Shown here: in pieces, positions 1-64,000 of the stretch | Layout of the letters: the number at the start of each line of letters is the position of its first letter | How positions within the stretch are numbered: the first letter of the stretch is position 1 | NCBI GenBank assembly: GCA_015067545.1 | Contig: SVMG01000008.1 | Location: 8,390-72,389 of the forward strand | Length of the DNA: 64,000 nt | From: Oscillospiraceae bacterium | Lineage (GTDB): Bacteria; Bacillota; Clostridia; Oscillospirales; Oscillospiraceae | Direction: 5' to 3' | Notes under the pieces: model-generated | The model's input: only the letters and a program-made list of their open reading frames with translations | Database searches by the model: none | What the model was told of the DNA's origin: nothing | Made by a program: the position numbers and the translations under genes

Positions 1-78
1 AGCAGCGCCCATGGGCAGGATGGACAGAACCATTGCCAGGGTCAGAACTACCGCAAAGATTTTGCTGAGTTTCTTCAT
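1..78 (-). CDS. 5' end of a secreted protein (runs off the left edge)
   Basis: Reverse strand reads AAGGAGG-N8-ATG then MKKLSKIFAVVLTLAMVLSILPMGAA, a typical Sec signal peptide; too short for the ORF track. Confidence 0.85.
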   Translation of the reverse strand, partial: MKKLSKIFAVVLTLAMVLSILPMGAA

Positions 79-264
79 TTGTTTTTCCTCCTTAATATCC
101 CTTTTCGGGTAAAAAATATCGATTGGTGCCGTTTTGCGGCCCAACTTTTCACAAATCCATTGTAGCATCAATTTCTACAATTTGCAACCACATTTTTGCA
201 GATTTTTCACATTTTTGCACCAAAGCCTTCCCCTGGGAGGGAGGCCTCGGATTCAGTATGCTGC

Positions 265-293
265 AAAAAAGGGAACGGCACAAGGCCGTTCCC
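265..293 (-). terminator. Rho-independent terminator of the cohesin gene
   Basis: GGGAACGGC-ACAAG-GCCGTTCCC stem followed on the minus strand by T6. Confidence 0.75.
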
Positions 294-320
294 AATGGCT
301 TCTCCCTGAGGAGAAGGCGT

Positions 321-1961
321 TTATTTACTGAATCTGCCGTGCATGTTGCTCTTGCGGCTACGGATGAACTCGATCACCAGCAGAACCACACCGATTACCA
401 GCAGGATGATGGCGGCAATACCGGCCCACTGCCAGGGGAAGCCGTCGGATTTTGCAGGCTCCGTGGGCTTCTGAGTTGCAGGCGGCGTGGTGGGAACTGT
501 GGTGGGCAGGGATTCTACGATCGCATCCGCCACCAGCTCCTTGGCGCAAACCGTGCAGGTGAAGAGTACCTTGCCATCCTCCAGATCCGTACCCTGATCC
601 CATGTGTGGGCTTCCACTGCGGTGGTTTCGGCACATTCCGTACAGCTCTGCCAGTGGCTCTCGTCATCGCTGTACCATGTATCTGCATAATTATGGACAT
701 GGCTCAGCTCCCGCTTAAGCACAAATCCGCATTCCTGGCAGGTCTGAGGAGTATCCGCAGTGGCCTCCGGGCCGGGAACATGATCAAACACCTGGGAGGA
801 TGCATTACAGGCAGTGCACACATTCCAGTGGCCTGCTGCATTGGCCTGCCACTCTTGTTTATAGTTGTGGGGTGCTTCCCGGATGTAGCCGCAGGTGTTG
901 CAGTTGACATCGCAGGCATTGTCATAGTCGTGCTTTGCCTTATCCTCCACATAGTAGCAGGAGGGATTCTTGCCCTGGCAGCGGTGCCAGTGGTAAGTGG
1001 AGTCAGTTGTCCACTCCGTTTCCATCACATGGGTGTGGGCAATGGCGGGCTTGATCTCGTAGTTACATACCGTGCACACCTGTGCAGATGTAGCGGTGGG
1101 TTCAGCGCCGGGAACATGCTTTTCCCAGCTGCCGGGCTTCAGCTCACCGCAGTCACACTTGTACCAGTGGGCTTCCGGGTCGGTGTTGACCAGCACATAG
1201 TTGTGGTTGGCCACCCGGGTCTCGCCGCAGCCCCGGTTACAGGTGGTGTCGCAGTCGTTGTCCCATGCATGGCCGAGTGCGTTTACATTCTCTGTCTTGG
1301 TGGTATGGCAGATGATACAGGTGTGCTCCACAGTGCCGGGATCGGTGCAGGTGGGATCGGGCTTGCCGACGCCGTCGTTCCAGTCGTGCTCCTCCAGCTT
1401 GGGTGTGCCGCACTTTTCGCAAGTTTGCTTGTGCTTGTCACCCTCCTGGGTATAGATAAACGAGCCGTCCGGATTCTTGGGGTAGGTGTGTTCGCATGCC
1501 AGTGCGATCTGCACGGAATTTGTACCCACTGTTACATCTGTGTTTTCATTTTTACATGCCGCATCACTGAATGTGATGGTGGTATTGCCGGGTGTTGCTT
1601 TCTTGACGACCAGGGTAATTTTGATCATTTCCCCGGCATAGGCACTTGCATCTTCCCAAACGGCAGTCACTTTGCCGGAATCTGCATCGAAGCTCTTGGT
1701 ATTCGCATCCACAATGGCTGCGCCCCAGGAACGGCTCTTGTATTCAAAAACCGAAGTGTCGTACTGGAGGAAGAAACCCATGGATGTATACGGTGTCGTG
1801 CCGGAGGTGCTGATGGTAATGGTCACCTCGTCGCCCAAATAGGCAGTGGTTTTGGATGCCGTGGCAGTCAAATTAAAATCTGCCGCCATTGCCGGTGATG
1901 CCAGCACAACCAACAGCATCACGCACAAAAGCATTAATAAAAACTTCTTCATTTGATTCAC
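321..1961 (-). CDS. Cell-surface protein: signal peptide, cohesin domain, His/Cys-rich repeats, PT linker, C-terminal TM anchor
   Basis: GDEVTITIS...FFLQYDTSVFEY...ITLVVKK cohesin pattern; repeated HWxxC/CxxC units; TM GIAAIILLVIGVVLLVIEFI then RSRK; start GTG 1961 or ATG 1952. Confidence 0.8.
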   Translation of the reverse strand: MNQMKKFLLMLLCVMLLVVLASPAMAADFNLTATASKTTAYLGDEVTITISTSGTTPYTSMGFFLQYDTSVFEYKSRSWGAAIVDANTKSFDADSGKVTAVWEDASAYAGEMIKITLVVKKATPGNTTITFSDAACKNENTDVTVGTNSVQIALACEHTYPKNPDGSFIYTQEGDKHKQTCEKCGTPKLEEHDWNDGVGKPDPTCTDPGTVEHTCIICHTTKTENVNALGHAWDNDCDTTCNRGCGETRVANHNYVLVNTDPEAHWYKCDCGELKPGSWEKHVPGAEPTATSAQVCTVCNYEIKPAIAHTHVMETEWTTDSTYHWHRCQGKNPSCYYVEDKAKHDYDNACDVNCNTCGYIREAPHNYKQEWQANAAGHWNVCTACNASSQVFDHVPGPEATADTPQTCQECGFVLKRELSHVHNYADTWYSDDESHWQSCTECAETTAVEAHTWDQGTDLEDGKVLFTCTVCAKELVADAIVESLPTTVPTTPPATQKPTEPAKSDGFPWQWAGIAAIILLVIGVVLLVIEFIRSRKSNMHGRFSK

Positions 1962-1988
1962 CTTATTCCTAATTTTAAAAAGTACAAC

Positions 1989-4016
1989 TTAATTGGGCAG
2001 CGGATACCTGTCAGGGAACAAAACATGGTCTAAAAGATACAGCACATCCCGATCATTGATAAATCCGTCACCATTCATATCCCCTGTTCCCTTCAGAGGA
2101 TACTTGTCGGAGAACAAAACATGGTCCAAAAGATACAGCACATCCCGGTCATTGATAAAGGTATCTCCGTTCAGATCGCCTACCAATTCCTTTTGCTCAA
2201 ACTGGGCAATATACACCGCATTGCCATCGCAGGTGGTCACGATCTCTTTATCCCAACCGCTGAAAACGTAGTAGCCGTTGCCGTCGGCGGGCTTAGTTGG
2301 ATCTTCCGGAATCTCCACAGTGTCTCCGAAAAGGTATTCCTTTTCGCTGATGACCGTTCCGTCTTCCATTTGGAAGATCACCTTCGCCTTCACGATCTGC
2401 ACCTCAAAGGTGGCTGTTTGCTCCTCATAGGTGACCGTGAGCGTGTTGGTGCCCACATTGGTATTGTCGAAGCCGGAGACCATTTCCGGGGTGATATCTA
2501 AGGTAGAAGTCGATCCATCCATATAGGTGATCAGCAGCTTACCGCCGGTGATGTCCAGCGCATCCACCTTGTGCACATAGGAAAGTTTGTCGGGTTTTTG
2601 TGTGATCTCGATGGACTGCACCGTTTGATCCGGTGACTTCACTCCCTCAAAGGTCACATAGGGCAGGGCCACCCAGCCTTCCTCGATCTTGCCCCACATC
2701 ATGCTGCCGTCGGACTTCCAATCGCTGACCAGTATCAAATCGCCCTGTTTCTTCTGTGCGCCCTCTACCAACGCATAGTCAGTACCGGCGCCGGTGCGGA
2801 CATTCAGTGTTGTGGAAGTTACCTTGCCCCACATAGGCAGATATTTGCTCAGCGCATCGTTATAATCTGTGTATTTCAGTGCGATCCACTTGTCACCGCT
2901 GCGTCCCCACAACAATCCGCCGCGGCTGACGACCTCGGCGATCTCCAGTGTCTCGCCCGGATTGGCCTTATACAAGGAATAATAATAGGTATCGGGGCCG
3001 GAGCGGACATTGACATTCTCGCCGGTCACATTCACTGTGATCTTCAGACCGCTTTCCTGCCGGGGGATGATCACCGGTGTGCCAGCCGGGGTCTTCCAGT
3101 GGGCGTACAGCACTGTGCCGGTGGGAATGCTGGAATCCAGCTGCTCCACCTTCGTGCCGCCGACCCGCTCGGTATACCAGCCGTCCAGCTCGTATGTCAC
3201 AATGGCGCCGGTCTCATCCGGGCCGGTGGGCGCGCTCTTGAACTGGGTCTTGATGGGGATGGGCAGCTCGGCATCGAAGCCGTGCTCGTCGTATTTTACC
3301 GTTCCGCCGTTGCCATCCATAAAGGCAATGCGGTAGCGATCCGGTGTTGCTTCATCTGCATACACATCCGCAGGATAGACCCCGTTTGCGTATATATTGG
3401 TTTCCACGATCCGACGGTTGACCAGAATATGCCGGTTACCTGCCATGCTCCACAGCATGATGCCATAGATGAAATGAGAACCGATATCACCGTTGATCAC
3501 CGCTGTGACCAAATTGCCGGTTGTAGAAGTCCAGGCATATCCGGTATTGTATGTAAAGGATATCAATGCGTCATATTGATGCTGAGAGAGCGTCAGATTG
3601 TGACGAGTGATGAAATTATTTACGACCTTTTCAAAGTAATCCAGTTCTCCGCGCAGAAGCTCCTCGGCATATTCCTCACTGATCTGATGGCCCTGTCCGC
3701 CATCCTCAACCTTGGAATAATACATCTCATAGCCCGCAGGGCACTTGCTGCCGTAGCCAATGCTCCACTGTTGATAATCCCAATAGGCATGGGGGTTAAA
3801 GCCCTCCAGCTGCTTGAGCACGCGGAGCAGCTCATCCGAGACCTTCATAGGCTCCTGTTCCGTCTGCGCCTGCGGCGTAGTGCTGTCCGCTGACTGGCTT
3901 TGTGGTTCCGTGCTGTCCTGGAGCTCCTCACCGGTTGCAACAGCGCCATAGGGAATCATAACAGACATGCACAGCATGATCGCTATCATTTTGACGCCTA
4001 ATTTGTTCCTGCTCAT
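1989..4016 (-). CDS. Secreted GH24 (phage-lysozyme-like) muramidase with B-repeat, two SH3b, Ig-like and C-terminal dockerin domains
   Basis: LEGFNPHAYWDYQQWSIGYG and QYDALISFTYNTG GH24 motifs; NVNVRSGP and TLNVRTGAG SH3b motifs; duplicated GDxNGDxxINDRDV dockerin loops; GGAGG before ATG 4016. Confidence 0.85.
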   Translation of the reverse strand: MSRNKLGVKMIAIMLCMSVMIPYGAVATGEELQDSTEPQSQSADSTTPQAQTEQEPMKVSDELLRVLKQLEGFNPHAYWDYQQWSIGYGSKCPAGYEMYYSKVEDGGQGHQISEEYAEELLRGELDYFEKVVNNFITRHNLTLSQHQYDALISFTYNTGYAWTSTTGNLVTAVINGDIGSHFIYGIMLWSMAGNRHILVNRRIVETNIYANGVYPADVYADEATPDRYRIAFMDGNGGTVKYDEHGFDAELPIPIKTQFKSAPTGPDETGAIVTYELDGWYTERVGGTKVEQLDSSIPTGTVLYAHWKTPAGTPVIIPRQESGLKITVNVTGENVNVRSGPDTYYYSLYKANPGETLEIAEVVSRGGLLWGRSGDKWIALKYTDYNDALSKYLPMWGKVTSTTLNVRTGAGTDYALVEGAQKKQGDLILVSDWKSDGSMMWGKIEEGWVALPYVTFEGVKSPDQTVQSIEITQKPDKLSYVHKVDALDITGGKLLITYMDGSTSTLDITPEMVSGFDNTNVGTNTLTVTYEEQTATFEVQIVKAKVIFQMEDGTVISEKEYLFGDTVEIPEDPTKPADGNGYYVFSGWDKEIVTTCDGNAVYIAQFEQKELVGDLNGDTFINDRDVLYLLDHVLFSDKYPLKGTGDMNGDGFINDRDVLYLLDHVLFPDRYPLPN

Positions 4017-4296
4017 TTTGTGTGACCTCCGGGAAATCATGTTTTTAACATTATACCAAAAGCCGTCGAATAATGCAAGGGGGATATCATCGCAAGTGAT
4101 TACAACTTGTTACCGTTTTTTGAAAGGAAAAGTCCTGATTTATCACATTTTTTCTGAATATCCCCATGTTTATTATAAAAATAAGTTCAAGTGACATAAT
4201 ATTTTTTCCAAATATTTCTTTGGCGCGAAAAATATTTGATTTCCCCGGTCCTTTATGGTAAACTGGACTACACTAACAAAAGGAGGGATGCCCGGA

Positions 4297-5349
4297 ATGC
4301 AAAAGAAAGCTCTCATTGCCATGAGCGGCGGTGTTGACAGCTCCGTAGCCGCTTATTTGGCCATGCACGATGGCTTATCCTGCATCGGTGCCACCATGCA
4401 GCTGCATCCCAGTAACGATGGAGAAAGTCAGATCAATGATGCCCGCAGCGTAGCTCAACGACTGGATATTCCCTTCTATACGCTGGATCTCCGGGAGGAA
4501 TTTCGGTGTGAGGTCATGGATCACTTTGTGCAAAGCTATGAAGACGGTCTCACGCCCAACCCCTGCGTGATTTGCAACCAAAAGCTGAAATTCGGCCATC
4601 TATTGGATGCCGCCATAGAGCTGGGCTGCGATTATGTGGTCACCGGCCACTATGCGCGGATCGCACAGGATCCTGAAACCGGCCGCTATTATCTGCGCAA
4701 GGCTCTTGATGAGGCCAAGGATCAGTCCTATTTTCTCTACGGCTTGACTCAGTCGCAGTTATCCCATGTTCAGTTCCCCCTTGGGGGGCTCACCAAGACC
4801 GAAGCCCGCCAAATCGCTGAAGCACAGGGCTTTCTCACTGCAAAAAAGAAGGATAGCCAGGATATTTGCTTTATTCCCGACGGAGATTATCTCTCTTTTA
4901 TGATCCGTCACACCGGCAAGCAGTACCCTGCCGGAGATTTTTTGGACAGAGCAGGAAATATTGTGGGCAAGCACAACGGTGCAGTTGGCTACACTCTGGG
5001 ACAGCGCAAGGGGCTGGGGCTTTCCATGGGAGAGCCTGTTTATGTGTGCGGCAAGGATATGCAAAACAACACCGTTACCGTTGGCCCTGATGACGCACTC
5101 TTCTCCAATGCCCTGCGGGCAACCCATTGGTTTTGGCATACCATCCCGGAACTAACTGCTCCTTTGCGTGTTTGCGCCAAAGCCCGTTCCCGGATGACGG
5201 AGCAGCCCGCCACCGTCTATCCCGGTGAAAACGGTTCTGTCCGTGTAGAATTTGATGAGCCCCAGCGCGCCCTCACTCCCGGGCAGGCGGTGGTGCTGTA
5301 TGACGGGGATGCCGTGGTTGGCGGCGGTACAATCACAGAGATTTTATAA
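4297..5349 (+). CDS. mnmA: tRNA 2-thiouridine(34) synthase MnmA
   Basis: AMSGGVDSSVAA, TPNPCVICN, TGHYA, KDQSYFL, SQDICF, TPGQAVVLY motifs. Confidence 0.97.
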   Translation: MQKKALIAMSGGVDSSVAAYLAMHDGLSCIGATMQLHPSNDGESQINDARSVAQRLDIPFYTLDLREEFRCEVMDHFVQSYEDGLTPNPCVICNQKLKFGHLLDAAIELGCDYVVTGHYARIAQDPETGRYYLRKALDEAKDQSYFLYGLTQSQLSHVQFPLGGLTKTEARQIAEAQGFLTAKKKDSQDICFIPDGDYLSFMIRHTGKQYPAGDFLDRAGNIVGKHNGAVGYTLGQRKGLGLSMGEPVYVCGKDMQNNTVTVGPDDALFSNALRATHWFWHTIPELTAPLRVCAKARSRMTEQPATVYPGENGSVRVEFDEPQRALTPGQAVVLYDGDAVVGGGTITEIL

Positions 5350-5355
5350 AGATTT

Positions 5356-5388
5356 TGGCCTGCTGCAGTGCGCAGCAGGCCATTTTTT
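5356..5388 (+). terminator. Terminator between convergent mnmA and lipoprotein genes
   Basis: TGGCCTGCTGC-AGTGC-GCAGCAGGCCA followed by T6. Confidence 0.75.
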
Positions 5389-7231
5389 ATGTCAAATATT
5401 GCTCCCAAAGGAAGGCTGTTTCTACTTTCTTCAGCCCATAGGCTTCCCGGATGCCCGTGCAGATCCGCTTCAGCTTCTCCTGCATGGTATTGGTCCGGAA
5501 GGAATCCTCATTGCCCGGCATGCAGGCATATTCAAAGATCGTCGCCCGATCTTCCTTTGCATAGCTCATGGAGAAAAGGTCGATAAAATATTTGTTGTCG
5601 CCTGTGATATAGGTGGTGTCTGTACGCTCCAGATTGGTGATATAGTTGTTATCGTACGCAAAATCAGACGGATTGATCCGGAACCATTCGTAAAGCGCGG
5701 CTGACTTGCTCAGAAGCCGCGTTTCCATATACAGATACACGCCGTGGTAAAGATTCCGCTCAAAATCCTCGCCCATCGTTACCGCCACCACCGGAGTCTT
5801 GCCGTTGAGAAACTGCACACAATCGGTCTCGGCAAGAGTCCCCCAGGCAGGCTCGCCGGTGATTCTCTGCACCAGGGCGATCTGCAGCTTTTCCATAGAG
5901 GATTGGGAAAAGAAGCCCTCCGGGAATATGGACAGGGCCTGCTCCAGCCGGGGCAGATAATGATCATACAGCTGCGTCATGTGCTCCGCCGTAAAGAACT
6001 GATCTGCCGGGGCTGTTGCTGCAGCATTCTGCCATACCAAAACATCGATTCCGAACTTATCGCCCACATTTTGGGCATTGCGCGCCACCTGCTCCAGCCC
6101 CTGAGTGTTTGGTTCTTCGGGAGTATACAGAGGCTCGGTATACTTATTGGTATCCTCCACCGGGCTTTTCGCGCTGTCCCAGTGATACAGCCATGGCACA
6201 TTTTCCGCATCGCGAGCAAAGAGCCACACGCCGCCCTTCCCGTCACCGCGGATGCCCCACACCTCTGTCGCACCTGTCAGGGTAACGGCAGAGGTACGCA
6301 GACCGGTATTCAGGTCATAATAGGAAAGACAATAGGAATTGCATAATTCCTGCTCTACGGACTGTATCATTACGGTGGCGTTGTTGTCAAACAACATCAC
6401 CGGCTCAGCACTGCTTTCTGCCGGCCACAGGGTTTGATGGGACTGACCATTGCCGAACCGCAGCTGACGAACGCCCTTGATCACATTCGGCAGGAAATAT
6501 TGCTCTCCTGCGGTGATCAGATCTTCAAAAGCCTCCCCATTTTGCAGAGTCACGCCGGTTTTGGCATCGATCAGCAGGGTCTGCTTTTGTCCCTGCGTCA
6601 CCTCCAGCACATAGCGCAAAACCTCTCCATTGCCGAAGCCGCCGGTGATCTGCTGAGAAAAAGCAGCCTGCTCCACCAGCAGCCGGGAGATCCCCGTCTG
6701 CAGATTCATAGCATGCACGCCCTTGTCCGTGCAGTAGTACACCATCTGCCAATCCGGTGTCAGCCATGCATCCCCCTGCATTTCTGCAGGCAGGTGCATC
6801 CGTCCGGTTTCTACAAGATCTCTGTTCAGGAAGACTACATCCTTATTTTCGCTGTCGAAATAGCCAATACCCTGCTCACTGATCTGCATTTGCGCCGTTG
6901 TCGGTGTCACATTTTTACCCAGGCTGACGGACTTTCCCTCCTCCAGGTTCTCGCCCCTGTAAAAGGTAAGCGTCCCTTCCTCGTCTGTCTTGCGCATCAG
7001 GATCAGCTCATCTCCCAGCATGGCGCAGCCATAATAGCCGTCCTCCAGCCGGAACGCGCGCACGGCACCGTCAGTTGCCTGCTCAATGGCGCTGTTCGGC
7101 ACATACAGACCGGTGACGATATCGGTGGACGAATCTAAATTATCTGTCGGTGCTGTGGGCTCTGCGGTATTCTGCGCACAGCCGCACAGCAGCAGCGCCA
7201 AAACCAAGAGCACGCCCAAACATCGAACCAT
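5387..7231 (-). CDS. Lipoprotein with beta-rich N-terminal region and degenerate zinc-metallopeptidase-like C-terminal domain
   Basis: AAGGAGG before ATG 7231; lipobox LLLCGC; C-terminal FIDLFSMSYAKEDRATIFEY resembles the F-x-S-x-Y-A...EDxAE motif of zincin-like domains, but HExxH reads YHGVY. Confidence 0.65.
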   Translation of the reverse strand: MVRCLGVLLVLALLLCGCAQNTAEPTAPTDNLDSSTDIVTGLYVPNSAIEQATDGAVRAFRLEDGYYGCAMLGDELILMRKTDEEGTLTFYRGENLEEGKSVSLGKNVTPTTAQMQISEQGIGYFDSENKDVVFLNRDLVETGRMHLPAEMQGDAWLTPDWQMVYYCTDKGVHAMNLQTGISRLLVEQAAFSQQITGGFGNGEVLRYVLEVTQGQKQTLLIDAKTGVTLQNGEAFEDLITAGEQYFLPNVIKGVRQLRFGNGQSHQTLWPAESSAEPVMLFDNNATVMIQSVEQELCNSYCLSYYDLNTGLRTSAVTLTGATEVWGIRGDGKGGVWLFARDAENVPWLYHWDSAKSPVEDTNKYTEPLYTPEEPNTQGLEQVARNAQNVGDKFGIDVLVWQNAAATAPADQFFTAEHMTQLYDHYLPRLEQALSIFPEGFFSQSSMEKLQIALVQRITGEPAWGTLAETDCVQFLNGKTPVVAVTMGEDFERNLYHGVYLYMETRLLSKSAALYEWFRINPSDFAYDNNYITNLERTDTTYITGDNKYFIDLFSMSYAKEDRATIFEYACMPGNEDSFRTNTMQEKLKRICTGIREAYGLKKVETAFLWEQYLT

Positions 7232-7232
7232 A

Positions 7233-7406
7233 TCATTGCCTCCTTGCAAGTGTGTAATCATCGCCCTGGCGGTAATACGGACACCGGTTTTTTCCGGAAC
7301 TGAAAAAACGGTAGTATTCATCCTCGTCCAGGTCCATCATGCAGAAATACTCGTCGTATTCCTCATCGTAATCATAATACCAACAGGTATCGCATTCACA
7401 TTCCAT
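7233..7406 (-). CDS. 57-aa Cys/Tyr/acidic small protein (DUF6472-like)
   Basis: GGAG-N7-ATG; MECECDTCWYYDYDEEYDEYFCMMDLDEDEYYRFFSSGKNRCPYYRQGDDYTLARRQ; fills the gap between yfcE and the lipoprotein; below the ORF-track cutoff. Confidence 0.85.
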   Translation of the reverse strand: MECECDTCWYYDYDEEYDEYFCMMDLDEDEYYRFFSSGKNRCPYYRQGDDYTLARRQ

Positions 7407-7410
7407 CGTT

Positions 7411-7923
7411 TTACTCCAAGAAAATTACTGAAAATACACCGTCTTCATAGATCATGCAGCTGTGGCTTCCATCCTTGGGGATGGACACGCTGCCGGGATT
7501 GATGCACCGAATTCCGTTTCTCACTTCGTCCATTTTTACATGGGTATGGCCGGATAAAAAGACGCTTCCTGCCGGCAAATCCGGCAAAGCATCCGGGCTC
7601 GCATGATGCCCGTGGGTCAGGTAGAACACCTTTCCGTCCACTTCCAGCTGTGCGTGATCCGCCATGCAGGGAAAGGGCAGCACCATCTGATCTACTTCCG
7701 CGTCGCAATTTCCCCGGACGGCGGTGATGATGTCCTTATGCTTCGACAGCATCCCGATCACCTGCTTCGGGGCATATTCCCTGGGCAGGTCATTGCGGGG
7801 GCCGTGATACAGAAGATCTCCCAGCAAAAGCAGCTTGTCCGGCTGAGATTTATCCAGAACCTCCATGAGCTTTCCGCAATAATAGGCAGAGCCATGGATA
7901 TCCGATGCGATCAGCAGTTTCAT
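7411..7923 (-). CDS. yfcE: YfcE-family metallophosphoesterase
   Basis: SDIHGS, GDLLYHGPRN, RGNCD, THGH, SGHTH motifs. Confidence 0.9.
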   Translation of the reverse strand: MKLLIASDIHGSAYYCGKLMEVLDKSQPDKLLLLGDLLYHGPRNDLPREYAPKQVIGMLSKHKDIITAVRGNCDAEVDQMVLPFPCMADHAQLEVDGKVFYLTHGHHASPDALPDLPAGSVFLSGHTHVKMDEVRNGIRCINPGSVSIPKDGSHSCMIYEDGVFSVIFLE

Positions 7924-7931
7924 AAGTTCTC

Positions 7932-8543
7932 CTATCGGGCAGCTAGATAGGCCGCCACATCAAAAGGTTTTATCTTTTCGTCCTTGCGCAGGTACAGCGG
8001 ATGATGGGGGTGACCCTTCTTAGTCACCGCCCCGGCGCAGTACCAGTTAGCGCCATATTCCTGTCCGGCCTCCACCATATCCCGGAGGCAATCGGCAAGG
8101 TAGTCTCTTTTTTCGATGATTGCTCCCCAGGCCGCCCAAACCGCAGGCTTCTGGGAAATGGAAAGCACATAACGGAATGCCGCCAAATTTTCCGCGTGCA
8201 GCCTTGGGTTGCACGTTTTTTCCATGGCGTCCGGATTTGTTGCCCGCTGGGCATAGACATTGAACATAATGAAGCTGTCAAAGCCGTTGCCCAAAGCGAT
8301 ACGCTCCACAGATTTGAGGGTGTTGTCCAAAGAATCCGGTGCAGCAGTGGAAGGATTGATACCAATGCAGATCAGAGGGTTTTTGCCCCGTGTGCCCAAT
8401 ATGTACCGATATTCCGAGTAAAAATTGGGTGCATACAGCCATTTTTCGATATCGTACGCCTCCGTGGGCGTATTGGCCGCCGCCAGAGCCTCCTCGAAGG
8501 TCACCAGCTCCAATTCCGCCGTTGTTCCTTTGGGAATATGCAT
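7932..8543 (-). CDS. DUF1643 domain protein
   Basis: YRYIL, IGINPSTA, NVYAQRAT, VWAAWG, PHHPLY motifs. Confidence 0.85.
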   Translation of the reverse strand: MHIPKGTTAELELVTFEEALAAANTPTEAYDIEKWLYAPNFYSEYRYILGTRGKNPLICIGINPSTAAPDSLDNTLKSVERIALGNGFDSFIMFNVYAQRATNPDAMEKTCNPRLHAENLAAFRYVLSISQKPAVWAAWGAIIEKRDYLADCLRDMVEAGQEYGANWYCAGAVTKKGHPHHPLYLRKDEKIKPFDVAAYLAAR

Positions 8544-8545
8544 CG

Positions 8546-9115
8546 TTACTCCTCCACGCTGGGAAACCAGCAGCTGTTTGCAGGGTCATGGAACGGACAA
8601 TTCTCTTTGTCAACATTCTTCTGATTGCACCAACCGGCAAAAGCCGTATCCAGGAACGGATAGACCCCCTTCATGTTGGACTGAAGTGCCACCGTCCGGC
8701 CATCGGTAAAATACAGCTCAATGACCACATTGCCGCCGGTGATCCGATAGAGCTTCTGGGCGCGGATGTCCGCGTAGGAATAGACCTTGCTTTTTTTGCC
8801 GAAAGTAGTCACGATCAGCGAATCGGCATCATAATAGACGCCAAAGGTCAGATAGTAAACGATCAGTGCAACGCCAAGCAGAATGACAAAGCTGCCGCAG
8901 ATCAGCAGCAGGCTGCTTCCTGCACTTTGAAACACGGCCAGTAATCCCAGCAACGCCAGCACCACTCCTGCGCCGCCATAATGCTGGCTCAGGCGAACGG
9001 ACTGGCCGGATCTATGCTGGGGCTTGCCGCGAAACACGCCGGTAAAGACCTTGTCCAGCAGAAAGCATACGGCAAAGGTTGCCGCACCGATCAGCAAAAT
9101 CAGCAAAAATTCCAT
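8546..9115 (-). CDS. Membrane protein with PH-like C-terminal domain, function unknown
   Basis: Three hydrophobic helices followed by a soluble beta-rich region; operonic spacing. Confidence 0.7.
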   Translation of the reverse strand: MEFLLILLIGAATFAVCFLLDKVFTGVFRGKPQHRSGQSVRLSQHYGGAGVVLALLGLLAVFQSAGSSLLLICGSFVILLGVALIVYYLTFGVYYDADSLIVTTFGKKSKVYSYADIRAQKLYRITGGNVVIELYFTDGRTVALQSNMKGVYPFLDTAFAGWCNQKNVDKENCPFHDPANSCWFPSVEE

Positions 9116-9129
9116 ATTTTTCTCCTAAC

Positions 9130-9663
9130 TCATGCCCACAGCACGCAGTCCACGGGAATGTCAAACTCCTCTGTAGGCAAATTTTCAACCATTTGAAAAT
9201 CATAGCACAGAGCAATGGTAGGATGATTGGGCTCTTGTGCCAAAAATTTGTCATAGAATCCGCCGCCATAGCCAATGCGATGTCCTTCCCTGTCGAAGGC
9301 CAGTCCGGGCATCAGCACCAAGGCAGTGGGGTCATCTGCCACGGGGCCATCCGCCACAGGCTCGGGAATTCCGAACGCACTTTTTGCCACCTTCGTCAGG
9401 TCGGTCATGTAAATGAACCTCATTTCATCGCCATAGACCTTGGGCACAGCCACGCGCTTGCCATCAGCCAGCGCCTGCTCCAGTATGGGAACTGTGCGCA
9501 CCTCCTGGTTATAGGGCAAATAGCCATATACGGTTTCGGCATTGCGGTACAGCTCTGTTTCCAGGAACAATTGCGCCAGCTTACCGCCGGCAATTTCAAT
9601 TTCCTCGGGCGTCATTGCCCGTTTCCGTTCACGGATTTTCTGTCTCAGTTCTCTCTTGTCCAT
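9130..9663 (-). CDS. 5-formyltetrahydrofolate cyclo-ligase
   Basis: MDKRELRQ, FGIPEP, MPGLAFDREGHRIGYGGGFYDKFL. Confidence 0.95.
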   Translation of the reverse strand: MDKRELRQKIRERKRAMTPEEIEIAGGKLAQLFLETELYRNAETVYGYLPYNQEVRTVPILEQALADGKRVAVPKVYGDEMRFIYMTDLTKVAKSAFGIPEPVADGPVADDPTALVLMPGLAFDREGHRIGYGGGFYDKFLAQEPNHPTIALCYDFQMVENLPTEEFDIPVDCVLWA

Positions 9664-10309
9664 CTTTTACCTCAACTGTACGCACGGGCCGGAACATCCG
9701 GAACCACAGCCAAATGGCCAGCTGACCGGGAATGCCCAGCAGGAAGATCCGCCACACATTCACATGCAGCAGCACCAGCAGCATCATGTAGATGCTCAAA
9801 AGGCAGCCCCACACCAGTATGGAGATCAGTACCCGGTTGCTGCGGAAATCACGCCAGGCCGAGCGCAGGCACAACACAACGATGGCATCCGCAGGGATGG
9901 CCCAGAAAAATGCCAGCCAGCTGTTATCTACACCGATAGAAGCAAGCAGTACATATGCAAACAGTGCCACAAACCACACAAGCAGCGACGACAGTTGTAC
10001 TATGATCCGCTTGTCCGCCTTGCGCTTAAGGGTCTTTTGCACCACCTGATCCATGGCTTGCTGTACTGCACCGGTCTTATCCGGCAGGGCATCCGGATCC
10101 TTCAGCAGATCATCCACAGTCACGCCCAGCACTTCCGCAATGGAAACCAGGGTCAAAATATCCGGCGCGGACTCTCCCCGCTCCCACTTGGAAACGGCCT
10201 TGTCCGAGTAATTCACTTTTTCTGCCAAACCCACCTGAGTCAACCCCTGACTTTTGCGCAGGTTGGAGATATTTGTGCCGATTTGGGTTTTTAGTCTTTC
10301 ATCCGTCAT
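9629..10309 (-). CDS. XRE-family HTH regulator fused to four TM helices
   Basis: LRKSQGLTQVGLAEKVNYSDKAVSKWERGES; GGAGG before ATG 10309; hydrophobic C-terminal half. Confidence 0.85.
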   Translation of the reverse strand: MTDERLKTQIGTNISNLRKSQGLTQVGLAEKVNYSDKAVSKWERGESAPDILTLVSIAEVLGVTVDDLLKDPDALPDKTGAVQQAMDQVVQKTLKRKADKRIIVQLSSLLVWFVALFAYVLLASIGVDNSWLAFFWAIPADAIVVLCLRSAWRDFRSNRVLISILVWGCLLSIYMMLLVLLHVNVWRIFLLGIPGQLAIWLWFRMFRPVRTVEVKDGQERTETENP

Positions 10310-10421
10310 GGGCTTCCTCCAATCAATACTTGGTAACAGTATAACAAATTTTCGCAGCATTTGCAACCTTTTCAGCAAAGCAAAGGAGTCTGCAGCATTT
10401 CTTGCCGCAGACTCCTTTATA

Positions 10422-10838
10422 TCACTCTTCTTCAAATAAGCGCTGTGAACAATATTGAATGATGGCCCGGCGGGTAATAATTCCGATGAAGGCATCCTTA
10501 TCATCCACCACCGGCACAAAGTTCTGAGAGCTGGCCCGCTCCACAAGCTCGTGCATGGAGGTAGTGACCCGAACAGGCACATTGTCCTTTCTTCGGGATA
10601 TCTCCATGATCCTATGTGCTTCTGCCTGGCGCATATCCATGTAACACATATTCTTGATCGCCCAAAGCAGATCGCCTTCTGTCAGTGTTCCCCGATATTC
10701 TCCCCGTTTATTGAGGATCGGCAGTGCCGCAAAGCCAGCCGATTCCATTCTCTCCAGCGCCTGGCGCATGGTGTAATCATCATACAAATAGGAACACATT
10801 GCTTTCGGTGTCAGGAAAAACAAGATGTTGTTATTCAT
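10422..10838 (-). CDS. Tandem CBS domain protein
   Basis: NILFFLTPK, LPILNKRGEYRGTLTEGDLL, FVPVVDDKDAFIGIITRR; AAGGAG before ATG 10838. Confidence 0.9.
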   Translation of the reverse strand: MNNNILFFLTPKAMCSYLYDDYTMRQALERMESAGFAALPILNKRGEYRGTLTEGDLLWAIKNMCYMDMRQAEAHRIMEISRRKDNVPVRVTTSMHELVERASSQNFVPVVDDKDAFIGIITRRAIIQYCSQRLFEEE

Positions 10839-11172
10839 AATTGCTCCTTTATCCTCATTGCATTGTAGGGTGCTCTCACCACTATTAACATTATAGCATA
10901 GATTTCTCAAAGGAGTATGAAAAATCATTGAATAGCTGCCTGTTTGCGTGCCGAAAAAAGCTTATATATTTTGGTTGTTTTGCACAAATATTCCTTTCCA
11001 AGGCTTCGCTCTGTCATCCAAAGTGGCAACTACCTTGGATTCTCCCGGCAGTAGAATGCGCTTTCTACACCCGGAATAAGAAGTCTATTGATCCATAGAC
11101 CGAATTTCGCAGCCGTAGAGTGCATTTTCCTGCTGATCCGCTATAATAAACACAGCAAAGGAGGCTTATATT

Positions 11173-11844
11173 ATGAAACGGACCCGTCTTTCTGACCGAA
11201 TGCTGCCGCTCTATACCTGGGGAGAAGAAACCATGAATATGGTGACCCACATCGTCGGCGGCAGTATTGGTATTTTCGCCTTGATCGGCTGCCTTGCAAA
11301 AGCCATTTTACAGGGCAGTGCTGTCAGCATAGTGGCCGCTGTGGTCTATAGCGTCAGCATGATTCTGCTTTATACAACATCCAGTGTTTATCACGGTCTG
11401 AAGCCCTGCACCGGCAAAAAGGTGCTGCAAATTTTGGATCACTGCGCCATCTACCTGCTGATTGCCGGTACGTATACGCCCATATCCCTGGTTGCCATTG
11501 CACCGGTTTATCCCGCCCTTGGATGGGGCCTTACCGCATTTCAATGGACCGTGGCGGCGCTGGCTGTCACACTCACTGCCATCGATTTGAAGAAGTATAA
11601 CGCCTTTTCCATGATCTGCTACATCTGCACCGGCTGGGCGGTACTGCCCTTTATGGAGCAAGCCCGGCAGGTTTTGACCCAGCCCGGCTTTTTGTTCCTG
11701 CTATGGGGTGGCATCGCCTACACCGTGGGCGCAATTTTATACGGCATCGGCTCCCGGCGCAAGTGGTTTCACAGTGTCTTCCACATTTTCGTTGTACTGG
11801 GAAGTCTCTTGCAGCTTATCTGCATTTATTTGTATGTTTTCTGA
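11173..11844 (+). CDS. Hemolysin III / PAQR family membrane protein
   Basis: EETMNMVTH, SSVYH, LDHCAIYLLIAGTYTP, HSVFHIFV. Confidence 0.92.
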   Translation: MKRTRLSDRMLPLYTWGEETMNMVTHIVGGSIGIFALIGCLAKAILQGSAVSIVAAVVYSVSMILLYTTSSVYHGLKPCTGKKVLQILDHCAIYLLIAGTYTPISLVAIAPVYPALGWGLTAFQWTVAALAVTLTAIDLKKYNAFSMICYICTGWAVLPFMEQARQVLTQPGFLFLLWGGIAYTVGAILYGIGSRRKWFHSVFHIFVVLGSLLQLICIYLYVF

Positions 11845-11851
11845 TGCACGC

Positions 11852-11883
11852 AAAAAGTGGTCTGCCACCGCAGACCACTTTTA
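11852..11883. terminator. Bidirectional terminator
   Basis: AAAAAGTGGTCTGC-CACC-GCAGACCACTTTTT between convergent genes. Confidence 0.85.
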
Positions 11884-12849
11884 CTATATTTTCGCATCCG
11901 GGAAATATTCCTTTACAAAATCCACCTCTTGCACCTGGAAGGATCGGCCGTTCAAATGGGCCAGCGCACCGGCTTCCGTAGAAAAGGTAAAGGTCAGCTT
12001 GTAAGAGTAAAGCGCCTGATAATTCCTGTCAAAGCGTTTGTCCAGCTTGCCGTATTTGCCATCCCCCAGCAGCGGATGCCCGGCATGGGCAAATTGGGCG
12101 CGGATCTGGTGGGTACGGCCGGTGATCAGCTCACACTCCACAAGAGACAGGCCATTTTGCGAGGCCAGCACCCGGTAATTGGTTTGGCAGGTCTTTGCGC
12201 CGGGTTGCGGTTTGTCACTGACAAACACCCGGTTTTGCTTGGCATCCTTGAAAAGATAGCCCTTCAGGCTTCCCTTCTGGGGTTTGGGTGTCCCCTCCAC
12301 AATGGCCAAATACCGCTTGTCCAGCTCCCGATCCTTGATCTTCTGATTCATGATCCGCAGAGCTTCTGCAGTTTTGGCGGCGATGACGATGCCGCCGGTG
12401 TTTCTGTCTATACGGTTGCACAGCGCCGGCGTAAAGGAATTTTCTTCCCGTGGCCGCCATTCCCGCTTTTGATAGAGATAGGACTGGATATGGTCGATGA
12501 GCGTTCTTCCGTACTCCGCGCCGTCATGCGGATGCACAGCCAGACCGGGACGCTTGTCCACCAGCAGGATCTGATCATCTTCGTAGACGATATTCAGCTT
12601 GGGTGCAGCCACCGTCAAATAGGCATTGTCCTCCCGGGGCTTGTCGAAAAATTCATCGTTGATATATAGCTGCAGCACATCTCCGGTTTGCAAACGGGTA
12701 TCCCGCTGGACTCTTGCGCCGTTGCACTTGATCCGCTTCAAGCGGATATATTTCTGCGCCAGAGAAGCCGGCAACAGCGGCACCGCCTTGGCCAGGAAAC
12801 GATCCAGTCGCTGGCCGCTGTCGTTGGCGCCGATGGTAAGTTCCTTCAT
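11884..12849 (-). CDS. RluA/RluC-family pseudouridine synthase with S4 domain
   Basis: GQRLDRFL, NRIDRNTGG catalytic motif, LITGRTHQIRAQ, HPLLGDGKYG. Confidence 0.95.
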   Translation of the reverse strand: MKELTIGANDSGQRLDRFLAKAVPLLPASLAQKYIRLKRIKCNGARVQRDTRLQTGDVLQLYINDEFFDKPREDNAYLTVAAPKLNIVYEDDQILLVDKRPGLAVHPHDGAEYGRTLIDHIQSYLYQKREWRPREENSFTPALCNRIDRNTGGIVIAAKTAEALRIMNQKIKDRELDKRYLAIVEGTPKPQKGSLKGYLFKDAKQNRVFVSDKPQPGAKTCQTNYRVLASQNGLSLVECELITGRTHQIRAQFAHAGHPLLGDGKYGKLDKRFDRNYQALYSYKLTFTFSTEAGALAHLNGRSFQVQEVDFVKEYFPDAKI

Positions 12850-13793
12850 GCATTACTCCCTGTCTGTGATGCAAAATGGTCATTCATCTGCTCGGTAAAC
12901 TCCAGCGCAGCATTGTAGCCCATCTTCCGCTGACGGTTATTCATAGCCGCAACTTCCAAAATCAACGCCAAATTTCGACCCGGTGTAATGGGAATGGTAT
13001 TCATGGGGATCTTCACGTCCATGATCTCCATGTGCTGTTCCTCCAGGCCCAGACGGTCGTAAACCTCCTGGGTCTTCCAGGGCACAATATTTACCACCAG
13101 ATTGATCTCATTTTCCGCCTTAACAGCGCCCATACCAAAGAGCTTTGCCACATTGATAATGCCAATGCCACGCAGCTCCACATAATTCCGGATCAGAGCC
13201 GGCGCCGCGCCCACAAGGGAGTTTTCGCCGATTTTCCGGATCTCCACTGCATCGTCCGCGATCAGCCGGTGGCCGCGCTTGAGCAGCTCTATCGCCGCCT
13301 CGCTCTTGCCGATGCCGCTGTCACCGATAAGGAGCAAGCCCTCGCCGTAGACCTCTACCAGCACGCCATGGCGGGTGATCTTAGGCGCAAGGGCCGTGCG
13401 CAGGAAGTGGATAATACCGGAAACAACATTGCTGGTGGCCTGTCTGGAGCACAGGACCGTTATATTGTGTTTTTTCGCCATTTCCAGGCAAATGGGTGCC
13501 GGCTCAAAGCCCCGGGCCAAAAGCAGTGCCGGGATTTTATAGGAAAACAGCCGATCAAATATGGATGCCTGTTCAGCCGGGGTCATTTTGTCCATGTAGC
13601 TCATTTCCACATTACCCAGAACCTGCAGGCGCATGGGTTCAAAATGGTCAAAATAGCCTGCTAGCTGTAATCCCGGACGGGACACATCCTCAACAGTCAG
13701 CTGAACAGATTCATAATCCGTGGACTGAAACGCCACATTCAGATGGAATTCCTCCACCAGCCGGGTCAAAGGTACGCAGTGTTTTTCGTTCAT
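12846..13793 (-). CDS. hprK: HPr kinase/phosphorylase
   Basis: VSRPGLQLAGYF, HGVLVEVYGEGLLLIGDSGIGKSE, GHRLIADD, PGRNLA. Confidence 0.97.
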   Translation of the reverse strand: MNEKHCVPLTRLVEEFHLNVAFQSTDYESVQLTVEDVSRPGLQLAGYFDHFEPMRLQVLGNVEMSYMDKMTPAEQASIFDRLFSYKIPALLLARGFEPAPICLEMAKKHNITVLCSRQATSNVVSGIIHFLRTALAPKITRHGVLVEVYGEGLLLIGDSGIGKSEAAIELLKRGHRLIADDAVEIRKIGENSLVGAAPALIRNYVELRGIGIINVAKLFGMGAVKAENEINLVVNIVPWKTQEVYDRLGLEEQHMEIMDVKIPMNTIPITPGRNLALILEVAAMNNRQRKMGYNAALEFTEQMNDHFASQTGSNA

Positions 13794-13865
13794 CGGCACA
13801 TTCTCCTTTCTCTCACTTGTGACCATTATACCTGTAAAAATCAAGAATAGCAACTAAATTTTGAA

Positions 13866-13891
13866 ATGCCTCCCACCGAAGTGGGAGGCAT
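13866..13891 (-). terminator. Stem-loop terminator downstream of fba
   Basis: ATGCCTCCCAC-CGAA-GTGGGAGGCAT, then TTT on the minus strand. Confidence 0.7.
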
Positions 13892-13909
13892 AGGTAATGA
13901 AATATCCGA

Positions 13910-14878
13910 TTAGGCCTTGCCGGCGCAGCCCAGAACGTTGACCAGCTTGTGGCGAACGATCTCCTTGATGTTGGCGCGGGCGGGCTTCAGGTACTGACGG
14001 GGGTCGAAGTGATCGGGATGCTCGTTGAAGTACTGACGGATAGTGCCGGTCATTGCAAGACGCAGGTCGGAGTCGATGTTGATCTTGCAGACGGACAGGC
14101 CGGCAGCCTTACGCAGCTGCTCCTCGGGCACGCCGATGGCATTGGGCATCTTGCCACCGTTGGCATTGACCATTGCCACGTACTCCTGGGGAACGGAGGA
14201 AGAACCGTGCAGAACGATGGGGAAACCGGGCAGACGCTTGGTGACCTCTTCCAGCACGTCGAAACGCAGTGCGGGAGGAACCAGGATGCCCTGCTCGTTA
14301 CGGGTGCACTGCTCGGGAGTGAACTTGTAAGCGCCGTGGGAAGTGCCGATGGCGATAGCCAGGGAGTCACAACCGGTACGGGTCACGAACTCTTCCACTT
14401 CCTCGGGACGGGTGTAGGAAGCAGCCTCAGCAGAAACATTCACTTCGTCCTCGATGCCGGCCAGGGAGCCCAGCTCAGCCTCGACCACAACACCGCGGTC
14501 GTGAGCATACTCAACCACCTTGCGGGTGATCTCGATGTTCTCCTCGAAGGACTTGGAGGAAGCGTCGATCATAACGGAGGTAAAGCCGCCGTCGATGCAG
14601 GACTTGCAGGTCTCGAAGCTGTCACCGTGGTCCAGGTGCAGTGCGATGGGGATTTCGGGGCACTCGATCACAGCAGCCTCAACCAGCTTTACCAGATAGG
14701 TATGGTTGGCGTAAGCACGTGCGCCCTTGGAAACCTGCAGGATAACAGGAGCATTCTCCTCCTTGCAGGCCTCGGTAATCGCCTGAACGATCTCCATGTT
14801 GTTGACGTTGAAAGCACCGACAGCATAGCCACCGTCATAGGCCTTCTTAAACATCTCAGTTGTTGTTACAAGAGCCAT
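13910..14878 (-). CDS. fba: Class II fructose-1,6-bisphosphate aldolase
   Basis: GAFNVNNME, LHLDHG, VEAELG, AIGTSHG, VLHGSS, KINIDSD. Confidence 0.97.
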   Translation of the reverse strand: MALVTTTEMFKKAYDGGYAVGAFNVNNMEIVQAITEACKEENAPVILQVSKGARAYANHTYLVKLVEAAVIECPEIPIALHLDHGDSFETCKSCIDGGFTSVMIDASSKSFEENIEITRKVVEYAHDRGVVVEAELGSLAGIEDEVNVSAEAASYTRPEEVEEFVTRTGCDSLAIAIGTSHGAYKFTPEQCTRNEQGILVPPALRFDVLEEVTKRLPGFPIVLHGSSSVPQEYVAMVNANGGKMPNAIGVPEEQLRKAAGLSVCKINIDSDLRLAMTGTIRQYFNEHPDHFDPRQYLKPARANIKEIVRHKLVNVLGCAGKA

Positions 14879-15049
14879 TGGAATCAATCCTTTCAATCAT
14901 ACAGGAAAACCCTGTGTTTTTTGCGTCTACCATTATATCACAAAATTTTACTTTTTCAATAAAAATATTAAAAAATGGATTTGCCTATTTACCTTTTCCG
15001 AAAAATGGAGTATAATGCCGATGGAATTAACAATAAGGAGTGTTTTTAC

Positions 15050-16708
15050 ATGAAACTTTCTTCTCTTCAGCTGGCCAGATACCAGTATCAGCCCAAGCTG
15101 CCCGGTATGCTCAGAAACGGTATTTCTGAGATCTGTGTCAAGGACGGCGCTCCCACCGAAAGCGTGGCAGATCAGGAAAAGATCAAGGCTCTGTTCCCCA
15201 ACACCTACGGCAAGAATGAGATCACCTTCCAGAAGGGTGCCAACACCTCTCCTGCCAAGAAGCAGGTCGTGGGTGTCATCCTTTCCGGCGGACAGGCCCC
15301 CGGCGGTCATAATGTTATCTGCGGTCTGTATGACGCACTGAAGGCCACCAATAAGGATAATGTTCTGTATGGCTTCAAGGGCGGTCCCAGCGGTCTGCTG
15401 GAAGACAGCTACGTGATCTTCGACGACGAATATATCGATCAGTACCGCAATACCGGTGGCTTCGATATCATCGGCTCCGGCCGCACCAAGCTGGAGACTG
15501 AGGAGCAGTTTGCTGTGGTGGCCGAGGTTTGTAAGAAGCACGGCATTACCGCTATCGTCATCATTGGCGGTGACGACTCCAACACCAATGCAGCAGTCCT
15601 GGCTGAATACTTTGCCGCCCACAATACCGGCGTGCAGGTCATCGGCTGCCCCAAGACCATCGACGGCGACCTGAAGAACGAGGACATCGAGTGCTCCTTT
15701 GGCTTCGACACCGCCACCAAGACCTATAGCGAGATCATCGGCAACATCCAGCGCGATGCCAACTCCGCTAAAAAATACTGGCACTTCGTCAAGGTCATGG
15801 GCCGCAGCGCTTCCCATGTGGCTCTGGAGGCCGCATTGCAGACCCAGCCCAATATCTGCCTGATCGGCGAGGAGGTCGCTGCCAAGAAGATGTCTCTGGC
15901 TCAGATCGCTGACTACATTGCCGATTCTGTGGCTGCGCGCGCTGCCAAGGGTTGGAATTTCGGCGTTGCCATCATTCCCGAAGGTATCGTGGAGTTCGTT
16001 CCCGAGTTCTCCGTGCTGATCGCTGAGATCAACGAGCTGCTGGCAGGCAGCAAGGCGGATGCATTCAACGTGCTGCCCTCCTGGGAGGCTAAGTACGCCT
16101 TCATCGAAGCAGGTCTGACCAAGGAATCCATGGCCGTATTCGCCATTCTGCCCCAGTCCATCCAGCAGCAGCTGTTCCTGGAGCGCGACCCCCACGGCAA
16201 CGTGCAGGTGTCTCTGATCGAGTCTGAAAAGCTGTTCTCTGCCATGGTCAAGGAAAACCTGGCGGCACGGAAGGCTGCCGGTACTTATAACGGCAAGTTC
16301 TCTGCCCTGCATCACTTCCTGGGCTACGAAGGCCGCTGCGCTTTCCCCTCCAACTTTGACGCTGACTACTGCTACAGCCTGGGCTACAACGCATTCATGC
16401 TGATCCAGTACGGCTTCAACGGCTACCTCTCCAAGGTCTCCAACCTGAGCAAGAGCGCCGAAGAGTGGGTCGCCGGCGGTATGCCCATCACCAAGATGAT
16501 GAACATTGAGCGCCGCCATGGCCACGACAAGCCCGTTATCCGCAAGGCTTTGGTAGAACTGGACGGTGCGCCCTTCAAGTTCTTCGAAGCGAACCGCGAG
16601 CAGTGGGCCGTTGAGACCTGCTATGTCTACCCCGGTGCGATCCAGTACTTTGGACCCAGCGAGGTATGCGACCAGCCCACACGCACCCTGGCTCTGGAAA
16701 AGGCTTAA
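15050..16708 (+). CDS. pfp: Pyrophosphate-dependent phosphofructokinase (long, ~60 kDa type)
   Basis: [19 protein letters not shown] (Asp indicates PPi use), [20 protein letters not shown]. Confidence 0.95.
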
Positions 16709-16717
16709 AAAACAGTC

Positions 16718-16755
16718 AAAACCTCCGTATGCGCATTGCATACGGAGGTTTTTTT
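16718..16755. terminator. Bidirectional terminator
   Basis: AAAACCTCCGTATGC-GCATT-GCATACGGAGGTTTTTTT. Confidence 0.85.
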
Positions 16756-16757
16756 AT

Positions 16758-17279
16758 TCATCTGCGTCCTCTATATTCTTGCTTCAGCACCTCTGCCATT
16801 TCCTCCGGGGATTCCTTACAGCCACCTGATAGCCACAGTTTGATGATCGCATTCAAGCCGTTTCTGAAAAACTCAATGTGATATTTCAAATTCTCCGCAA
16901 CACGCTCCTGCTCCGCTCTCCTCGGGTCGCAAACAGAAATAAGATGTTTTTCGTCATAACACAATTTGAAGTAGGTCTTGTAGAAGATTTGGTTTTCTTT
17001 TATATGGGTAAACATCTTTAATGCGCCGCTGTGCTCATTAAAATAATCATAATCCGCAAACAGATTGCTAAAATCATTTTCAAGCCTTTCCCGTGTCTTG
17101 TCAGCAAGGTCAAATATATCCAAATAATTCGCATAGAACGTACTTCGGTTCAAGCCCGTCATTTTGATCAGATCCGCAACGGTGATTTCCTTGATTTCCC
17201 GACTTTGCAGAAGTTCCACAAAGGCTTTTTCTATTTTTTCCTGAGATTCCTTGCGGCGCTTGTTGTTTTTTGTATTCAT
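16758..17279 (-). CDS. TetR/AcrR family regulator
   Basis: KIEKAFVELL...ITVADLIKMTGLNRSTFYANY HTH. Confidence 0.92.
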   Translation of the reverse strand: MNTKNNKRRKESQEKIEKAFVELLQSREIKEITVADLIKMTGLNRSTFYANYLDIFDLADKTRERLENDFSNLFADYDYFNEHSGALKMFTHIKENQIFYKTYFKLCYDEKHLISVCDPRRAEQERVAENLKYHIEFFRNGLNAIIKLWLSGGCKESPEEMAEVLKQEYRGRR

Positions 17280-17398
17280 AACGATCCCCATTATTCCAAC
17301 AGTTGTTGATGATTTGATGATTGTTTTGTGTTCCCATGGGTATTATACTATGCTTGCAATAAAAACACAAGTGTTGGTTTAATGAAAGGAGCTTAACT

Positions 17399-17767
17399 AT
17401 GAAAAAAAGCAGTTTTGTTGCATTGATTTTGGGCACCATCGGTGGTGTATTGTTTGCTCTTGGCATGTGTATGGCCCTTCTGCCTGAGTGGAACGCATTT
17501 ACTGAAGGTGTGATCTTCGGCGGTGTGGGAATTGTCATCGGGATCGTCACATTTTTGGTGTGGTGCAAAATGGAAAAGAAGCAGCTTCCCAAGATGAGCG
17601 GCAAAAATGTTCTGCGTACCATTTACATTATCCTTGCCGTTCTGGTACTGGGTGTAGGCATGTGCATGTGCCTTGTCTGGCAGCAGATCGTTTGGGGTAC
17701 GTTGGTTGGTCTGCTTGGCATTGTGATGCTGATCGCCCTGATCCCTATGATTAAAGGCATCAAATGA
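17399..17767 (+). CDS. Small four-TM membrane protein
   Basis: AAGGAG RBS; four hydrophobic segments. Confidence 0.8.
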   Translation: MKKSSFVALILGTIGGVLFALGMCMALLPEWNAFTEGVIFGGVGIVIGIVTFLVWCKMEKKQLPKMSGKNVLRTIYIILAVLVLGVGMCMCLVWQQIVWGTLVGLLGIVMLIALIPMIKGIK

Positions 17768-18567
17768 GCATTTTACGGATCGCAAGAAATCCATACACCA
17801 GCCTGCTTATAAACTTCTTATATGCTGCAGGCAATTGTATCATCGGATTTCTGACCCATTCCTGGTGGTTTGTTACGGTAGGGGCTTACTATGCCATACT
17901 GGCCATCACGCGCTTTGCGGTGCTGCAGATCCAGCGCAACGACGATGCAGAAGTCTTTGTAAAAAGGGTCACCGGCATTTTGCTGGTAGTACTTTCATTC
18001 TGCGTTATTGGGGTGAATGTTCTATCAATCGTTGAATCCCGTGGCACAGAATTTCACAAAATCATCATGATTGCCATTGCCACATATACCTTTACAAAAA
18101 TTACTCTGGCAATCATCGGCATGGTAAAAGCAAAGCATACTGTGTCCCCTGCCGCAAAAACCCTGCGTAATATATCTCTGGCGGATGCATGTGTATCTGT
18201 TTATACCCTGCAAAGGTCGATGCTTGTAACATTCCCAGGTATGGCGCAGAGTGAAATTGAATTATTCAATATCTTAACCGGCACTGCGGTATATATCATC
18301 GTGTTGCTGCTGGGCATGAATCTCATAGGAGGGAAACGAATCGACATGGCAAAATCCAAAATTATGGAAGCAAATGAAAAAATCGCCGATGCAGTCACCG
18401 GCGGTTATAAAAAGATTGAGCAAGGCGTTGTGGGCGGTTACAAGAAGATCGAGCACGGTGTCGTAAAGGGTTACACAAAAATCGAAGACAAATTTGTGGA
18501 AGCCTACCTTGCCAAGGATGGCGAAACCGTCGAAGAAGCCAAGGAACGTTTGAAAAGGGAAAAATAA
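17764..18567 (+). CDS. Membrane protein fused in frame to a soluble 11-aa-repeat domain
   Basis: ATGA overlap with upstream gene; ~5 TM helices; C-terminal GGYKKIE repeats; internal GGAGG before ATG 18346. Confidence 0.75.
   Translation: MSILRIARNPYTSLLINFLYAAGNCIIGFLTHSWWFVTVGAYYAILAITRFAVLQIQRNDDAEVFVKRVTGILLVVLSFCVIGVNVLSIVESRGTEFHKIIMIAIATYTFTKITLAIIGMVKAKHTVSPAAKTLRNISLADACVSVYTLQRSMLVTFPGMAQSEIELFNILTGTAVYIIVLLLGMNLIGGKRIDMAKSKIMEANEKIADAVTGGYKKIEQGVVGGYKKIEHGVVKGYTKIEDKFVEAYLAKDGETVEEAKERLKREK
18391..18489 (+). repeat. Three 33-nt (11-aa) coding repeats
   Basis: AVTGGYKKIEQ / GVVGGYKKIEH / GVVKGYTKIED. Confidence 0.85.
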
Positions 18568-18572
18568 ACGCA

Positions 18573-18602
18573 AAAACCGCCTCTCGGCTGAGAGGCGGTT
18601 TT
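18573..18602. terminator. Bidirectional terminator
   Basis: AAAACCGCCTCTC-GGCT-GAGAGGCGGTTTT. Confidence 0.85.
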
Positions 18603-18606
18603 CTTG

Positions 18607-20955
18607 TCAAAATTGGGTGGGCTCGATGTGCCAGATTTCCTCGGCGTACTGACGAATGGTACGGTCAGAGGAGAACTTGGCGCCACTGGCGATGTTCCAC
18701 AGGCACTTGCGGCCGAAGGCGAGACGGTCTGCATAATCCCGGTTGACCTTGAGCTTTGCCTCGATATAGGTCAGGTAATCCCACAGCAGGTAGTAGTGGT
18801 CAGCCTTGTGCCAGCCAGTTCCGTCCAGCAGAGCATGGTACAGCTCGGCCTGGTCGTTATCGGTGGGCACTGTACCATCCACCAGGGTATCCACCGCACG
18901 GCGAACATGGGGATTGTGGTCATACACCGCACGGGCGCAGTAGGCATCCCGTCCGGAAACGATCTCCTGCACGGTTGCGCCGAAGATATACTCGTTCTCG
19001 ATACCTGCCTCCTGGGCGATCTCCACATTGGCGCCGTCCAGCGTGCCCAGAGTCACCGCACCGTTGAGCATCAGCTTCATGTTGCCGGTGCCGGATGCTT
19101 CCGTACCTGCAGGAGAGATCTGCTCGGAAATATCAGCTGCCGGAATGATATGCTCTGCATAGGAGCAGTTATAGTTCTGGACAAATACCACCTTCAGCTT
19201 GTCGCTGACATCGGGGTCATTGTTCACCAGCTTGGCGATACGGTTGATATAGCGGATGATAGCCTTGGCACGGGCATAGCCGGGTGCGGATTTCGCACCG
19301 AAAATAAAGGCCGTGGGCTGGAAGTCGGTCATCTCGCCATTTTTCAGCCGGAAGTAGATATCCACAATGGACAGAGCATTCATCAGCTGCCGCTTATACT
19401 CATGCAGACGCTTGACCTGCACATCAAAAATGAAATCGGGATTCAGCTCCACGCCCTCGCGCTGAGCGATCACCTTGCACAGCTGCTCCTTCTTCTGACG
19501 CTTTACGGCATTGAACTCGGTAATCAGCTTGTCGTCGATCATGGGCTTCAGCTCTTCCAGCCGGTCAAGATCGTTGAGGAAGTCACCGCCGATGCGGTCG
19601 CTGATCAGCTTTGTCAGTTCCGGATTGCACAGACCCATCCAGCGACGGGGGGTAACACCGTTAGTCTTATTCTGGAAGCGCTCGGGATACACAGCATACC
19701 AATCCCGGAACAGATCGTCCTTCAGAATTTGGCTGTGGATCTGCGCAACGCCGTTGACATAGCTGCCAACATAAACGCTGAGGTTTGCCATATGGGCAGT
19801 ATTGTCACGAATGACAAACAGGTTTGGATGCTCAGCTTTCAGCTTCTCATCAATGCGAACAATGATGTCCACGATTTCCGGCACCACAGTACGCAACAGA
19901 TCCAAATTCCACTTCTCCAGCGCTTCGCCCATAACGGTGTGGTTGGTGTAGGAGAAGGTCTTTTGTGCAATGGCAAATGCCTGCTCGAAATCGATACCCT
20001 CTGCCATCAGCAGACGGATCAGCTCGGGGATGGACATAGCCGGGTGGGTGTCGTTCAGCTGCACTGCGAAGAAGTCCGCAAACCGGGTAAGATCCGTGCC
20101 GTGGGTGGTCTTGTAGACCCGCATCATATCCTGCAAGGATGCAGAGCACAGCAGGTACTGCTGCTTGATACGCAGGCGCTTGCCCTCCCAGGTAGAGTCG
20201 TTGGGATACAGCACCCGGGTGATATCCTCGGCCTTGTTCTTCTGGGCCAAAGCACGCAGGTAGTCCTGATCGTTAAAGGCATTGAAGTCCAATTCTTCCT
20301 CGGCTTCACACTGCCACAGACGCAGGGTGTTGATATTTTTCGTGCCATAACCGATGACAGGCACATCATAGGGCACTGCCAATACGGTATGGTCGGCAAA
20401 TTTCACCTTTACGGTGTGATTGTAACGGCGGTAGGACCAGGGATCGCCAAACTTTGTCCAGTCATCAGCTGCCTCGGACTGGCTGCCGTTTTCATCAAAG
20501 CTCTGCTTGAACAGGCCGAAGCGATACCGCAGGCCGTAGCCGGACAGGGGGATGTTGCAGCTTGCTGCACTGTCCAGGAAGCAGGCTGCCAACCGACCCA
20601 GGCCACCATTGCCCAGCGCAGCATCTTCGATCTCTTCCAGGCAGGAAAGATCCACGCCCCGCTGCGCAAACAGCTTCTTCATCTCATCCAGAATACCCAG
20701 GTTATAAAGATTGCTGTATACCAGACGGCCGATCAGATACTCAGCAGAAAGATAATACGCCTTCCGGCTGGGCATACGGGTGCGCTTGGCAGTGTTCCAG
20801 TTGTCGGAAATGGCCATCATCACAGCATTGCCCAGAGCCTCATGCAGCTCCTGAGGAGTTGCATCATTGAGGGAAACATCGTAGGTATACTTTAGCTGTG
20901 CCTCTGTCCATTTCAGGATGTTCAAGCAATCGTAATTCATATATTCATTCTCCAT
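18607..20955 (-). CDS. glgP: Glycogen/maltodextrin phosphorylase
   Basis: LGNGGLGRLAACFLDS, QLNDTHP, QVKRLHEYKRQ, EASGTGNMK PLP site. Confidence 0.97.
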   Translation of the reverse strand: MENEYMNYDCLNILKWTEAQLKYTYDVSLNDATPQELHEALGNAVMMAISDNWNTAKRTRMPSRKAYYLSAEYLIGRLVYSNLYNLGILDEMKKLFAQRGVDLSCLEEIEDAALGNGGLGRLAACFLDSAASCNIPLSGYGLRYRFGLFKQSFDENGSQSEAADDWTKFGDPWSYRRYNHTVKVKFADHTVLAVPYDVPVIGYGTKNINTLRLWQCEAEEELDFNAFNDQDYLRALAQKNKAEDITRVLYPNDSTWEGKRLRIKQQYLLCSASLQDMMRVYKTTHGTDLTRFADFFAVQLNDTHPAMSIPELIRLLMAEGIDFEQAFAIAQKTFSYTNHTVMGEALEKWNLDLLRTVVPEIVDIIVRIDEKLKAEHPNLFVIRDNTAHMANLSVYVGSYVNGVAQIHSQILKDDLFRDWYAVYPERFQNKTNGVTPRRWMGLCNPELTKLISDRIGGDFLNDLDRLEELKPMIDDKLITEFNAVKRQKKEQLCKVIAQREGVELNPDFIFDVQVKRLHEYKRQLMNALSIVDIYFRLKNGEMTDFQPTAFIFGAKSAPGYARAKAIIRYINRIAKLVNNDPDVSDKLKVVFVQNYNCSYAEHIIPAADISEQISPAGTEASGTGNMKLMLNGAVTLGTLDGANVEIAQEAGIENEYIFGATVQEIVSGRDAYCARAVYDHNPHVRRAVDTLVDGTVPTDNDQAELYHALLDGTGWHKADHYYLLWDYLTYIEAKLKVNRDYADRLAFGRKCLWNIASGAKFSSDRTIRQYAEEIWHIEPTQF

Positions 20956-20967
20956 TCAAAAGAAAGT

Positions 20968-22449
20968 TTATTCATTTTCAAGACGGCCGTAGAGCCGGGT
21001 CAAACGACAAAGCCGCTGGGCCAGACCGTTTCCGGTAAAGCCATCACGCGCCCGCCAGGTCCAGTTTGCACTGGTCATAGTGCCGGGGAAATTCATCCGG
21101 GCTTCGCCGCCAAGATCAAGCAGATCCTGCATCTGGATCACGCACAGATCGGACACACTGGACATGGCAGTGCGGATCACACCCCAAACCATACCTTCCC
21201 GATCGCTGAGGGCCATATACTCTGTTGCATAATCAACTGCATCAGAGGATGCGCTCTCAAACCACTGGCGCATGGTCATATTGTCATGGGTGCCGGTGTA
21301 GCAAACAGAATTGCGGGGGTATGTATGCGGCAAATATTCCGAAGGCTCTCTGGAATCAAAAGCAAACTCCAGCACCTTCATGCCGGGAAAACCGCTGTCA
21401 TCCCGCAGGTCCAGCACTTCCTGTGTCAAAAAGCCCAGGTCTTCTGCGATCATGCTCAGTTGGGGCAGCTTTGCCTTCACCGTATTCATAAAGTCCAGGC
21501 CGGGACCCTTGATCCACTGACCGTTTTTAGCAGTAGCATCACCAAAGGGAACGGACCAATAGGCTTCAAATCCACGGAAATGATCCAGTCGCACCACATC
21601 GTAGAGCTTTCCTGCGGCGGCCAGCCGATTGATCCACCACTGATAGCCATCTTCTTTCAGCAGATCCCAGCGGTACAAAGGGTTGCCCCACAGCTGGCCA
21701 TCTTCGGAAAATGCATCCGGCGGACAGCCTGCCACAGCAGTGGGATTCATAGCTTCGTCCAGCTGGAACCAATGGGGATTGCTCCACACATCAGCAGAAT
21801 CGTAGGGCACATAAATAGGCACATCACCGATAATGCGCACATCCTGCTGACGGGCATAGGCCCGCAGAGCACGCCACTGCTTATCAAAAATATACTGTAC
21901 GAAGCAATAAAAACGGATCTGCTCCTGCAGCAATGCTGTGGCCTGTGCCATGGCATCGGGCTGGCGGAACTTAACAGACTCCTCCCAAGTGTACCAGCTT
22001 TGCCCGTGGAACTTTTCCTTCAAGGCCATAAAAAGCGCAAAATCCGGAAGCCAGTTTTCGTTTTCTGCGCAGAAGTTCTGAAAATCCTCGCCGCCCTGGA
22101 ATCGGTCATAGGCAAGGCGCAGTACCTTTAACCGATTTTGATACTGAATACCAAAATCCACTCTGTCCGCCTGCGTGCCCCAATCGAAGCTGTTGATCTG
22201 CTCATAATCCAGCAACCCATCCTCCACCAGCAAAGGCAGGTCGATCAGATAATGATTGCCCGCATAGGTAGAACAGGACTGGTAGGGAGAGTCACCATAT
22301 CCGGTGGGAGTCAGCGGAAGGATCTGCCAATATTTTTGCCCGGCCTTGTGTAAAAAATCCACAAAATCAAAGGCTTGCTTGCCCATGGTTCCTACGCCGT
22401 AGGGACCCGGCAAAGAGGTGATATGCATCAAAACGCCACTTGTACGCAT
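20968..22449 (-). CDS. malQ: 4-alpha-glucanotransferase (amylomaltase, GH77)
   Basis: RTSGVLMHITSLP, GDVPIYV, LWGNPLY, RLDHFRG, AEDLG, YTGTHDN. Confidence 0.97.
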   Translation of the reverse strand: MRTSGVLMHITSLPGPYGVGTMGKQAFDFVDFLHKAGQKYWQILPLTPTGYGDSPYQSCSTYAGNHYLIDLPLLVEDGLLDYEQINSFDWGTQADRVDFGIQYQNRLKVLRLAYDRFQGGEDFQNFCAENENWLPDFALFMALKEKFHGQSWYTWEESVKFRQPDAMAQATALLQEQIRFYCFVQYIFDKQWRALRAYARQQDVRIIGDVPIYVPYDSADVWSNPHWFQLDEAMNPTAVAGCPPDAFSEDGQLWGNPLYRWDLLKEDGYQWWINRLAAAGKLYDVVRLDHFRGFEAYWSVPFGDATAKNGQWIKGPGLDFMNTVKAKLPQLSMIAEDLGFLTQEVLDLRDDSGFPGMKVLEFAFDSREPSEYLPHTYPRNSVCYTGTHDNMTMRQWFESASSDAVDYATEYMALSDREGMVWGVIRTAMSSVSDLCVIQMQDLLDLGGEARMNFPGTMTSANWTWRARDGFTGNGLAQRLCRLTRLYGRLENE

Positions 22450-22592
22450 CGCCGGTGCTCCTTCATCGTCATTATATGTATGAAACATTTTCCGGTTTCT
22501 CACACAGCTGGGAGTCACATCCCAATATACTGTGTGCCTTAAGCGGATGACCACAATATGCAGTCTTTTACACGCCTAAGATACATAGTAAC

Positions 22593-22647
22593 AGAGTAAT
22601 ATGTTTTTGGTGATTTGTCAAGGGCAACCCGTTGCGCAACCCGTTGT
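22593..22647 (-). promoter_or_regulatory. sigma-A promoter of malQ-glgP with tandem LacI-type operators
   Basis: TTGACA (22616-22621)-N17-TACTCT (22593-22598); GCAACCCGTTGC and GCAACCCGTTGT at 22624-22647 immediately upstream of the -35. Confidence 0.6.
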
Positions 22648-22715
22648 TTTTTTCTTTTTCAGCATTTTGATGAGCAGTCCAGCAATTTCCAGTGCTCCAC
22701 AGTAGCACTTTGCGC

Positions 22716-22748
22716 AAAAAAATCGGGCCTGCCGTCAGGCAGGCCCGA
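22716..22748 (-). terminator. Terminator of msmX
   Basis: TCGGGCCTGCC-GTCA-GGCAGGCCCGA with T7 on the minus strand. Confidence 0.85.
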
Positions 22749-22758
22749 AAAAATGTGC

Positions 22759-23967
22759 TTAAGCTTCCAGGTTAATGCCGGTCTCCTTGTTGAAGACATG
22801 GCAAACATTGCCGTTGAAGGTGAAGTTAACAACCGTGCCGGCAGTCAGCTTTGCCACCTCAGCGCCGGTCATGTTCATGGTAGAAACCACCACGACCACA
22901 TCGCGGCCCATTGCGGTAACATGCAGGTGGACAGTGGAGCCCATCATTTCGCCCACATCGATCTTAGCCTCGATGCCGCTGTCAGCCAGGGAGATATGCT
23001 CAGGACGGACGCCCAGAGTAACTTCCTGCTCTTCCACATTGTTGGCAGCCAAAGCAGCCTGCTTGTCGTCAGACAGCTCGACAGTCAGATTGCCCAGCTC
23101 AACAGCATACTTGCCGTCGTTCTTCACCAGCTTGGCATCGAAGAAGTTCATCTGGGGAGAACCGATGAAGCCGGCAACGAACAGGTTGTAAGGATGTACG
23201 AACACTTCCTGAGGAGTGCCGATCTGCTGGATGAAGCCGTCCTTCATGATAACGATACGGTCGCCCAGAGTCATAGCCTCAGTCTGGTCGTGGGTAACAT
23301 AGATAAAGGTGGTATCGATACGCTCACGCAGCTTGATGATCTCAGCACGCATCTGGTTACGCAGCTTGGCGTCCAGGTTACTGAGGGGCTCGTCCATCAG
23401 CATGACCTTGGGGTCACGAACGATAGCACGACCAATAGCAACACGCTGACGCTGACCGCCGGACAGAGCCTTGGGCTTACGGCCCAGGTACTGGGTGATG
23501 TCCAGGATCTCAGCAGCCTGCTTAACTGCCTTGTCGATCTCAGCCTTGGGGGTATGACGCAGCTTCAGAGCAAAAGCCAGGTTGTCATACACAGTCATGT
23601 GGGGATACAGTGCGTAGTTCTGGAACACCATTGCGATGTCACGGTCCTTAGGAGCGACATCATTGACCAGACGGTCACCAATGTACAGCTCGCCCTCGGA
23701 AATATCTTCCAGACCGGCGATCATACGAAGAGTGGTGGACTTACCGCAGCCGGAGGGACCAACGAGAACGATGAATTCCTTGTCAGCGATCTCCAGGTTG
23801 AATTCCTGAACAGCGACAACGCCCTTGTCCGTGATCTGCAGGTTGACCTTCTTCTCCTCGTCTACCACTTCATTCTTCTTGGCCTTCTTGGCCTTCTTGG
23901 CTTTCTTTTCGTCGTCGCCATTGAAGGGGTAGATCTTCTTGATGTTCTTCAGGGTTACACTTGCCAT
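22759..23967 (-). CDS. msmX: Shared sugar ABC transporter ATPase (MsmX/MsmK/MalK type)
   Basis: [46 protein letters not shown]-terminus; no permease genes nearby. Confidence 0.92.
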
Positions 23968-24182
23968 ACTTTCTTGACTCTAAATGCACCTAAATTTCGC
24001 GTGCACTCTCGCACAACGCCGAGCAAAACGGCGAAGGCATTACAACAGGTCTCCACACTGCTGCACCGCGAGTCCTGCGGGTGTTTTTTCCTCCTTTTTT
24101 GATGAACGGCGGCTATTTTTTGTGGAGTAGACGCAATTCACCTAGATAATGGAATTATAGCACATCTGTCAACCATGTGCAA
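23968..24182 (-). promoter_or_regulatory. Promoter and long structured 5' leader of msmX
   Basis: TTGCAC (24177-24182)-N17-TATAAT (24154-24159); hairpins at 24066-24080, 24017-24033 and 23986-24004. Confidence 0.55.
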
Positions 24183-24230
24183 TGGTGTATTGTAACAGTT
24201 TTTTGTCTCAGAATTTGGTCGTTTCGTCAA

Positions 24231-24908
24231 TTACAGACAAATGGGCACCGGTTTACGCAGAGTCATACTGTCGGGTGTGACCCGGCAGTCCATCGCCAGC
24301 AGCCTTACCCCGGCGCGCTCAGCCTGCCGCAGGGCCTCACCAAACTCCGGATCCGTGGCATCATTGGGGCGCAGGCACTGCACATTTTCCATTTGGATCA
24401 CAAACAGCACATACGCGCCATAGCCCGCCTGGGCAGCCTGTATCAGCTCCCGCAGATGCTTTGCGCCACGCAGTGTGGGTGCATCCGGAAATGCGCAGAT
24501 CCCATCGTTTTCCAGGGTCACGCCCTTGACCTCCATAAAACAGGGCTTGCCCTCCTTTTGAAAGGCAAAATCAAACCGGGAATTTGCAAATTTAACTTCC
24601 GACCGTACTTGATGCACATCCGGCAAGCCGCCACCGCGAAGCCACTCCCCCGCTGCCGCGTTGGGTGCCTGGGAGTCCATATTGATCAGCCGGTCTCCTT
24701 TTTGCACGCAGATCAGGTCGTATTTTGTTTTTCTGTTGGGAGCGTCATTTTTCTCGCACCAAACCTGCGCGCCTTCCGGCAGCAATTCCCGGCATCTGCC
24801 GGTGTTTTTTACATGAACGATCTGTTCATTCCCATCGATCTGCACGTGGGCAACAAACCGGTTGGACCGGCAAAGAAATTTGCCCGGAACCATGTTTTCA
24901 TATTTCAT
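24231..24908 (-). CDS. sfsA: Sugar fermentation stimulation protein SfsA (nuclease fold)
   Basis: NRFVA, HVKNTGRCRELL, SRFDF, EVKGVTL, FPDAPTLRGAKHL. Confidence 0.95.
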   Translation of the reverse strand: MKYENMVPGKFLCRSNRFVAHVQIDGNEQIVHVKNTGRCRELLPEGAQVWCEKNDAPNRKTKYDLICVQKGDRLINMDSQAPNAAAGEWLRGGGLPDVHQVRSEVKFANSRFDFAFQKEGKPCFMEVKGVTLENDGICAFPDAPTLRGAKHLRELIQAAQAGYGAYVLFVIQMENVQCLRPNDATDPEFGEALRQAERAGVRLLAMDCRVTPDSMTLRKPVPICL

Positions 24909-25053
24909 AGGGATTCTCCTAAATAAAGCACTGCGCAAAGAATATGTCACATTAAAACTATATCACATTCCATTTACAAACACAAGCACGGTTGCATTTT
25001 GTCGATTCTTCTGTTATAGTGAACGCAACACAAGAAATAATGGAGGGATTGCT

Positions 25054-25746
25054 ATGAAAACAAGGAGGCTTCGCCGCCTTCTGCTGATCTGTCTGATTGC
25101 AGCTTTGGGGCTTTGTCTGCTGGGCGCAGGGATCGTTTTCGGCATTGATGCCTATGTTTTGCACAGCACCTCCGCACAAATGCTGACAACCCAGGAGGCC
25201 GCCCTTTTGGAGGATGTGGACTGCATCCTCGTTTTGGGCTGCAAGGTCCATTCCGACGGGGCCCCCAGTGCCATGCTGGAAGACCGTCTGCGCCGGGGCG
25301 TGGAGCTTTTCCATGCCGGAGCTGCGCCAAAGCTTCTGATGAGCGGTGACCACGGCACCATGACCTACAACGAAGTGCAAAGCATGAAGCAGTACGCCAT
25401 TGACCACGAGATCCCTTCCTCTGACATCTTTATGGATCACGCAGGATTCTCTACATATGAAAGCATCTATCGGGCACGGGATATTTTTCAGGCAAAGAAG
25501 ATCATCATCGTCACCCAGAAATACCACCTGTACCGGGCACTGTATATTGCAGCAGCCTTGGGCATTGAAGCCTATGGCGTGGACGCAGATTACCGCAGCT
25601 ATTCCGGCCAAACCGCCAGGGATATCCGGGAGATCCTGGCCCGTAACAAGGATTTTTTCACTTCCATCTTCCAGCCCAAGCCCACCTATCTGGGCGAAGC
25701 CATTCCCATTTGGAGCAACGGAGATCTGACAAACGATTCCCATTGA
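25054..25746 (+). CDS. SanA/YdcF (DUF218) family protein
   Basis: ILVLG...MLEDRL...LLMSGDH...DHAGFSTYES...VTQKYHLYRA...REILA. Confidence 0.92.
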   Translation: MKTRRLRRLLLICLIAALGLCLLGAGIVFGIDAYVLHSTSAQMLTTQEAALLEDVDCILVLGCKVHSDGAPSAMLEDRLRRGVELFHAGAAPKLLMSGDHGTMTYNEVQSMKQYAIDHEIPSSDIFMDHAGFSTYESIYRARDIFQAKKIIIVTQKYHLYRALYIAAALGIEAYGVDADYRSYSGQTARDIREILARNKDFFTSIFQPKPTYLGEAIPIWSNGDLTNDSH

Positions 25747-25785
25747 GCAGTCCACAAAACCATCATAAAGAAAGAAGAGAAGCCT

Positions 25786-26589
25786 ATGATCACGACCCTG
25801 GATGCATTCTTTGAATCCACAGCATGGCCCATGACACCTCCCCCGGCTTACGGCCCGTTCCATATTCTTTATACACTAATCGGCTTTGCCGTGTGCGGCA
25901 TTGCCGCATGGCGGCTGCGCCATGTCAGTGACCGGACTGCCAAATGGATCTTGTTTTCCATTGGCGTAGTGCTGGCAATTTCCGAGGTTTGGAAACAGCT
26001 TTTCTATTTCTTCGTCATGGAAGATAACCGTTATTCCTGGGGTGACTTCCCCTTCCAGCTATGCAGCATTCCCATTTATCTTTGCCTGATCGCACCATGG
26101 CTGAAGCCCGGAAAGCTTCAGCGGGGTATGTACAGCTTCATGGTCCTTTATAATCTTTTGGGCGGCGCGATCTCCTTTGCTGAGCCCTCCGGACTCCTGC
26201 ACGGGCATTGGTTTCTGACGATCCACGCCCTGGTATGGCACATGGTGCTTGTGTTCATCGGACTGTTTATTTGCTTCTCCAAGCGGGGCGGTAATCAGCA
26301 GCACGACTACATAGGCGCGACCATGACCTTCATTGCCCTGTGCGGCATTGCTTTCTTACTGAATTGCTTTGTGCAGTTTGGCCTGGGTGAATCCATGAAT
26401 ATGTTTTTTGTGGGCCCGGGGAACTCTCCTCTTGCCGTATTTTCCCTGTTTTCTGAATGGTTTGGCTGGTATATCAACACCTTTATTTACATCTTTGCCG
26501 TTTGCCTGGGTGCGTACCTGGTCTTCCTGCTCACCTATTACCTGCAGAACAAGGAATTGCCCTTCCGCAAGAAAGCACTGACAAAATAA
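25786..26589 (+). CDS. YwaF-like integral membrane protein
   Basis: PFQLCS motif; ~7 TM helices. Confidence 0.75.
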   Translation: MITTLDAFFESTAWPMTPPPAYGPFHILYTLIGFAVCGIAAWRLRHVSDRTAKWILFSIGVVLAISEVWKQLFYFFVMEDNRYSWGDFPFQLCSIPIYLCLIAPWLKPGKLQRGMYSFMVLYNLLGGAISFAEPSGLLHGHWFLTIHALVWHMVLVFIGLFICFSKRGGNQQHDYIGATMTFIALCGIAFLLNCFVQFGLGESMNMFFVGPGNSPLAVFSLFSEWFGWYINTFIYIFAVCLGAYLVFLLTYYLQNKELPFRKKALTK

Positions 26590-26590
26590 G

Positions 26591-26622
26591 AAAAAAGACA
26601 CCCTGTGGGGTGTCTTTTTTTT
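26591..26622. terminator. Bidirectional terminator
   Basis: AAAAAAGACACCC...GGGGTGTCTTTTTTTT. Confidence 0.85.
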
Positions 26623-26872
26623 ACACGTCTTGCAATTCCAATATCTCCACCCGGCCAATAAGCACATCATTATACTGCACGCAGTGGCGCTGTGTGTATC
26701 CATTTTCCGTTTCTTCCAACTGAAAGGTATTGGGGTACACGCCCTTGATCACAGCAGCTCCGTTTTGCACGCTCACCTTGGGATGGCGCATGGTCACGTT
26801 TACATGAACATGGGGATTCTCCTCAAAAAGCTTACGAATATCCTTTCGAATGGTATCTATTGTGCGTTCCAT
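26621..26872 (-). CDS. veg: Veg family protein
   Basis: GVYPNTFQLE...QYNDVLIGRVEI; GGAGG RBS. Confidence 0.8.
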   Translation of the reverse strand: MERTIDTIRKDIRKLFEENPHVHVNVTMRHPKVSVQNGAAVIKGVYPNTFQLEETENGYTQRHCVQYNDVLIGRVEILELQDV

Positions 26873-27064
26873 GGATAATTCCTCCTCTCAGAGCCGCGTC
26901 ATCCGGGCAGAATGCAGGGCTGAATACAGAGAGGACTGAGCGAAACATGTTGTTTATCCACCCCCGGCTGCCGCGGAAAATGGATAGGCTACATCGCTCT
27001 CTTGGTAGCATAGCTACAAGTAGATTATAGCATATTTTTGTGGGATTTTCAACCGCAAAAACGG

Positions 27065-27092
27065 AAAACCCGCTGCAAACGCAGCGGGTTTT
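27065..27092 (-). terminator. Terminator
   Basis: AAAACCCGCTGC-AAAC-GCAGCGGGTTTT. Confidence 0.75.
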
Positions 27093-27096
27093 ATGT

Positions 27097-27783
27097 TTAT
27101 TCTTCTGTGTTTCCCGGGATTTCTTCCACGATTTCCGGCTTTCTCGGAGGCATACCCAGATCCTTGTCCTTGCAAAGCATCAGGAAGATACAATATGCAC
27201 CATCCACGACCACATTGCCCACCAGGCTCAGCACCAAATACAGCGTGCTGTTTTTCGGCTCGCAGGAACGGAACACATCATACAGTGCCATGTAGAAGTA
27301 AACAGTTTGGATGACAGATACTACTGCAAGAGGTATTGCCAATATTCCCGCCAAGCCTATTAGATTCAGCAATACAACATTCGTTCCTGCGTAGTACATC
27401 AGGTTGCTGACCAGCGTTTCCGGATCCGACATGGTAGGTACGGATATGATCGTGAGCAGCAAAACTGCAAACAGCCACACCGCCGCGATCAATACGACCG
27501 ATCCGATCGCCGCCATGGCAATATTCAGTCCCAGCAGGACCTTACGCTTATTCTTCACCTGTCTTTTGACCACATACTGATATTGGTCAGAAACAGAGCC
27601 CAGGATCCACACATTCACCACAGGAATCCAAGCAAGCCAGGGTTTTTTGATGTTTCTGCGCTTGGCGATGGTATAAAGAGCCAGTGCCTTGAGTATGTAC
27701 ACAAGCACAGCCACGCCGCCGGTAGTGAAATTCATTGACAGAACGCCCTCTTCCAACGCTTCAAGAATACTGGTTATTTCCAT
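27097..27783 (-). CDS. Membrane protein of unknown function
   Basis: YTIAKRR...WLAWIPV motif; 5-6 TM helices. Confidence 0.8.
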   Translation of the reverse strand: MEITSILEALEEGVLSMNFTTGGVAVLVYILKALALYTIAKRRNIKKPWLAWIPVVNVWILGSVSDQYQYVVKRQVKNKRKVLLGLNIAMAAIGSVVLIAAVWLFAVLLLTIISVPTMSDPETLVSNLMYYAGTNVVLLNLIGLAGILAIPLAVVSVIQTVYFYMALYDVFRSCEPKNSTLYLVLSLVGNVVVDGAYCIFLMLCKDKDLGMPPRKPEIVEEIPGNTEE

Positions 27784-27848
27784 TACAGCTACCTCCTTTT
27801 TAGGGTGGCTTCATTTTACCACAATCTCGTTGCGTTTGCAATATTTTT

Positions 27849-27876
27849 TACGGCGCATCCCGCAGGATGCGCCGTA
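27849..27876 (-). terminator. Terminator of htpG
   Basis: TACGGCGCATCC-CGCA-GGATGCGCCGTA; its U-tract is short, so termination strength is uncertain. Confidence 0.55.
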
Positions 27877-27880
27877 TGTG

Positions 27881-29758
27881 TTACTTCATCAATTTGCACA
27901 CCAGGGCAGTATACTCCGCAGGATTCTCCAGTGGCAGATCTGCCATCAGCTGAGCCTGGCAGCAAAGCAGACGGGCATAGTCCTTGGCTTTTTCCACATC
28001 GGTGGTAACTGCCGCGATCATAGCCTTGACCGCTTCATGCTCTGCATTCAGCTCCAGGATCCGGCCAACGGAGAACGCAAAATCGGGATTTGCCCGCTTC
28101 ATATACTTCTCCATTTCAAAGCTCATGCCCGCATCAGGAGTCATAGCTACGGGAGCATCGCCCAAATTGCCGGAGAGCTTTACTTCCTTGACCTGATCGC
28201 CAAGCGTCTCCTTGACGAAGGTCAGCATTCCCTTCAGTTCCTCCGCCTTGTTCTCCAGTTCCTTTTTCTCTTCTTCTGTCTGTAATTCCAGATCTTCAGA
28301 AGAAACATTGCAGAAGGACTTTTCCGCATAGCTCATGAGGCTTTGGGGGATGAACTCATCCACATCCTCGGTAAACAGCAGAACATCGTAGCCCTTTTTC
28401 TCCAGTGCCTTGACCTGGGGCAGCTGTGCCAGCCGCTCCTTATTCTCACCAGGGGCAAAATAGATCTTCTCCTGTCCCTCAGTCATGGAATCCACGTATT
28501 CCTTGAGGGTGATGAACTTGCCCTGCTGATTGCTCCAGAACAGCAGCAGATCCTGCACCGCATCCTTGTGTGCGCCGTAATCCGCCACCGCGCCGTACTT
28601 CAGCTGACGGCCAAACACGCCGTAGAATTCCTCGTACTTCTCCCGTTCATTCTCCAGCAGATTCTTCAGCTCACCCTTGATCTTCTTCTCAATGCCCCGG
28701 GCAATGATGCTCAGCTGACGGTTGTGCTGGAGCATTTCCCGGCTGATGTTCAGGGAAAGATCCTGGCTGTCCACGATACCGCGAACGAAACGGAAGTGCT
28801 CGGGAAGCAATTCCTCGCAGGACTCCATGATCATCACGCCGGCGCTGTACAGCTGCAGCCCCCGCTTAAAATCCTTGGTGTAGAAATCAAAGGGTGCTTT
28901 GCCGGGGATATACAGCAGCGCCTTGAAGCTAACACTGCCCTCGCTGTTTATGTGCATGGTGGACAGGGGCTTGTTGTAGTCAAAGAACTTCTCCCGATAG
29001 AAGGTCTCGTACTCCTCATCAGTAACATCCTTTTTGTTTCTCTGCCAGATGGGTATCATAGAGTTGAGCGTCTCTTCTTCAAAGTATTCTTCGTATTCCT
29101 CAGAATCCTCTTTCTTCCGGGACTTGGAGACCTCCATCTTGATGGGATAGCGGATATAGTCGGAGTACTTGCGGATCAGGCCGCGCAGGCGGTACTCTTC
29201 CAGAAACTCGGAATACTTTTCGTCCTCGGTATCGGCCTTGACGGTCATGATCACATCCGTGCCGGGATAGGCCCGCTCTGCCTCTTCGATGGTGTATCCG
29301 TCCGCGCCGTCGGACACCCAGCGGAAGGCTTTGTCAGAGCCGTATTTTTTGGAAATAACAGTAACAGACTCCGCCACCATAAAGGCAGAATAGAAGCCCA
29401 CACCAAACTGACCGATGATATCGATATCCTCCTGCTTTTCCATGGACTGCTTGAAGCCCAAGGAACCGGACTTGCAGATGGTGCCCAAATTCTCCTCCAT
29501 TTCCTCACGGCTCATGCCGATGCCGTTGTCGGAAACGGTGATGGTACGCGCAAGCTCATTGCGGGTGATCGTGATAGCGAAATCCTCCCGGTTAAGTCCC
29601 ACCTTATCATCGGTCAGGGCTGTGTATGCCAGCTTATCGATGGCATCGCTGGCATTGCTGATGATCTCTCTCAGGAATATCTCCTTATGGGTGTAGATGG
29701 AGTTGATCATCAGATCCAGCAGTCGCTGGGATTCCGCTTTGAATTGCATTTTTTCCAT
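27881..29758 (-). CDS. htpG: Hsp90 chaperone HtpG
   Basis: FKAESQRLL, EIFLREIISNASDA, SDNGIGM, IGQFGVGFYSAF, LNISRE. Confidence 0.98.
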   Translation of the reverse strand: MEKMQFKAESQRLLDLMINSIYTHKEIFLREIISNASDAIDKLAYTALTDDKVGLNREDFAITITRNELARTITVSDNGIGMSREEMEENLGTICKSGSLGFKQSMEKQEDIDIIGQFGVGFYSAFMVAESVTVISKKYGSDKAFRWVSDGADGYTIEEAERAYPGTDVIMTVKADTEDEKYSEFLEEYRLRGLIRKYSDYIRYPIKMEVSKSRKKEDSEEYEEYFEEETLNSMIPIWQRNKKDVTDEEYETFYREKFFDYNKPLSTMHINSEGSVSFKALLYIPGKAPFDFYTKDFKRGLQLYSAGVMIMESCEELLPEHFRFVRGIVDSQDLSLNISREMLQHNRQLSIIARGIEKKIKGELKNLLENEREKYEEFYGVFGRQLKYGAVADYGAHKDAVQDLLLFWSNQQGKFITLKEYVDSMTEGQEKIYFAPGENKERLAQLPQVKALEKKGYDVLLFTEDVDEFIPQSLMSYAEKSFCNVSSEDLELQTEEEKKELENKAEELKGMLTFVKETLGDQVKEVKLSGNLGDAPVAMTPDAGMSFEMEKYMKRANPDFAFSVGRILELNAEHEAVKAMIAAVTTDVEKAKDYARLLCCQAQLMADLPLENPAEYTALVCKLMK

Positions 29759-29784
29759 TGTGCTGATTCGCTCCTTTGTATTAT

Positions 29785-29811
29785 TTAGCACTCTTTCTCT
29801 CCGAGTGCTAA
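29785..29811. promoter_or_regulatory. CIRCE element (HrcA operator)
   Basis: TTAGCACTC-N9-GAGTGCTAA, an exact consensus match, 27 nt upstream of the htpG ATG. Confidence 0.97.
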
Positions 29812-30032
29812 TATTATAGCACGCCATTTTTAAAATGCAACCCCTCTTAAAAAAGTTCTTCATTTATTCACATTTGACCACAACAGCATTTTTACCCAAA
29901 TTCTTACAAATTCCCCCTTGAATATTGGGCGTATTTTTCTGGAAAACCAGTTGCTTTTTTTCTGTATGCAATGCTATAATAATGCTGATATATCCCGCGC
30001 AATAGAAAAAGAATAAAGTGAGGTATTTCTTG

Positions 30033-30998
30033 ATGATCGCGTATGGAGAAAACATTCAGGTCTTCTGCGGCAATTCCAACCCCGAATTTGCCAAAACCAT
30101 CTGCAAGGAGCTGGGCATCACCCTGGGCGACAGCGATGTGAAAACCTTCGCCGACGGCGAAGCATCCGTCAGTCTCAACGAGACTGTCCGCGGCGCTGAC
30201 GTTTTTTTGGTTCAGTCCACCTGCAAGCCCGTCAATGACCATCTGATGGAGCTGCTGGTCATGATCGACGCCTGCCGCCGTGCATCCGCCGGCCGTATTA
30301 CCGCCGTCATTCCCTACTTCGGCTACGCCCGTCAGGACCGTAAGGCCAAGAGCCGCGACCCCATCTCTGCCAAGCTGGTGGCCAACATGATCACCGCCGC
30401 CGGTGCAAACCGGGTGCTGACCATGGATCTTCATGCTGCACAGATCCAGGGCTTCTTCGATATTCCTGTGGATCATCTGCTGGGAAATCCCACTTTCTAT
30501 AATTACTTCACCACCAAATTCCCCGAGGAGAGCAACAATTACGAGGATTTTGTGATCGTCTCTCCTGACGTCGGCTCTGTGGGCCGCGCCCGTACCTTCG
30601 CCAAGAAGCTGCACATGGGCCTTGCCATCGTTGACAAGCGCCGTCCCAAGGCAAACGTATCCGAGGTCATGAACATCATTGGCGACGTCAAGGGCAAGAC
30701 CTGCATTTTGTACGATGACCTGGTGGATACCGCCGGTTCCCTGTGCAATGCTGCCAAGGCACTGGTGGAAGTGGGCGGTGCTAAGGAAATTTACGCCTGT
30801 GCAACCCACGGCGTTCTGTCCGGCCCTGCTTATGACCGCATTGAAGAAAGCCCCATTAAGGAAATGGTCTTCCTCAACACCATTCCCCAGGTTGGCAACA
30901 CAGCCAGCAACAAGCTGGTGTACCTGGATGTGGCTCCCGTGTTTGCCCACGCCATCAACCACGTCCACGGCGGCACATCCATTGCGGATCTGTTCTAA
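30033..30998 (+). CDS. prs: Ribose-phosphate pyrophosphokinase
   Basis: FADGE, PYFGYARQDRK, DLHAAQIQGFF, SPDVG, YDDLVDTAGSL. Confidence 0.97.
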   Translation: MIAYGENIQVFCGNSNPEFAKTICKELGITLGDSDVKTFADGEASVSLNETVRGADVFLVQSTCKPVNDHLMELLVMIDACRRASAGRITAVIPYFGYARQDRKAKSRDPISAKLVANMITAAGANRVLTMDLHAAQIQGFFDIPVDHLLGNPTFYNYFTTKFPEESNNYEDFVIVSPDVGSVGRARTFAKKLHMGLAIVDKRRPKANVSEVMNIIGDVKGKTCILYDDLVDTAGSLCNAAKALVEVGGAKEIYACATHGVLSGPAYDRIEESPIKEMVFLNTIPQVGNTASNKLVYLDVAPVFAHAINHVHGGTSIADLF

Positions 30999-31000
30999 GT

Positions 31001-31594
31001 ATGTTTGGTAAAAAAAGCGAAGACTGGCTGATCGTCGGTCTCGGTAATCCCGGCAAGGAATATGAAAAGACCCGGCACAATGCCGGTTGGCGTGCCATTG
31101 ATCTGATTGCTGAGAAACTTGGCTGCAAGATCGATAAGGCCAAATTCCAGGGACTGTACGGACAGACAAAATATGCCGGAGGAAAGCTATTTCTTTTGAA
31201 ACCGCTGACCTATATGAATCTGTCCGGCCGTTCTGTTTTGCAGCTGTCTGCCTATTTCCATATACCGCCTCAGCGGATCATCGTCTTGTTTGACGACATT
31301 TCCCTGGAGCCCGGTCGGCTGCGCATCCGATCAGACGGCTCTGCCGGTGGACACAACGGCATCAAGTCCATCATTGGCGAGCTGGGAAGTCAGGACTTCC
31401 CCCGGGTGAAGATCGGCGTGGGTGCCAAAGCGCACCCGGAGCAGGATCTTGCCGACTGGGTGCTCTCATCCATGTCCGCATCCGAGGAAAAAGCGCTTGT
31501 CTCTGCCCTGGATCGGGCTGCTGATGCCGCCCTGTGCATCATCGATAAAGGTGTGCCGGAGGCGGCGAACCGCTTTAACGGAAGCAAACCGTAA
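31001..31594 (+). CDS. pth: Peptidyl-tRNA hydrolase
   Basis: LIVGLGNPG, TRHNAG, KPLTYMNLSG, GSAGGHNGIKS. Confidence 0.97.
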   Translation: MFGKKSEDWLIVGLGNPGKEYEKTRHNAGWRAIDLIAEKLGCKIDKAKFQGLYGQTKYAGGKLFLLKPLTYMNLSGRSVLQLSAYFHIPPQRIIVLFDDISLEPGRLRIRSDGSAGGHNGIKSIIGELGSQDFPRVKIGVGAKAHPEQDLADWVLSSMSASEEKALVSALDRAADAALCIIDKGVPEAANRFNGSKP

Positions 31595-31663
31595 ATATTG
31601 TCTAAAAACCACGGAAAGGGGGGTATTTTCCCCCTTTCCGCATTGTTACGTGGAGGAAAAACC

Positions 31664-34600
31664 ATGGAAAATCTGCTTTCTCTTCTCAAATCCATGCCGG
31701 AATACAGCACCTTGGTGGACTGCGTATCCCGTGGGGAAAGTGCGTCCATTACCGGCATCGGTCAAATGAACCGCAGCCACATGATCGCCGCCCTGCGCGC
31801 CGATACCGCTGCGCCCATTGTGATCCTGTGTCAGGACGATATGGCAGCCAAACGGCTGCAGGAAGAATTAAAAGCGTTCTTGGAGCAAGCTTTTCCTGTC
31901 CTCCCCAACCGGGAGTTGACTCTCTACGATACCGCCGTTGTCAGCCGTGCGTGGGAGCAGAAACGCCTGCGGCAGCTCTATGAGCTGATGCAGGGACAAA
32001 CTGCCCTGCAGATCATGTCCTGGGAGGCCATGAGCCAACGCACCATGCCCCCAAGCGTACTGGCAGGCTGTGCTTTTACCCTGGAAGTGGGAAAGGAATA
32101 CGATCTGAACACCCTTGCCGCCCGACTGTCCGGTGCTGGCTACAGCCGCACCAGTATGGTGGAAGGCCCCGGCCAATTTGCTGTTCGCGGCGGCATTTTG
32201 GACATCTTCTCCCCTGCCGCTGACCTGCCTGTGCGGGTAGAATTCTTTGGTGAAGAACTGGACACCATGGGCTATTTTGATCCCGACACTCAGCGGCGGA
32301 CAGAGAATATCTCTTCCATTGTGATCCTGCCCGTAGGTGAGACCCAGCCCCGTCTGCATCCCGGCGGATTGGAGGGGCTGTGCGCAGATCTGGAGAGCTT
32401 GATCGCCCGGCAAAAACGGCGCAAGAACCTGAATGAAGATCTGATCAAAACTCTTGAAAAGGATCTTGAAAAATATAAAAACGGGGTGCAAAACCCGGCA
32501 TCCGACCGCTATATGGCTCTCATTTATCCGGAAATGGCCACTGCTTGGGATTACATCCCCAAAAATGCAACCATCGTTCTGTGCGACCAAAGTGCTCTCA
32601 AGCGCACCGCGCGGACACGAATGGAAGAACTGGGTATGCAGCTGGATAGCCTCCTCCAGGGCGGTCTGCTGGCTGGTGAACTTTGTGATTACGCCTGTCA
32701 GTGGGAGGATTTTTGTGAAAAACTAACCGGGCGCACGGTCGTCTATTTCGATGCTTTCGGAGGCACCTCCTATCCCGAGGAGAATCCCCCCAAGCAGCTG
32801 CTGCCCATGACCGCAAAGCAGCTGCCCGGCTACGGCGGCAGTCTGGACACCGCCGCAACCGACCTTGCCCATTATCAGAAAATGGAATTCGCAAGCCTGG
32901 TGCTCTGCGGCACACGCCGTCGTGCGGAGCTTCTGCAGGAGCAGCTGAATGACCGTGGCCTTTCCGCCTTTTTGTGCATTCCCTTAACCACAATGCCCAA
33001 GCCCGGGCAGATCCTGCTGGCTGAGGGTACGCTCCCCTTCGGCATGGAATATCCCAACGCCAAAATCGCAATCCTCACCGAGGGCCAGCTGATCGCCAAG
33101 GCCGCGCCTAAGAAAAAAGCCAAGAAAACCGCCACCAACCGACAAAAGCTGAATTCTTTTACGGATTTGACTCCCGGCGATCTGGTGGTGCATGAAAACT
33201 ACGGCATTGGCCGCTTTGTTGCCATGGAGCAGATCAAGGTGGACGGCGCTGTAAAAGACTATGTCAAGATCGCCTATCAGGGCTCGGACACTCTGTTCGT
33301 CCCAGCCACTCAGCTGGATCTGGTAAGCAAGTACATCGGCTCCGGCGGCGAAGACGCAACAGTCAAACTTAACAAAATCGGCTCGGACGCTTGGCAAAAA
33401 ACCAAGACCAAGGCCCGGAAAGCCGCCAAGGACATGGCCGGCGAGCTGATCCAGCTTTATGCCGCCCGAAAGCGTCAGGAGGGCTATCCCTTCTCCGCCG
33501 ACTCTCCCTGGCAAAAAGAATTTGAAGACAACTTCCCTTATCCGGAGACCGACGATCAGCTGCGTTGCATCGCGGATATCAAATCGGATATGGAGTCCCC
33601 CACCCCCATGGATCGCCTGCTTTGCGGCGATGTGGGCTTCGGCAAAACCGAGGTTGCCCTTCGCGCCGTGATGAAAGCCATTATGGACGGCAAACAGGTA
33701 GCCATTCTCGTTCCCACAACCGTTCTCGCACAGCAGCATTATCAGACCGCTATCGCCCGTTTCCGGGGATTTCCGGTGAACATCGATGTGCTCAGCCGTT
33801 TCCGCAGCGCGGCGCAGCAGAAAAAGACCATCCAAAACCTGCGCAGCGGCGGCGTGGACCTGATCATCGGCACCCATAAGCTATTGCAGAAGTCCATTGA
33901 ATACAAGGATCTCGGCCTGCTGGTCATAGACGAAGAGCAGCGCTTTGGCGTCAGCCACAAGGAACGGCTGAAGGAGATCTCCAAGGGCGTGGATGTGCTG
34001 ACCCTTTCTGCCACTCCCATTCCCAGAACACTGAATATGGCCCTTTCCGGTATCCGGGATATGTCCACCATCGAAGAGCCTCCGGCTGACCGCTATCCGG
34101 TGCAGACCTTCGTAATGGAGCACAACAACGCCATTGTGGACGATGCCATCCGCCGTGAGATCGAGCGGGGCGGTCAGGTCTACTACCTGCACAATCGGGT
34201 GGAAACCATTGATCGGTGCGCCAGTGCCCTGCAAAAGCGCATCCCCGGCCTGTCTGTTGCGGTTGCCCACGGACAGATGAGCGAGGATGCTCTCAGCGAT
34301 GTGATGCAGGCCATGTCCGAGGGCGAGATCCAGGTGCTGGTGTGCACCACCATCATCGAAACCGGCCTGGATATTCCAAACGTGAACACCCTCATCATCG
34401 AAAACGCCGATCGCTTCGGCCTTTCTCAGCTTCATCAGCTTCGCGGCCGTGTAGGCCGCTCCACCCGGCATGCTTATGCCTACTTCACCTACCGTCCGGA
34501 CAAAAATCTGACGGAGGTGGCTGAAAAGCGGCTGTCCGCCATCCGGGATTTCGCGGAATTCGGCTCCGGCTTCAAGATCGCCATGCGCGACCTGGAGATC

Positions 34601-35176
34601 CGCGGCGCGGGCAATCTGCTGGGCGCTGAGCAGTCCGGCCATATGATGAGCGTGGGTTACGATATGTATCTGAAGCTATTGGACGAAGCAGTCCTGGAAG
34701 AAAAGGGCGAAAAGCCCAAAGAGCCCGACTGCACCGCCGATCTCAATGTCACCGCCAATGTCAGTCAGGACTATGTTGCCCGGGGCGAGGAACGGATGGA
34801 TCTTTACCGACGCATGGCTGCCATTCGCACACAGGAGGATGCAGACGACCTGCTGGACGAGATCATCGACCGTTACGGCGACCCTCCCAAGGGCGTGCTG
34901 AATCTCATAGATATTGCCCTCCTGCGTGCCGAAGCGCAGAAGCTCCATATCTGTGACATCCGGCAAAAGGCCGGCGAGGTGCTGCTTACCATGACCGAAA
35001 TGAACTTTGACGGCATCAGCCGCATTATCGGCGACAAGGATTACGCCAAGCGCATCCAACTGGTGGCCACAGCCAAGCAGCCCACCCTGCGGCTTAAGCT
35101 TGCCAGCGGTGTGGACAGCCTGCGGCAGACCAAGGTATTTCTTGAAAAGTATCGAAATTGCTGCATTCAGGGGTGA
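31664..35176 (+). CDS. mfd: Transcription-repair coupling factor
   Basis: CarD-like GDLVVHENYGIG, DRLLCGDVGFGKTEVA, DEEQRFGV, TLSATPIP, QLRGRVGR, TRCF C-terminal domain. Confidence 0.98.
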   Translation: MENLLSLLKSMPEYSTLVDCVSRGESASITGIGQMNRSHMIAALRADTAAPIVILCQDDMAAKRLQEELKAFLEQAFPVLPNRELTLYDTAVVSRAWEQKRLRQLYELMQGQTALQIMSWEAMSQRTMPPSVLAGCAFTLEVGKEYDLNTLAARLSGAGYSRTSMVEGPGQFAVRGGILDIFSPAADLPVRVEFFGEELDTMGYFDPDTQRRTENISSIVILPVGETQPRLHPGGLEGLCADLESLIARQKRRKNLNEDLIKTLEKDLEKYKNGVQNPASDRYMALIYPEMATAWDYIPKNATIVLCDQSALKRTARTRMEELGMQLDSLLQGGLLAGELCDYACQWEDFCEKLTGRTVVYFDAFGGTSYPEENPPKQLLPMTAKQLPGYGGSLDTAATDLAHYQKMEFASLVLCGTRRRAELLQEQLNDRGLSAFLCIPLTTMPKPGQILLAEGTLPFGMEYPNAKIAILTEGQLIAKAAPKKKAKKTATNRQKLNSFTDLTPGDLVVHENYGIGRFVAMEQIKVDGAVKDYVKIAYQGSDTLFVPATQLDLVSKYIGSGGEDATVKLNKIGSDAWQKTKTKARKAAKDMAGELIQLYAARKRQEGYPFSADSPWQKEFEDNFPYPETDDQLRCIADIKSDMESPTPMDRLLCGDVGFGKTEVALRAVMKAIMDGKQVAILVPTTVLAQQHYQTAIARFRGFPVNIDVLSRFRSAAQQKKTIQNLRSGGVDLIIGTHKLLQKSIEYKDLGLLVIDEEQRFGVSHKERLKEISKGVDVLTLSATPIPRTLNMALSGIRDMSTIEEPPADRYPVQTFVMEHNNAIVDDAIRREIERGGQVYYLHNRVETIDRCASALQKRIPGLSVAVAHGQMSEDALSDVMQAMSEGEIQVLVCTTIIETGLDIPNVNTLIIENADRFGLSQLHQLRGRVGRSTRHAYAYFTYRPDKNLTEVAEKRLSAIRDFAEFGSGFKIAMRDLEIRGAGNLLGAEQSGHMMSVGYDMYLKLLDEAVLEEKGEKPKEPDCTADLNVTANVSQDYVARGEERMDLYRRMAAIRTQEDADDLLDEIIDRYGDPPKGVLNLIDIALLRAEAQKLHICDIRQKAGEVLLTMTEMNFDGISRIIGDKDYAKRIQLVATAKQPTLRLKLASGVDSLRQTKVFLEKYRNCCIQG

Positions 35177-35297
35177 TTTAACCCTCTTCTTTACAGTAAT
35201 TTCATTCATTGGTAACGAAATGACATTGCAATTTGTGTAAAATGTGGTACAATACTCCTAGAATGCAAACACTGCGCGCGGCCCTGCCGCTGACAGA

Positions 35298-37247
35298 TTG
35301 GAGAGGTTTACTATTAACGATCAACATATTGACATTCCCCGCAGCGATGCTCCGGCCACGGAGCCTAACAAGGAGATGACCCAGCGGGTGCGTCTGGATA
35401 ATGCTGCGCAGGCTGCGCCCCGCCCCAGCGGTGCCCGGCCTGAAAATCCTCAGCGCAACCGCAAGAAGAAGCGCTGGTATATGACAAAGAAGGAAAAGAT
35501 CGTCTTGATCTCGTTGGCGTCCGTAACTGTAATACTGCTCGTTGCGGCGATCCTCATGATCACATCCATGTTTGCCGAACCCACGGACGACGGCAAGATC
35601 CTCAAGGGTGTTGTAGCCGCCGGTGTCAATCTTGGAGGCATGACTCCCGATGAGGCTGCCATTGCCCTGCAAGAGGCCACTGCCGATACATACTCAAAGC
35701 TGGACATGGTGGTAACAGTGTTGGATTCCCAGATCACCCTTTCTCCGGAAGATACCGGTGCCAGTCTGGATATTCAGGCCGTGATAGCGGATGCTTTCAA
35801 CTACGGCCGTACCGGCAGCCGCGCAGAACGGAATCAGGCGAAGAACAATGCACTGACCAATTCGGTGATCATCCCCATTACCCCCCATTTGAATCTGAAT
35901 ACGGACTTTATCCGCAGTGAGATCAACAAGCTGGGAACGCAGTTCAGCAGCACATTGCAGGATGCCTGGATCAAGCTCGAGGGGCAAAAGCCTCAGATGG
36001 GTGCCGGCAAACCGGACACCTCCAAGGTGTACCAAACCCTGACCATCTATGTGGGCACTGCTGAATACGGTCTGGATACCAACAAGCTGTACGAGCAGGT
36101 GCTGGAATACTACAACATCAACATTTTCCAGGTTGTTGGAACCTGTACTGTGCTGGCTCCCGAATCCATCGAAGATGAACTGTTGAACTACCACACAGAG
36201 CTGTACGAAGAGCCTGTGGATGCCCAGATGGACCCCGTCACTTACGAGGTAACCCCCGAGATCTACGGCTATGGCTTCGATCTGAACAAAGTCAAGGAGC
36301 AGATCGCCAAAACCCCCTACGGTCAGACCATCACCATCCCTGTGGGTTATCTGGCACCCAACATCACCAAGGAGCTGCTTGCAGGCAATTTGTTCCAGGA
36401 TGTCCTTGGCGCTCATGCATCGGCTCTGGGCGCGGAAACCGCATGGAACAGCAATGCTTACCAGGCCTGTGAAAAGCTGAACGGTCTGATCATCAAGGCC
36501 GGTGAAACCTTCTCCTTCAACGATGTTTTGGGAGAACTGACTGAAGAAAACGGCTATCAGGAAGCATTGGCCTACCGGGGCAATGTGGCACAGAAGGTCA
36601 TGGGCGGCGGCGTTACGCATGTTGCCAGTGTTCTGTACAACAGCGTGCTGGAAAGCGAGCTGGAGATTCTGGAGCGCCATAATCACACCTATGCCACCAA
36701 CTTTATCGAGGTGGGACGGGATGTATATGTAGCCGAAGGCAAGGAAGACTTCCGTTTCCGCAATAACCGCTCCGAGCCTATCCGCATTACAGCCGCAGTG
36801 ACCAACGGCAATATTTGCGTCAGCATTGAAGGAACGGACAACCGTAATTACAGTGTTGAGATCAGTGTCAAGGTGATCCGTACCATTCGGCCCGGAAAGC
36901 TGTACAATGTAATGGTCGCCGATAATCCCGGCGGATATAAAAACGGCCAGGAGCTTGTTGCCGGCGTAAACGGCTATGAGGTCGAGATCTACAATTCCTT
37001 GTATACCGATAGCAACGGCCAGCTGCAAAACAAATATCTGGTCAACACCTACACCTATGAGGCCCGGGATTCCGTGGTCGTGAAGCTGGAACAGAAGCCC
37101 ACTGAACCCCCCGCCTCCAGCACACCCTCCACTCCCTCCTCAAGTGCCCCCTCCTCCTCGACTCCCCCTGCTTCCAGCACGCCTTCTGAGCCTGCCTCCC
37201 AGCCTGCCAGCTCGGGAAGCAGCAGTGGCAACAACAATAATGACTAA
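35298..37247 (+). CDS. VanW family membrane-anchored protein with PG-binding repeats and Ser/Pro/Thr tail
   Basis: TM helix; FSFNDVLG, MGGGVTHVASVLYN, ERHNH, DFRFRNN VanW motifs; low-complexity C-terminus; TTG start uncertain. Confidence 0.85.
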   Translation: MERFTINDQHIDIPRSDAPATEPNKEMTQRVRLDNAAQAAPRPSGARPENPQRNRKKKRWYMTKKEKIVLISLASVTVILLVAAILMITSMFAEPTDDGKILKGVVAAGVNLGGMTPDEAAIALQEATADTYSKLDMVVTVLDSQITLSPEDTGASLDIQAVIADAFNYGRTGSRAERNQAKNNALTNSVIIPITPHLNLNTDFIRSEINKLGTQFSSTLQDAWIKLEGQKPQMGAGKPDTSKVYQTLTIYVGTAEYGLDTNKLYEQVLEYYNINIFQVVGTCTVLAPESIEDELLNYHTELYEEPVDAQMDPVTYEVTPEIYGYGFDLNKVKEQIAKTPYGQTITIPVGYLAPNITKELLAGNLFQDVLGAHASALGAETAWNSNAYQACEKLNGLIIKAGETFSFNDVLGELTEENGYQEALAYRGNVAQKVMGGGVTHVASVLYNSVLESELEILERHNHTYATNFIEVGRDVYVAEGKEDFRFRNNRSEPIRITAAVTNGNICVSIEGTDNRNYSVEISVKVIRTIRPGKLYNVMVADNPGGYKNGQELVAGVNGYEVEIYNSLYTDSNGQLQNKYLVNTYTYEARDSVVVKLEQKPTEPPASSTPSTPSSSAPSSSTPPASSTPSEPASQPASSGSSSGNNNND

Positions 37248-37248
37248 C

Positions 37249-37282
37249 AAAAAAGACTGCTGCGATTGCAGCAGTCTTTTTT
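37249..37282. terminator. Bidirectional terminator
   Basis: AAAAAAGACTGCTGC-GATT-GCAGCAGTCTTTTTT. Confidence 0.85.
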
Positions 37283-37288
37283 TGCAAT

Positions 37289-37714
37289 TTAATCCACAGC
37301 GCGGATATCCAGGTGGTAGTCCACCCTGCCGCCCTCGGTCTTCTCGATCTCAATGTCATACACAAGATCGATGCAGCCGCCCTCCGGCAGGATATCGAAA
37401 AACAGATGCCGTGTTGTCACAGTGATCATCAGCGCACCAAATTCCATTTGATAGAGGCTGTCATGGGACTGCCCCACGCAAAACTCCATGGTCGAGCGCA
37501 GCGGACCGGTCCGCGTCAAGGTCACCTTGTCCGGTTCTACCCGGAATGTAGTAGTCACGCCCTGCAAGCCGGTGAGATCGCTTTCCTGATAGGAAATATC
37601 CCAACCTCCGTTGGTAAATTCCATCGTTCCCTCGGTCACCAGCTCCATGACCTCCGGCTCCTGGTCATAATAGGACTGTTTGCCGGTTATAGACAGCAAC
37701 ACCTTATGCTTCAC
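37289..37714 (-). CDS. DUF1934 family protein
   Basis: MELVTEG, ISYQES, VTLTRTG, SLYQMEFG, LVYDIEI. Confidence 0.88.
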   Translation of the reverse strand: MKHKVLLSITGKQSYYDQEPEVMELVTEGTMEFTNGGWDISYQESDLTGLQGVTTTFRVEPDKVTLTRTGPLRSTMEFCVGQSHDSLYQMEFGALMITVTTRHLFFDILPEGGCIDLVYDIEIEKTEGGRVDYHLDIRAVD

Positions 37715-37800
37715 TGCACATCCTCCAAATCGCGGTTTTGCTTATTATACCACACATCAGGACAATGTGCAAGAAGCAGGAATACCTTCGCAGTTCAGCT

Positions 37801-38856
37801 TCAGAATACGATCTCCGAGCCCGTGGCAGCAGATTCATAGATCGCATTCAAAATCCGCATGATCTGGGTTCCCTCTTCGGCGTTCGGGATGCATTTGGCC
37901 TTGCCGGTGCAGCAATCCACAAAATGCCGGATCTCCGGAGTAAAAAGATCCGGGTCATCATAGATATTGGGCTCTGATTTCACAAAATGATTTGTTTCGT
38001 CGATGGTCAGCAAACGCAGATTTCCGTCTGTAAAGCTGATGCCGCCCTTTTCGCCCAGTATTTCCATGCGCGTTCCGGGGTCGACCGTATTGGCAATATG
38101 CGCCGCTTTGATATACAGATTCTTTCCGCCTTCAAAGGTAATATAGGCAGATGCAAAGCTCTCTACCGTTCTGGGAATGTACGTGTTGGAAACGGACTTA
38201 TAGCTGGCAGCTGCACTTTGAATTCTTTCCGGAAGGTCCTTGTTGACATCACTGGTAAAGCCTTTTACGCTCAGCACCTTGGGATAGCCCATAAAATACA
38301 GCATGAGGTCCAGCTGATGAATGGCCGCATCCATTAAAGAACCGCCGCCGGCCTTGGATTTATCCCGGAACCAGCCGCCGATCTGAGAGCAGTTTTCCAT
38401 GCGGGATGCTTCCGCATAATAAATCTGGCCCATTTTTCCGGCGTCAATGTACTGCTTGACATACTGATTGGAAGCAATAAAACGACAAACAAAGCCGTAC
38501 ATCAGTACCTTGCCAGCCTTTTTTGCAGCCTCTTCACATGCCAGCGCATCTTCATAAGTCAATGCCGGGGGCTTCTCGCAAAAAACATGCTTGCCTTTTT
38601 CAAGGGCATCCAGCACGATGGTTTTGTGGGTGAAGGTGGGAGTGACGATGCTGACTGCGTCCACCTCCGGGTCTGCCAGGATCTCGTGATAATCCGCGCA
38701 AAAATACGGAATGTTATATTCCTGTGCACGGCTCTTGGCAAGCTCCAGATTTTGGTCGCAGATCGCAACAACGCGCACATTGGGGATCTGCTGATAGGAG
38801 CTCAGATGGCAGGCAGAAATCGTACCTGCTCCGATAACCGCAACTTTCGTTTCCAA
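37801..38856 (-). CDS. Gfo/Idh/MocA family oxidoreductase
   Basis: VAVIGAG, VDAVSIVTP, HVFCEKP, GGGSLMDAAIHQLD; TTG start. Confidence 0.93.
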   Translation of the reverse strand: METKVAVIGAGTISACHLSSYQQIPNVRVVAICDQNLELAKSRAQEYNIPYFCADYHEILADPEVDAVSIVTPTFTHKTIVLDALEKGKHVFCEKPPALTYEDALACEEAAKKAGKVLMYGFVCRFIASNQYVKQYIDAGKMGQIYYAEASRMENCSQIGGWFRDKSKAGGGSLMDAAIHQLDLMLYFMGYPKVLSVKGFTSDVNKDLPERIQSAAASYKSVSNTYIPRTVESFASAYITFEGGKNLYIKAAHIANTVDPGTRMEILGEKGGISFTDGNLRLLTIDETNHFVKSEPNIYDDPDLFTPEIRHFVDCCTGKAKCIPNAEEGTQIMRILNAIYESAATGSEIVF

Positions 38857-38858
38857 AG

Positions 38859-39884
38859 TCAGTCCTCCCAGTCGATCAGCACGGACAGCGCCTGCGTTCT
38901 GTCGTTCATCAGCATTTCATAGGCCGCTACGGCATCCTTGTAGTGGAACCGATGGGTATGCATCTCGTTGACAGTCATTTGGTTTTTGGACAGCAGCTCC
39001 AGGAAATAGTCGGAATCCCGGCGCTTGGTCCATCTGTTGAAGGGTGTCTCAACATCCGGGTGCACAGCAAAATTGTGTGCGCCGATGATGGAAATACCCA
39101 TTCTGTTGCAGTAATCCAGATCCACAAGAGATTTTCCCTTGGGGCTGCTGGTGATGATCAGCTTGCCTCTTTGGCAAAGGCAGGCCAACTCCTGAGGGAT
39201 CAGCGCAGGAGCGCCGGTGGTTTCAAACACCACGGGAACGCCTTCCCCACCGATGGTATTCTTCTTTACCACCTCAGCTACATTCTCGCGGGTGGAGTTG
39301 ATGGGGATGAAGCAGGGATCCTGGGGGAGCTTGCTCAATCTCAGATCGGAAATATCTGCAACGAATACCCTGGTAGAGCCTGCCGCCTTGGCAAAGCGGG
39401 CAACCATCTGGCCGATAATACCGGCACCGTAGACCACGCAGGCATCGCCCGGACGGATCTCGGAGCAGCGGATGCTGCCGTTGGTGATGGAGGCGATGGC
39501 GCAGAAAACAGCATCCTCAGACGCAACATTCTCCGGCACCCACATCAGTCCTTCATAGGCATCGGCAGGATAAACTGCATATTTTTCATGAAACGCCTGG
39601 GCAAAAACCCGTTTGCCGATCACATCAGGAGAAACATCCTTGCCCACTGCGACGATATGACCCACGCTGCTGTAGCCCACGCACAGATTGGGGTAAACAA
39701 TATTCTGCTGCCAGGGGCTGTCGGGCTCCACATTAGCTTCCAGCATGGTTAGCTCCGTACCTGTGCTGATCTGAGAGACATCCACTTTGATAAGCAGGTC
39801 GTTGTCTCCCACCTCCGGCATGGGCCATTCTGTTACCTGAACTTTTTTCTTTTCGGGGAAGATTACTTTATAGTTTTTTTCCAT
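38859..39884 (-). CDS. MDR-family dehydrogenase lacking catalytic Zn ligands (BchC-like subgroup)
   Basis: ISTGTE and GYSSVG in place of CxxD and GHE; GAGIIG Rossmann motif. Confidence 0.85.
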   Translation of the reverse strand: MEKNYKVIFPEKKKVQVTEWPMPEVGDNDLLIKVDVSQISTGTELTMLEANVEPDSPWQQNIVYPNLCVGYSSVGHIVAVGKDVSPDVIGKRVFAQAFHEKYAVYPADAYEGLMWVPENVASEDAVFCAIASITNGSIRCSEIRPGDACVVYGAGIIGQMVARFAKAAGSTRVFVADISDLRLSKLPQDPCFIPINSTRENVAEVVKKNTIGGEGVPVVFETTGAPALIPQELACLCQRGKLIITSSPKGKSLVDLDYCNRMGISIIGAHNFAVHPDVETPFNRWTKRRDSDYFLELLSKNQMTVNEMHTHRFHYKDAVAAYEMLMNDRTQALSVLIDWED

Positions 39885-39911
39885 AGAGGATACCTCCTTT
39901 TTCCATTATAT

Positions 39912-40028
39912 CTAGCATAAAAATTATCACAATTTTTTACAAGAAACTAATTTAGTGTTACTGGAAAATTTTTAAGATTATAGCAAAAGCGACTGCCCAC
40001 ACGGCAGTCGCTTAAATATTGGTTTTGC
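39912..40028 (-). promoter_or_regulatory. Terminator plus sigma-A promoter with 21-bp-spaced direct repeats, copy 1
   Basis: AAGCGACTGCC-CACAC-GGCAGTCGCTT hairpin; TTGTAA (39937-39942)-N17-TATGCT (39914-39919); TTACAAGAA/TTACTGGAA repeats; 107/117 identical to 52702-52818. Confidence 0.75.
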
Positions 40029-40824
40029 GCAATTGACTGGGTGTCATGCCGGTAATGCGCTTAAACACATTGTTGAAGGTGCGAATATTGTCAAATCCGC
40101 ATTTTGCAGAAATATCCGTGAAAGTCAAATTTGTCCCCCGCACCAGCTTGACCGCCTGATTGATGCGGAAGCTATCCAGATATGTCTTGAAGTTTACCCC
40201 GGTATAGGTCACGAACAAGGTGGACACATAAACCGGATTGTAGTTGGTAATCCTTGCAATATCCGCAAGGGTGATGTTCTCCCGGTAATGGTCCGCAATA
40301 AACTGCAGCGCGTTCTGGAAATTGCGGAACTGGGTCAGTGTTTGTTCATCAGAGACATTTTCCCGTTCGAAGGATCGTACCAGCAGGCTGTACAACCGAA
40401 CGATATCCGCGCGGATCAGCACATCGCTCCAAACAGCATCCAGACATTTTTCTGCATACATTTCCTCAAATATCTCCCGGATGCGGCCATCGATACCGGC
40501 TTTTTTCAGTTCTTCTGCGGTGATAAAGGTTTGCACGATTTTAACATCGGGCTGGAAATAAAATAAGATGCTGGGATCAAAGGTGCAAATATACACGACG
40601 CTGTTTTCCGCTTCGGTAATGCTGTGGATATCTCCGCTTTGTACCACCGTCAGATCCCCTTTTTGGCACAGGCGACTGCTGCTTTTGCCCACCTTGATCC
40701 TACAGGTGCCCTCCAGCACCAGCACAAACTCTACCCGCTGGTGCCAATGGTCGAAGCCCCGGAGCAGGGCCTGGTACTTGGCTATCGTATAATTTGGCTT
40801 TATCGGTTCGTGAAAAATTTGCAT
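40012..40824 (-). CDS. AraC family regulator with cupin domain
   Basis: HWHQRVEFVLVLEG cupin; ITLADIA...YVSTLF...ISAKCGFDNIRTFNNVFKRITGMTPSQLR. Confidence 0.95.
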   Translation of the reverse strand: MQIFHEPIKPNYTIAKYQALLRGFDHWHQRVEFVLVLEGTCRIKVGKSSSRLCQKGDLTVVQSGDIHSITEAENSVVYICTFDPSILFYFQPDVKIVQTFITAEELKKAGIDGRIREIFEEMYAEKCLDAVWSDVLIRADIVRLYSLLVRSFERENVSDEQTLTQFRNFQNALQFIADHYRENITLADIARITNYNPVYVSTLFVTYTGVNFKTYLDSFRINQAVKLVRGTNLTFTDISAKCGFDNIRTFNNVFKRITGMTPSQLRKTNI

Positions 40825-40942
40825 ATTATTTATCCTGTATTCTGAATTTTCCCGGGTTCATATGCGAAGATTTTGTTATATTGTAGCATATTTTCTCAAA
40901 AAATGCAACGAATCCGTTTTTGGTATCTTTTGGATTTCGAAA

Positions 40943-40967
40943 CAGGGCGCGGCATTGCCGCGCCCTG
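40943..40967. repeat. GC-rich stem-loop, copy 1
   Basis: CAGGGCGCGGCA-T-TGCCGCGCCCTG; same stem at 55459-55483, related stem at 58019-58039. Confidence 0.8.
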
Positions 40968-40993
40968 CCTTGCATAAGGAAAAATGGGCTTAC

Positions 40994-43213
40994 TCAGGGA
41001 TTATTGGGATCGAAGGTCAGGTCCGTTGTAATGAGGATCTGATCCAGCTGAACATTCGCGGCGTAGCTTCTGAACTGAATGGTATAAGTCTCACCAGCAG
41101 TCCAGTTATAGGTCTTATTCTCACCAACTTGTGAGCCATTGGCAGTATTGTGCGTATGGAATTCCTGATATACTCTGACCCAGTAGAAATCTGTAGCACT
41201 TGTAGAATACTCATTCTTGCCAGCTTTGTTCAAGGGCTGCCGCCAGAAGTAGGTATCGGTTTCATTATCATCGCCGATCCAGCAATACAGGGCATCGCCG
41301 CGGTCTGTAGCAGGCAGGTTTGTATTCGGGGCGTAGACTTTCAGCCAGACATAGACCTCTCCGCTCAGTTCGGATTCCACAGTATAGGTCGCGTGTGGGA
41401 TAGGATCCTTAACATAATGGCTGCTTGAGGGTCTCAGGTAATTATAACCCGATGCCATCTTCTCAAACAAAACCGTCTGACTGCCGGCTGCATTGGAATT
41501 GGTTTTTAGCGAAACGAGATCCTGGGTTTCTGTTTGAACATTATCTGTTCCGTCCTCTGCCAGCACGCCGGTCTCAGCTTCAATAATCACAGAATTGCTG
41601 GGGAACATACTCTCACCGCACTGGCAGAAACCGTTGGTGTAGACATGCTCATGGGTAATGATAAACTGATCCAGTGCGGCATAAGCGCAACCGCTGGAAA
41701 CGCGAATGGCATAAGTCTTTCCTGCGGTCCAATGATAAGCATACGCTGCCCCATACGGATGGTTGAAGTCTGCGGTAGTGATGGAACCGGTAGCAAAATC
41801 CGCAGGATCGCTGCAGGGGTTAGGTGTCTTTCTGTAGGTATACTTCGTTTCATCGGTAGTAGTATCGTCCTCAACCAGAACGCCCGTAAATGTTTTGTCG
41901 GCCGCTGTGTAGACACCGGAGACCTTTACTGTGTAAACACCGGATACGGACGGAGTCACATACACGATCACATCGCCGGGATGCTCTTTTCTGGTTACAT
42001 AGCTGGAAGCACCGTTAAGTTGATATGCCGAATGCAGATTGTTCAGCTTAACAAGCTTTCTGTCTGCAACATTGCTGTTGGTGATCAGGTTCACGTAGTT
42101 GGTATTCAAAACGGCATCTGCAGCATTGATGGTAATGGAAGTGCCATCCATCACGAATACCTTCTCCTTATCACAGGATTCGCAAAGGCCATTTACATAC
42201 ACATGTCCATTGTGCCAGCAGCGCACAGCATTGCCGTAACGCATCATGGCATCGGTCAGCGCCTTCAGGTCGGCATCATATTCGCCGTTGGCAACTGCAT
42301 AGGCATAGCTTTCTACAGAGTAGATGAGTTTATCGCTCTCCCAGTCTGCGCTGGAGTTAAAGGCATTGGAATAGACCAGAGCGCTGATCTTCTCGCTGAG
42401 CTGGGTGGGATCCAGCACGCCTAAGTACACATAGTAGTGATCCTCAGTACCTTCTACCTTTTCGAAGTTACTGACATAAACATTCATGGATTTGTCTTCA
42501 TTCCAGAAGCGAACTGACAAATTCTCGATGCTGGGTGCTTTGATCTCATAGCGCAATGTGATGGAGTCCTTCAGATTCAGGCCCACGCCAACCCAGTCCA
42601 CCGTAGTCGGGGTCGGATCAGCTTCGGCACTGTACTCGAAAGTTTTGCTGTGGTTCGTCAGGCTCAGAGTGCCGGTGGTAGCCAGTGCAGCATACTCGCC
42701 CAGATCCGCATTGACCAAGGGAGTGGTTGCTTCTGCAAAGGTCTGGGTGGCTGCGCCGTAGTTCAGCAGATCCACCAGCATGGTGCGCAGCTCCGCATTC
42801 TTCCATGCCTCAGTGTTGCTTTCGTTTCTCAGAATGGTCATGCAGTAATCCTTAATGGAAGTGCTGAATTCGTCCTTGACCTCACCGCCGATATACAGCT
42901 TGGCGGTAACGGTTTCGCCCATCTGAGCAGGGGTCAGCTTTGTGCAGCGGAAGGCTACATTGCCATCTTCATCTGCTTCGGGCAGTGTGGTTCTGGTCTG
43001 CACCAGCTCCTCGCCCATGTAGAATTCCACTTTCTCGAAGCCTTCTTCGATGGCAGCCCGATTTGCAATAAAGCTGATAGAAATATCGTTCTGCAGATAC
43101 AGATTGTAGCCGGTAAATTTCGGCTCTGCGACCTCACCGGCCGCTCCCGCCATGGGCACGATGCTCAGCAGCATGGCCATGATCAGAAGCAAGGATAGAA
43201 TCTTTTTCTTCAT
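40994..43213 (-). CDS. Secreted non-catalytic modular protein A (two tandem unknown domains, His/Cys spacers, two CBM-like beta-sandwich modules)
   Basis: Signal MKKKILSLLLIMAMLLSIVPMAGA; tandem domains ending LLNYGAATQ and MMRYGNAV; last module YVWLKVYAP...YFWRQPL...LDQILITTD matches the lyase modules; ATG 43213 (GTG 43222 possible). Confidence 0.8.
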   Translation of the reverse strand: MKKKILSLLLIMAMLLSIVPMAGAAGEVAEPKFTGYNLYLQNDISISFIANRAAIEEGFEKVEFYMGEELVQTRTTLPEADEDGNVAFRCTKLTPAQMGETVTAKLYIGGEVKDEFSTSIKDYCMTILRNESNTEAWKNAELRTMLVDLLNYGAATQTFAEATTPLVNADLGEYAALATTGTLSLTNHSKTFEYSAEADPTPTTVDWVGVGLNLKDSITLRYEIKAPSIENLSVRFWNEDKSMNVYVSNFEKVEGTEDHYYVYLGVLDPTQLSEKISALVYSNAFNSSADWESDKLIYSVESYAYAVANGEYDADLKALTDAMMRYGNAVRCWHNGHVYVNGLCESCDKEKVFVMDGTSITINAADAVLNTNYVNLITNSNVADRKLVKLNNLHSAYQLNGASSYVTRKEHPGDVIVYVTPSVSGVYTVKVSGVYTAADKTFTGVLVEDDTTTDETKYTYRKTPNPCSDPADFATGSITTADFNHPYGAAYAYHWTAGKTYAIRVSSGCAYAALDQFIITHEHVYTNGFCQCGESMFPSNSVIIEAETGVLAEDGTDNVQTETQDLVSLKTNSNAAGSQTVLFEKMASGYNYLRPSSSHYVKDPIPHATYTVESELSGEVYVWLKVYAPNTNLPATDRGDALYCWIGDDNETDTYFWRQPLNKAGKNEYSTSATDFYWVRVYQEFHTHNTANGSQVGENKTYNWTAGETYTIQFRSYAANVQLDQILITTDLTFDPNNP

Positions 43214-43241
43214 AAAATTCACCTCATTTCATATTTGCCGG

Positions 43242-43376
43242 TCATCCGATGGGAATGATCGGTGTGGGGATACCGCCGCCGGTGTTTTCATTGTCTTCCA
43301 GCTCACCGCTCACTGTCAAGATGTTCTCGGCTTGGAATTTCAGAATCTCCAGCCTAGGTTCCAGAAATTCTTTCAT
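43242..43376 (-). CDS. 44-aa RiPP-precursor-like peptide A
   Basis: AAAGGAGG-N7-ATG; MKEFLEPRLEILKFQAENILTVSGELEDNENTGGGIPTPIIPIG; paralog at 57853-57987. Confidence 0.85.
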   Translation of the reverse strand: MKEFLEPRLEILKFQAENILTVSGELEDNENTGGGIPTPIIPIG

Positions 43377-43454
43377 ACTATTTCCTCCTTTTTGAAAATT
43401 TATATGCATGGGGCGACCGCCGCCGCGCCCATGGAATATACTTGTATGCCGCTT

Positions 43455-43483
43455 TGGCATAGCCACAAATTGCGGCTATGCCA
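43455..43483. other. Intergenic stem-loop between lyase A and peptide A
   Basis: TGGCATAGCC-ACAAATTGC-GGCTATGCCA, no U-tract; second imperfect stem at ~43407-43434. Confidence 0.65.
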
Positions 43484-43521
43484 GAAGTGGTTCATGCTGT
43501 TTTGAACGATCCGACAACGCC

Positions 43522-46500
43522 TTAGTTTTGCACGTAAGGATCATTCGCATCCGTGGTGATGTAGATCTCGTCGATCTGCACACCTGCAGTGTAGCCTCTG
43601 AAGCGCAGGGTATAGGCTTCACCGGCCTTCCAGTTGTAAACTCTGTCCGCACCCACCTGCGCTGTCGTATCAATCCGCTGATATACACGGACCCAGTAGA
43701 AATCTGTCTTGCCCTGGGAATATGTTCCATCCGCCTTCTTCAGGGACTGACGCCAGAAGTAGGTATCCGTTGCTTCGCCTTCCGCATTCATTCCGTCGAT
43801 CCAGCAGAAAACAGCATCGCCGCCGGCCCAGCTAACCGAATTGGGCGCATAGACCTTCAGCCAAATGTAGTATTCACCGGTCTGATCCGGGATTACACTG
43901 AAGGAGGCATGTGCGTTCGGAAATACGCCTTCCACCTCGGTCAATGTACCATTCACCAGGGTTCGATTGAGGGACAGTGCGTAGTAATTTGTATGCGTCC
44001 AGTTGAAGTACAGCGTTGCGCCGGCCGATGCCGCGGAATTGGCCTTTACTTTGGCAGGTGCATCTGTACTATTGGTGGTTACATTTTCCATGCCCGGTGC
44101 TGCGATCACTGCATTTTCACCCTGCAGAGTGCCCTTGCCGTTTGTCAACTTCACCGGTTCCAGCATGTTACAGACAGAGCAGTAACCATTGACAAAACTG
44201 TGGTTGCCCACATTGGCCTTGTCGCCGCAGACACATTGATGCCAGTGCTGTGTTCCGTCGAATGTCCAACTCTCGTTGAAGGTGCAGATATGCGCAGGAC
44301 GGACATAGCCGCAGTCATTGCAGGTAGTGTCCTTCAGATTGTCATAGATGTGTTCTGCCTTGCCGTTTATCAGCTCGTCATGGCCACAGTTTGCCTTGTG
44401 CCAGTGATAGGTCTCATCCTTTTCCCAGGCAGCGCTGAAGGAGTGGTTGTGAGGAGCATCATTGGGATCATTGGTGATATAGATCTCGTCGATCTGCACG
44501 CCTGCAGTGTAGCCTCTGAAGCGCAGGGTATAGGCTTCACCGGCCTTCCAGTTGTAAGCTCTGTCCGCACCCACCTGTGCTGTCGTATCAATCCGCTGAT
44601 ATACACGGACCCAGTAGAAATCTGTCGCGCCCTGGGAATATGTTCCATCCGCCTTCTTCAGGGACTGACGCCAGAAGTAGGTGTCCGTTGCCTTGCCTTC
44701 CTCATTTGTACCGTCGATCCAGCAGAAAACTGCGTCGCCGCCGGCCCAGCTAACCGAATTGGGTGCATAGACCTTCAGCCAAATGTAGTATTCACCGGTC
44801 TGATCCGGGATTACACTGAAGGAGGCATGTGCGTTCGGAAATACGCCTTCCACCTCGGTCAATGTACCATTCACCAGGGTTCGATTGAGGGACAGTGCGT
44901 AGTAATTTGTATGCGTCCAGTTGAAGTACAGCGTTGCGCCGGCCGATGCCGCGGAATTGGCCTTTACTTTGGCAGGTGCATCTGTACTATTGGTGGTTAC
45001 ATTTTCCATGCCCGGTGCTGCGATCACTGCATTTTCACCCTGCAGAGTGCCCTTGCCGTTTGTCAACTTCACCGGTTCCAGCATGTTACAGACAGAGCAG
45101 TAACCATTGACAAAACTGTGGTTGCCCACATTGGCCTTGTCGCCGCAGACACATTGATGCCAGTGCTGTGTTCCGTCGAATGTCCAACTCTCGTTGAAGG
45201 TGCAGATATGCGCAGGACGGACATAGCCGCAGTCATTGCAGGTAGTGTCCTTCAGATTGTCATAGATGTGTTCTGCCTTGCCGTTTATCAGCTCGTCATG
45301 GCCACAGTTTGCCTTGTGCCAGTGATAGGTCTCATCCTTTTCCCAGGCAGCGCTGAAGGAGTGGTTGTGAGGAGCATCATTGGGATCATTGGTGATATAG
45401 ATCTCGTCGATCTGCACGCCTGCAGTGTAGCCTCTGAAGCGCAGCGTGTAGGTCTCCCCGGCAGTCCAGTTGTAAACTCTGTCCGCACCCACCTGCGTTG
45501 TCGTATCAATCCGCTGATATACACGGACCCAGTAGAAATCTGTCGCGCCCTGGGAATATGTTCCATCCGCCTTCTTCAGGGACTGACGCCAGAAGTAGGT
45601 GTCCGTTGCTTCGCCTTCCGCGTTCATGCCGTCGATCCAACAGAAAACAGCATCGCCGCCGGCCCAGCTAACCGAATTGGGCGCATAGACCTTCAGCCAA
45701 ATGTAGTATTCACCGGTCTTATCCGGGATTACATTGAAGGAAGCGTGCGTGCTCGGCAGCATGCCATCCAGAGTCTGATTGTTGAACAATTTGGCATAAT
45801 CCGTATGGTTTCTGTTGAAGTGCAGTGTTGCGCCACCCGATGCAGCAGCATTGGTCTTCACTGTGGCAGGTGCATCTGTATAGTCGCTGATCACGTTTTC
45901 CATGCCAGGCGCTGCCACTGCTGCATGTTCGCCCTGCAAGGTTCCTCTGCCGTTTGTCAGCTTCAGCGGCTCCATCATATTACAGACAGAACAGTAGCCA
46001 TTTGCAAAGCTGTGGCTGCCCACATTGGTCTTTTCACCGCAGGCACATTGGTGCCAGTGCTGGGTGCTGTTAACGCTCCAGCGCTCGCTGAAGGTGCAAA
46101 CATGCTCAGGACGGACATAGTTACAATCGTTACAGGTGGTGTCCTTCAGATTATCATAGTTATGCTTGGCCTTACCGGTGATCATGCCCGTATGGCAGGA
46201 GGACGTCCACCAGTGATAGGTGTCATCATAGCTCTTCAGAGAATTCCAGGTGTGATTATGCGGCACATCGCTTGCGCTGTTTGTGATGTAGATCTGATCC
46301 ACCCGGACACCGGCTACTGTTCCTCTGAAGCGCAGAGCATAGGTCTGCCCGGCAGTCCAGTTATAGGTATGGTCCGCAAACTTTTCTGTATTTTGTTTCC
46401 ATTCCTGGTTCAGGCACACCCAGATGTAATCCCCTTCACCCTTGGAGTATCCGTTCAATGCCAGCGGCTGACGCCAGTAGTAGGTATCCGAACCGCCATC

Positions 46501-49500
46501 CACATATGCATAGATATATGCACCATAGGACGCATTCGCGGGGGCGTACACCTTCAGCCAGATGTAGTATCGCCCGGTCCTTTCAGGCGTTACCAGTACG
46601 CTCAGGTGCGGGATCGGTGTTGTGCCTTGATCCGGGAATGTATTCCAGCCGGAATTCGTTCTGACGAACTGCACAGCCTTACCGCCCTCTGCTTCGGCAC
46701 TTTCCACAACCTTAACAACAGCGCCTGTGTAATCAGGAATATGGTTTTCCTTACCGTCCGGTGCAAGCATCAAATTTTCTGCTTCCAATGTCAGCTTTCC
46801 GCCGGAGATCGTAAAGGGTGCCAGGCCGCCGCAGATGGTACACTTGCCGTCTGCATAATTGTGGGGCGCATAATTGGGATTCTTGTAGCCGCAGGTATTG
46901 CATTCCTTATCCGTATGATCCTCAAAGAAATGCTCAGCGTAAGCTCTGGGGGCTACATTCTGGCATCCACAGGTGGCATCGAACCAGTGATGGGTATCAT
47001 TGCCGTTCCATGTGCTGCTGTAGGAATGGTTATGCGGTGCGTCCTTCGGATCGTTGGTGATCAGAATTTCGTCCACCTTTACGCCAACAGACATGCCTCT
47101 GAGACCGATGGTATAGACTCTGCGGGCTTTCCAGTGATAGGAATGCTCTTTATGCAGACCCGCTGCCATGCTCGTGTACTCCTGATACAGTCTGACCCAG
47201 ATGTAATCCTCTTCGTCTGCAGAGTAGGTCTCCATAGTCAACGGCTGCTGCCAGAAATAGTAGTCGTCACCGCCGTCGATCCAGGCGTAGATAAATGTAC
47301 CCTTCGGTGCATAAAGCTTGACCCAGATATAGTACTCGCCGCCTTCATCCGGCATCACTTGGAAACTCAGATGCGGTGTTGCTTCCGAAGTGGCATTCGC
47401 CAATTGATTCCATGCACTGTGCTGTCTCATAAAGCGAACTGCCTTACCGCCTGCCGCACCAGCGCTTTCCACAACCGCTGCAACTTCACCCTTGTAATAG
47501 CTATTCAGATCGGTAGCATCCAAAATGACCGTTTCCTCACCTGCAGGCTGCAGCTTTGCCTCTTCTGCCTGAACGGTGATCTTACCGCCACTGGTCTTGA
47601 ATACGCCCTGCGGCAATTCACAGGTTGTGGTAAACGAGCCAAAGGTTACACCCTTGGAGCAGGTCTTGATGCGCACGTAGATGGACTCAGCAGCCTGAAT
47701 GTTCACCTCTCCCAGCTTAATCTTGACATACTGGTTTGCCGACACTGCGGCAACCTCACTCAGGTCGCACAGGGTGTATTTAAAATCGTCATCATTTGCA
47801 GAAATTGCATAGAAGAACTGATCATTACTCAGACTGCTTACCTTAACGGTGGCATAGATGGAGTAGATACCACTGGTATCCGTAAGGATATTCAGGGACA
47901 GATCACCGGGCAGATTCTTCGTGCTCAGCACATAGTCCTTGTAGGCCTCGCTTACAGTACCGTCCGCAGAAACAGACTGCAAACGCGCATCATTTCCGGA
48001 GGCTTTCGCCATAGAATGCTCATAAATGGTATCCTTGGCATTGACAGATACGATACCGCTGGTGCTGGTCTTCTTGCTGTAGCAAGCTTCATAAGGCACA
48101 TAGCTTGCATCGGGCGAGACTATGAAGCAGTCAAAGACAAGACCTTCACATCCGGAGATCACGGACAGGGTGTATGCCTCTCCAGACGTCCACTTAGCCA
48201 GTGCAGTTTGATCCTCATACTGACCCAGCTTGATCCATACGTAACCATCCTTATCTTTCTTACCTACATTGATTTTTTCAGGATAGTAGGTATTGCCGGT
48301 CACGCCGTCAATGTTGACCCAGATGGTATCCCCGGAGGTCACCTTGGATGCATTGACCTTAGCCCAAATGTAATGCACCGCTGTGCGCCTTGGGATAAAG
48401 GTGGCAGAGAGTTGCGGTTTCGCTGCATCCACCGTACCGGGATTGGTGGTATATCCCACATTGGAAATGACCACTTCACGACCGGACGCATTGTTATCCT
48501 GTTCCACCTTTACCGTGTCTTCCTTGTTAAAGCATTCTGCCTCAGCAAGCAATGTTTGACCGATAACCTCGGCACCGTTGGGATCGATGACTGCTTTCTG
48601 CAGGAAGATGATTTCCGTCACGATGCTCCAGCCATTGTCAATTGTGGAATTCTGCTTACCGGAAGTCATATATCTGTAGCGGCCATGGCCGACAAATTTG
48701 ACATATCTGGCCTCTTCGCTCATGGGCAGCGTCAGATAAGTATTCAGCCATGTATAACGCCCCACTTCGCCTGATTGCGCTTTATCGTAAACCGTCTCCC
48801 AGTTTACACCGTCCGTGGATACTAAGAGATCAAAGATGTAATTACTGTAGGCACTCTCATCGCCCCAGAAATAGAGAACAACGTCTGTCAGCTGAATGGT
48901 CTTGCCGAAATCAAAAATTGCTTCACAGATGTTATTTCCGGATTTCTGACTGGTCCAGCGGGTGGTAATATCACCATCCAGCGCTTGAATCACGGGCAGG
49001 GTGGAGTATCCGTTGTCGATGACCGCCTCTACCTGCGCCGCAGTGGGGAACTTGTACAGAATTTCATCAGACAGTAAAGGAACATTGTTGTCAATATTTA
49101 CCGTAACACGAATGCGGTTAATGAAACGGTCATAATACATGGAACCCTCGACCAGCTTCATAAGTGTCGTCGAATCCATCAACAGATCACCGGCCGCCGC
49201 ACGGATCTCGTTGAATGCAACCGATTCCCCGTTAGCTGTCAAGGAATTGGCGGTTATGACATAGACAACACCCTTGTACCGAACTGTATAAGCAGTTTTG
49301 TCCTTATTCCAGGAACCCTTGCCGTTCAGTGCATCAAAAATGACGGTAACGGGGAACAGGTAATCCTCACCGGACTTCACGGGATGTGCATCGGTATAAT
49401 AGTAGAAATTGTTGATCATGATTCCGATGGGCTCTTCTTCCACGATCGGAGTCTCATCAAAGGTCTTATTGCTTTCGGATCCGGAACGAACCAGTTTCAC

Positions 49501-52500
49501 AGTGCCGGCTGCAGCCTCAAAGTAGATCATACCGCCCTCTTCGGAGGCAATCTGCGTGCCAACGGACTTGCCATCCACATAAACAGTCCAAGTACCGGCC
49601 TGCAGACCTGCTACATTGACCTTGAAAGTGCTGTAGCCTTCGTTCTGAGGAATCGTGAAGGAAACATCACTGCTGATGCGGTGGTTGCCGTCCATATTGA
49701 ACATGGCAACATGGTTCATCAGCTGTGCGCCCATGACTACGCCCTTGCCGTCGTAGATCAGTTTTGCAGGGATAACCGTAGCATCACCGTCTGCATCTCC
49801 CACATACATGACATTGAGCATATAGTCGGTTTGTTCTTCAACCGTAGTGGTTGTACTGATTTCCACACGGCCCCAGCCGGACTCCTCACACAACGTGCTT
49901 TCAAAGGTTCCGCTAAGTGCATAGTTATAGTTACCCACAACAAATTCTTTGCTGGGACCACCGATCTTGGTGATCGTGTAAGCATCGTCCTTTTGGGTGG
50001 CAGTACCAACATACAGCACCTGATTGGTGAGCATGCCGTTATAATCGCCCTCTGTATTTTTAATGACGATCGTGTTGCCGTCCACTTCCGGCTCGGATTG
50101 CATATGCAGCAAGAAGCTCTTCTTGGAGCCCACCAAACTGGTCTTGATCTGATCAAAGACCACAAATGCACCGGGATGCTCTGTATTGCCGTCCAGCTCC
50201 AGATTCAGGAACAGCATGCTTCTGACTGCTTCCTGCGCATTTGTATCGGTAGCGGTACGGTAGGACGCTGCAATGTCGCCGGCAAGATAGGAGTATTCCG
50301 GCTTATAGATGTTCGGGCCGAACTCATGTCCAAGCACAGAGTTGACGACTCTGTTTATGCCGTCCACGCCCCAGTCAGGATCCGAAGCCGTAACCTGCGT
50401 GCCGTAGCGATTTTGGGGAGAGGTAATGGTTAGCGTATTATGGGCAATGGAAGTGGTCACATAATACTGATGATGGGGCAGGCGTACCGTTCCCGTATAC
50501 ATGCCTGAATCGCTGGCCAAAATACCTTTATAATAGATTTGGAAGTGGCCCGCATCGCGATGCTGGTGGATGGTTGCAAATACAGATGTCAGCTGCATTC
50601 TTGCAATCACATCGTTGGAGTCAATGCCCATATCCCAACCTGTCCGGGCCGTCATGGAGCCGGAAGGTATATCAAAATACTGGGTGTAAGGCAGATCCGA
50701 ATACTTCTTCGTCTCGACCTCCGGATCGAAGACTGTCAGCACCTCGATGAAATCTCTCGTGTCGAACGCAAGGTTGCTCAATTCCCTAGACACGCGAAGC
50801 AGAATTCCATCTTTGTAGAAGCTGCCGGCGCGAGCAAAATGGTCTGCATTTTCACTCCAAAGCGTGCCCTTATTGGTTTGATTTTCCTCCCAGGTGTCAC
50901 CTTCACGGAGGAACTGACCGTCAGGACGCAGCGAATACAGCAAGCCATAGGAAATGCTGCGGAAGCTTTCAGGATTCATCGCTACATAGCCATCTGCCTT
51001 ACCATCTCCGTCCCGGTCGTTGTCACCGCCGGTCATGCTGTAGAGATCCAACTGGCATATCAGATCGGAATCATGACGTCCACCGGCACCGTAGCTGGCA
51101 CCCTGATGGTGAATTCCGGCAACATTCCACGCATTTCTGCTGGAGGGGAACATCTCGAACCACCAGCCGGCGATCACCTCATACATGGAAGGATATTCGT
51201 CGTACATAGCAATTGCGACTGCCATCCAGTATTGCTGAATCAGCGGGCCGCCATGATGGCCTGTAACGGTACCAGCCAAAGAGCCCAATTCTACAGGCCA
51301 GCCGGCTTCATTCAATGCGCCAAGCCACTGTGCACGGTCAGCCAGATACTGTTTGTCTTCGTAGGTCAGCAGATCATAGCACCAGTCGTAGACTTCTGCC
51401 AAAGTCATCTGGCAGTAGCCCAAATAGTATGTATTCTGACCACCGTCCATAGGCGGGAAGCGCACAGTTTCTGCCAATTTCTTGCACGCACGCACCGCTA
51501 TTTTTCCGTAGTATTGCGCCATATGCGCCTTTTTCGAATCCTCACTATCCTTATATAGTGCATAATACAGTGCTTTTGCACGTATCGAGAAGACTTTATC
51601 GGTGCTGTAGTTGGTTTTCAGATAGGTGACGTTGCCATCATCATCTACCGTTTTCTCGGGCTCGCTCAATACACCGTTAAAGGTCATGCCCAACAGCCGG
51701 AAGAATTCATTCGCCAGCCCGGCGCACTCCTCCGACTCCAGCGTCTTAACAATGCGGGGAATATCCTCCTGAACAAACCGCAGTCTGGGATGCTCACCAA
51801 CAGTCGGTGTGACAAGGGGTGCTGCAAATTCCTCCCATGTCAGATTAGACATAGAGCTATACATGGCCTCGACGACGGTCTCAGTCTGATCCGCCATCTC
51901 GTAGGTCATGGTGGCAGTGGCCTCATACTCCTTGCCATCGACAATGAATTTGACCGAGGCATTGAGCACATTGTCATCGCCCATGATCATGTCGCCGATG
52001 TTCAGGCCTGCGGCACTTACATCCACTGCAGGAATGCAGGGCAGCAGCATGCCCAGGGAAAGCACCAGGGCAATGCAGGAAATAACACCTCTGCGCTTCA
52101 GGATCAAAAATACGATGCCGCCGATGCCCGCAAGGGCCAGCACGATCAAAATGATCAGCACCGCGATCTGACCGCCGGGAACGCCCTCACCCTCATTTGT
52201 ATCCGAGGGAGTCTCCTCCGGCTGGGTGCTGGGAGTGGTGGACTCGGGGTCCTGGGGTTCTTCCGGAGGATCCACGATCTTCATCAGCCGGTAATTGATG
52301 ACTGCCCGCTCACCCACCTCCACGGTCCGGGTGCCGGTAGCCTCGCCCGCCAAAAGTGTCAGCTCTCCCCCGGGGATCGTTGCATCCCAGGAGATATTGG
52401 CCAGCTTCATATTGGTATTATAGTTTTTTGCCAGTAAAAGGATCTGGATTTCTTCGTTCACATCGTATTCCTGCTTGGATGTGACGATCTCAAAGGTCAT

Positions 52501-52605
52501 TCCGTCTCCGGCCGCATATTCTGCTGCCGCAGTGGTCACGGCAAACAATGTGACCAACGCCACAGCTGCCACGAGCAATGTTCTGAGAATCTTGTTTTTC
52601 TTCAT
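43522..52605 (-). CDS. 3027-aa multimodular heparinase II (PL21)-like polysaccharide lyase A
   Basis: HPRL, TGHHG, HQGASYG, LRPDGQFLREGD, ARTGW, HQHRDAGHFQIYYKG, IAHNTL, FGPNIYKPEYSYLAGDI match heparinase II as recalled; then a Cu-amine-oxidase-N-like domain, an F5/8-type C domain, seven beta-sandwich modules and His/Cys spacers. Confidence 0.85.
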   Translation of the reverse strand: MKKNKILRTLLVAAVALVTLFAVTTAAAEYAAGDGMTFEIVTSKQEYDVNEEIQILLLAKNYNTNMKLANISWDATIPGGELTLLAGEATGTRTVEVGERAVINYRLMKIVDPPEEPQDPESTTPSTQPEETPSDTNEGEGVPGGQIAVLIILIVLALAGIGGIVFLILKRRGVISCIALVLSLGMLLPCIPAVDVSAAGLNIGDMIMGDDNVLNASVKFIVDGKEYEATATMTYEMADQTETVVEAMYSSMSNLTWEEFAAPLVTPTVGEHPRLRFVQEDIPRIVKTLESEECAGLANEFFRLLGMTFNGVLSEPEKTVDDDGNVTYLKTNYSTDKVFSIRAKALYYALYKDSEDSKKAHMAQYYGKIAVRACKKLAETVRFPPMDGGQNTYYLGYCQMTLAEVYDWCYDLLTYEDKQYLADRAQWLGALNEAGWPVELGSLAGTVTGHHGGPLIQQYWMAVAIAMYDEYPSMYEVIAGWWFEMFPSSRNAWNVAGIHHQGASYGAGGRHDSDLICQLDLYSMTGGDNDRDGDGKADGYVAMNPESFRSISYGLLYSLRPDGQFLREGDTWEENQTNKGTLWSENADHFARAGSFYKDGILLRVSRELSNLAFDTRDFIEVLTVFDPEVETKKYSDLPYTQYFDIPSGSMTARTGWDMGIDSNDVIARMQLTSVFATIHQHRDAGHFQIYYKGILASDSGMYTGTVRLPHHQYYVTTSIAHNTLTITSPQNRYGTQVTASDPDWGVDGINRVVNSVLGHEFGPNIYKPEYSYLAGDIAASYRTATDTNAQEAVRSMLFLNLELDGNTEHPGAFVVFDQIKTSLVGSKKSFLLHMQSEPEVDGNTIVIKNTEGDYNGMLTNQVLYVGTATQKDDAYTITKIGGPSKEFVVGNYNYALSGTFESTLCEESGWGRVEISTTTTVEEQTDYMLNVMYVGDADGDATVIPAKLIYDGKGVVMGAQLMNHVAMFNMDGNHRISSDVSFTIPQNEGYSTFKVNVAGLQAGTWTVYVDGKSVGTQIASEEGGMIYFEAAAGTVKLVRSGSESNKTFDETPIVEEEPIGIMINNFYYYTDAHPVKSGEDYLFPVTVIFDALNGKGSWNKDKTAYTVRYKGVVYVITANSLTANGESVAFNEIRAAAGDLLMDSTTLMKLVEGSMYYDRFINRIRVTVNIDNNVPLLSDEILYKFPTAAQVEAVIDNGYSTLPVIQALDGDITTRWTSQKSGNNICEAIFDFGKTIQLTDVVLYFWGDESAYSNYIFDLLVSTDGVNWETVYDKAQSGEVGRYTWLNTYLTLPMSEEARYVKFVGHGRYRYMTSGKQNSTIDNGWSIVTEIIFLQKAVIDPNGAEVIGQTLLAEAECFNKEDTVKVEQDNNASGREVVISNVGYTTNPGTVDAAKPQLSATFIPRRTAVHYIWAKVNASKVTSGDTIWVNIDGVTGNTYYPEKINVGKKDKDGYVWIKLGQYEDQTALAKWTSGEAYTLSVISGCEGLVFDCFIVSPDASYVPYEACYSKKTSTSGIVSVNAKDTIYEHSMAKASGNDARLQSVSADGTVSEAYKDYVLSTKNLPGDLSLNILTDTSGIYSIYATVKVSSLSNDQFFYAISANDDDFKYTLCDLSEVAAVSANQYVKIKLGEVNIQAAESIYVRIKTCSKGVTFGSFTTTCELPQGVFKTSGGKITVQAEEAKLQPAGEETVILDATDLNSYYKGEVAAVVESAGAAGGKAVRFMRQHSAWNQLANATSEATPHLSFQVMPDEGGEYYIWVKLYAPKGTFIYAWIDGGDDYYFWQQPLTMETYSADEEDYIWVRLYQEYTSMAAGLHKEHSYHWKARRVYTIGLRGMSVGVKVDEILITNDPKDAPHNHSYSSTWNGNDTHHWFDATCGCQNVAPRAYAEHFFEDHTDKECNTCGYKNPNYAPHNYADGKCTICGGLAPFTISGGKLTLEAENLMLAPDGKENHIPDYTGAVVKVVESAEAEGGKAVQFVRTNSGWNTFPDQGTTPIPHLSVLVTPERTGRYYIWLKVYAPANASYGAYIYAYVDGGSDTYYWRQPLALNGYSKGEGDYIWVCLNQEWKQNTEKFADHTYNWTAGQTYALRFRGTVAGVRVDQIYITNSASDVPHNHTWNSLKSYDDTYHWWTSSCHTGMITGKAKHNYDNLKDTTCNDCNYVRPEHVCTFSERWSVNSTQHWHQCACGEKTNVGSHSFANGYCSVCNMMEPLKLTNGRGTLQGEHAAVAAPGMENVISDYTDAPATVKTNAAASGGATLHFNRNHTDYAKLFNNQTLDGMLPSTHASFNVIPDKTGEYYIWLKVYAPNSVSWAGGDAVFCWIDGMNAEGEATDTYFWRQSLKKADGTYSQGATDFYWVRVYQRIDTTTQVGADRVYNWTAGETYTLRFRGYTAGVQIDEIYITNDPNDAPHNHSFSAAWEKDETYHWHKANCGHDELINGKAEHIYDNLKDTTCNDCGYVRPAHICTFNESWTFDGTQHWHQCVCGDKANVGNHSFVNGYCSVCNMLEPVKLTNGKGTLQGENAVIAAPGMENVTTNSTDAPAKVKANSAASAGATLYFNWTHTNYYALSLNRTLVNGTLTEVEGVFPNAHASFSVIPDQTGEYYIWLKVYAPNSVSWAGGDAVFCWIDGTNEEGKATDTYFWRQSLKKADGTYSQGATDFYWVRVYQRIDTTAQVGADRAYNWKAGEAYTLRFRGYTAGVQIDEIYITNDPNDAPHNHSFSAAWEKDETYHWHKANCGHDELINGKAEHIYDNLKDTTCNDCGYVRPAHICTFNESWTFDGTQHWHQCVCGDKANVGNHSFVNGYCSVCNMLEPVKLTNGKGTLQGENAVIAAPGMENVTTNSTDAPAKVKANSAASAGATLYFNWTHTNYYALSLNRTLVNGTLTEVEGVFPNAHASFSVIPDQTGEYYIWLKVYAPNSVSWAGGDAVFCWIDGMNAEGEATDTYFWRQSLKKADGTYSQGKTDFYWVRVYQRIDTTAQVGADRVYNWKAGEAYTLRFRGYTAGVQIDEIYITTDANDPYVQN
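43557..45700. repeat. 918-bp (306-aa) intragenic tandem repeat, about 2.3 copies
   Basis: Near-identical blocks start at 43557, 44475 and 45393; identical antisense ORFs at 44003 and 44921 are 918 bp apart. Confidence 0.95.
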
Positions 52606-52701
52606 ATTCAGACCTCGCTTTCAGTTTGATGCCCACCGGACATCGGGTGTGTATGTTGACGGAAGACGCTCCCGAAAAACATCCTATAATTTTTCCCTAT
52701 A

Positions 52702-52818
52702 CTAGCATAAAAATTATCGTGATTTTTTACAAGAAAGTATTTCATCGTTACTGGAAAATTCTTAAGATTATAACAAAAGCGACTGCCCACACGGCAGTCG
52801 CTTAAATATTGGTTTTGC
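52702..52818 (-). promoter_or_regulatory. Terminator plus promoter block, copy 2, upstream of lyase A
   Basis: Ungapped match to 39912-40028 with 10 mismatches; promoter boxes and direct repeats intact. Confidence 0.75.
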
Positions 52819-53030
52819 ACGGTTGGTTGGGACGCATCCCGCGGATATGCCCATATTTCCCAGAAAATCCATGGATGATTACCCGTTTCAGTCCATATAG
52901 CACCATTATTTTCCATATGCTTCTTTTACTGTCACCCGGATGCCGCCACTCACAGCCGGTCTTTTCCCGCTGGGATGCTGCGATCAATATTCTGGCAGAT
53001 CCTTCACAAACTGGAAATAAAATAAGATAT
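52802..53030 (-). pseudogene. Decayed remnant of the 270-aa AraC gene
   Basis: Ends GMRPNQPCKTNI* versus GMTPSQLRKTNI*; CTGGAAATAAAATAAGAT (ILFYFQ) shared with ~40552-40569; most of the gene deleted. Confidence 0.65.
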
Positions 53031-53039
53031 CGCTGCGCA

Positions 53040-53067
53040 AAAAGGACATCCCGCAGGATGTCCTTTT
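53040..53067 (-). terminator. Terminator of the 723-aa regulator gene
   Basis: AAAAGGACATCC-CGCA-GGATGTCCTTTT. Confidence 0.8.
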
Positions 53068-53072
53068 GCAGT

Positions 53073-55244
53073 CTATTGTGCTTGCTCTCCGCTACGCACC
53101 TGCGTAGCAGAAATCCCGTAGTATCTCTTGAAGATCACGGAGAAGTGCTTGGTGTTTTCAATGCCAACCGCCCTTGCGATATCCGCAACACTGTCCTTGG
53201 TGGTCTTCAGAAGCTTATATGCCATTTCCGCGCGCTTGCTCGTGACATATTCCTTGAAGCCGACTCCGGTGCCCTCCTTGAACAGTCTGCTGACCGCGTA
53301 GATCGACATATTCATGTGGTCAGCCGCAGACAGCAGACACAACTCGCTGTCCGTCAGGTTATCATTGACATAGGCGATCAGCTCCGTTTGTGCGCGGGCA
53401 TTGGAGGATGCCACCGCAGTAGCAACCGCATCGCAGCATTTTGCCACCGTCACATGGAGCATTTCAAACAGCCTGGTGGGGTTGCGGAACGCCATAAGGG
53501 CGTCCACCTCGTCTGTTTCAATGGCGATCTGGTTTTCCTTCATGCCTGCCAGGAATGCGGATAGCAGCTTATAGCAATAGAACTGGCGGTAAGATGGACG
53601 AAGCTTTCTGGTAGCCAGCAAAACCTCGATCTTATCCAGGGACCGCAGTGCCCGTTCCTTGTCACCGACACAGACCTGCTGCAAGAGATATTGGATCTCC
53701 TTGACCGGATATTCACCTGCGGCAGTCGGATCATCCATATCGATCTCACTGACCTGCTCCACAAAGGAGCTGTAATAGGATTTGCGCAGGTCCTCCAAAT
53801 TCTGTACCACCTCACCCACACGGACCTCGCCGTCGCAATCCGCCACGGCGCGAAGGGACATATGCATATCAGCCTTGACCATCACTTCATCGATCTGATC
53901 TTCGGCCAGGAGGATAAACAGCACATGGGGTCGGTTTGGCATACTGGTAGTATAGACCTCAGTATTGTCCATGTTTTTCCGCAGATCCTCTGCGACAGCA
54001 TTTGCCTGACTGGCAGTCAGCTCCACCGAGCTTACCGTGATCACCGTAAAGTAACGCAGCCGCTGCAGATCAAATTGGTCATCCAGCAGGCTGGCGTCCA
54101 CAGCAGAGCCGTAGATCAAATCGCCCAGCACAAAGCTGGCCAGCAGACTGCGTTGGTTGGAGATCTGCTCATCCCGGGCAAAGAACGCCGAGTCCAGCAG
54201 CTCCAGCTCTGACAGGTTGCTTCCGATGGCGAAAGAAGAATGGCGCTGCACCAGCTTCTTAACAGGGTTGTAATTAATATAGATTGCAATAACGATCAGC
54301 ACCACCGCCAGCAGCAGTGACAGGATCATAAATGTCATGACCCGTTCCACGTAGGCCGTCAGCTCCCGCTGAGAATCCTCCTGCACGACGGATGTCAAAA
54401 ACACATTGCCGCTTGCCTCATCGGTGTACTTATAGATCTCCAACCGCAGATCCGCCACGGTCATTTCCAGAACATTTGCGTCGGAGCGCCTTAAAAAATC
54501 GGCGAAATCATCATTTTCGCAGGCCTTTACCGGGAAATTGGAATTGAACAGCACCCATTCCCCTTCCTGTCCAACGATGGCAACGTTGGACCCGGCAGAG
54601 ACACTTACCTGGAAGGTTCGTGCAAGCTCGTCCGGATCGAGTATGTAGATGACAACGCCGTCAAAGCTCTTCTTGGTCATCAAATGCACAGGCTTAGCCA
54701 CCAGAAATTTGCCATAGGAGTCCGAATTTCGGACGAAGAACACATCAATGTCCTGCAGGTTTTGCAGGAAGTCCATCAGCTCCTGCTGTGCAGCCTTCTC
54801 AATGGCGCCCACGCTCTTAAAGAACCGTTCCTGGCTGGGCTGATAGCCATTCATCAGCACCTCATCCCGGGAGGGATAATAAAAACCGATGGAATCGACC
54901 GAGGGCAGACCGATGCTGTAATTTTTCACCACTTGGGCAGCCTGGAACAGGTCGTAGCCGGTAGCCTTACTGTCCAGCGGTCTTTTGACCTTTTTGTCAT
55001 TGCTGATCTTCAGCGCGTTGTAGTCCAGCATCTCCATTTGGTTTTCAAGGGAACGGGCATTGCTTTGCAGCGCAGCCACATAGTAATCCGTATTATTGGC
55101 GCGAAGCTCGTTAGTGGACTGCTGGACCAGCCACAGCTGCACCGCCACCAGAGGAATGCAGACCAAAGCAATGATGGAAAAGATCATTGTCAGCAGGAAT
55201 GATTTCCGAACTACGCGTGGCTTTTTTCTCTGTCTTCTGTTCAT
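53073..55244 (-). CDS. Membrane-spanning one-component AraC regulator (YesS/YtdP-like)
   Basis: TM1, extracellular Cache-like region, TM2, C-terminal LCLLSAADHMNMSIYAVSRLFKEGTGVGF...HFSVIFKRYYGIS; GGAG before ATG 55244. Confidence 0.85.
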   Translation of the reverse strand: MNRRQRKKPRVVRKSFLLTMIFSIIALVCIPLVAVQLWLVQQSTNELRANNTDYYVAALQSNARSLENQMEMLDYNALKISNDKKVKRPLDSKATGYDLFQAAQVVKNYSIGLPSVDSIGFYYPSRDEVLMNGYQPSQERFFKSVGAIEKAAQQELMDFLQNLQDIDVFFVRNSDSYGKFLVAKPVHLMTKKSFDGVVIYILDPDELARTFQVSVSAGSNVAIVGQEGEWVLFNSNFPVKACENDDFADFLRRSDANVLEMTVADLRLEIYKYTDEASGNVFLTSVVQEDSQRELTAYVERVMTFMILSLLLAVVLIVIAIYINYNPVKKLVQRHSSFAIGSNLSELELLDSAFFARDEQISNQRSLLASFVLGDLIYGSAVDASLLDDQFDLQRLRYFTVITVSSVELTASQANAVAEDLRKNMDNTEVYTTSMPNRPHVLFILLAEDQIDEVMVKADMHMSLRAVADCDGEVRVGEVVQNLEDLRKSYYSSFVEQVSEIDMDDPTAAGEYPVKEIQYLLQQVCVGDKERALRSLDKIEVLLATRKLRPSYRQFYCYKLLSAFLAGMKENQIAIETDEVDALMAFRNPTRLFEMLHVTVAKCCDAVATAVASSNARAQTELIAYVNDNLTDSELCLLSAADHMNMSIYAVSRLFKEGTGVGFKEYVTSKRAEMAYKLLKTTKDSVADIARAVGIENTKHFSVIFKRYYGISATQVRSGEQAQ

Positions 55245-55458
55245 CGCTGCCTGCACTCCTTTCGTTGTTTTTTGTGGCATGGCTTTATTCCATTATTGTA
55301 TGCATTTCTTCACTTTTTTGCAACAGTCAATAATTTCCAGTTTTCCGAAGTCTTGGGAAATCCTCTGATTGTATTATACAGAATCTTTTCGGCAACTTCA
55401 TCCCCATATTTTTGCAAAAGACCCGTGTTTTTACATTTTTGGCTCTTTTGCAAAAAAA

Positions 55459-55483
55459 CAGGGCGCGGCAATGCCGCGCCCTG
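55459..55483 (-). terminator. GC-rich stem-loop, copy 2, with U-tract
   Basis: CAGGGCGCGGCA-A-TGCCGCGCCCTG followed on the minus strand by T7. Confidence 0.8.
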
Positions 55484-55523
55484 CTGTAATTAATAATGTA
55501 TGTCTTGCTTAAGATGAATAAAG

Positions 55524-57824
55524 TTATTCAGCAGGAGTAGTGCAAGTAATAACGAACTGGTCGATTGCTATACGGGTGCTACCACTTGCAACACGAATTG
55601 CATAGGTTTTGCCTGCAGTCCATTGATATTCCGTACCATAGACCATGGGAATGATCGAACCACCACTAAAACTTGCAGGAACACTACAGGGATTAGGTGT
55701 CCACCTAGGTCCGAATTTTGTCTCACTGGTGGTAGTATCATCCTCAACCAAAACACCTGTCAAAGTAACATTGGCCCTTGTGTAAACACCGGTGGTTGCC
55801 ACTGTATAGGTACCGGATATCGAGGGTGTAACATACACGATCACATCACCAGGATGAACTGCGGTCGTTACATAAGCATTATTGATGTATGCAGAATGAG
55901 CATTGTTCAGCTTAACAAGCTTTCTGTCCCCAACATTGGAATTCGTGATCAGCTCCACATAATCCGTATTTAAAATAGCCTCTTCGGCATTGATGGCGAT
56001 GGTATTGCTATCCATCACGAACACGCGTTGCTTACCACATTCGCAAACACCGTTGGTATAGGTGTGCTCCACCTTGCTCTCGTCCAGGTCGGTGCAGCCA
56101 CAGGTGTAATCATACCAGTGGTGGGTATCGTCATATGCAATCTCCTTGGTGTGGACGTGTCTTTCCTCACCACAGCCATTGCAGGTGATATCTGCATCAT
56201 CGTCATAGGTATGAATATGTGTGATCGTAAACTGGTCATAACCAATGTTGGAACTGGTGGCCAAGAGGCGGATCGCATAGGTCTTGCCGGCTACCCACTG
56301 ATAACTGTCACCAAATTCAACAGTCGTAAACTTCGACATTTCTGCAAAAGATTTGCCGGTCTCTGTTGCTTCTGCAATTCGCATATACTGATAATAAGTA
56401 TTCTCTGTGGTGGATTCATCCTCCACAAGATAGCCAACAGCGGCAGCACCCTTGGTTGCTACCAATGCTTCAATCTGATAGGTGCCACTCTTTGCAGGAG
56501 TCACATACATAATGACATTACCGGGATATGTCGCCGGAGCATGCACAATCGTCTGATCCACTGCTACCTGGGTTATATATGTTTTAGCATCACTGTAAAC
56601 AAAGCGGGTAGCACTCTCTACAGTCGTTGTGGCAAAGCGCTTATTGAAGCTGATAATGCCCCCAGACTTCGCATTCTCATTAGAAGCGCTATTGACCGCA
56701 CCATACTCATTTGTTTTTATATTCAAGACGGCTTTGTTAACGTCAATGGTAATGGTGTCGGTAGTCATTCCAAATACCTTTTCCTTGTCACAGGATTCAC
56801 ACTTACCATTCACATACACATGGCCGTTGATCCAGCAGCGCACGGCATTGCCGTAACGCATCATAGCATCGGTCAGGGCCTCCAGTTCTGCAGAGAAGCC
56901 AGTGCCATTTGCAACGGCGTATGCATAGCTTTCTGCAGAATACATCAGCTTGTGACTTGTACGGACGCTGTCCTCAGTATTGTAGGCTAAATAGGCTACT
57001 GCGCTCACTGTTTCGCTGAGCTGGGCAGGATTCAGCATGCCGAAATAGGCATAGTAGTGATCCTCAGTGCCCTCGACCTTCTCAAAATCAGTAACCCATG
57101 CATCAAGAGTCTTGCCGTCATTGAAGAAATGGATTGCCAGACCTTCAACGCTTTCAGCCACGAACTCGTAGCGCAGTGTAACGGAATCCTTCAGGTTCAG
57201 GCCTACGCCGTACCAGGTAACAGTAGGTGCGGTAACATCTGTATACTCATACAGACTGCATGCATTAGTCAGGCTCAGATTACCGGTGGTAGCCAGTGCA
57301 GCATACTCGCCCAGATCCGCATTGACCAAGGGAGTGGTTGCTTCCGCAAAGGTCTGAGTAGCCGCGCCGTAGTTCAGCATATCCACCAGCATGGTGCGCA
57401 GCTCGGCATTCTTCCACGCCTCAGTGTTGCTTTCGTTTCTCAGAATGGTCATGCAGTAATCCTTAATGGAAGTGCTGAATTCATGCTTGACCTCGCCGCC
57501 GATATACAGCTTAGCGGTAACCGTTTCGCCCATCTGAGCAGGGGTCAGCTTTGTGCAGCGGAAGGATACATTACCGTTTGCGTCTGCCTCAGGCAGAGTC
57601 GTTCTGGTCTGCACCAGTTCCCCGTCAATGTAGAATTCTACTTTCTCAAAGCCTTCTTCAATAGCAGCCCGATTTGCTTCAAAGCAGATTGCAATATCGT
57701 TCTGCAGGTACAGATTGTAGCCGTTGAATTTCGGCTCGGCAGCTTCGCCGGCCGCTCCTGCCATGGGCACGATGCTCAGCAGCATGGCCATGACCAGAAG
57801 CAAGGATAGAATCTTTTTCTTCAT
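55524..57824 (-). CDS. Secreted non-catalytic modular protein B, paralog of 40994-43213
   Basis: N-terminal ~200 aa nearly identical to paralog A; C-terminal modules differ. Confidence 0.8.
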   Translation of the reverse strand: MKKKILSLLLVMAMLLSIVPMAGAAGEAAEPKFNGYNLYLQNDIAICFEANRAAIEEGFEKVEFYIDGELVQTRTTLPEADANGNVSFRCTKLTPAQMGETVTAKLYIGGEVKHEFSTSIKDYCMTILRNESNTEAWKNAELRTMLVDMLNYGAATQTFAEATTPLVNADLGEYAALATTGNLSLTNACSLYEYTDVTAPTVTWYGVGLNLKDSVTLRYEFVAESVEGLAIHFFNDGKTLDAWVTDFEKVEGTEDHYYAYFGMLNPAQLSETVSAVAYLAYNTEDSVRTSHKLMYSAESYAYAVANGTGFSAELEALTDAMMRYGNAVRCWINGHVYVNGKCESCDKEKVFGMTTDTITIDVNKAVLNIKTNEYGAVNSASNENAKSGGIISFNKRFATTTVESATRFVYSDAKTYITQVAVDQTIVHAPATYPGNVIMYVTPAKSGTYQIEALVATKGAAAVGYLVEDESTTENTYYQYMRIAEATETGKSFAEMSKFTTVEFGDSYQWVAGKTYAIRLLATSSNIGYDQFTITHIHTYDDDADITCNGCGEERHVHTKEIAYDDTHHWYDYTCGCTDLDESKVEHTYTNGVCECGKQRVFVMDSNTIAINAEEAILNTDYVELITNSNVGDRKLVKLNNAHSAYINNAYVTTAVHPGDVIVYVTPSISGTYTVATTGVYTRANVTLTGVLVEDDTTTSETKFGPRWTPNPCSVPASFSGGSIIPMVYGTEYQWTAGKTYAIRVASGSTRIAIDQFVITCTTPAE

Positions 57825-57852
57825 AAAATTCACCTCATTTCATATTTACCGA

Positions 57853-57987
57853 TCACCCAATGGGAATTACCGGTGTGGGAACGCCACCGCCAGTGTTTTC
57901 ATCATCTTCCAGTCCACCGCTCGCGGTTAGGATGTCCTCGGCATGGAATTTCAGAATCTCCAGCCTAGGTTCCAGAAATTCTTTCAT
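57853..57987 (-). CDS. 44-aa RiPP-precursor-like peptide B (absent from the ORF track)
   Basis: AAAGGAGG-N7-ATG; MKEFLEPRLEILKFHAEDILTASGGLEDDENTGGGVPTPVIPIG; 37/44 identical to peptide A. Confidence 0.85.
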   Translation of the reverse strand: MKEFLEPRLEILKFHAEDILTASGGLEDDENTGGGVPTPVIPIG

Positions 57988-58018
57988 AGCATTTCCTCCT
58001 TTTTAAAATTTATTTTCG

Positions 58019-58039
58019 GGGTGCGGCAATGCCGCACCC
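58019..58039. repeat. GC-rich stem-loop, copy 3, upstream of peptide B
   Basis: GGGTGCGGCA-A-TGCCGCACCC, with compensatory changes relative to copies 1 and 2; no U-tract. Confidence 0.75.
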
Positions 58040-58082
58040 TCTGATTTTGGATCAAAACGGAAATTGTATCAACACTGCATGA

Positions 58083-61000
58083 TTATTCTGCAGAAACAAT
58101 TCCGCTAGGGGTGTAGTTTGCATCGGTAGTGATTACAAACTGGTCAATCACACATACACTCTTATTTGTTGTAGTTGCGATCTTGATATGATATTCGTTT
58201 CCAGCAGTCCAAACCGGAGTCACAGTAAGTTTCTGCCAACCAATGGTTGTGCTACTTTCATCGAGTGTAGTAGTAGCAAAGCCGACATATCGATAGCCCG
58301 TTTTACCGGTTGTTGGATCCTTTTCATTATAACCGATATCATCAGCCCACTCATCGCCAGAAACCCAAACATTGCAACCTCCGCCTGAGCTACGATAGCC
58401 CATACGGACCCAAATGTAATATGTGCCGCTTTCATTGGGATTGACAACTGCGTCAATACTTGCTTCGACAGAATCCGTACCATCCAAGGCAGATGCATTG
58501 TCATTCTTTGTAGAAAGATGCACAACATAACCGCCGCTGGCTTCGGCATTCTCTTTCTTGGTCGCATAAGTGGTGCTTGCCTGCCAAGCCTCTGCCTCGA
58601 TTACCGCATGGCCGTTCACTGTACTGGCGGCCTCGCGAGCACCGCAGGTGCAGACCCCGTTGGTAAACACGTGAACATGTCTTTCCGCACCGCAGGTATT
58701 GCAGGTTGTGTCCGCATCGTCGGTGAATACATGCTCGCCCTTTTCGGACACCTGGTCGGCATGCTCGCAGGTTGCGGCATGCCAATGGTGGGTGTCGTTC
58801 GTGGTCCACTGGGTGGAGAAAGTATGCTCATGGTTTTTCACATATGGGTCGTTTAGGTCAGTACTGATATAAATCTGGTCAATCAAATTGCCTGTTGCAA
58901 AATTTCTCAGATTTACTGTATAGGTTTCTCCGGCAGTCCAGAAATAGGCCTTATCAATCTTATAATAATCATCCCGATTCAGTAGGACCCATTCCCATTC
59001 ACTGCTTTGGGTCGTAACCTGCTTCCAGTAGTAGGTATCTGTGGGCTGGCCGTTCTCATCGTTGCCTTGGATATAGCAATACATGCCCGTTCCCTTTGTT
59101 CTGACCCAAATGTAGTACTGTGCAGTCGTATCTGCTGTCACTGCTACGGAAATGTGCGGGATTGCAGTTAGGCCTGCATTTTTCATTGTAGGTGCATAAC
59201 TGAGACCACGGTTGGCTTTTACATAAGTCACGCCGTCGGCAGTGCCTACATCCACCACATCATTCCAAAATACACTGCCATTCATAATGACATTTTCCGT
59301 ACCATTTTCAGCCAGATTTGCATTTTCAGCTTCCACGGACAGTTTACCGCCGGACATTTCCATAGGTTGCAACATTGAGCATCCTGTGCAGACCCGGTTC
59401 TCAAAGGTATGCTGGGCGTAGTCTTTCCTGTCACCGCAGAGACATTCGTGCCAGTGGTGGGTAGTATTGTAACTCCAGGCATCGGCATACACATGCTCAT
59501 GTGCAGGTCTTTCATAGCCACAATCGGAGCAAATGGTGTCGAGAATTGTCTCATAGTTGTGTTCGGCCTTGCCGGAGATCAACTCGACATGATCGCAGGT
59601 TGCCTTGTGCCAGTGGTGCGTAGCATCCTTCTCCCATTCACTGCTGAAGGTATGATTGTGAGGAGTATCCCCAGGATCATTGGTGATATAAATCTCATCA
59701 ACCTGTACACTGGAGTTGTGAGCGCGGAAGCGCAACGTGTACATCTCACCGGCCGTCCAGGTATAGACCTTATCCGAACCGTTCTGAGGATACATACCAC
59801 CGGTACTGTAGGTGTCCTGCATGAATTCCTGATATACTCTGACCCAATAGAAATCCGACGTATTTTCGGAATAACTTCCGTCTGCCTTCTTCAACGGCTG
59901 ACGCCAGTAGTAACTGTCATTTCCTCCGTCAATGTACGCATACAGCGCATTATTCGTACTACTGGAAGGAGCATATACCTTCAACCAAATGTAGTACTCG
60001 CCGCTTGCATCCGGAATCACGGAGAACATCATATGCGGATACGGATCAAAACCGGCCGACTTCATGCCAGATGCATTGGTATATCCTCTGTTGACCTTGA
60101 CTGCTGTGCCGTTGGCAGTAACAGACATTACCTGCGTCGGATAGAACTGCGTGGAATTAGAGGGATCCATGATGTAGTTTTCTGTTCCAGCCGGTGCCAA
60201 AGTGGTATTTTCGGCCTGAACAGTCAATTTACCGCCGCTGGTATTGAAGGGTTTGCCAACATTACAGGTAGTACAAGCAACTGCATCAAAGCTGTGCGTA
60301 CTGTAATCTGCCTTATCGCCGCAAGCACATTCATGCCAGTGGTGCGTAGCATTGTAGCTCCAGGTTCCGCTGTACACATGCACATGGTCGGGTCTGACAT
60401 GGCCGCAATCATTACAGGTGGTGTCCAACAGATTATCGTAGGTGTGTTCAAACTTCGCTACAATCTTATCAGTATGCTCACAAGTTGCCTTACGCCAGTG
60501 GTAGGTATCGTCCTTTTCCCAACTGGTGCTGTAAGTGTGGTTATGCGGGATGTCCTGAGCACTGTTGGTGATATAAATCTGATCCACGCGTACACCAGCA
60601 ACTGTTCCTCTGAAGCGCAGAGCGTAAGTCTGGCCTGCCGTCCAATTGTATGTATGATCGGCAAACTTCGTGGTAGTGCTCTGATATTCTTCGGATATGC
60701 GAACCCAGAAGTAGTCCATCTCACCCTGAGAATAACCGTTTAAATCCAGAGGTTGACGCCAGTAGTAGGTGTCGGAACCGCCCTCAATATAGGCATACAA
60801 CGCCGCACCGTACCTAGCATTTTCAGGAGCATACACCTTCAGCCAGATGTAGTATTCACCGCTCTTGTCTGGGGTCACCAAAGCACTTACGTGCGGGATC
60901 GGTGTGGTTCCTGCTTTCAAGAAGCTGTTCCAAGCAGAATTGGTCTTTGTAAACTGTACTGCCTTGCCGCCTTCTGCATCAGCGCTCTCCACAACCTTAA

Positions 61001-64000
61001 TCACACTGCTGGTGTGGTTGGGAATGTGATTTTCCTTACCATCCGGCGCCAGCATCAAGTTTTCTGCTTCCAGAGTCAACTTGCCGTTGGAGGTAGAGAA
61101 AGGTGCCAGTCCGCCGCAGATGGTACACTTGCCATCCACATAATTGTGGGGGGCGTAGTTGGGGTTGGCGTAGCCACAGGTGTTGCATTCCTTATCGGTA
61201 TGATCCTCAAAGAAGTGCTCCCCGTAATATCTGGGCTCTGCATCGGAGCAGCCGCAGGTGGGGGCATACCAGTGGTGCGTTGCATCTGTACTCCAATTTT
61301 CTGCGTATTTGTGATTGTGCGGTGCATCATTCGGGTCATTTGTGATGTATATCTCATCGACCTGTACACCGGCATACATACCTCTAAGGCCGATGGTATA
61401 GATCCGGCGGGCTGTCCAGCTATAAACATGTTCTGTATACTGCCCTATGCCGGTTTTGTCCAGTTTGTTCTTCGCTTCCTGATACAATCTTACCCAAATA
61501 TAATTATCCGTATCTGCAGAAGAAGTCTCCCAGGTCAGCGGCTGACGCCAGTAGTAATAGTCGTCGCCTCCATCAATCCATGCATAAAGAGCTGTGTTCT
61601 CTACGGCATAAACCTTGACCCAAATGTAGTACTCACCACTCTTGTCGGGCATTACCTGGAAACTAAGGTGCGGTGTGGCTTCAGAAGTCGCAGTTTTCAA
61701 ATCCACCCAACCCGTGTGCGTCTTTGGGAACTCAACAACTTTACCGCCTACTGCACTTTCCTTATTTACCACTTGGGCAACTTCGCCGGAATAATAGGCT
61801 CCCTTGTTAACGATGATGGTCTCCTCGCCTGCCTTCTGCAGCTTGGTATCCTCAGCCTGGATGGTCACCTTGCCATCAGTAGTGGTGAAGACGCCGGTAA
61901 TGGGTTCACAAGTCGTAGAGAGGGTACCGATGGTAACACCGTTAGAGCAAGCCTTGATACGAACATAGATGGATTCGCTTGCCTGGATCTCCACCTCGCC
62001 CAGTTTGACCTTGACGAATTCCCCGACTGTAACGGAAGTCATCTCGCTCAGGTCGCCGAGTTTGTAGTTATATTCGGCATCGTTTGCAGAAACCGCATAG
62101 AAGAACTGATCTCTGCTTAGATTGCTGACCTTCATCGTTGCCCAAATGCTGAACTTACCGCTGGTGTCGGTAACAATATTCAAACTGATATCACCGGGCA
62201 GATTATCTGTCTTCAGAACATAGTCAATATATGCCTGGCTGACGGTGCCGTCAGAGGAAACAGACTGCAGTTTAGCGCCAGTGCCGGATGCCTTCGCCAT
62301 GGAATGCTCATAAATCGCATCCTTTGCGTCAACAGACAGTTCTCCTTCGATGGAGGTCTTTTTGCTGTAGCACTCATCATAGGGCACGTAGGCTGCGTTA
62401 GTCGTCAGGATAAAGCAGTCAATGACCAGGCCTTCACAACCGGAAATCACAGACAGGGTGTATTCCTCATTTGCCTTCCACTCAGTAAGGGCAGTTTGGT
62501 CTTCATACTGGCCCAACTTGACCCATTCAAAGCCATCCTTGTCCTTCTTACCAACATTGAGTTTTTCAGCATAGTAGGAATCACCGGTAATGCCCTCAAT
62601 ATTGACCCAAAGGCTGTCACCCGAAGTAACCTTTGAAGTATTCACCTTTGCCCAAATATAATGAGCGGCGGTTTTTTGCGGAATAAAGGTTGCGTACAGC
62701 TGCGGTGCATTTGCGACCACTGTTCCCGGATTGGTGGTGTAAGCCACCTTCATGAGTACCTGCTCTTTGCCGGAAGCTGCACTGTTTTTCTCGATAACCA
62801 CGGAGGCATTGCTGCCATCAGACTGCATATTGAAGCATTCAGCTTCTGCCAACAACTTGCTGCCTGCAACAGGTGCACCATTGGGATCAATGATCGACTT
62901 CTGCAGGAATACAATTTCTGCAATCTGAGTCCAGGTGTTGTTCGGCGAGGCAGTAGGCCGGCCTGCGTTGGTATATCTGAAACGACCGTGTCCGACGATC
63001 TTAACATATCTCGCCTCGCAGTCCAACAAGAAGGTTGCATATGTTTCATGGTACGTCTTGGGGCTAATCTCTCCAGATCTTGCTTCTTCGTGAAGCGGGA
63101 TGTATTCAACACCATCTACAGATACAAAGATATCAAAAACGTAGTTGCTGTAATATTTTTCTTCTGTCCAGAACATAATCATTACTTCAGTCAGTGGCAC
63201 GACCTTACCCAGGTCGTATATGCCTTCAGTAATGTTATTGCCGGACTCCTGGCTACACCAACGGGTAGTGGTGTCTCCATCTATACTGTTAACCATACCC
63301 AAAGTGGAGTAACCATTGTCAATGAGCCCCTGCACTTGAACCGCAGTGGGGTAATCATACAGTATATCGTCAGACAGAGCAGGAATTGCTGCCTGCGCAT
63401 CCGTGTTCAAACGGATACGATTGATATACTTGTCGTAATACATTTCTCCTTCTTCAGCGACCAGAGCCTTGAGAGTGGTCATATCAAGCAACAGGTCTCC
63501 GTTAGCGGATCGCATCTCATTGAATTCAATTACCTCTCCATCTCTGGTGATGGAGTTTGCTGTGAATACATAGGTAGCTGTCTTATACAGCACAGTATAC
63601 TCTGTACCTTCTCTGTTCCACTGTCCCTGGCCGTTCAGTGCATCAAAAATCGTTGCAACAGGAACCAGATAGTCATCACCGGATACTACCGGATGCACAT
63701 CAGTATAGTAGAAGAAATTGTTAATCAGCAAGCCAATGGGTTCTTCTTCGGTAATAGGAGTCTCATCAAAGGTCTTGGCACTTTCAGATCCGGAGCGAAC
63801 CAGTTTAACAGTGCCGGCAGTAGCCTCAAAGTAAATCATACCGCCATCCTCAGATGCTACCTGCGTGCCGATGGAACTGCCATTGACATACACCGTCCAA
63901 GTACCGGCCTTCAGACCTGCCACATTCACCTTGAAAGTCTCATAGCCTTCACTCTTGGGAATACTGAAGGAGACATCCTGGCTGATGCGGTTGTTGCCAT
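58083..64000 (-). CDS. Paralogous giant lyase B, 3' part (N-terminus beyond the right edge)
   Basis: Frame stays open to the window edge (DGNNRISQDVSFSIPK versus DGNHRISSDVSFTIPQ in lyase A); same order of Cu-oxidase-N-like, F5/8 and beta-sandwich modules; catalytic domain not visible, so inferred. Confidence 0.8.
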   Translation of the reverse strand, partial: GNNRISQDVSFSIPKSEGYETFKVNVAGLKAGTWTVYVNGSSIGTQVASEDGGMIYFEATAGTVKLVRSGSESAKTFDETPITEEEPIGLLINNFFYYTDVHPVVSGDDYLVPVATIFDALNGQGQWNREGTEYTVLYKTATYVFTANSITRDGEVIEFNEMRSANGDLLLDMTTLKALVAEEGEMYYDKYINRIRLNTDAQAAIPALSDDILYDYPTAVQVQGLIDNGYSTLGMVNSIDGDTTTRWCSQESGNNITEGIYDLGKVVPLTEVMIMFWTEEKYYSNYVFDIFVSVDGVEYIPLHEEARSGEISPKTYHETYATFLLDCEARYVKIVGHGRFRYTNAGRPTASPNNTWTQIAEIVFLQKSIIDPNGAPVAGSKLLAEAECFNMQSDGSNASVVIEKNSAASGKEQVLMKVAYTTNPGTVVANAPQLYATFIPQKTAAHYIWAKVNTSKVTSGDSLWVNIEGITGDSYYAEKLNVGKKDKDGFEWVKLGQYEDQTALTEWKANEEYTLSVISGCEGLVIDCFILTTNAAYVPYDECYSKKTSIEGELSVDAKDAIYEHSMAKASGTGAKLQSVSSDGTVSQAYIDYVLKTDNLPGDISLNIVTDTSGKFSIWATMKVSNLSRDQFFYAVSANDAEYNYKLGDLSEMTSVTVGEFVKVKLGEVEIQASESIYVRIKACSNGVTIGTLSTTCEPITGVFTTTDGKVTIQAEDTKLQKAGEETIIVNKGAYYSGEVAQVVNKESAVGGKVVEFPKTHTGWVDLKTATSEATPHLSFQVMPDKSGEYYIWVKVYAVENTALYAWIDGGDDYYYWRQPLTWETSSADTDNYIWVRLYQEAKNKLDKTGIGQYTEHVYSWTARRIYTIGLRGMYAGVQVDEIYITNDPNDAPHNHKYAENWSTDATHHWYAPTCGCSDAEPRYYGEHFFEDHTDKECNTCGYANPNYAPHNYVDGKCTICGGLAPFSTSNGKLTLEAENLMLAPDGKENHIPNHTSSVIKVVESADAEGGKAVQFTKTNSAWNSFLKAGTTPIPHVSALVTPDKSGEYYIWLKVYAPENARYGAALYAYIEGGSDTYYWRQPLDLNGYSQGEMDYFWVRISEEYQSTTTKFADHTYNWTAGQTYALRFRGTVAGVRVDQIYITNSAQDIPHNHTYSTSWEKDDTYHWRKATCEHTDKIVAKFEHTYDNLLDTTCNDCGHVRPDHVHVYSGTWSYNATHHWHECACGDKADYSTHSFDAVACTTCNVGKPFNTSGGKLTVQAENTTLAPAGTENYIMDPSNSTQFYPTQVMSVTANGTAVKVNRGYTNASGMKSAGFDPYPHMMFSVIPDASGEYYIWLKVYAPSSSTNNALYAYIDGGNDSYYWRQPLKKADGSYSENTSDFYWVRVYQEFMQDTYSTGGMYPQNGSDKVYTWTAGEMYTLRFRAHNSSVQVDEIYITNDPGDTPHNHTFSSEWEKDATHHWHKATCDHVELISGKAEHNYETILDTICSDCGYERPAHEHVYADAWSYNTTHHWHECLCGDRKDYAQHTFENRVCTGCSMLQPMEMSGGKLSVEAENANLAENGTENVIMNGSVFWNDVVDVGTADGVTYVKANRGLSYAPTMKNAGLTAIPHISVAVTADTTAQYYIWVRTKGTGMYCYIQGNDENGQPTDTYYWKQVTTQSSEWEWVLLNRDDYYKIDKAYFWTAGETYTVNLRNFATGNLIDQIYISTDLNDPYVKNHEHTFSTQWTTNDTHHWHAATCEHADQVSEKGEHVFTDDADTTCNTCGAERHVHVFTNGVCTCGAREAASTVNGHAVIEAEAWQASTTYATKKENAEASGGYVVHLSTKNDNASALDGTDSVEASIDAVVNPNESGTYYIWVRMGYRSSGGGCNVWVSGDEWADDIGYNEKDPTTGKTGYRYVGFATTTLDESSTTIGWQKLTVTPVWTAGNEYHIKIATTTNKSVCVIDQFVITTDANYTPSGIVSAE

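Follow-up and report, generated by a model that had tools for sequence, protein, structure and literature searches.

Cohesin-dockerin pairs have been studied mostly as the glue of cellulosomes. The cellulosome of Ruminococcus champanellensis includes a dockerin-bearing GH25 lysozyme (Morais et al. 2016, Environ Microbiol 18:5112, cited in PMC6403190), and the same source cites further cell-wall hydrolases with dockerins (Bensoussan et al. 2017), as well as the idea of a 'lyticome'. There, the lysozyme is one among many dockerin proteins on the multi-cohesin scaffoldins of a fibre-degrading cellulosome. RflaF_05439 of R. flavefaciens, with two NlpC/P60 modules and an X-dockerin, is reported to bind the sortase-anchored cohesin of ScaE (PMC3573020). 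Single-cohesin proteins with a transmembrane (TM) anchor are predicted for R. difficilis, HUN007 and JE7B6 in PMC13463774, and PMC4611034 deals with scaffoldins of the R. bromii amylosome.

Here we describe a gene pair from an uncultured Faecousia species (Oscillospiraceae) of the bovine or faecal gut. As in R. champanellensis, to judge from the source cited, a secreted peptidoglycan hydrolase with a C-terminal dockerin would be held by a cohesin at the cell surface in a Gram-positive anaerobe of the gut; in Faecousia, however, there is one dockerin, the anchor is a single-cohesin protein encoded by the next gene, the enzyme is GH24 rather than GH25, and there is no cellulosome. As with RflaF_05439 and ScaE, a putative wall-active hydrolase would dock on a monovalent cell-surface anchoring cohesin, but ScaE is linked covalently to peptidoglycan by sortase and also anchors a whole cellulosome, whereas the Faecousia protein has a TM helix under a Cys/His stalk; PMC3573020 gives no account of the R. 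flavefaciens genes as an exchangeable adjacent pair. A monovalent cohesin and a C-terminal membrane helix are features shared with the Ruminococcus proteins, likewise from Oscillospirales, although these belong to many-dockerin starch or fibre systems, and the available portions of the two papers mention neither a Cys/His stalk nor a dedicated adjacent cargo gene. For Ruminococcus, both wall hydrolases with a dockerin tag and single cohesins with a TM anchor are already on record; new here are a swappable specificity cassette and a stalk fold without a PDB match.

Genomic setting and transcription

The stretch of DNA analysed (the window, 64,000 nt) belongs to a 1.8-Mb genome that is 97.5% complete. 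The pair adjoins mnmA in housekeeping surroundings (mnmA, proS, a methyltransferase, a phosphoesterase and DUF1643). Consistent with the initial annotation, the ~10 kb flanking the pair on each side contain no holin or phage gene, with no match to PHROG structural or holin families, and a further secreted protein begins at window position 78 and extends past the window edge. This protein (245 aa) carries a TM helix at its C terminus in addition to a signal peptide, and its synteny is conserved. The transcription unit comprises the following.

4050–4078, minus strand: sigma-70-type promoter, read from the sequence (TTGCAT at 4078–4073, 17-nt spacer, TATAAT at 4055–4050)
1989–4016, minus strand: gene 1, secreted GH24 muramidase (predicted) with C-terminal dockerin; 675 aa, ATG 4016 after GGAGG
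1953–1988, minus strand: intergenic spacer of 36 nt, with AAGGTG ahead of the ATG and no terminator, spanned by RNA contigs
321–1952, minus strand: gene 2, encoding a TM-anchored cohesin on a Cys/His stalk; 543 aa, start at ATG 1952
271–293, minus strand: intrinsic terminator, a 9-bp stem with seven G-C pairs followed by TTTTTT

Gene 2 had originally been assigned a GTG start at 1961, 27 nt from gene 1. The ATG at 1952 (MKK...) is more likely, because all homologs begin with MKK and a TAA stop separates the GTG from the ATG in a near-identical locus (L020); the gap is therefore 36 nt. The assigned start of gene 1, ATG 4016, remains the most likely one, an upstream ATG at 4040 giving a protein 8 aa longer.

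RNA contigs from four bovine-gut metatranscriptomes, which lack strand information and may include DNA, end at 4021/4022 on one side and at ~334, near the terminator, on the other. Depth just outside the unit (4117–4263 and 148–294) is zero in all four, and contigs crossing the gene junction (1175–2084, 1351–2003 and 1635–2106) occur in three. The two genes form one transcription unit, a bicistronic operon with its own promoter and terminator. They share a reading frame, as do the genes at 9 of 12 lysozyme-type loci; stop-codon read-through was not adopted, since a Shine-Dalgarno sequence, a start codon and a signal peptide are all present for gene 2 itself.

Gene 1: a predicted muramidase carrying a dockerin

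Pfam bears out the description of gene 1 as a secreted GH24 muramidase with SH3b domains and a C-terminal dockerin (PF00959, SH3_3, PF00404). Its parts, in order, are:

3936–4016, minus strand: signal peptide MSRNKLGVKMIAIMLCMSVMIPYGAVA, from the sequence, with probable cleavage before TGEE
3408–3815, minus strand: GH24 (T4-lysozyme-type) catalytic domain (PF00959, 69.6 bits; PDB lysozymes 9kbq and 6et6 aligned)
3099–3329, minus strand: first Flg_new (Listeria-Bacteroides repeat) domain (PF09479)
2631–3017, minus strand: two SH3b wall-binding domains (SH3_3 at 342–378; phrog_1794 matches the second copy)
2397–2627, minus strand: Big_3 Ig-like domain (PF07523; sequence matches to PDB 2l7y and 4fd0)
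2190–2387, minus strand: second Flg_new-like domain (sequence pattern; conserved in homologs, PF09479 precomputed)
1992–2186, minus strand: dockerin (PF00404, 25.3 bits; PDB dockerins 6kg9, 3ul4 and 4dh2 by sequence)

With residues counted from the upstream ATG at 4040, Pfam places Phage_lysozyme/GH24 at 76–211, Flg_new at 238–314, SH3_3 at 342–378, Big_3 at 493–548 and Dockerin_1 at 621–670 (cut-off 22.9 bits); the second SH3b (~404–470) and second Flg_new (552–617) are visible in the sequence and a PHROG match. The catalytic Glu (in LEGF), Asp (in YWD) and Ser (in WSIGYG) align with EG, D and WTIG in lysozymes of the PDB, the GH24 reference positions being E11, D20 and T26 of T4 lysozyme. 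All 21 orthologs examined retain this motif, with Ser nearly throughout and Thr in one. On sequence grounds, the protein is predicted to be a muramidase active on peptidoglycan.

The dockerin consists of two repeats that are 85% identical. In both, a helix (H17–28 and H49–60 in the AF2 model, pLDDT above 90) comes after an intact Ca loop (DLNGDTFINDRD and DMNGDGFINDRD). A type I dockerin is defined by ~22-residue segments duplicated in tandem, in which a Ca loop of the EF-hand kind (D-x-N/D-x-D ... D at position 12) precedes a helix. The gene 1 domain is the only dockerin in the genome, as scanned with a loop regex that was loosened after the strict form overlooked this very domain. Gene 2 encodes the only strong cohesin, besides which a giant Big_4 protein on contig 7 (C7) has a weak cohesin-like domain (19 bits). 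Cellulosomes and amylosomes comprise many carbohydrate-active enzymes with dockerins, assembled on multi-cohesin scaffoldins; here one dockerin, one strong cohesin and a peptidoglycan-hydrolase cargo are found.

No other gene in the genome matches the enzyme, which is its sole GH24-SH3b protein; in 35 of 36 congeners the gene is syntenic and part of the core. The pair lies beside mnmA in G010, G026, L018, L019 and L077, and the two genes stay adjacent in relatives across the genus, with lysozyme and other cargoes alike. GH24 is mainly a phage family, and gene 1 matches the phrog_7 'endolysin' (E=2e-26), as would a leftover endolysin from a prophage lysis cassette with no cellular role. We give almost no credence to this idea: besides a signal peptide, the protein carries six accessory domains, its catalytic motif is conserved, it is expressed in vivo (metatranscriptome contigs), and a phage lysis cassette would pair an endolysin with a holin in a prophage, rather than sit among housekeeping genes at a place beside mnmA conserved across the genus. 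Prophage origin of the locus was rejected, as contradicted by synteny and context. 'Domesticated endolysin' is a plausible term for the enzyme; its gene belongs, in synteny, to the core of the entire genus and is not a recent phage capture.

Gene 2: a cohesin, a Cys/His stalk and a membrane anchor

Pfam (PF00963) and the sequence also uphold the earlier view of gene 2 as a single-cohesin protein with a C-terminal TM anchor.

1884–1952, minus strand: signal peptide MKKFLLMLLCVMLLVVLASPAMA, from the sequence, with probable cleavage before ADF
1497–1883, minus strand: cohesin module, a beta-sandwich (PF00963, 35.9 bits)
540–1496, minus strand: Cys/His stalk of ~320 aa (invariant columns in 94 homologs)
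441–539, minus strand: Pro/Thr-rich linker (sequence; AF2 pLDDT below 50)
363–440, minus strand: TM helix FPWQWAGIAAIILLVIGVVLLVIEFI (sequence; conserved in homologs)
324–362, minus strand: conserved cytoplasmic tail RSRKSNMHGRFSK, 13 aa (R534, S535, N539, G542 and S545 invariant in a closer homolog set)

A diverse set of 26 homologs yielded no locus-scan pattern, and the closer set (A2) was used. M, K, K and A26 of the signal peptide are invariant among homologs. Pfam Cohesin spans residues 33–143 (cut-off 24.1 bits), AF2 models ~10 strands with pLDDT about 95, and the best 50 Foldseek matches in the PDB are all cohesins (probability 1.0, target TM 0.6–0.76); a cohesin is a beta-sandwich (jelly roll) of ~140 residues, and the domain has this true fold. 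The matches include 2jh2, 2vo8 and 2w1n of Clostridium perfringens and 2xdh of Archaeoglobus fulgidus. Like the glycoside-hydrolase complexes of the former and the cohesin of the latter, gene 2 places the fold outside cellulose degradation, but those non-cellulosomal pairs carry host-glycan hydrolase or toxin cargo and have no membrane stalk or lysozyme. A phmmer search of gene 2 against the PDB returned antibody leader peptides alone, matched via the signal peptide, and was disregarded as meaningless.

The Cys/His stalk noted earlier is real and conserved: 26 Cys and 17 His (43 in total) recur with regular spacing in 94 homologs, in motifs such as HWxxCxxCx8H, CxxCx9HxH and CDxxCxxCGxxRx3H. 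From their number, these residues would suffice for ~11 four-ligand sites, the metal probably being Zn; disulfides are an alternative. The AF2 model (pLDDT 87, pTM 0.39) has short beta-hairpins throughout and predicts an extended rod. Foldseek against the PDB gave only spurious beta-propellers (TM 0.13 or lower), and there were no matches among Pfam and NCBIfam models. Zinc-ribbon and zinc-knuckle repeats coordinate Zn through four Cys/His ligands in each small beta-hairpin module, and the stalk is modelled as a string of beta-hairpin beads. Conserved, confidently predicted and lacking a structural match, it is a new protein module, and may represent an extracellular Zn-bead fold, possibly new, that is widespread in gut Clostridia. 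A heme c site was rejected, because CIICH is not kept as CxxCH among homologs.

As a separate observation, giant surface enzymes from across the gut Clostridia also carry the stalk repeat; TM anchoring of these giants was rejected, as they have no C-terminal TM helix.

Dockerin and cohesin are exchanged together

The two binding modules lie back to back in the operon and define the following block.

1497–2186, minus strand: specificity cassette, i.e. dockerin, spacer, signal peptide and cohesin (Mantel tests; DNA identity profile of L077 versus L023)

Among 21 gene pairs, dockerin and cohesin distances are strongly correlated (Mantel r = 0.85; partial Mantel given the stalk 0.83, p=1e-4). With the remainder of its own protein, each module is poorly correlated (0.28 for dockerin-GH24, 0.40 for cohesin-stalk); the value for GH24-stalk is 0.83. 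Loci L077 and L023 are 96–100% identical save for ~700 bp, which is exactly the dockerin-to-cohesin block, and a 98%-identical cassette is also found in a divergent backbone (77–79% identical). At least six dockerin classes, each paired with a matching cohesin class, occur in near-identical backbones. Alignment A5 was anchored on six natural read-through fusions of relatives; MAFFT alignments in which the short fusion was combined with homologs at full length, or which had just one fused row (A3/A4), put cohesin halves on Flg_new and were discarded. AF2 of a natural read-through fusion, run for the cognate pair only and judged by pTM and pLDDT alone, gave pTM 0.79, with both domains above 90 and the 36-aa linker below 50.

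These data support the gene 1 dockerin as the putative cognate partner of the gene 2 cohesin, and we infer Ca-dependent binding. One caveat here is that the two modules are physically contiguous, and hence their co-variation could reflect mere linkage within recombination tracts, with no coupling of function. Breakpoints that coincide exactly with the module limits favour selection, short of proof. Elsewhere, dockerins and cohesins with non-canonical partners are known, and the dockerin might instead bind the cohesin-like domain of the C7 protein or a wall polymer, with the cohesin taking another ligand. We consider this very improbable: the C7 domain is merely 29% identical over 68 aa, whereas the genome's sole dockerin and sole strong cohesin lie 36 nt apart on one transcript, co-vary, are swapped jointly, and are placed with pTM 0.79 in the AF2 fusion model. 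Because relatives exchange plug and socket as one DNA block, we regard the pair as a private surface tether rather than a cellulosome.

Polymorphic toxins (CdiA-CT/CdiI, Rhs) exchange a variable C-terminal tip and the adjacent downstream gene as a unit. By analogy, the variable region here extends from the 3' end of one gene into the beginning of its neighbour and is swapped as a cassette at loci that are otherwise near-identical; however, the variable parts are a putative binding pair rather than toxin and immunity protein, with no sign of toxicity or immunity.

A proposed surface tether for a wall hydrolase

The dedicated two-gene tether first proposed for this locus is supported by the sole dockerin, the single transcription unit, gene adjacency, the cohesin fold, co-variation and block exchange. 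Taken as a whole, we put at roughly 0.75 the probability that the operon encodes a dedicated tether holding the muramidase on the producer's surface, with its own wall the likeliest target and the cassette keeping the pair matched. The sequence and RNA data show the domain identities, the operon and its expression, dockerin uniqueness, adjacency, co-variation and the cassette swap; physical binding, dependence on Ca and Zn, stalk geometry and biological role are what we infer. Gene 2 would be a type-I membrane protein inserted by its C-terminal helix; a stalk that looks rigid and is probably stabilised by Zn, together with the Pro/Thr linker, would raise the single cohesin through or above the wall. 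The Ca-dependent dockerin of the secreted muramidase would plug into this cohesin, so that the cell's only GH24 enzyme would stay on the producer's surface without diffusing away. The SH3b domains, and also the catalytic domain some six domains away from the plug, could then reach peptidoglycan, most likely of the cell's own wall, in turnover or daughter-cell separation, a role suggested solely by the core, syntenic, single-copy status of the gene. Strains replace the contiguous dockerin-cohesin block as a unit, and thus plug and socket would stay matched and the tether would be strain- or lineage-specific.

With the same docking, the muramidase could be aimed outward, as a short-range weapon or to harvest peptidoglycan fragments from neighbouring bacteria, cassette diversification then reflecting strain conflict, e.g. 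a need to keep the cohesin from capturing the enzyme of a rival. This reading would fit a catalytic domain placed at the distal end of a long multi-domain arm above a long stalk, a small genome, and cassette turnover that is fast even among near-identical strains, resembling toxin-tip and immunity-gene swapping. Against this, no immunity-like or inhibitor gene is evident within the operon, the enzyme has the conserved single-copy status expected of a housekeeping autolysin, and the peptidoglycan bound by SH3b domains is usually of the type that the producer itself makes; an outward role is unlikely on balance.

At this locus, the plug-and-socket principle would be reduced to a single dedicated pair for the cell's only GH24 wall hydrolase. 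The pair suggests a way for uncultured gut Firmicutes to keep an autolysin local, and the idea of strain-private surface enzymes. The paired classes offer a ready panel of possibly orthogonal pairs for specificity studies and designer protein display.

More tentatively, and at somewhat less than even odds, the junction may be a hot-swappable specificity cassette under diversifying selection, a strain-private attachment code for a surface lysozyme, with the stalk perhaps a new Zn-bead fold. With the plug encoded at the 3' end of gene 1 and the socket directly behind it at the 5' end of gene 2, a single recombination event would re-key the tether. This would imply conflict or exclusivity among co-resident strains over whose wall hydrolase is held, and a protein-docking analogue of toxin-tip/immunity cassette exchange. 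The same layout may re-key other cargo: a dockerin gene followed by a cohesin gene is also found in the genus with LRR and transglutaminase-like cargo, and at least 21 of 30 cohesin modules there have a dockerin within ~0.5 kb.

Domain architecture of the gene pair

The locus comprises two adjacent genes and their flanking signals:
1989-4016, minus strand: gene 1, secreted GH24 muramidase (sequence, Pfam)
321-1952, minus strand: gene 2, cohesin-stalk-TM anchor protein (sequence, Pfam, homologs)
324-362, minus strand: cytoplasmic tail of the anchor, RSRKxNMHGKFSK, 13 aa, conserved
4078-4050, minus strand: promoter, TTGCAT-17-TATAAT (sequence)
293-271, minus strand: strong terminator downstream of gene 2, 9-bp stem, T6 (sequence)

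Gene 1 encodes a signal peptide followed by GH24, Flg_new, two SH3b, Big_3, a second Flg_new-like domain and a C-terminal dockerin. Pfam searches bear out the initial annotation, which had described a secreted GH24 protein with SH3b domains and a C-terminal dockerin; the lysozyme domain matches PF00959 (69.6 bits) and the dockerin matches PF00404 (25.3 bits versus a cut-off of 22.9). In alignments with solved lysozymes, the GH24 catalytic residues (Glu, Asp and Ser) fall at corresponding positions, and all 21 orthologs inspected retain them. The two halves of the dockerin are 85% identical, each with an intact Ca loop.

Gene 2 encodes a signal peptide, a cohesin (PF00963, 35.9 bits versus a cut-off of 24.1), a stalk of ∼320 aa, a Pro/Thr linker, one TM helix and the 13-aa tail, in agreement with its earlier description as a single-cohesin protein with a C-terminal TM anchor. 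More than 200 full-length homologs occur in metagenomes, none with an informative name. The TM helix and tail are better conserved than the cohesin, a pattern which hints at an interaction at the cytoplasmic or membrane side.

In the stalk, 26 Cys and 17 His residues are conserved, arranged in repeats of the motifs HWxxCxxCx8H, CxxCx9HxH and CDxxCxxCGxxRx3H. Nearly every one of these residues is invariant across 94 homologs, making up about 11 four-ligand sets. We infer that these sets bind Zn, the alternative being that the Cys/His residues form disulfides rather than Zn sites. AlphaFold2 (AF2) predicts only short β-hairpins (pLDDT 87, pTM 0.39), which fits a chain of small beads. Foldseek found no PDB fold for the stalk model (best TM 0.13), and the best matches, to globular proteins, have rmsd values above 40 Å, indicating that the model is very elongated. 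No family model for the stalk exists in Pfam or NCBIfam. In one homolog of gene 2 (P0106), the cohesin head is missing and additional Cys/His repeats are found in its place; hence, the stalk-TM module exists by itself.

Predicted pairing of dockerin and cohesin

Genes 1 and 2 lie in a common reading frame with a TAA between them, so translation past the TAA yields a natural fusion of dockerin, 36-aa linker and cohesin. We modelled this 239-aa fusion with AF2, using a checked alignment in which six corresponding natural fusions found in relatives were combined with unpaired fragments of homologs. The pLDDT exceeds 90 for dockerin and cohesin and falls below 50 for the linker, and the pTM of 0.79 suggests that the two modules are confidently placed relative to each other. 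The top 50 Foldseek PDB matches to the fusion model were all cohesins.

We then compared the evolutionary distances of the modules.

Mantel correlations among modules of 21 gene pairs
Dockerin versus cohesin: r = 0.85 (p = 1e-4)
Dockerin versus GH24 of the same protein: r = 0.28
Cohesin versus stalk of the same protein: r = 0.40
GH24 versus stalk, different proteins: r = 0.83
Dockerin versus cohesin given stalk (partial): r = 0.83

These values indicate that dockerin and cohesin evolve jointly as a unit and apart from the proteins that carry them. Since the dockerin and cohesin sequences lie side by side in the DNA, such co-variation could arise from linkage alone. Two loci, L077 and L023, offer the clearest example. 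Their DNA is 96–100% identical over mnmA, the lysozyme gene, the stalk and the downstream region, with one block of ∼700 bp only ∼50% identical; one boundary of this block coincides with the start of the dockerin, ∼70 codons ahead of the gene 1 stop, and the other with the cohesin end, ∼155 codons into gene 2. Conversely, the cassette of the window (dockerin through cohesin, 1497-2186, minus strand) is 98% identical to another one within a backbone just 77–79% identical. Breakpoints that coincide so exactly with the modules point to selection for matched dockerin-cohesin pairs. Dockerin halves are on average 77% alike within a protein versus 46% between proteins, concerted evolution as expected for a symmetric dockerin that would have dual binding modes.

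Among 12 lysozyme-type loci, nine have dockerin and cohesin genes in the same frame with only one or two stop codons between them (spacer at 1953-1991 in the window; equivalents in L007, L008, L018-L020, L022, L025 and L026). A small number of inherited cassette types probably accounts for this common frame. Read-through of the intervening stop codon was considered and not adopted.

Linkage in relatives and within the genome

Of 36 genomes from the genus, 35 encode GH24-SH3b proteins, and many of these proteins lack a dockerin. Where a dockerin is present, the cohesin-stalk-TM gene follows directly, often adjoining mnmA as in the window (genomes G010, G026 and G009; loci L018, L019, L020-L026 and L077). 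The proposed linkage of the two genes thus holds in our synteny survey. The same gene order also occurs with BspA-type LRR proteins and a transglutaminase-like protein as cargo and, by our count, at least 21 of 30 cohesin modules of the genus have a dockerin within ∼0.5 kb, some pairs lying in one polypeptide. Taken together, the AF2 model, the Mantel correlation, the cassette swap and this adjacency provide good computational support for the original interpretation of 321-4016 as a cohesin-dockerin tether for a GH24 lysozyme.

In L010 (G014:C46, 3263-7083), a single short cohesin-TM gene, which lacks a stalk, comes after two successive dockerin genes whose products are a 685-aa transglutaminase-like protein and a protein of 288 aa; this represents a two-cargo form of the arrangement. 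Some congeners carry proteins of ∼560–1000 aa in which a cohesin is followed directly by a dockerin (G004:C1:131464-132015, G008:C8:23723-24271, G036:C2:79578-80126, G006:C135:3815-10463), several in tandem in G006. Such polypeptides are possibly surface proteins of an adaptor-like or self-linking kind.

The source genome (1.8 Mb, 97.5% complete) contains one dockerin, as judged by Pfam and by scanning the ORFs of all six frames for the EF-loop pattern, and one strong cohesin. A weak second cohesin-like domain (19 bits in context), located at the end of a Big_4 protein of 2451 aa encoded on a different contig, shares only 29% identity over 68 aa with that of gene 2. The genome holds no paralog of the gene 1 enzyme.

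Earlier work describes a GH25 lysozyme with a dockerin in the R. champanellensis cellulosome and, separately, other dockerin-bearing wall hydrolases and the ‘lyticome’ idea (all as cited in PMC6403190), and an R. flavefaciens NlpC/P60-XDoc protein has been reported to bind ScaE (PMC3573020). TM-anchored single cohesins are predicted in Ruminococcus (PMC13463774). In contrast to these systems, the locus described here has one plug (dockerin) and one socket (cohesin) in a genome without any cellulosome, its enzyme is a GH24, its anchor comes from the adjacent gene and carries a Cys/His stalk, and its specificity cassette is exchangeable. The muramidase gene is core, single-copy and syntenic, and for this reason we favour remodelling of the cell's own wall over the alternative of an outward-facing role for the muramidase.

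Translation starts and expression

GGAGG lies nine bases upstream of the gene 1 ATG at 4016. For gene 2, all homologs start MKK and, in the near-identical locus L020, a stop codon sits between the upstream GTG (1961) and the ATG. The most likely start is therefore the ATG at 1952, which makes the spacer 36 nt rather than the 27 nt initially annotated. No terminator was found between the two genes. Assembled RNA contigs from four bovine-gut metatranscriptomes cover both genes and, in three of the four, span the junction (1175-2084, 1351-2003 and 1635-2106; 1–5 mismatches). Contigs end at ∼334 and at 4021/4022, and all four runs show zero depth across 148-294 and 4117-4263. These data fit expression of both genes as one bicistronic mRNA, with the caveat that the contigs are strandless and possibly include DNA.

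Genomic neighbourhood

Close relatives of the locus are found in Faecousia sp. and Oscillospiraceae MAGs, and its DNA is present in faecal and bovine-gut metagenomes. As initially noted, no holin or phage structural gene is among the neighbours, which are housekeeping genes (mnmA, proS, methyltransferase, phosphoesterase, DUF1643). Directly downstream, beyond the terminator, lies a gene whose 245-aa product has a signal peptide at its start and a TM helix at its C-terminus (1-78, minus strand, continuing into G000:C16 7730-8467 of the source genome, locus L004). The protein has no family match; its syntenic counterpart in L018 is 39% identical overall, with nearly identical ends and a diverged middle. 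A second wall enzyme (L004, G000:C16 618-1931), ∼8 kb past the left edge of the window, combines choline-binding repeats and a VanY D-Ala-D-Ala carboxypeptidase domain in one polypeptide.

Two giant secreted, heparinase-II-like surface proteins are also encoded in the window:
43522-52605, minus strand: 3027 aa, Heparinase II C-terminal and F5/8 type C domains
58083-63998+, minus strand: at least 1971 aa, Heparinase II C-terminal and F5/8 type C domains

Neither has a C-terminal TM helix. Both hold internal copies of the Cys/His repeat of the stalk (∼44200-46270 and ∼59430-60560), which is also found in many gut Clostridia MAGs.

Follow-up and report, generated by a model that had tools for sequence, protein, structure and literature searches.

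The DNA analysed here is a stretch of 64,000 nucleotides (referred to below as the window) which carries two paralogous cassettes on its minus strand, one on either side of the gene for a membrane-bound AraC-type regulator. In the first cassette, the gene for a giant lyase (lyase1, 43522..52605, minus strand, 3027 amino acids) is followed by a gene for a 44-amino-acid peptide (peptide1, 43242..43376, minus strand) and by the gene for a secreted partner protein (partner1, 40994..43213, minus strand, 739 amino acids read from an ATG at 43213 to a stop at 40994). A 742-amino-acid version of partner1 starting at GTG is an artefact of the ORF listing. The second cassette consists of lyase2 (58083..64000), peptide2 (57853..57987, 44 amino acids), and partner2 (55524..57824, 766 amino acids), all on the minus strand; the frame of lyase2 is open to base 64000, so that the window holds its C-terminal 1971 codons while its N-terminus lies past the window end, and in the related contigs L220-L223 the full-length protein comprises 2932-2945 amino acids. 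Several minus-strand hairpins punctuate the cassettes: two in the spacer between lyase1 and peptide1 (43407..43483, z-score -3.8), the second of which keeps its structure in relatives despite base changes when sequences are compared, one 3' of partner1 (about 40941..40969, 13-bp stem, weak U-run), and one between lyase2 and peptide2 (58018..58040, GGGUGCGGC-AUU-GCCGCACCC, no clean U-run after it). The hairpin 3' of partner1 has nearly the sequence of an intrinsic terminator 3' of partner2 (55457..55485, minus strand, 13-bp stem followed by U7, z-score -6.0), and a further terminator-like hairpin lies 3' of the regulator gene and 5' of lyase1 (52777..52803, minus strand). The initial annotation had described the order lyase, hairpin, peptide, secreted protein of about 750 amino acids, and hairpin as occurring twice on the minus strand with 28 nt between peptide stop and partner ATG, and each of these elements was found again, the gap being exactly 28 nt in copy 1 and 28 nt in copy 2 and both partners having a signal peptide.

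Comparison of the two copies revealed identities of 54% for the lyases (over about 2086 amino acids), 84% for the peptides, and 76% for the modules of the two partners, values from which a paralogy far beyond chance is evident. With regard to transcription, a contig from one genuine metatranscriptome (X2) maps to partner1, and a 464-nt contig from a run of uncertain type (X1, 'RNA?') covers the end of lyase1, the peptide, and the start of partner1, which suggests, not conclusively, that these three genes are co-transcribed. The regulator encoded between the cassettes (53073..55280, minus strand) displays an N-terminal transmembrane segment, a Cache-like domain, and HTH_18 (Pfam matches HTH_18 at 7e-18, HTH_AraC, and a weak dCache_1), its position is kept in relatives, and it probably senses a substrate on behalf of the locus.

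Lyase1 starts with a signal peptide, a small domain, and a pair of hydrophobic segments (about residues 145-195), continues with a heparinase II-like catalytic region (about residues 250-1040) and an F5/8-C domain, and ends in at least six CBM-like modules with Cys/His-rich linkers between them. The last CBM-like modules are encoded by three tandem repeats of 918 nt (306 amino acids; 43537..46290, minus strand) that are 93-100% identical, and strain variants of 2415, 2721, and 3027 amino acids differ in steps of 306 residues. For lyase2, Pfam matches to HepII_C, F5/8-C, and Cu_amine_oxidN1 were obtained. The description of the lyases as PL21-like is borne out by the alignment of lyase1 residues 367-1040 to the heparinase II structure 2FUQ (E 4e-73) and by the presence of F5/8-C and HepII_C (PF18675, 7.6e-11). 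The HepII residues H202, Y257, H406, H408, D425, and H451, which have catalytic His/Tyr/His and Zn-ligand roles, all align to identical residues of lyase1. In this catalytic alignment and in the retained residues lyase1 resembles heparinase II from Pedobacter heparinus (PL21; 2FUQ, 3E80), but it is four times longer and adds the N-terminal domain, a membrane hairpin, F5/8-C, and the six or more CBM-like modules. Against the model NF045571 HepB it scored 355.4 bits (5e-106) and thereby stays under the curated equivalog cutoff of 600, which places lyase1, as judged from the alignments, within family PL21 but outside the range in which a HepB-equivalent function would be assigned.

Neither the lyases nor the partners have Pfam matches to cohesin, dockerin, or SLH, and no LPxTG-like motif occurs in them. 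The initial annotation had stated this absence for the partner, and in that respect it stands, as it does for known types of anchors in general, but the picture of anchors has to be amended in one point: the internal hydrophobic pair evidently provides lyase1 with a predicted membrane anchor of its own.

Partner1 is composed of a signal peptide (residues 1-27), the tandem NYGAA/RYGNA module (residues 29-345), Zn-ribbon-like CxxC linkers, and two CBM-like jelly-rolls (about 352-522 and 541-729). Partner2, the ATG of which lies 28 nt past the stop of peptide2, is built alike, with a Sec signal peptide, the same tandem module (module HMM 5e-104), Cys-rich linkers, and CBM-like beta-sandwiches, and yielded zero Pfam matches. 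As proposed earlier, the partner shares beta-sandwich modules with the lyase, the last domain of partner1 being 40-42% identical to the lyase repeats (E 5e-46), and according to the module HMM the tandem NYGAA/RYGNA module is absent from the lyase itself. A full-length model of partner1 (pLDDT 74) matched CBM22 tandems, CBM35, Cry toxin domains, and GH115 ancillary domains in Foldseek searches with probabilities of about 1, the TM-scores being low as the model spans several domains; the C-terminal CBM-like domains of the partners gave no sequence family match in Pfam.

The module itself (about 300 residues) is a tandem of beta-sandwich and helical hairpin for which the AF2 model reached a pLDDT of 91.6, and this model confidently predicts a new fold arrangement. 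Neither module nor peptide is covered by a Pfam or NCBIfam model, the module has no solved structural relative, and partner1 lacks a sequence relative in the PDB. With proteins clustered at 50% identity, the module occurs in 12,722 clusters, and among the 150 best-scoring of these it nearly always ends at the last residue of the protein, unlike in this window, where it sits N-terminal. Module proteins carry Sec signal peptides, and the pair of module and peptide accompanies LRR, GH43, GH3, GDSL, lectin, cohesin, and transglutaminase-like proteins. No natural fusion of module and peptide was found among about 215 proteins longer than 100 amino acids.

Peptide1 (MKEFLEPRLEILKFQAENILTVSGELEDNENTGGGIPTPIIPIG) is preceded by AAAGGAGGAAAT, and peptide2 (MKEFLEPRLEILKFHAEDILTASGGLEDDENTGGGVPTPVIPIG) by a strong Shine-Dalgarno (SD) sequence; the latter matches the family HMM at 5.6e-18 and is identical to cluster P0003. 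The family to which they belong comprises at least 492 clusters, all annotated as 'hypothetical', and displays the leader pattern Y/F..P..E[IV]..F..ED[VI][IL]TTS followed by a variable acidic tail. A profile of 234 unique peptides shows conservation at positions 5-24 and variability elsewhere, with Y/F5, P8, E11, F15, D19, T22, and S24 each conserved at 93-99%, and the peptides of the window match this profile. Tails are short, acidic, and Pro-containing, the peptides have no signal peptide and are very acidic (mean net charge -7), and Cys is absent from 85 of 113 database peptides. An SD-like motif precedes 25 of 33 peptide genes as compared to a background of 10%, and across genera the amino acids are conserved while the codons differ, which argues for a genuine gene that is translated into the peptide. 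With its short ORF, conserved N-terminal leader, and variable C-terminal core, the peptide resembles an RRE-dependent RiPP precursor in sequence, and its anatomy is that of a peptide processed in a leader-dependent manner. In peptide1, the leader presumably corresponds to residues 1-23 and the tail or core to residues 24-44, and GELEDNENTGGGIPTPIIPIG is the putative cognate sequence for the partner1 module (residues 29-345).

Specific peptide classes were considered and rejected. A lasso peptide is suggested by the Y..P.L-like leader, but an Asn-synthetase-like cyclase and a transglutaminase-like B2 protease are lacking among the recurrent neighbours, the Thr (expected at leader position -2) is out of register and not conserved in the narrow family, and the ring acceptor (Asp/Glu at core position 7-9) is not conserved either. 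For a double-glycine leader of the C39/PCAT type, GG follows TTS in a minority of peptides only and no C39 transporter recurs. As to sacti- or ranthipeptides and other radical SAM (rSAM) RiPPs, an rSAM gene lies near only 3 (L078, L091, and L136) of about 200 loci and most of the database peptides have no Cys, so that this type does not hold in general. Within open-access papers and preprints, neither the peptide family nor the module, nor the pairing of the two, was found described.

When 79 independent genome loci were chosen solely for the module, a family peptide adjoined 41 of the 83 module genes, about half thus having none; 37 of the 41 adjacent peptides lie just downstream of the module gene. 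Conversely, 41 of the 49 peptide hits in these loci adjoin a module ORF, as compared to a chance expectation of 0.6 (P ~5e-61), and most intergenic gaps between peptide and module are shorter than about 90 nt. The linkage of peptide and partner also held in near relatives of the window, and the adjacency seen among the 79 independent loci answers the concern, raised with the initial annotation, that it might be limited to this one duplication. In a second set of 120 metagenome loci, for which only the leader was used as criterion, a module gene lay within 400 nt of 62 of 128 peptides, while 37 of 128 adjoined proteins without the module, mostly following large secreted proteins with a different C-terminal domain; these loci were picked with a degenerate DNA pattern scan, the sample being skewed to P.[IM]E[IV][IV].F..ED[IV][IV]T leaders and including redundant strains. 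Several peptide genes are scattered over each genome, each adjoining a module gene, and at some loci peptides occur in tandem or stand alone beside processing genes. Among the loci with culturable carriers, L091 belongs to Ruminococcus flavefaciens ND2009 and L051 to Eubacterium coprostanoligenes ATCC 51222.

Among relatives, the 28-nt spacing between peptide and partner recurs in every one examined, with 34 nt in L011 and L012, the near relatives, L011 among them, all share the first 36 nt of the peptide ORF, and L011 keeps the whole cassette although the identity of its partner has dropped to 30%. In the relative L008, peptide and partner occur without the lyase; the conserved unit is peptide plus partner, with the lyase as an optional component. 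A system specific for glycosaminoglycans (GAG) or the lyase, as initially envisaged, is not supported as the core in view of L008 and of the varied protein types which the pair accompanies.

Four types of genes recur next to peptides in the 120 loci, namely S24/SipW-like signal peptidase (33 loci), ScmC/HprK-like (27 loci), PqqD-like (26 loci), and NTP_transf_5 genes (21 loci). A canonical operon of peptide and processing genes is present in L094, L139, and L201, and rSAM/SPASM and ABC exporter genes occur occasionally. Such processing-type neighbours in relatives had not been foreseen by the initial annotation. At 15 of 134 non-redundant loci, the tail of a lipoprotein or transmembrane stalk matches the peptide tail in at least 6 of 9 residues, as compared to a mean of 1.4 such loci when stalks and peptides were paired by permutation, and the stalk carries the tail without the leader. 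In L210, stalk and peptide share 12 of 14 tail residues, 8 of these 12 by different codons, the twinning of tails being kept at the amino-acid level. Within the 64-kb window and in the near relatives L001-L012, neither processing genes nor a stalk ending in ..P[IV]IPIG were found, and this organism can therefore be credited with the full system only tentatively. An HPr kinase encoded in the window (12846-13853) was considered as a processing gene and rejected, as it is an ordinary full-length housekeeping enzyme.

We favor, with a probability of roughly 0.45, the interpretation that the pair of peptide and module in the window would be a satellite copy of a widespread, unnamed clostridial system that docks enzymes at the cell surface, and this would probably be a new way of doing so. 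By their predicted domains, the window holds two polysaccharide-lyase loci from an uncultured clostridial gut bacterium that is probably Oscillospirales-like, each with a membrane-anchored PL21 lyase bearing CBM-like modules, and each also has a presumably bicistronic pair of a peptide and a secreted, non-catalytic CBM carrier. The core parts of the system appear to be the end-module and a peptide with an RRE-type leader ending in T-T-S, to which many genomes add a stalk with the same tail and the set of PqqD, ScmC/HprK, SipW-like, and NTP_transf_5 genes. The peptide would be made in the cytoplasm, where its leader would be recognised, might then be modified, and would be cut after the T-x-S site and exported; because the leader is acidic and not hydrophobic, a cleavage resembling that by signal peptidase is an analogy only. 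Once outside, the tail of the peptide, like the identical tail of the stalk, would be a ligand of the module, so that proteins bearing the module could be held at the cell surface or set free from it, and in the cassettes of this window a CBM-bearing adaptor would in this way be placed beside the lyase. The initial annotation had proposed that the peptide is an assembly factor, a tag, or a signal, and such a role toward the NYGAA/RYGNA domain is consistent with the stalk proteins with twin tails. More tentatively, the tail may exist in two forms, as a membrane stalk serving as anchor and as an exported peptide that would be a soluble competitor, a signal for release or assembly, or possibly a ligand attached to the wall once ScmC-like and NTP_transf_5 enzymes have added phospho- or glyco-groups; in the same tentative scheme, the end-module of about 300 residues on thousands of secreted proteins would bind this tail and a GAG lyase would stand here beside a CBM adaptor.

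Alternatively, the peptide could be an ordinary RiPP precursor, such as a bacteriocin or pheromone, that neighbours the module by co-regulation or co-inheritance, the module having an unrelated role, e.g., in cell-wall binding. The RRE-type leader with a variable core and the nearby PqqD, ScmC/HprK-like, and NTP_transf_5 genes, with occasional rSAM/SPASM and ABC exporter genes, fit such a view, and accessory families of the PqqD, HprK-like, and nucleotidyltransferase types are also found in lasso-peptide clusters of Firmicutes. We nevertheless consider it unlikely, as an adjacency at 41 of 49 hits with gaps mostly under about 90 nt is too tight and too general, peptide genes scattered over a genome, each beside a module gene, are unusual for antibiotic clusters, and a diffusible antibiotic leaves a leaderless membrane stalk with the same tail unexplained.

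It is less probable still that the peptide is retained in the cytoplasm, where it would chaperone or plug the module of the nascent secreted protein or direct it to a dedicated export step. Its lack of a signal peptide, its mean net charge of -7, and a gene that abuts the partner gene, suggesting coupled translation, are in line with this idea, but module proteins, with their ordinary Sec signal peptides, would be unfolded on their way through the membrane, the stalk twin shows the tail outside the cell, and the set of PqqD and peptidase indicates processing and not stoichiometric chaperoning. A cis-acting regulatory leader (uORF or attenuator) for partner translation, in which the amino acids would be irrelevant, could account for the fixed 28-nt spacing, the 36 identical nucleotides in near relatives including L011, and the upstream hairpins; it is quite improbable in view of the 37 of 41 cases with the peptide gene downstream of the module gene, of a leader kept as protein across genera with different codons, and of the existence of tandem and stand-alone peptides. 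Finally, small ORFs are easily over-called, but that the cassette is just a duplicated GAG-utilisation locus with a functionless remnant or gene-calling artefact as peptide ORF is hardly credible given the at least 492 clusters, SD motifs, position-specific conservation, and strong synteny.

The proposed docking system resembles the cohesin-dockerin pairs of cellulosomes and amylosomes in that a common end-domain would hold varied secreted enzymes non-covalently in the same taxa. It differs in the lack of cohesin and dockerin in lyases and partners, in the presumed receptor, a tandem sandwich/hairpin module of about 300 residues without solved relative, and in the presumed ligand, which would be a tail of about 10-20 residues on stalk and leader peptide and not a Ca-binding dockerin. 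With RRE/PqqD RiPPs (Firmicute lasso-peptide clusters of the paeninodin/pseudomycoidin type, which have an HPr-kinase-like kinase and a nucleotidyltransferase; Haft's SynChlorMet cassette of ScmC, PqqD-like protein, and rSAM) it shares a short precursor with a Y..P.L-like leader and variable C-terminal part, and adjacent PqqD, ScmC/HprK-like, and NTP_transf_5 genes in relatives, whereas no locus contains a lasso cyclase or B2 protease, rSAM genes occur in 3 of about 200 loci, a SipW-like peptidase stands in for the protease, the precursor genes are dispersed among those of large secreted proteins, and a leaderless stalk carries the tail. In tapA-sipW-tasA operons, secreted beta-sandwich proteins and a small partner for anchoring are encoded together with a dedicated signal peptidase of the ER/archaeal type, and in donor-strand complementation, as in TasA fibres and chaperone-usher pili, a strand completes the sandwich of another protein. 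By analogy, we conjecture that a short strand-like segment could complete or bind the sandwich of another protein here, but neither TasA nor TapA is related in sequence, and the peptide leader is of cytoplasmic type and not a signal peptide.

The system would offer a means by which the abundant gut and rumen Clostridia without cellulosomes, SLH domains, or sortase signals retain large glycan-degrading and adhesive proteins at their surface, and the unnamed module spans more than 12,000 clusters of secreted proteins, among them LRR, GH, lectin, and cohesin proteins. The pairing of peptide and module together with the tail copy on the stalk makes a receptor-ligand hypothesis directly testable and should help to annotate thousands of 'hypothetical' proteins as well as small ORFs that were missed. 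If it is true, PqqD, an HprK-like kinase, a nucleotidyltransferase, and a dedicated signal peptidase would serve protein localisation and not antibiotics, and an organisation of heparinase-II-type lyase and CBM adaptor for foraging on host glycans would be suggested, the GAG role itself being one that we infer.

Downstream of the first cassette, genes for an AraC/cupin regulator (40012-40824), a Zn-dependent dehydrogenase (38859-39884), and a GFO/IDH/MocA oxidoreductase (37801-38856), identified by Pfam on the minus strand, probably serve sugar catabolism and its regulation; their membership in the peptide-module system is uncertain. These genes (37801..40824) stay with the cassette in the same gene order in L005-L010. 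Elsewhere in the window, a cohesin-domain protein is encoded at 321-1961.

The minus strand between 40.9 and 64 kb contains two paralogous units with identical gene order. In unit 1, the lyase gene (lyase1, 43522-52605, 3027 aa) is followed, after a 145-nt spacer containing two hairpins, by an ORF of 44 aa (peptide1, 43242-43376), preceded by AAAGGAGGAAAT, and 28 nt further on by the ORF for a partner protein of 739 aa (partner1, ATG at 43213, stop at 40994) with a 13-bp hairpin at its 3' side. Unit 2 comprises lyase2 (58083 to beyond 64000, truncated by the window end), a hairpin, a second 44-aa ORF (peptide2, 57853-57987), located 28 nt before the ORF for partner2 (55524-57824, 766 aa), and a canonical terminator 3' of the latter. 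The lyases share 54% identity over ~2086 aa, the peptides 84%, and the N-terminal modules of the partners 76%; counterparts of lyase2 in related contigs have 2932-2945 aa and heparinase domains. The gene between the units specifies a 735-aa regulator of the AraC type that combines a TM segment at its N-terminus with a Cache-like region. The initial annotation had reported the twice-repeated order of lyase, stem-loop, peptide, secreted protein and stem-loop, and the 28 nt from peptide stop to next ATG in both copies; the ORF coordinates bear this out, and its description was right wherever it could be checked. RNA data are sparse: partner1 is represented in one gut metatranscriptome and, in one sequencing run of uncertain type, a contig bridges the end of the lyase, the peptide and the start of the partner.

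Lyase1 aligned to heparinase II (HepII) from Pedobacter (PL21; 2FUQ) with an E-value of 4e-73, and its match to NCBIfam HepB (5e-106, 355 bits) lies below the 600-bit equivalog cutoff. Residues aligned with H202, Y257 and H406 of HepII, and with its Zn ligands H408, D425 and H451, are identical in lyase1. Lyase1 also contains HepII_C and F5/8-C domains and a string of CBM-like modules with Cys/His-rich, Zn-ribbon-like linkers between them. These linkers recur in lyase1 (aa ~1855-1925, 2110-2200, 2410-2500, and 2715-2805) and in partner2 (aa ~525-600), display the pattern HNH..W....THHW..C.C ... C..C ... C..C between CBM-like modules, match the CxxC zinc-binding family NF047912 weakly and resemble small Zn-ribbon spacers. 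The last three modules of lyase1 are tandem repeats of 918 nt (306 aa) that are 93-100% identical (43537-46290, minus strand), and since strain lyases have 2415, 2721 or 3027 aa, in steps of whole repeats, the repeat copy number is polymorphic. A domain and motif search of the lyase revealed no cohesin, dockerin, SLH or LPXTG. Two adjacent hydrophobic segments flanking KRRG (aa ~145-195), which come after a signal peptide, an N-terminal domain of ~110 aa and a Pro/Thr-rich linker and ahead of the catalytic region (linker and segments aa ~139-195, about 52020-52180, minus strand), look like lyase1's own anchor in the form of a membrane hairpin; alternatively, an upstream gene may have been fused here, leaving a second signal peptide. 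Directly upstream of lyase1, a 102-aa ORF (52608-52916, minus strand) has no family match, is uncalled in related contigs and is probably not a gene. A repetitive, Cys/Arg-rich ORF of 1788 aa antisense to lyase1 (43408-48774, plus strand) mirrors the lyase repeats; as the gene calls of related contigs list none there, this ORF can almost certainly be dismissed as a gene.

The partner has a Sec-type signal peptide, then a tandem domain bearing NYGAA and RYGNA motifs (aa 29-345, here called the module), and C-terminal of aa 345 CxxC linkers and two beta-sandwiches. No sequence match to the partner was found in Pfam, NCBIfam or PDB. As claimed initially, its beta-sandwiches are like those of the lyase: the C-terminal sandwich shares 40-42% identity with the repeated lyase modules (E 5e-46). 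An AF2 model of the full-length partner (pLDDT 74) gave Foldseek matches to CBM22, CBM35 and Cry-domain-type jelly-rolls. Taken together, these results mark the partner as a non-catalytic protein whose sandwiches are probably carbohydrate-binding modules. The AF2 model of the module, built with 31 homologues (pLDDT 91.6, pTM 0.88), consists of two repeats, each a seven-stranded sandwich and then a helical hairpin, and Foldseek against PDB gave only generic tandem Ig/FN3 matches (TM about 0.2). When 1.84 billion cluster representatives were searched with a profile of the module, 12,722 proteins matched at E <= 1e-3 and 9,052 at E <= 1e-10. Of the 150 best among the 12,722, nearly all carry the module at the very C-terminus, up to the final residue; an N-terminal module is seen only in the subfamily of the cassette and in a few more. 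Carriers have ordinary signal peptides and include LRR_5, GH43, GH3, GDSL, C-type lectin, cohesin, transglutaminase-like and Glug proteins.

The window peptides belong to a narrow family of 12 clusters in which MKEFLEPRLEIL.F.AE.IL and DENTGGG..TPV.P.G are kept and the middle is variable, and in all contexts seen the partner follows 28 nt after the peptide (34 nt in L011, a near relative of the window cassette). At L013, a locus with a distant module carrier, a 44-aa ORF, MLNSFDAPKIEVVFFNESDIITTSG..GIKLPDDNW, lies 29 nt downstream of a C-terminal module gene and has the same kind of leader as the window peptides. A profile search with the peptide matched no fewer than 492 clusters, with lengths of 32-62 aa, all named 'hypothetical' and without Pfam domain. 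Conserved in 234 unique peptides are Y/F5 (99%), P8 (95%), E11 (94%), [IV]12, F15 (97%), E18, D19 (96%), [VI]20, [IL]21, T22 (93%), T23 (81%) and S24 (95%), after which comes a variable Gly/Asp/Glu-rich stretch, often with a hydrophobic Pro-containing end (GIVLPDDEW, PIELPDIEL, ELPFVPV, TPVIPIG); the mean net charge is -7. In one metagenome contig (L112, 6323-7067), the leader motif, with TTS changed to TTR, opens a 248-codon ORF, which may have arisen from a peptide gene by read-through or fusion.

The near relative L008 (ENA ERZ1767626 NODE_2816, 3326-5708) contains peptide1, partner1 and the downstream genes but neither lyase, second cassette nor upstream AraC sensor, with housekeeping genes at that place; relatives thus differ in whether they have the lyase part, a presence/absence polymorphism. 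Among 79 genome loci from different species, sampled by the module (Ruminococcus including R. flavefaciens ND2009, Roseburia, Eubacterium coprostanoligenes, Mageeibacillus, Faecousia, Acutalibacteraceae and others), a family peptide adjoins 41 of the 83 module ORFs with room, where chance would give 0.6 (binomial P about 5e-61); 37 of these peptides lie just downstream of the module ORF, with gaps mostly below about 90 nt. When 120 loci were sampled by the leader, using a degenerate DNA pattern against metagenome contigs, a module gene was present within 400 nt of 62 of 128 peptides, and 22 had too little flank for a judgement. The co-occurrence of peptide and tandem domain across genomes and metagenomes, which had been proposed as a check, is thus found well beyond a single duplication. 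The accompanying idea that peptide homologs are tied to this module family holds for 41 of 49 peptide matches in the module-sampled loci, which adjoin a module ORF, but not for 37 of the 128 leader-sampled peptides, most of which stand either before processing genes or after large secreted proteins of another kind, whose C-terminal domain is different. Three abundant peptides picked from the protein database each lie directly 3' of a secreted protein of 1337-1720 aa, two of the three proteins ending in the module. In L098, L101, L103, L108, L109, L148, L158, L160, L172 and L216, a peptide of the same leader family lies directly 3' of a large secreted protein from a second class, in which the C-termini read like ..A[RK]GY.....D..G...T.YS.., unlike the NYGAA module; the receptor domains used by the system may therefore be of more than one kind.

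No third gene is universal in peptide-module loci. Near the peptides of the 120 leader-sampled loci, genes were found for a ScmC/HprK-like P-loop protein (27 loci; ~245 aa, PF27840 in a precomputed table, TIGR04249 weak), a PqqD-like protein (26; ~88 aa, PF05402), an S24/S26-like peptidase (33; ~150 aa) and an NTP_transf_5 protein (21; ~380 aa, PF14907, 3e-42); rSAM/SPASM proteins and ABC exporters were only occasional. A typical operon (L094, L139, L201) encodes module protein, peptide, ScmC-like protein, PqqD, peptidase and NTP_transf_5. From a weak TIGR02228 match and GDSM.P, LHR and GDN motifs recognized by eye, the peptidase is by inference a type I signal peptidase of the ER/archaeal (SipW-like) type, and since T at -3 and S at -1 of T-T-S suit the small-residue rule of such enzymes, the cut would be placed after S24. 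No processing genes were found within the 64-kb window or in L001-L012, and those of the window organism, like its stalk (see below), would if any lie outside the window. An HPr kinase (12846-13853) was rejected as a processing gene, being an ordinary housekeeping enzyme.

In L094 the peptide gene is followed by an ORF for a low-complexity protein that is TM-anchored and has TIELPFIPAK at its C-terminus. Such a stalk, with a lipoprotein signal or N-terminal TM segment, a long S/T/D/E/K-rich linker and a C-terminal tail matching that of the neighbouring peptide at >=6/9 residues, occurs in 15 of 134 non-redundant peptide loci (113-202 aa), whereas permuted locus pairing gave a mean of 1.4 and a maximum of 6 in 200 permutations; at >=7/9, 7 loci compare with 0.3 permuted. 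Tail pairs are DKPIELPLVPLR and DEPIELPLVPLR in L210, and LNLDENEWA and INIDENEWA in R. flavefaciens L091; tails in L192, L132 and L198 read DDGLNWSPLVPV[EN]. Of the 14 tail residues in L210, 12 are identical, 8 of them by different codons (8/11 in L175, 7/10 in L132), and as identity is held at the protein level through different codons, the same tail is selected in two carriers. The stalk certainly displays its tail outside the membrane; the peptide, the second carrier, has a leader typical of processed peptides.

As the module is the only other conserved element in the loci, the most economical reading, which we infer from genomic context alone, is that the tail is the module's ligand. The stalk would anchor module proteins, and the processed peptide might compete with, prime or modulate stalk-module docking. 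In the window, where the N-terminal module sits on a CBM carrier encoded beside a presumably membrane-anchored lyase, peptide and partner would place extra glycan-binding modules at the surface. It is rather unlikely that the peptide is a RiPP antibiotic or pheromone of the ordinary sort whose gene just happens to lie beside module genes; ScmC/HprK-like, PqqD and NTP_transf_5-type accessory enzymes are known RiPP-associated families. A role as a cytoplasmic chaperone or plug appears improbable. All narrow-family copies, including L001, L008 and L011, have the same 36 nt at the start of the peptide ORF (43341-43376 and 57952-57987, minus strand), even though the identity of the L011 partner is no more than 30%, and all 22 leader codons are common to peptide2 and L011; this could reflect gene conversion among paralogues or nucleotide-level constraint and would suit a cis-regulatory uORF, but the peptide gene is downstream in most of the family and such a role is very improbable. 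An SD-like motif is found 5' of 25 of 33 peptide ORFs, against a background of 10%, and an artefactual ORF is hardly credible.

Neither module nor peptide has a Pfam or NCBIfam model, the peptides are 'hypothetical' in public sources, and no description of either family was found in open-access papers and preprints. We know of no system that combines an end-module borne by thousands of secreted proteins with a leader peptide, a twin-tailed membrane stalk and a dedicated signal peptidase.

The surroundings of the cassette are ordinary chromosome and no mobile element. Upstream of the cassette region, 18607-23967 contains a glycogen/maltodextrin set (glycogen phosphorylase, GH77 4-alpha-glucanotransferase and a MalK-type ABC ATPase), with Mfd, VanW and HtpG in the same neighbourhood. 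A 546-aa protein encoded at 321-1961 (minus strand) has a cohesin domain (PF00963, 1e-8), and the adjoining gene (1989-4040, minus strand) encodes a 683-aa phage-lysozyme/Big_3/SH3/Listeria-Bacteroides-repeat protein; the window organism therefore also has cohesin-type surface machinery.

Follow-up and report, generated by a model that had tools for sequence, protein, structure and literature searches.

The window analysed here, a stretch of Oscillospiraceae DNA 64,000 nucleotides long, encodes two short peptides that are orphan precursors of the RiPP type, nearest among known systems to the Linear Polyphosphorylated Peptides (LPP) described in Bacilli by Popov et al. (Nat Commun 2026, PMC13381572). 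What is novel in them is a clostridial type of leader, their dispersal, and their coupling to a secreted domain. We assign a probability of about 70% to the reading that these are real clostridial precursors, the counterpart of the LPP precursors of Bacilli, that they are matured in trans, and that each peptide is paired outside the cell with the domain to which its gene is coupled, here called domain X.

Two copies of a precursor peptide gene

Copy A lies at 43376..43242 on the minus strand, where 44 codons specify the 44-residue peptide MKEFLEPRLEILKFQAENILTVSGELEDNENTGGGIPTPIIPIG. Copy B, at 57987..57853 on the same strand, likewise has 44 codons for 44 residues and shows 84% identity to copy A: MKEFLEPRLEILKFHAEDILTASGGLEDDENTGGGVPTPVIPIG. 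GGAGG precedes the ATG of copy A at 8 nt, and both copies carry the conserved ribosome-binding stretch AAAAAGGAGGAAAT (43377..43397, minus strand, for copy A), with which the duplicated block starts. Identity between the two copies is 95% from position 43397 downwards and about 50% upstream of it; the block thus runs from about 20 nt 5' of the peptide ATG into the downstream gene, and the hairpin region farther 5' shows no conservation between the two. Over their first 14 codons both have the same DNA, and across the gene there are 8 synonymous and 7 conservative non-synonymous codon differences. The peptide of copy A is laid out as a leader of roughly residues 1 to 21 or 23, containing F4-x-x-P7-x-L9, a T21-V-S23 junction, and an acidic core running to IPTPIIPIG. 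It has no signal sequence.

Twelve close homologues were found in ruminant-gut metagenomes, the best with an E-value of 1e-20, and an exhaustive profile search of 1.8 billion proteins returned 32 representative clusters with E-values down to 8e-13. Two variants, 43293 G>A and 43317 C>T, recorded in four sequencing runs, are synonymous third-position changes. A bovine metatranscriptome contig covers 43150-43374, which includes the peptide gene and the first part of the one after it, at a depth of 3.5 that makes it weak evidence. Neither the window peptide nor any of three relatives matched a model when compared with Pfam and NCBIfam. Both ORFs are confirmed as real genes.

A metagenome scan for the exact leader MKEFLEPRLE gave a single match, L134, which was set aside as a chance occurrence in an unrelated high-GC contig. 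A close-alignment pattern search of genome contigs gave 44 pattern matches, none of which was confirmed, so the species represented by the window is probably absent from that genome collection.

A broad family of clostridial peptides

A profile built from the 12 close homologues recovers a broad family of peptides of 30 to 65 residues, with the pattern MK.[YF]..P.[LIVM]E[IV]..F..ED[VI][IL]T.S followed by a variable acidic core, the mean net charge being -3.5. Scanning species-representative genomes with a degenerate DNA pattern yielded at least 118 blocks, of 8 kb each, containing at least 134 peptides. Among the matches listed, all hosts are Clostridia except for one metagenome-assembled genome labelled Prevotella; they include Oscillospiraceae, Acutalibacteraceae, Ruminococcus, Faecousia, Monoglobaceae, some Lachnospiraceae, and the isolate R. 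flavefaciens ND2009. The exceptional genome (L056, labelled uncultured Prevotella, Bacteroidota) has a peptide of the family type that may reflect a binning error, horizontal transfer or a chance match.

Across 178 relatives, Ser occurs at the junction in 94% and Thr two residues before it in 81%, neither residue having been part of the search pattern. In 119 of them the aromatic residue of the leader is Tyr and in 59 it is Phe; cores range in length from 7 to 41 residues. One 1013-residue match (P0034) that might have been taken for a fusion was rejected as a repetitive artefact.

In a two-peptide variant, found in Acutalibacteraceae and relatives (L020, L066, L070, L078, L082, L085, L088, L092, L116 and L119), a long peptide of the form MISKAYEKADF...DYSDFFQ is followed by a short peptide ending in DDGWY. 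On the 5' side of the pair are three uncharacterised secreted proteins of about 1000, 380 and 360 residues; on the 3' side come, in order, a peptidase (sometimes fused to PF14907), a Wzz/tyrosine kinase and a LysM-STN-Secretin_N protein.

Maturation enzymes are absent from the window and present beside relatives

Pfam scans of the ORFs in the 64-kb window found no RRE, cyclase, B2 peptidase, radical SAM enzyme or peptide exporter, and comparison of the window with profiles made from related loci, for PqqD, the S24-like peptidase, the HprK-like kinase and PF14907, found none of these either. The sole SGGxDS PP-loop in the window belongs to MnmA, a MalK-type sugar-import ATPase is the sole ABC component there, and the ORF of 577 residues at 14975..16708 encodes a PPi-phosphofructokinase. 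Together the Pfam scans and custom profiles, covering all 64 kb, uphold the statement of the earlier note that no maturation enzyme is encoded in the window. Likewise, of the six close-clade peptides whose contexts were examined, none adjoins maturation genes. Given the lack of enzymes within 64 kb, the window copies would be matured by a locus elsewhere; they are dispersed orphans, most likely processed in trans. At least ten genomes carry two or more peptide loci, on separate contigs. Scattered components also have a precedent within LPP itself, since a table in PMC13381572 lists an RRE and precursor located away from the peptidase.

Other relatives do adjoin such genes. A peptide that matches copy A at 48% identity from end to end, C-terminal PIIPIG included (P0023), sits in a five-peptide array; after the array come a PqqD protein (PF05402, E 1.7e-15) and then a 150-residue protein resembling SipW-like signal peptidase I of the archaeal/ER type. 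Among the matches listed, 29 of 118 blocks have at least one of four recurrent maturation genes and 10 of 118 have at least three. Partners found across the loci are a PqqD-type RRE encoded as a discrete protein, a SipW-like peptidase of the Ser/His/Asp type, an HprK-like kinase, a nucleotidyltransferase (PF14907) and an MsbA-like exporter. In a Pfam analysis of 136 neighbour proteins, the counts were PqqD 10, ABC_membrane 8, NTP_transf_5 7 and Peptidase_S24 5, and the same set includes Wzz and tyrosine-kinase ATPase proteins, LysM/STN/Secretin_N proteins and three radical SAM proteins. The earlier note is right in seeing a leader-plus-core precursor that has an RRE-binding motif but no enzymes nearby, which leaves processing in trans, or a function connected with secreted proteins, as the two live options. 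PqqD-type RREs do adjoin relatives, and its suggestion to search for S24/S26 peptidases was also apt, the partner peptidase of the relatives being SipW/S26-like.

The peptidases and RREs of these loci can be matched directly to LPP components. All complete peptidases of the family loci have GxSMxP, HR and GD motifs, equivalent to the catalytic S29, H68 and D93 of LppS, the SipW-like peptidase that cleaves the LppA precursor after Thr(-1) (PMC13381572). Our peptidase profile matches LppS at 7e-22 and a clostridial SpI protein, SCH01704.1 ("uncultured Ruminococcus", SSN cluster 9), at 2e-47, and our RRE profile matches the LPP protein LppB at 1.4e-11. A protein of 230-270 residues encoded directly 3' of the peptide has an SGTGKST P-loop and weak, sub-threshold matches to ScmC and HprK-related kinase models; from the P-loop and these matches it is, weakly, a candidate HprK-like kinase. 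Comparing a 240-residue protein of this kind with the PDB by sequence returned nothing useful.

Several arrangements beside relatives stand out individually. In five loci (L029, L082, L088, L105 and L020), the SipW-like peptidase and the PF14907 nucleotidyltransferase are fused in a protein of 540-580 residues, which argues that both act on the same substrate. At another (L040:1145-2430), a radical SAM/SPASM protein whose best NCBIfam match, below threshold, is ScmE is encoded 68 nt after a family peptide that ends in ..YDQYCVG, so that this leader type apparently also works with another kind of maturase. Wzz/tyrosine-kinase, LytR and LysM-STN proteins are encoded at many of the related maturation loci; the window locus, by contrast, is a polysaccharide-lyase-like locus with AraC-type utilisation regulators.

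Linkage of the peptide to domain X

Among the matches listed, the peptide gene begins between -30 and +60 nt (median 16) after a same-strand gene in 91 of 113 evaluable cases, and by a crude rule 56 of 62 complete upstream products begin with a signal-peptide-like segment. In the largest group of these upstream proteins the C-terminal region, of about 200 residues, is domain X, in which the motifs YS..DY...L ... MLNYGAAAQ..F are followed by a beta-sandwich and then by S.ESY ... L..AM..YG.AA..Y. A domain X profile made from the C-termini of 22 unrelated upstream proteins matches both secreted proteins encoded next to the window peptides, at 42209..42877 (minus strand, E 3.6e-24) in the 739-residue protein after copy A and at 56826-57488 (minus strand, E 1.6e-24) in its 766-residue counterpart after copy B. 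The usual order places domain X at the C-terminus of the upstream gene product, while in the clade of the window it is at the N-terminus of the downstream gene product, directly after the signal peptide in the proteins of 739 and 766 residues. In both orders the peptide gene adjoins, within about 30 nt, DNA that codes for domain X. The same adjacency was seen for all eight distinct peptides with contexts obtained by protein look-up, except the five-peptide array of P0023. At three loci (L065, L130 and L073), a domain-X protein, a peptide and maturation genes share one operon. This order-independent linkage between peptide and domain X is new; it is not described in PMC13381572.

Cores encoded beside domain X are short and have Pro near the C-terminus (..GLPIG, ..QTPYG, ..TPEIPF, and ..TPIIPIG in the window). 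Such a core occurs in 21 of 27 cases beside domain X and in 7 of 71 others (Fisher p = 1.6e-10, for a feature defined after seeing the data and with statistics that ignore phylogeny). Other peptide subfamilies follow different beta-sandwich C-termini. The short gaps suggest near-stoichiometric co-expression of each peptide with its neighbour.

An AlphaFold model of residues 29-345 of the 739-residue protein has a pLDDT of 87.7 and contains two units, each a beta-sandwich with a helical hairpin. A sequence-profile search of the PDB with domain X found no relative, and Foldseek comparison of the model returned only generic tandem Ig/FN3 folds with TM scores of 0.2-0.33, so the fold gives no functional lead.

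Genomic neighbourhood in the window

The same minus-strand order occurs twice in the window: a giant secreted protein, G+C-rich hairpin sequence, the peptide, a 28-nt gap, and the secreted protein of 739 or 766 residues. The gene for the 739-residue protein (40994..43213, minus strand) starts at an ATG at 43213 that follows GAGGTG, 28 nt past the peptide stop, its longest ORF beginning at a GTG at 43222. The paralogous gene after copy B (55524..57824, minus strand) encodes 766 residues from the ATG at 57824 or 769 from a GTG at 57833. In the 739-residue protein, the signal peptide and the two beta-sandwich and helical-hairpin units of domain X are followed by a CBM-like C-terminal domain that is also common to the giant lyase-like proteins; neither the 739- nor the 766-residue protein had a Pfam match.

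Upstream of copy A is the gene for a secreted HepII_C / F5_F8_type_C protein of 3027 residues (43522..52605, minus strand), and upstream of copy B is that for its paralogue of more than 1948 residues (minus strand, from 58083 to beyond 63929). The giant gene is not needed for the pairing of peptide and 739-residue protein, since one related locus (L010) has the pair without it, and the pair is kept in metagenomic contigs even where the giant gene is missing. The giant proteins contain HepII_C, F5_F8_type_C and Cu_amine_oxidN1-like domains and several near-identical modules of about 306 residues, visible as a 918-nt repeat in the ORF pattern, which are rich in CxxC pairs and end in a CBM-like domain. 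Tandem Repeats Finder reported nothing in these genes, the repeat of about 918 nt being beyond its period limit. Long antisense ORFs (e.g. 43408..48774, 1788 residues) are by-products of the repetitive coding sequence of the giant genes.

Two G+C-rich hairpins (43456-43482 and 43410-43430, within 43410..43482, minus strand, z -3.8) separate the gene for the 3027-residue protein from peptide copy A, and a single one (58018..58040, minus strand, z -3.0) separates the gene for the protein of more than 1948 residues from copy B. The hairpins of the two copies are unrelated in sequence and have no clean U-tract on the coding strand; they may terminate, attenuate or stabilise the transcript, those of copy A probably acting as a leaky terminator or a stabiliser. 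Promoter and terminator scans around the peptides were uninformative.

Both modules are followed by genes for AraC-type regulators and sugar dehydrogenases. Two AraC-family regulators (53073-55280 and 40012-40824, both minus strand) flank the modules of peptide and domain-X protein, one with a weak, sub-threshold dCache-like match in its sensor region and the other with a cupin; the GFO/IDH/MocA and zinc-ADH genes alongside them give a layout that resembles a polysaccharide-utilisation regulon. Elsewhere (321-1961 and 1989-4040, minus strand), the window encodes a protein with a cohesin domain and, beside it, a phage-lysozyme protein with Big_3, SH3 and type I dockerin domains, and the organism therefore has a cellulosome-like cohesin-dockerin system.

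Proposed pathway and alternative explanations

By analogy with LPP, an RRE encoded elsewhere would bind the leader through F4..P7.L9 and present it, an HprK-like kinase would phosphorylate the conserved Ser23, a SipW-like peptidase would cut after Thr21 or alternatively after Ser23, and an exporter would release a linear acidic peptide of 21-23 residues. The exported peptide would then work outside the cell with domain X of the co-expressed secreted protein. A more specific version, which we regard as tentative and clearly less probable than not, is an extracellular system of two parts, LPP-like peptide and domain X, in which the peptide, once exported and perhaps carrying a phospho- or glyco-modification, would dock onto domain X; such docking might tether enzymes or adhesins to the capsule or cell surface. 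What allows the docking idea is that adjacency occurs in either gene order and that core type co-varies with the type of domain in the neighbour.

The main rival to maturation in trans is that the machinery has been lost and a leader-like peptide repurposed, with no RiPP enzymes at all and the unprocessed 44-residue form itself active, perhaps as a partner in fixed stoichiometry, as a helper in folding or export, or as a regulator of the adjacent domain-X protein. We think this unlikely, even though several observations fit it: no enzymes occur in 64 kb or beside the close-clade homologues examined, coupling to the neighbouring gene is tight (28 nt in the window, against a family median of 16 nt), and the unit of duplication is the peptide together with the domain-X gene. 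A peptide lacking a signal sequence could not, however, meet a Sec-exported neighbour unless it were itself exported; the leader and T-x-S are conserved, as they should be were both still recognised by an RRE and a peptidase; and the three operons described above unite domain-X proteins, peptides and enzymes. Far less probable is a regulatory uORF, in which translation would couple to or regulate the downstream 739-residue gene and the amino-acid sequence would be irrelevant. The 28-nt gap to the next start, the upstream hairpins and the single RNA contig across the junction could all be read in this way, yet amino-acid conservation is strong across hundreds of species, and the explanation was rejected on finding that the gene order is reversed in most relatives, the peptide gene lying downstream of its partner in 91 of 113 among the matches listed. 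That the ORFs are chance occurrences or mis-annotations, as their small size and the empty Pfam and NCBIfam searches might have hinted, is scarcely credible in the face of a strong ribosome-binding site, two copies showing synonymous drift, profile E-values to 8e-13 among 1.8 billion proteins, and conserved synteny.

The earlier note had read the peptide as lasso-like, and the features that it saw are present in both copies: FLEPRL, Thr21 (at -2), Ser23 (as Ser1) and Glu at core position 8. Lasso leaders of Firmicutes, moreover, look like the leader in the window (PMC7533575). The leader motif and Thr are, however, common to LPP and PQQ precursors and so do not discriminate between lasso, LPP and PQQ. 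A true lasso precursor, with Ser23 and Glu30 cyclised by a B1/B2/C system encoded elsewhere, is very improbable, and we rejected this reading from the enzymes seen and because no acceptor keeps a fixed position. Asn_synthase and Transglut_core3 are absent from the 25 most frequent Pfam families of the 136 neighbours, Peptidase_S24 being among those families. A search for the SGGxDS motif in the at least 118 related blocks identified no lasso cyclase; the sole SGGxDS protein among the matches listed is a 660-residue ORF (beside L098) that from its motif and length is a putative NAD synthetase. There is no PF13471 B2 peptidase in the window, and relatives have a SipW/S24-like serine peptidase instead, as judged from the 25 commonest families. 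Asp or Glu occupies core positions 7-9 in 65% of the 178 cores, compared with 60% for positions 4-6, so the acidic residue reflects composition and not a fixed ring acceptor. Cores are shorter than 15 residues in 32 of 178, the minimum being 7, and indels separate Ser from the acidic run even among close homologues. Its description of an orphan, RiPP-like precursor holds, with conserved leader and junction and no local enzymes, and its assignment to the lasso type does not.

Significance

The family spans well over 100 species from gut and rumen, and because most copies are orphans scattered through the genome, genome mining based on clusters will miss them. Linkage to domain X replaces the "function unknown" of LPP with a hypothesis of binding that is open to direct test. 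If true, the docking model would provide the first functional role for RiPPs of the LPP type and a previously unrecognised route of surface display in Clostridia. With their window partners in a locus of giant heparinase-II-like enzymes, the peptides may be relevant to the way in which polysaccharide-degrading machinery is deployed by gut Clostridia.

Comparison with known systems

SipW, in the biofilm operon of Bacillus subtilis, is a signal peptidase of the ER/archaeal type encoded beside TasA and TapA, the secreted matrix proteins that it serves. The best NCBIfam model for the family peptidases is likewise TIGR02228, with scores below threshold. The family peptidase differs in that it is predicted to cut a cytoplasmic peptide presented by an RRE, not a Sec signal peptide, and we found no evidence for processing of the neighbouring secreted proteins by the SipW-like peptidase. 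With PqqA/PqqD and other RiPPs that use a discrete RRE, such as radical SAM/SPASM peptides, the family shares a leader read by a PqqD-fold domain and, at the one locus noted above, a radical SAM/SPASM maturase; the window differs in having no radical SAM enzyme, and its cores have no Cys or obvious residue for cross-linking.

Lasso peptides of the paeninodin type, from Bacillota, resemble the family in their RRE-binding [Y/W]xxPx[L] leader, in Thr near the cleavage site, and in their accessory HprK-like kinase, NTP-transferase and ABC exporter. They differ in that the family is without an Asn-synthetase-like cyclase, B2 peptidase or fixed ring acceptor and has cores as short as 7 residues. Paeninodin leaders, moreover, typically have Trp where the family has Tyr or Phe (PMC13381572).

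The closest system is LPP, which in Bacilli comprises LppA, LppK, LppB, LppS, LppD and LppN. The LppA leader, YxxPxVLxHQxIxFETxxS, is bound by the discrete RRE LppB, which reads the Tyr hydroxyl of the leader, and the HprK-like kinase LppK polyphosphorylates core Ser3 of LppA; LppD is an MsbA-like exporter and LppN an NTP-transferase, and the clusters are often found in capsule loci (PMC13381572). The chemistry is known for LppA of P. alginolyticus alone, and according to its authors the final product and function of LPP are unknown, as is the role of phosphorylated lasso peptides (PMC13381572).

The differences from LPP are several. The family leader, [Y/F]xxPx[L]E[IV]xxFxxED[VI][IL]TxS, has EDVI in place of FE and is one residue longer from the aromatic residue to Ser; its junction is T-x-S, compared with T-x-x-S in LppA; and the window peptides have Phe at the Tyr position. 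Hosts here are Clostridia (Oscillospirales), the window copies are without nearby enzymes, and most family copies are orphans joined to genes for domain-X secreted proteins, an arrangement absent from PMC13381572.

The likenesses extend from precursor to locus. Precursors in both systems are short and combine an MKK..YxxPx[VL] leader with a junction of the Thr...Ser type and a hypervariable core that is often rich in Gly, Asp and Pro, the leader design of aromatic-xx-P-x-aliphatic ... F ... T..S being the same in the family and in LppA. The partner set of RRE, peptidase, kinase, PF14907 protein and exporter is the same, with no cyclase, and so are frequent siting in polysaccharide loci (Wzz/tyrosine-kinase, LytR) and the occasional scattering of components. 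The conserved Thr and Ser fit the T...S junction of LPP at least as well as the Thr(-2) and Ser1 of lasso peptides, and a junction of LPP type, with cleavage after Thr and phosphorylation on Ser, explains them better, an assignment made by analogy only because the spacing differs. Clostridial SpI/RRE pairs in SSN clusters 4 and 9 were given without determined precursors (PMC13381572); the family described here appears to supply the precursors missing for those clusters.
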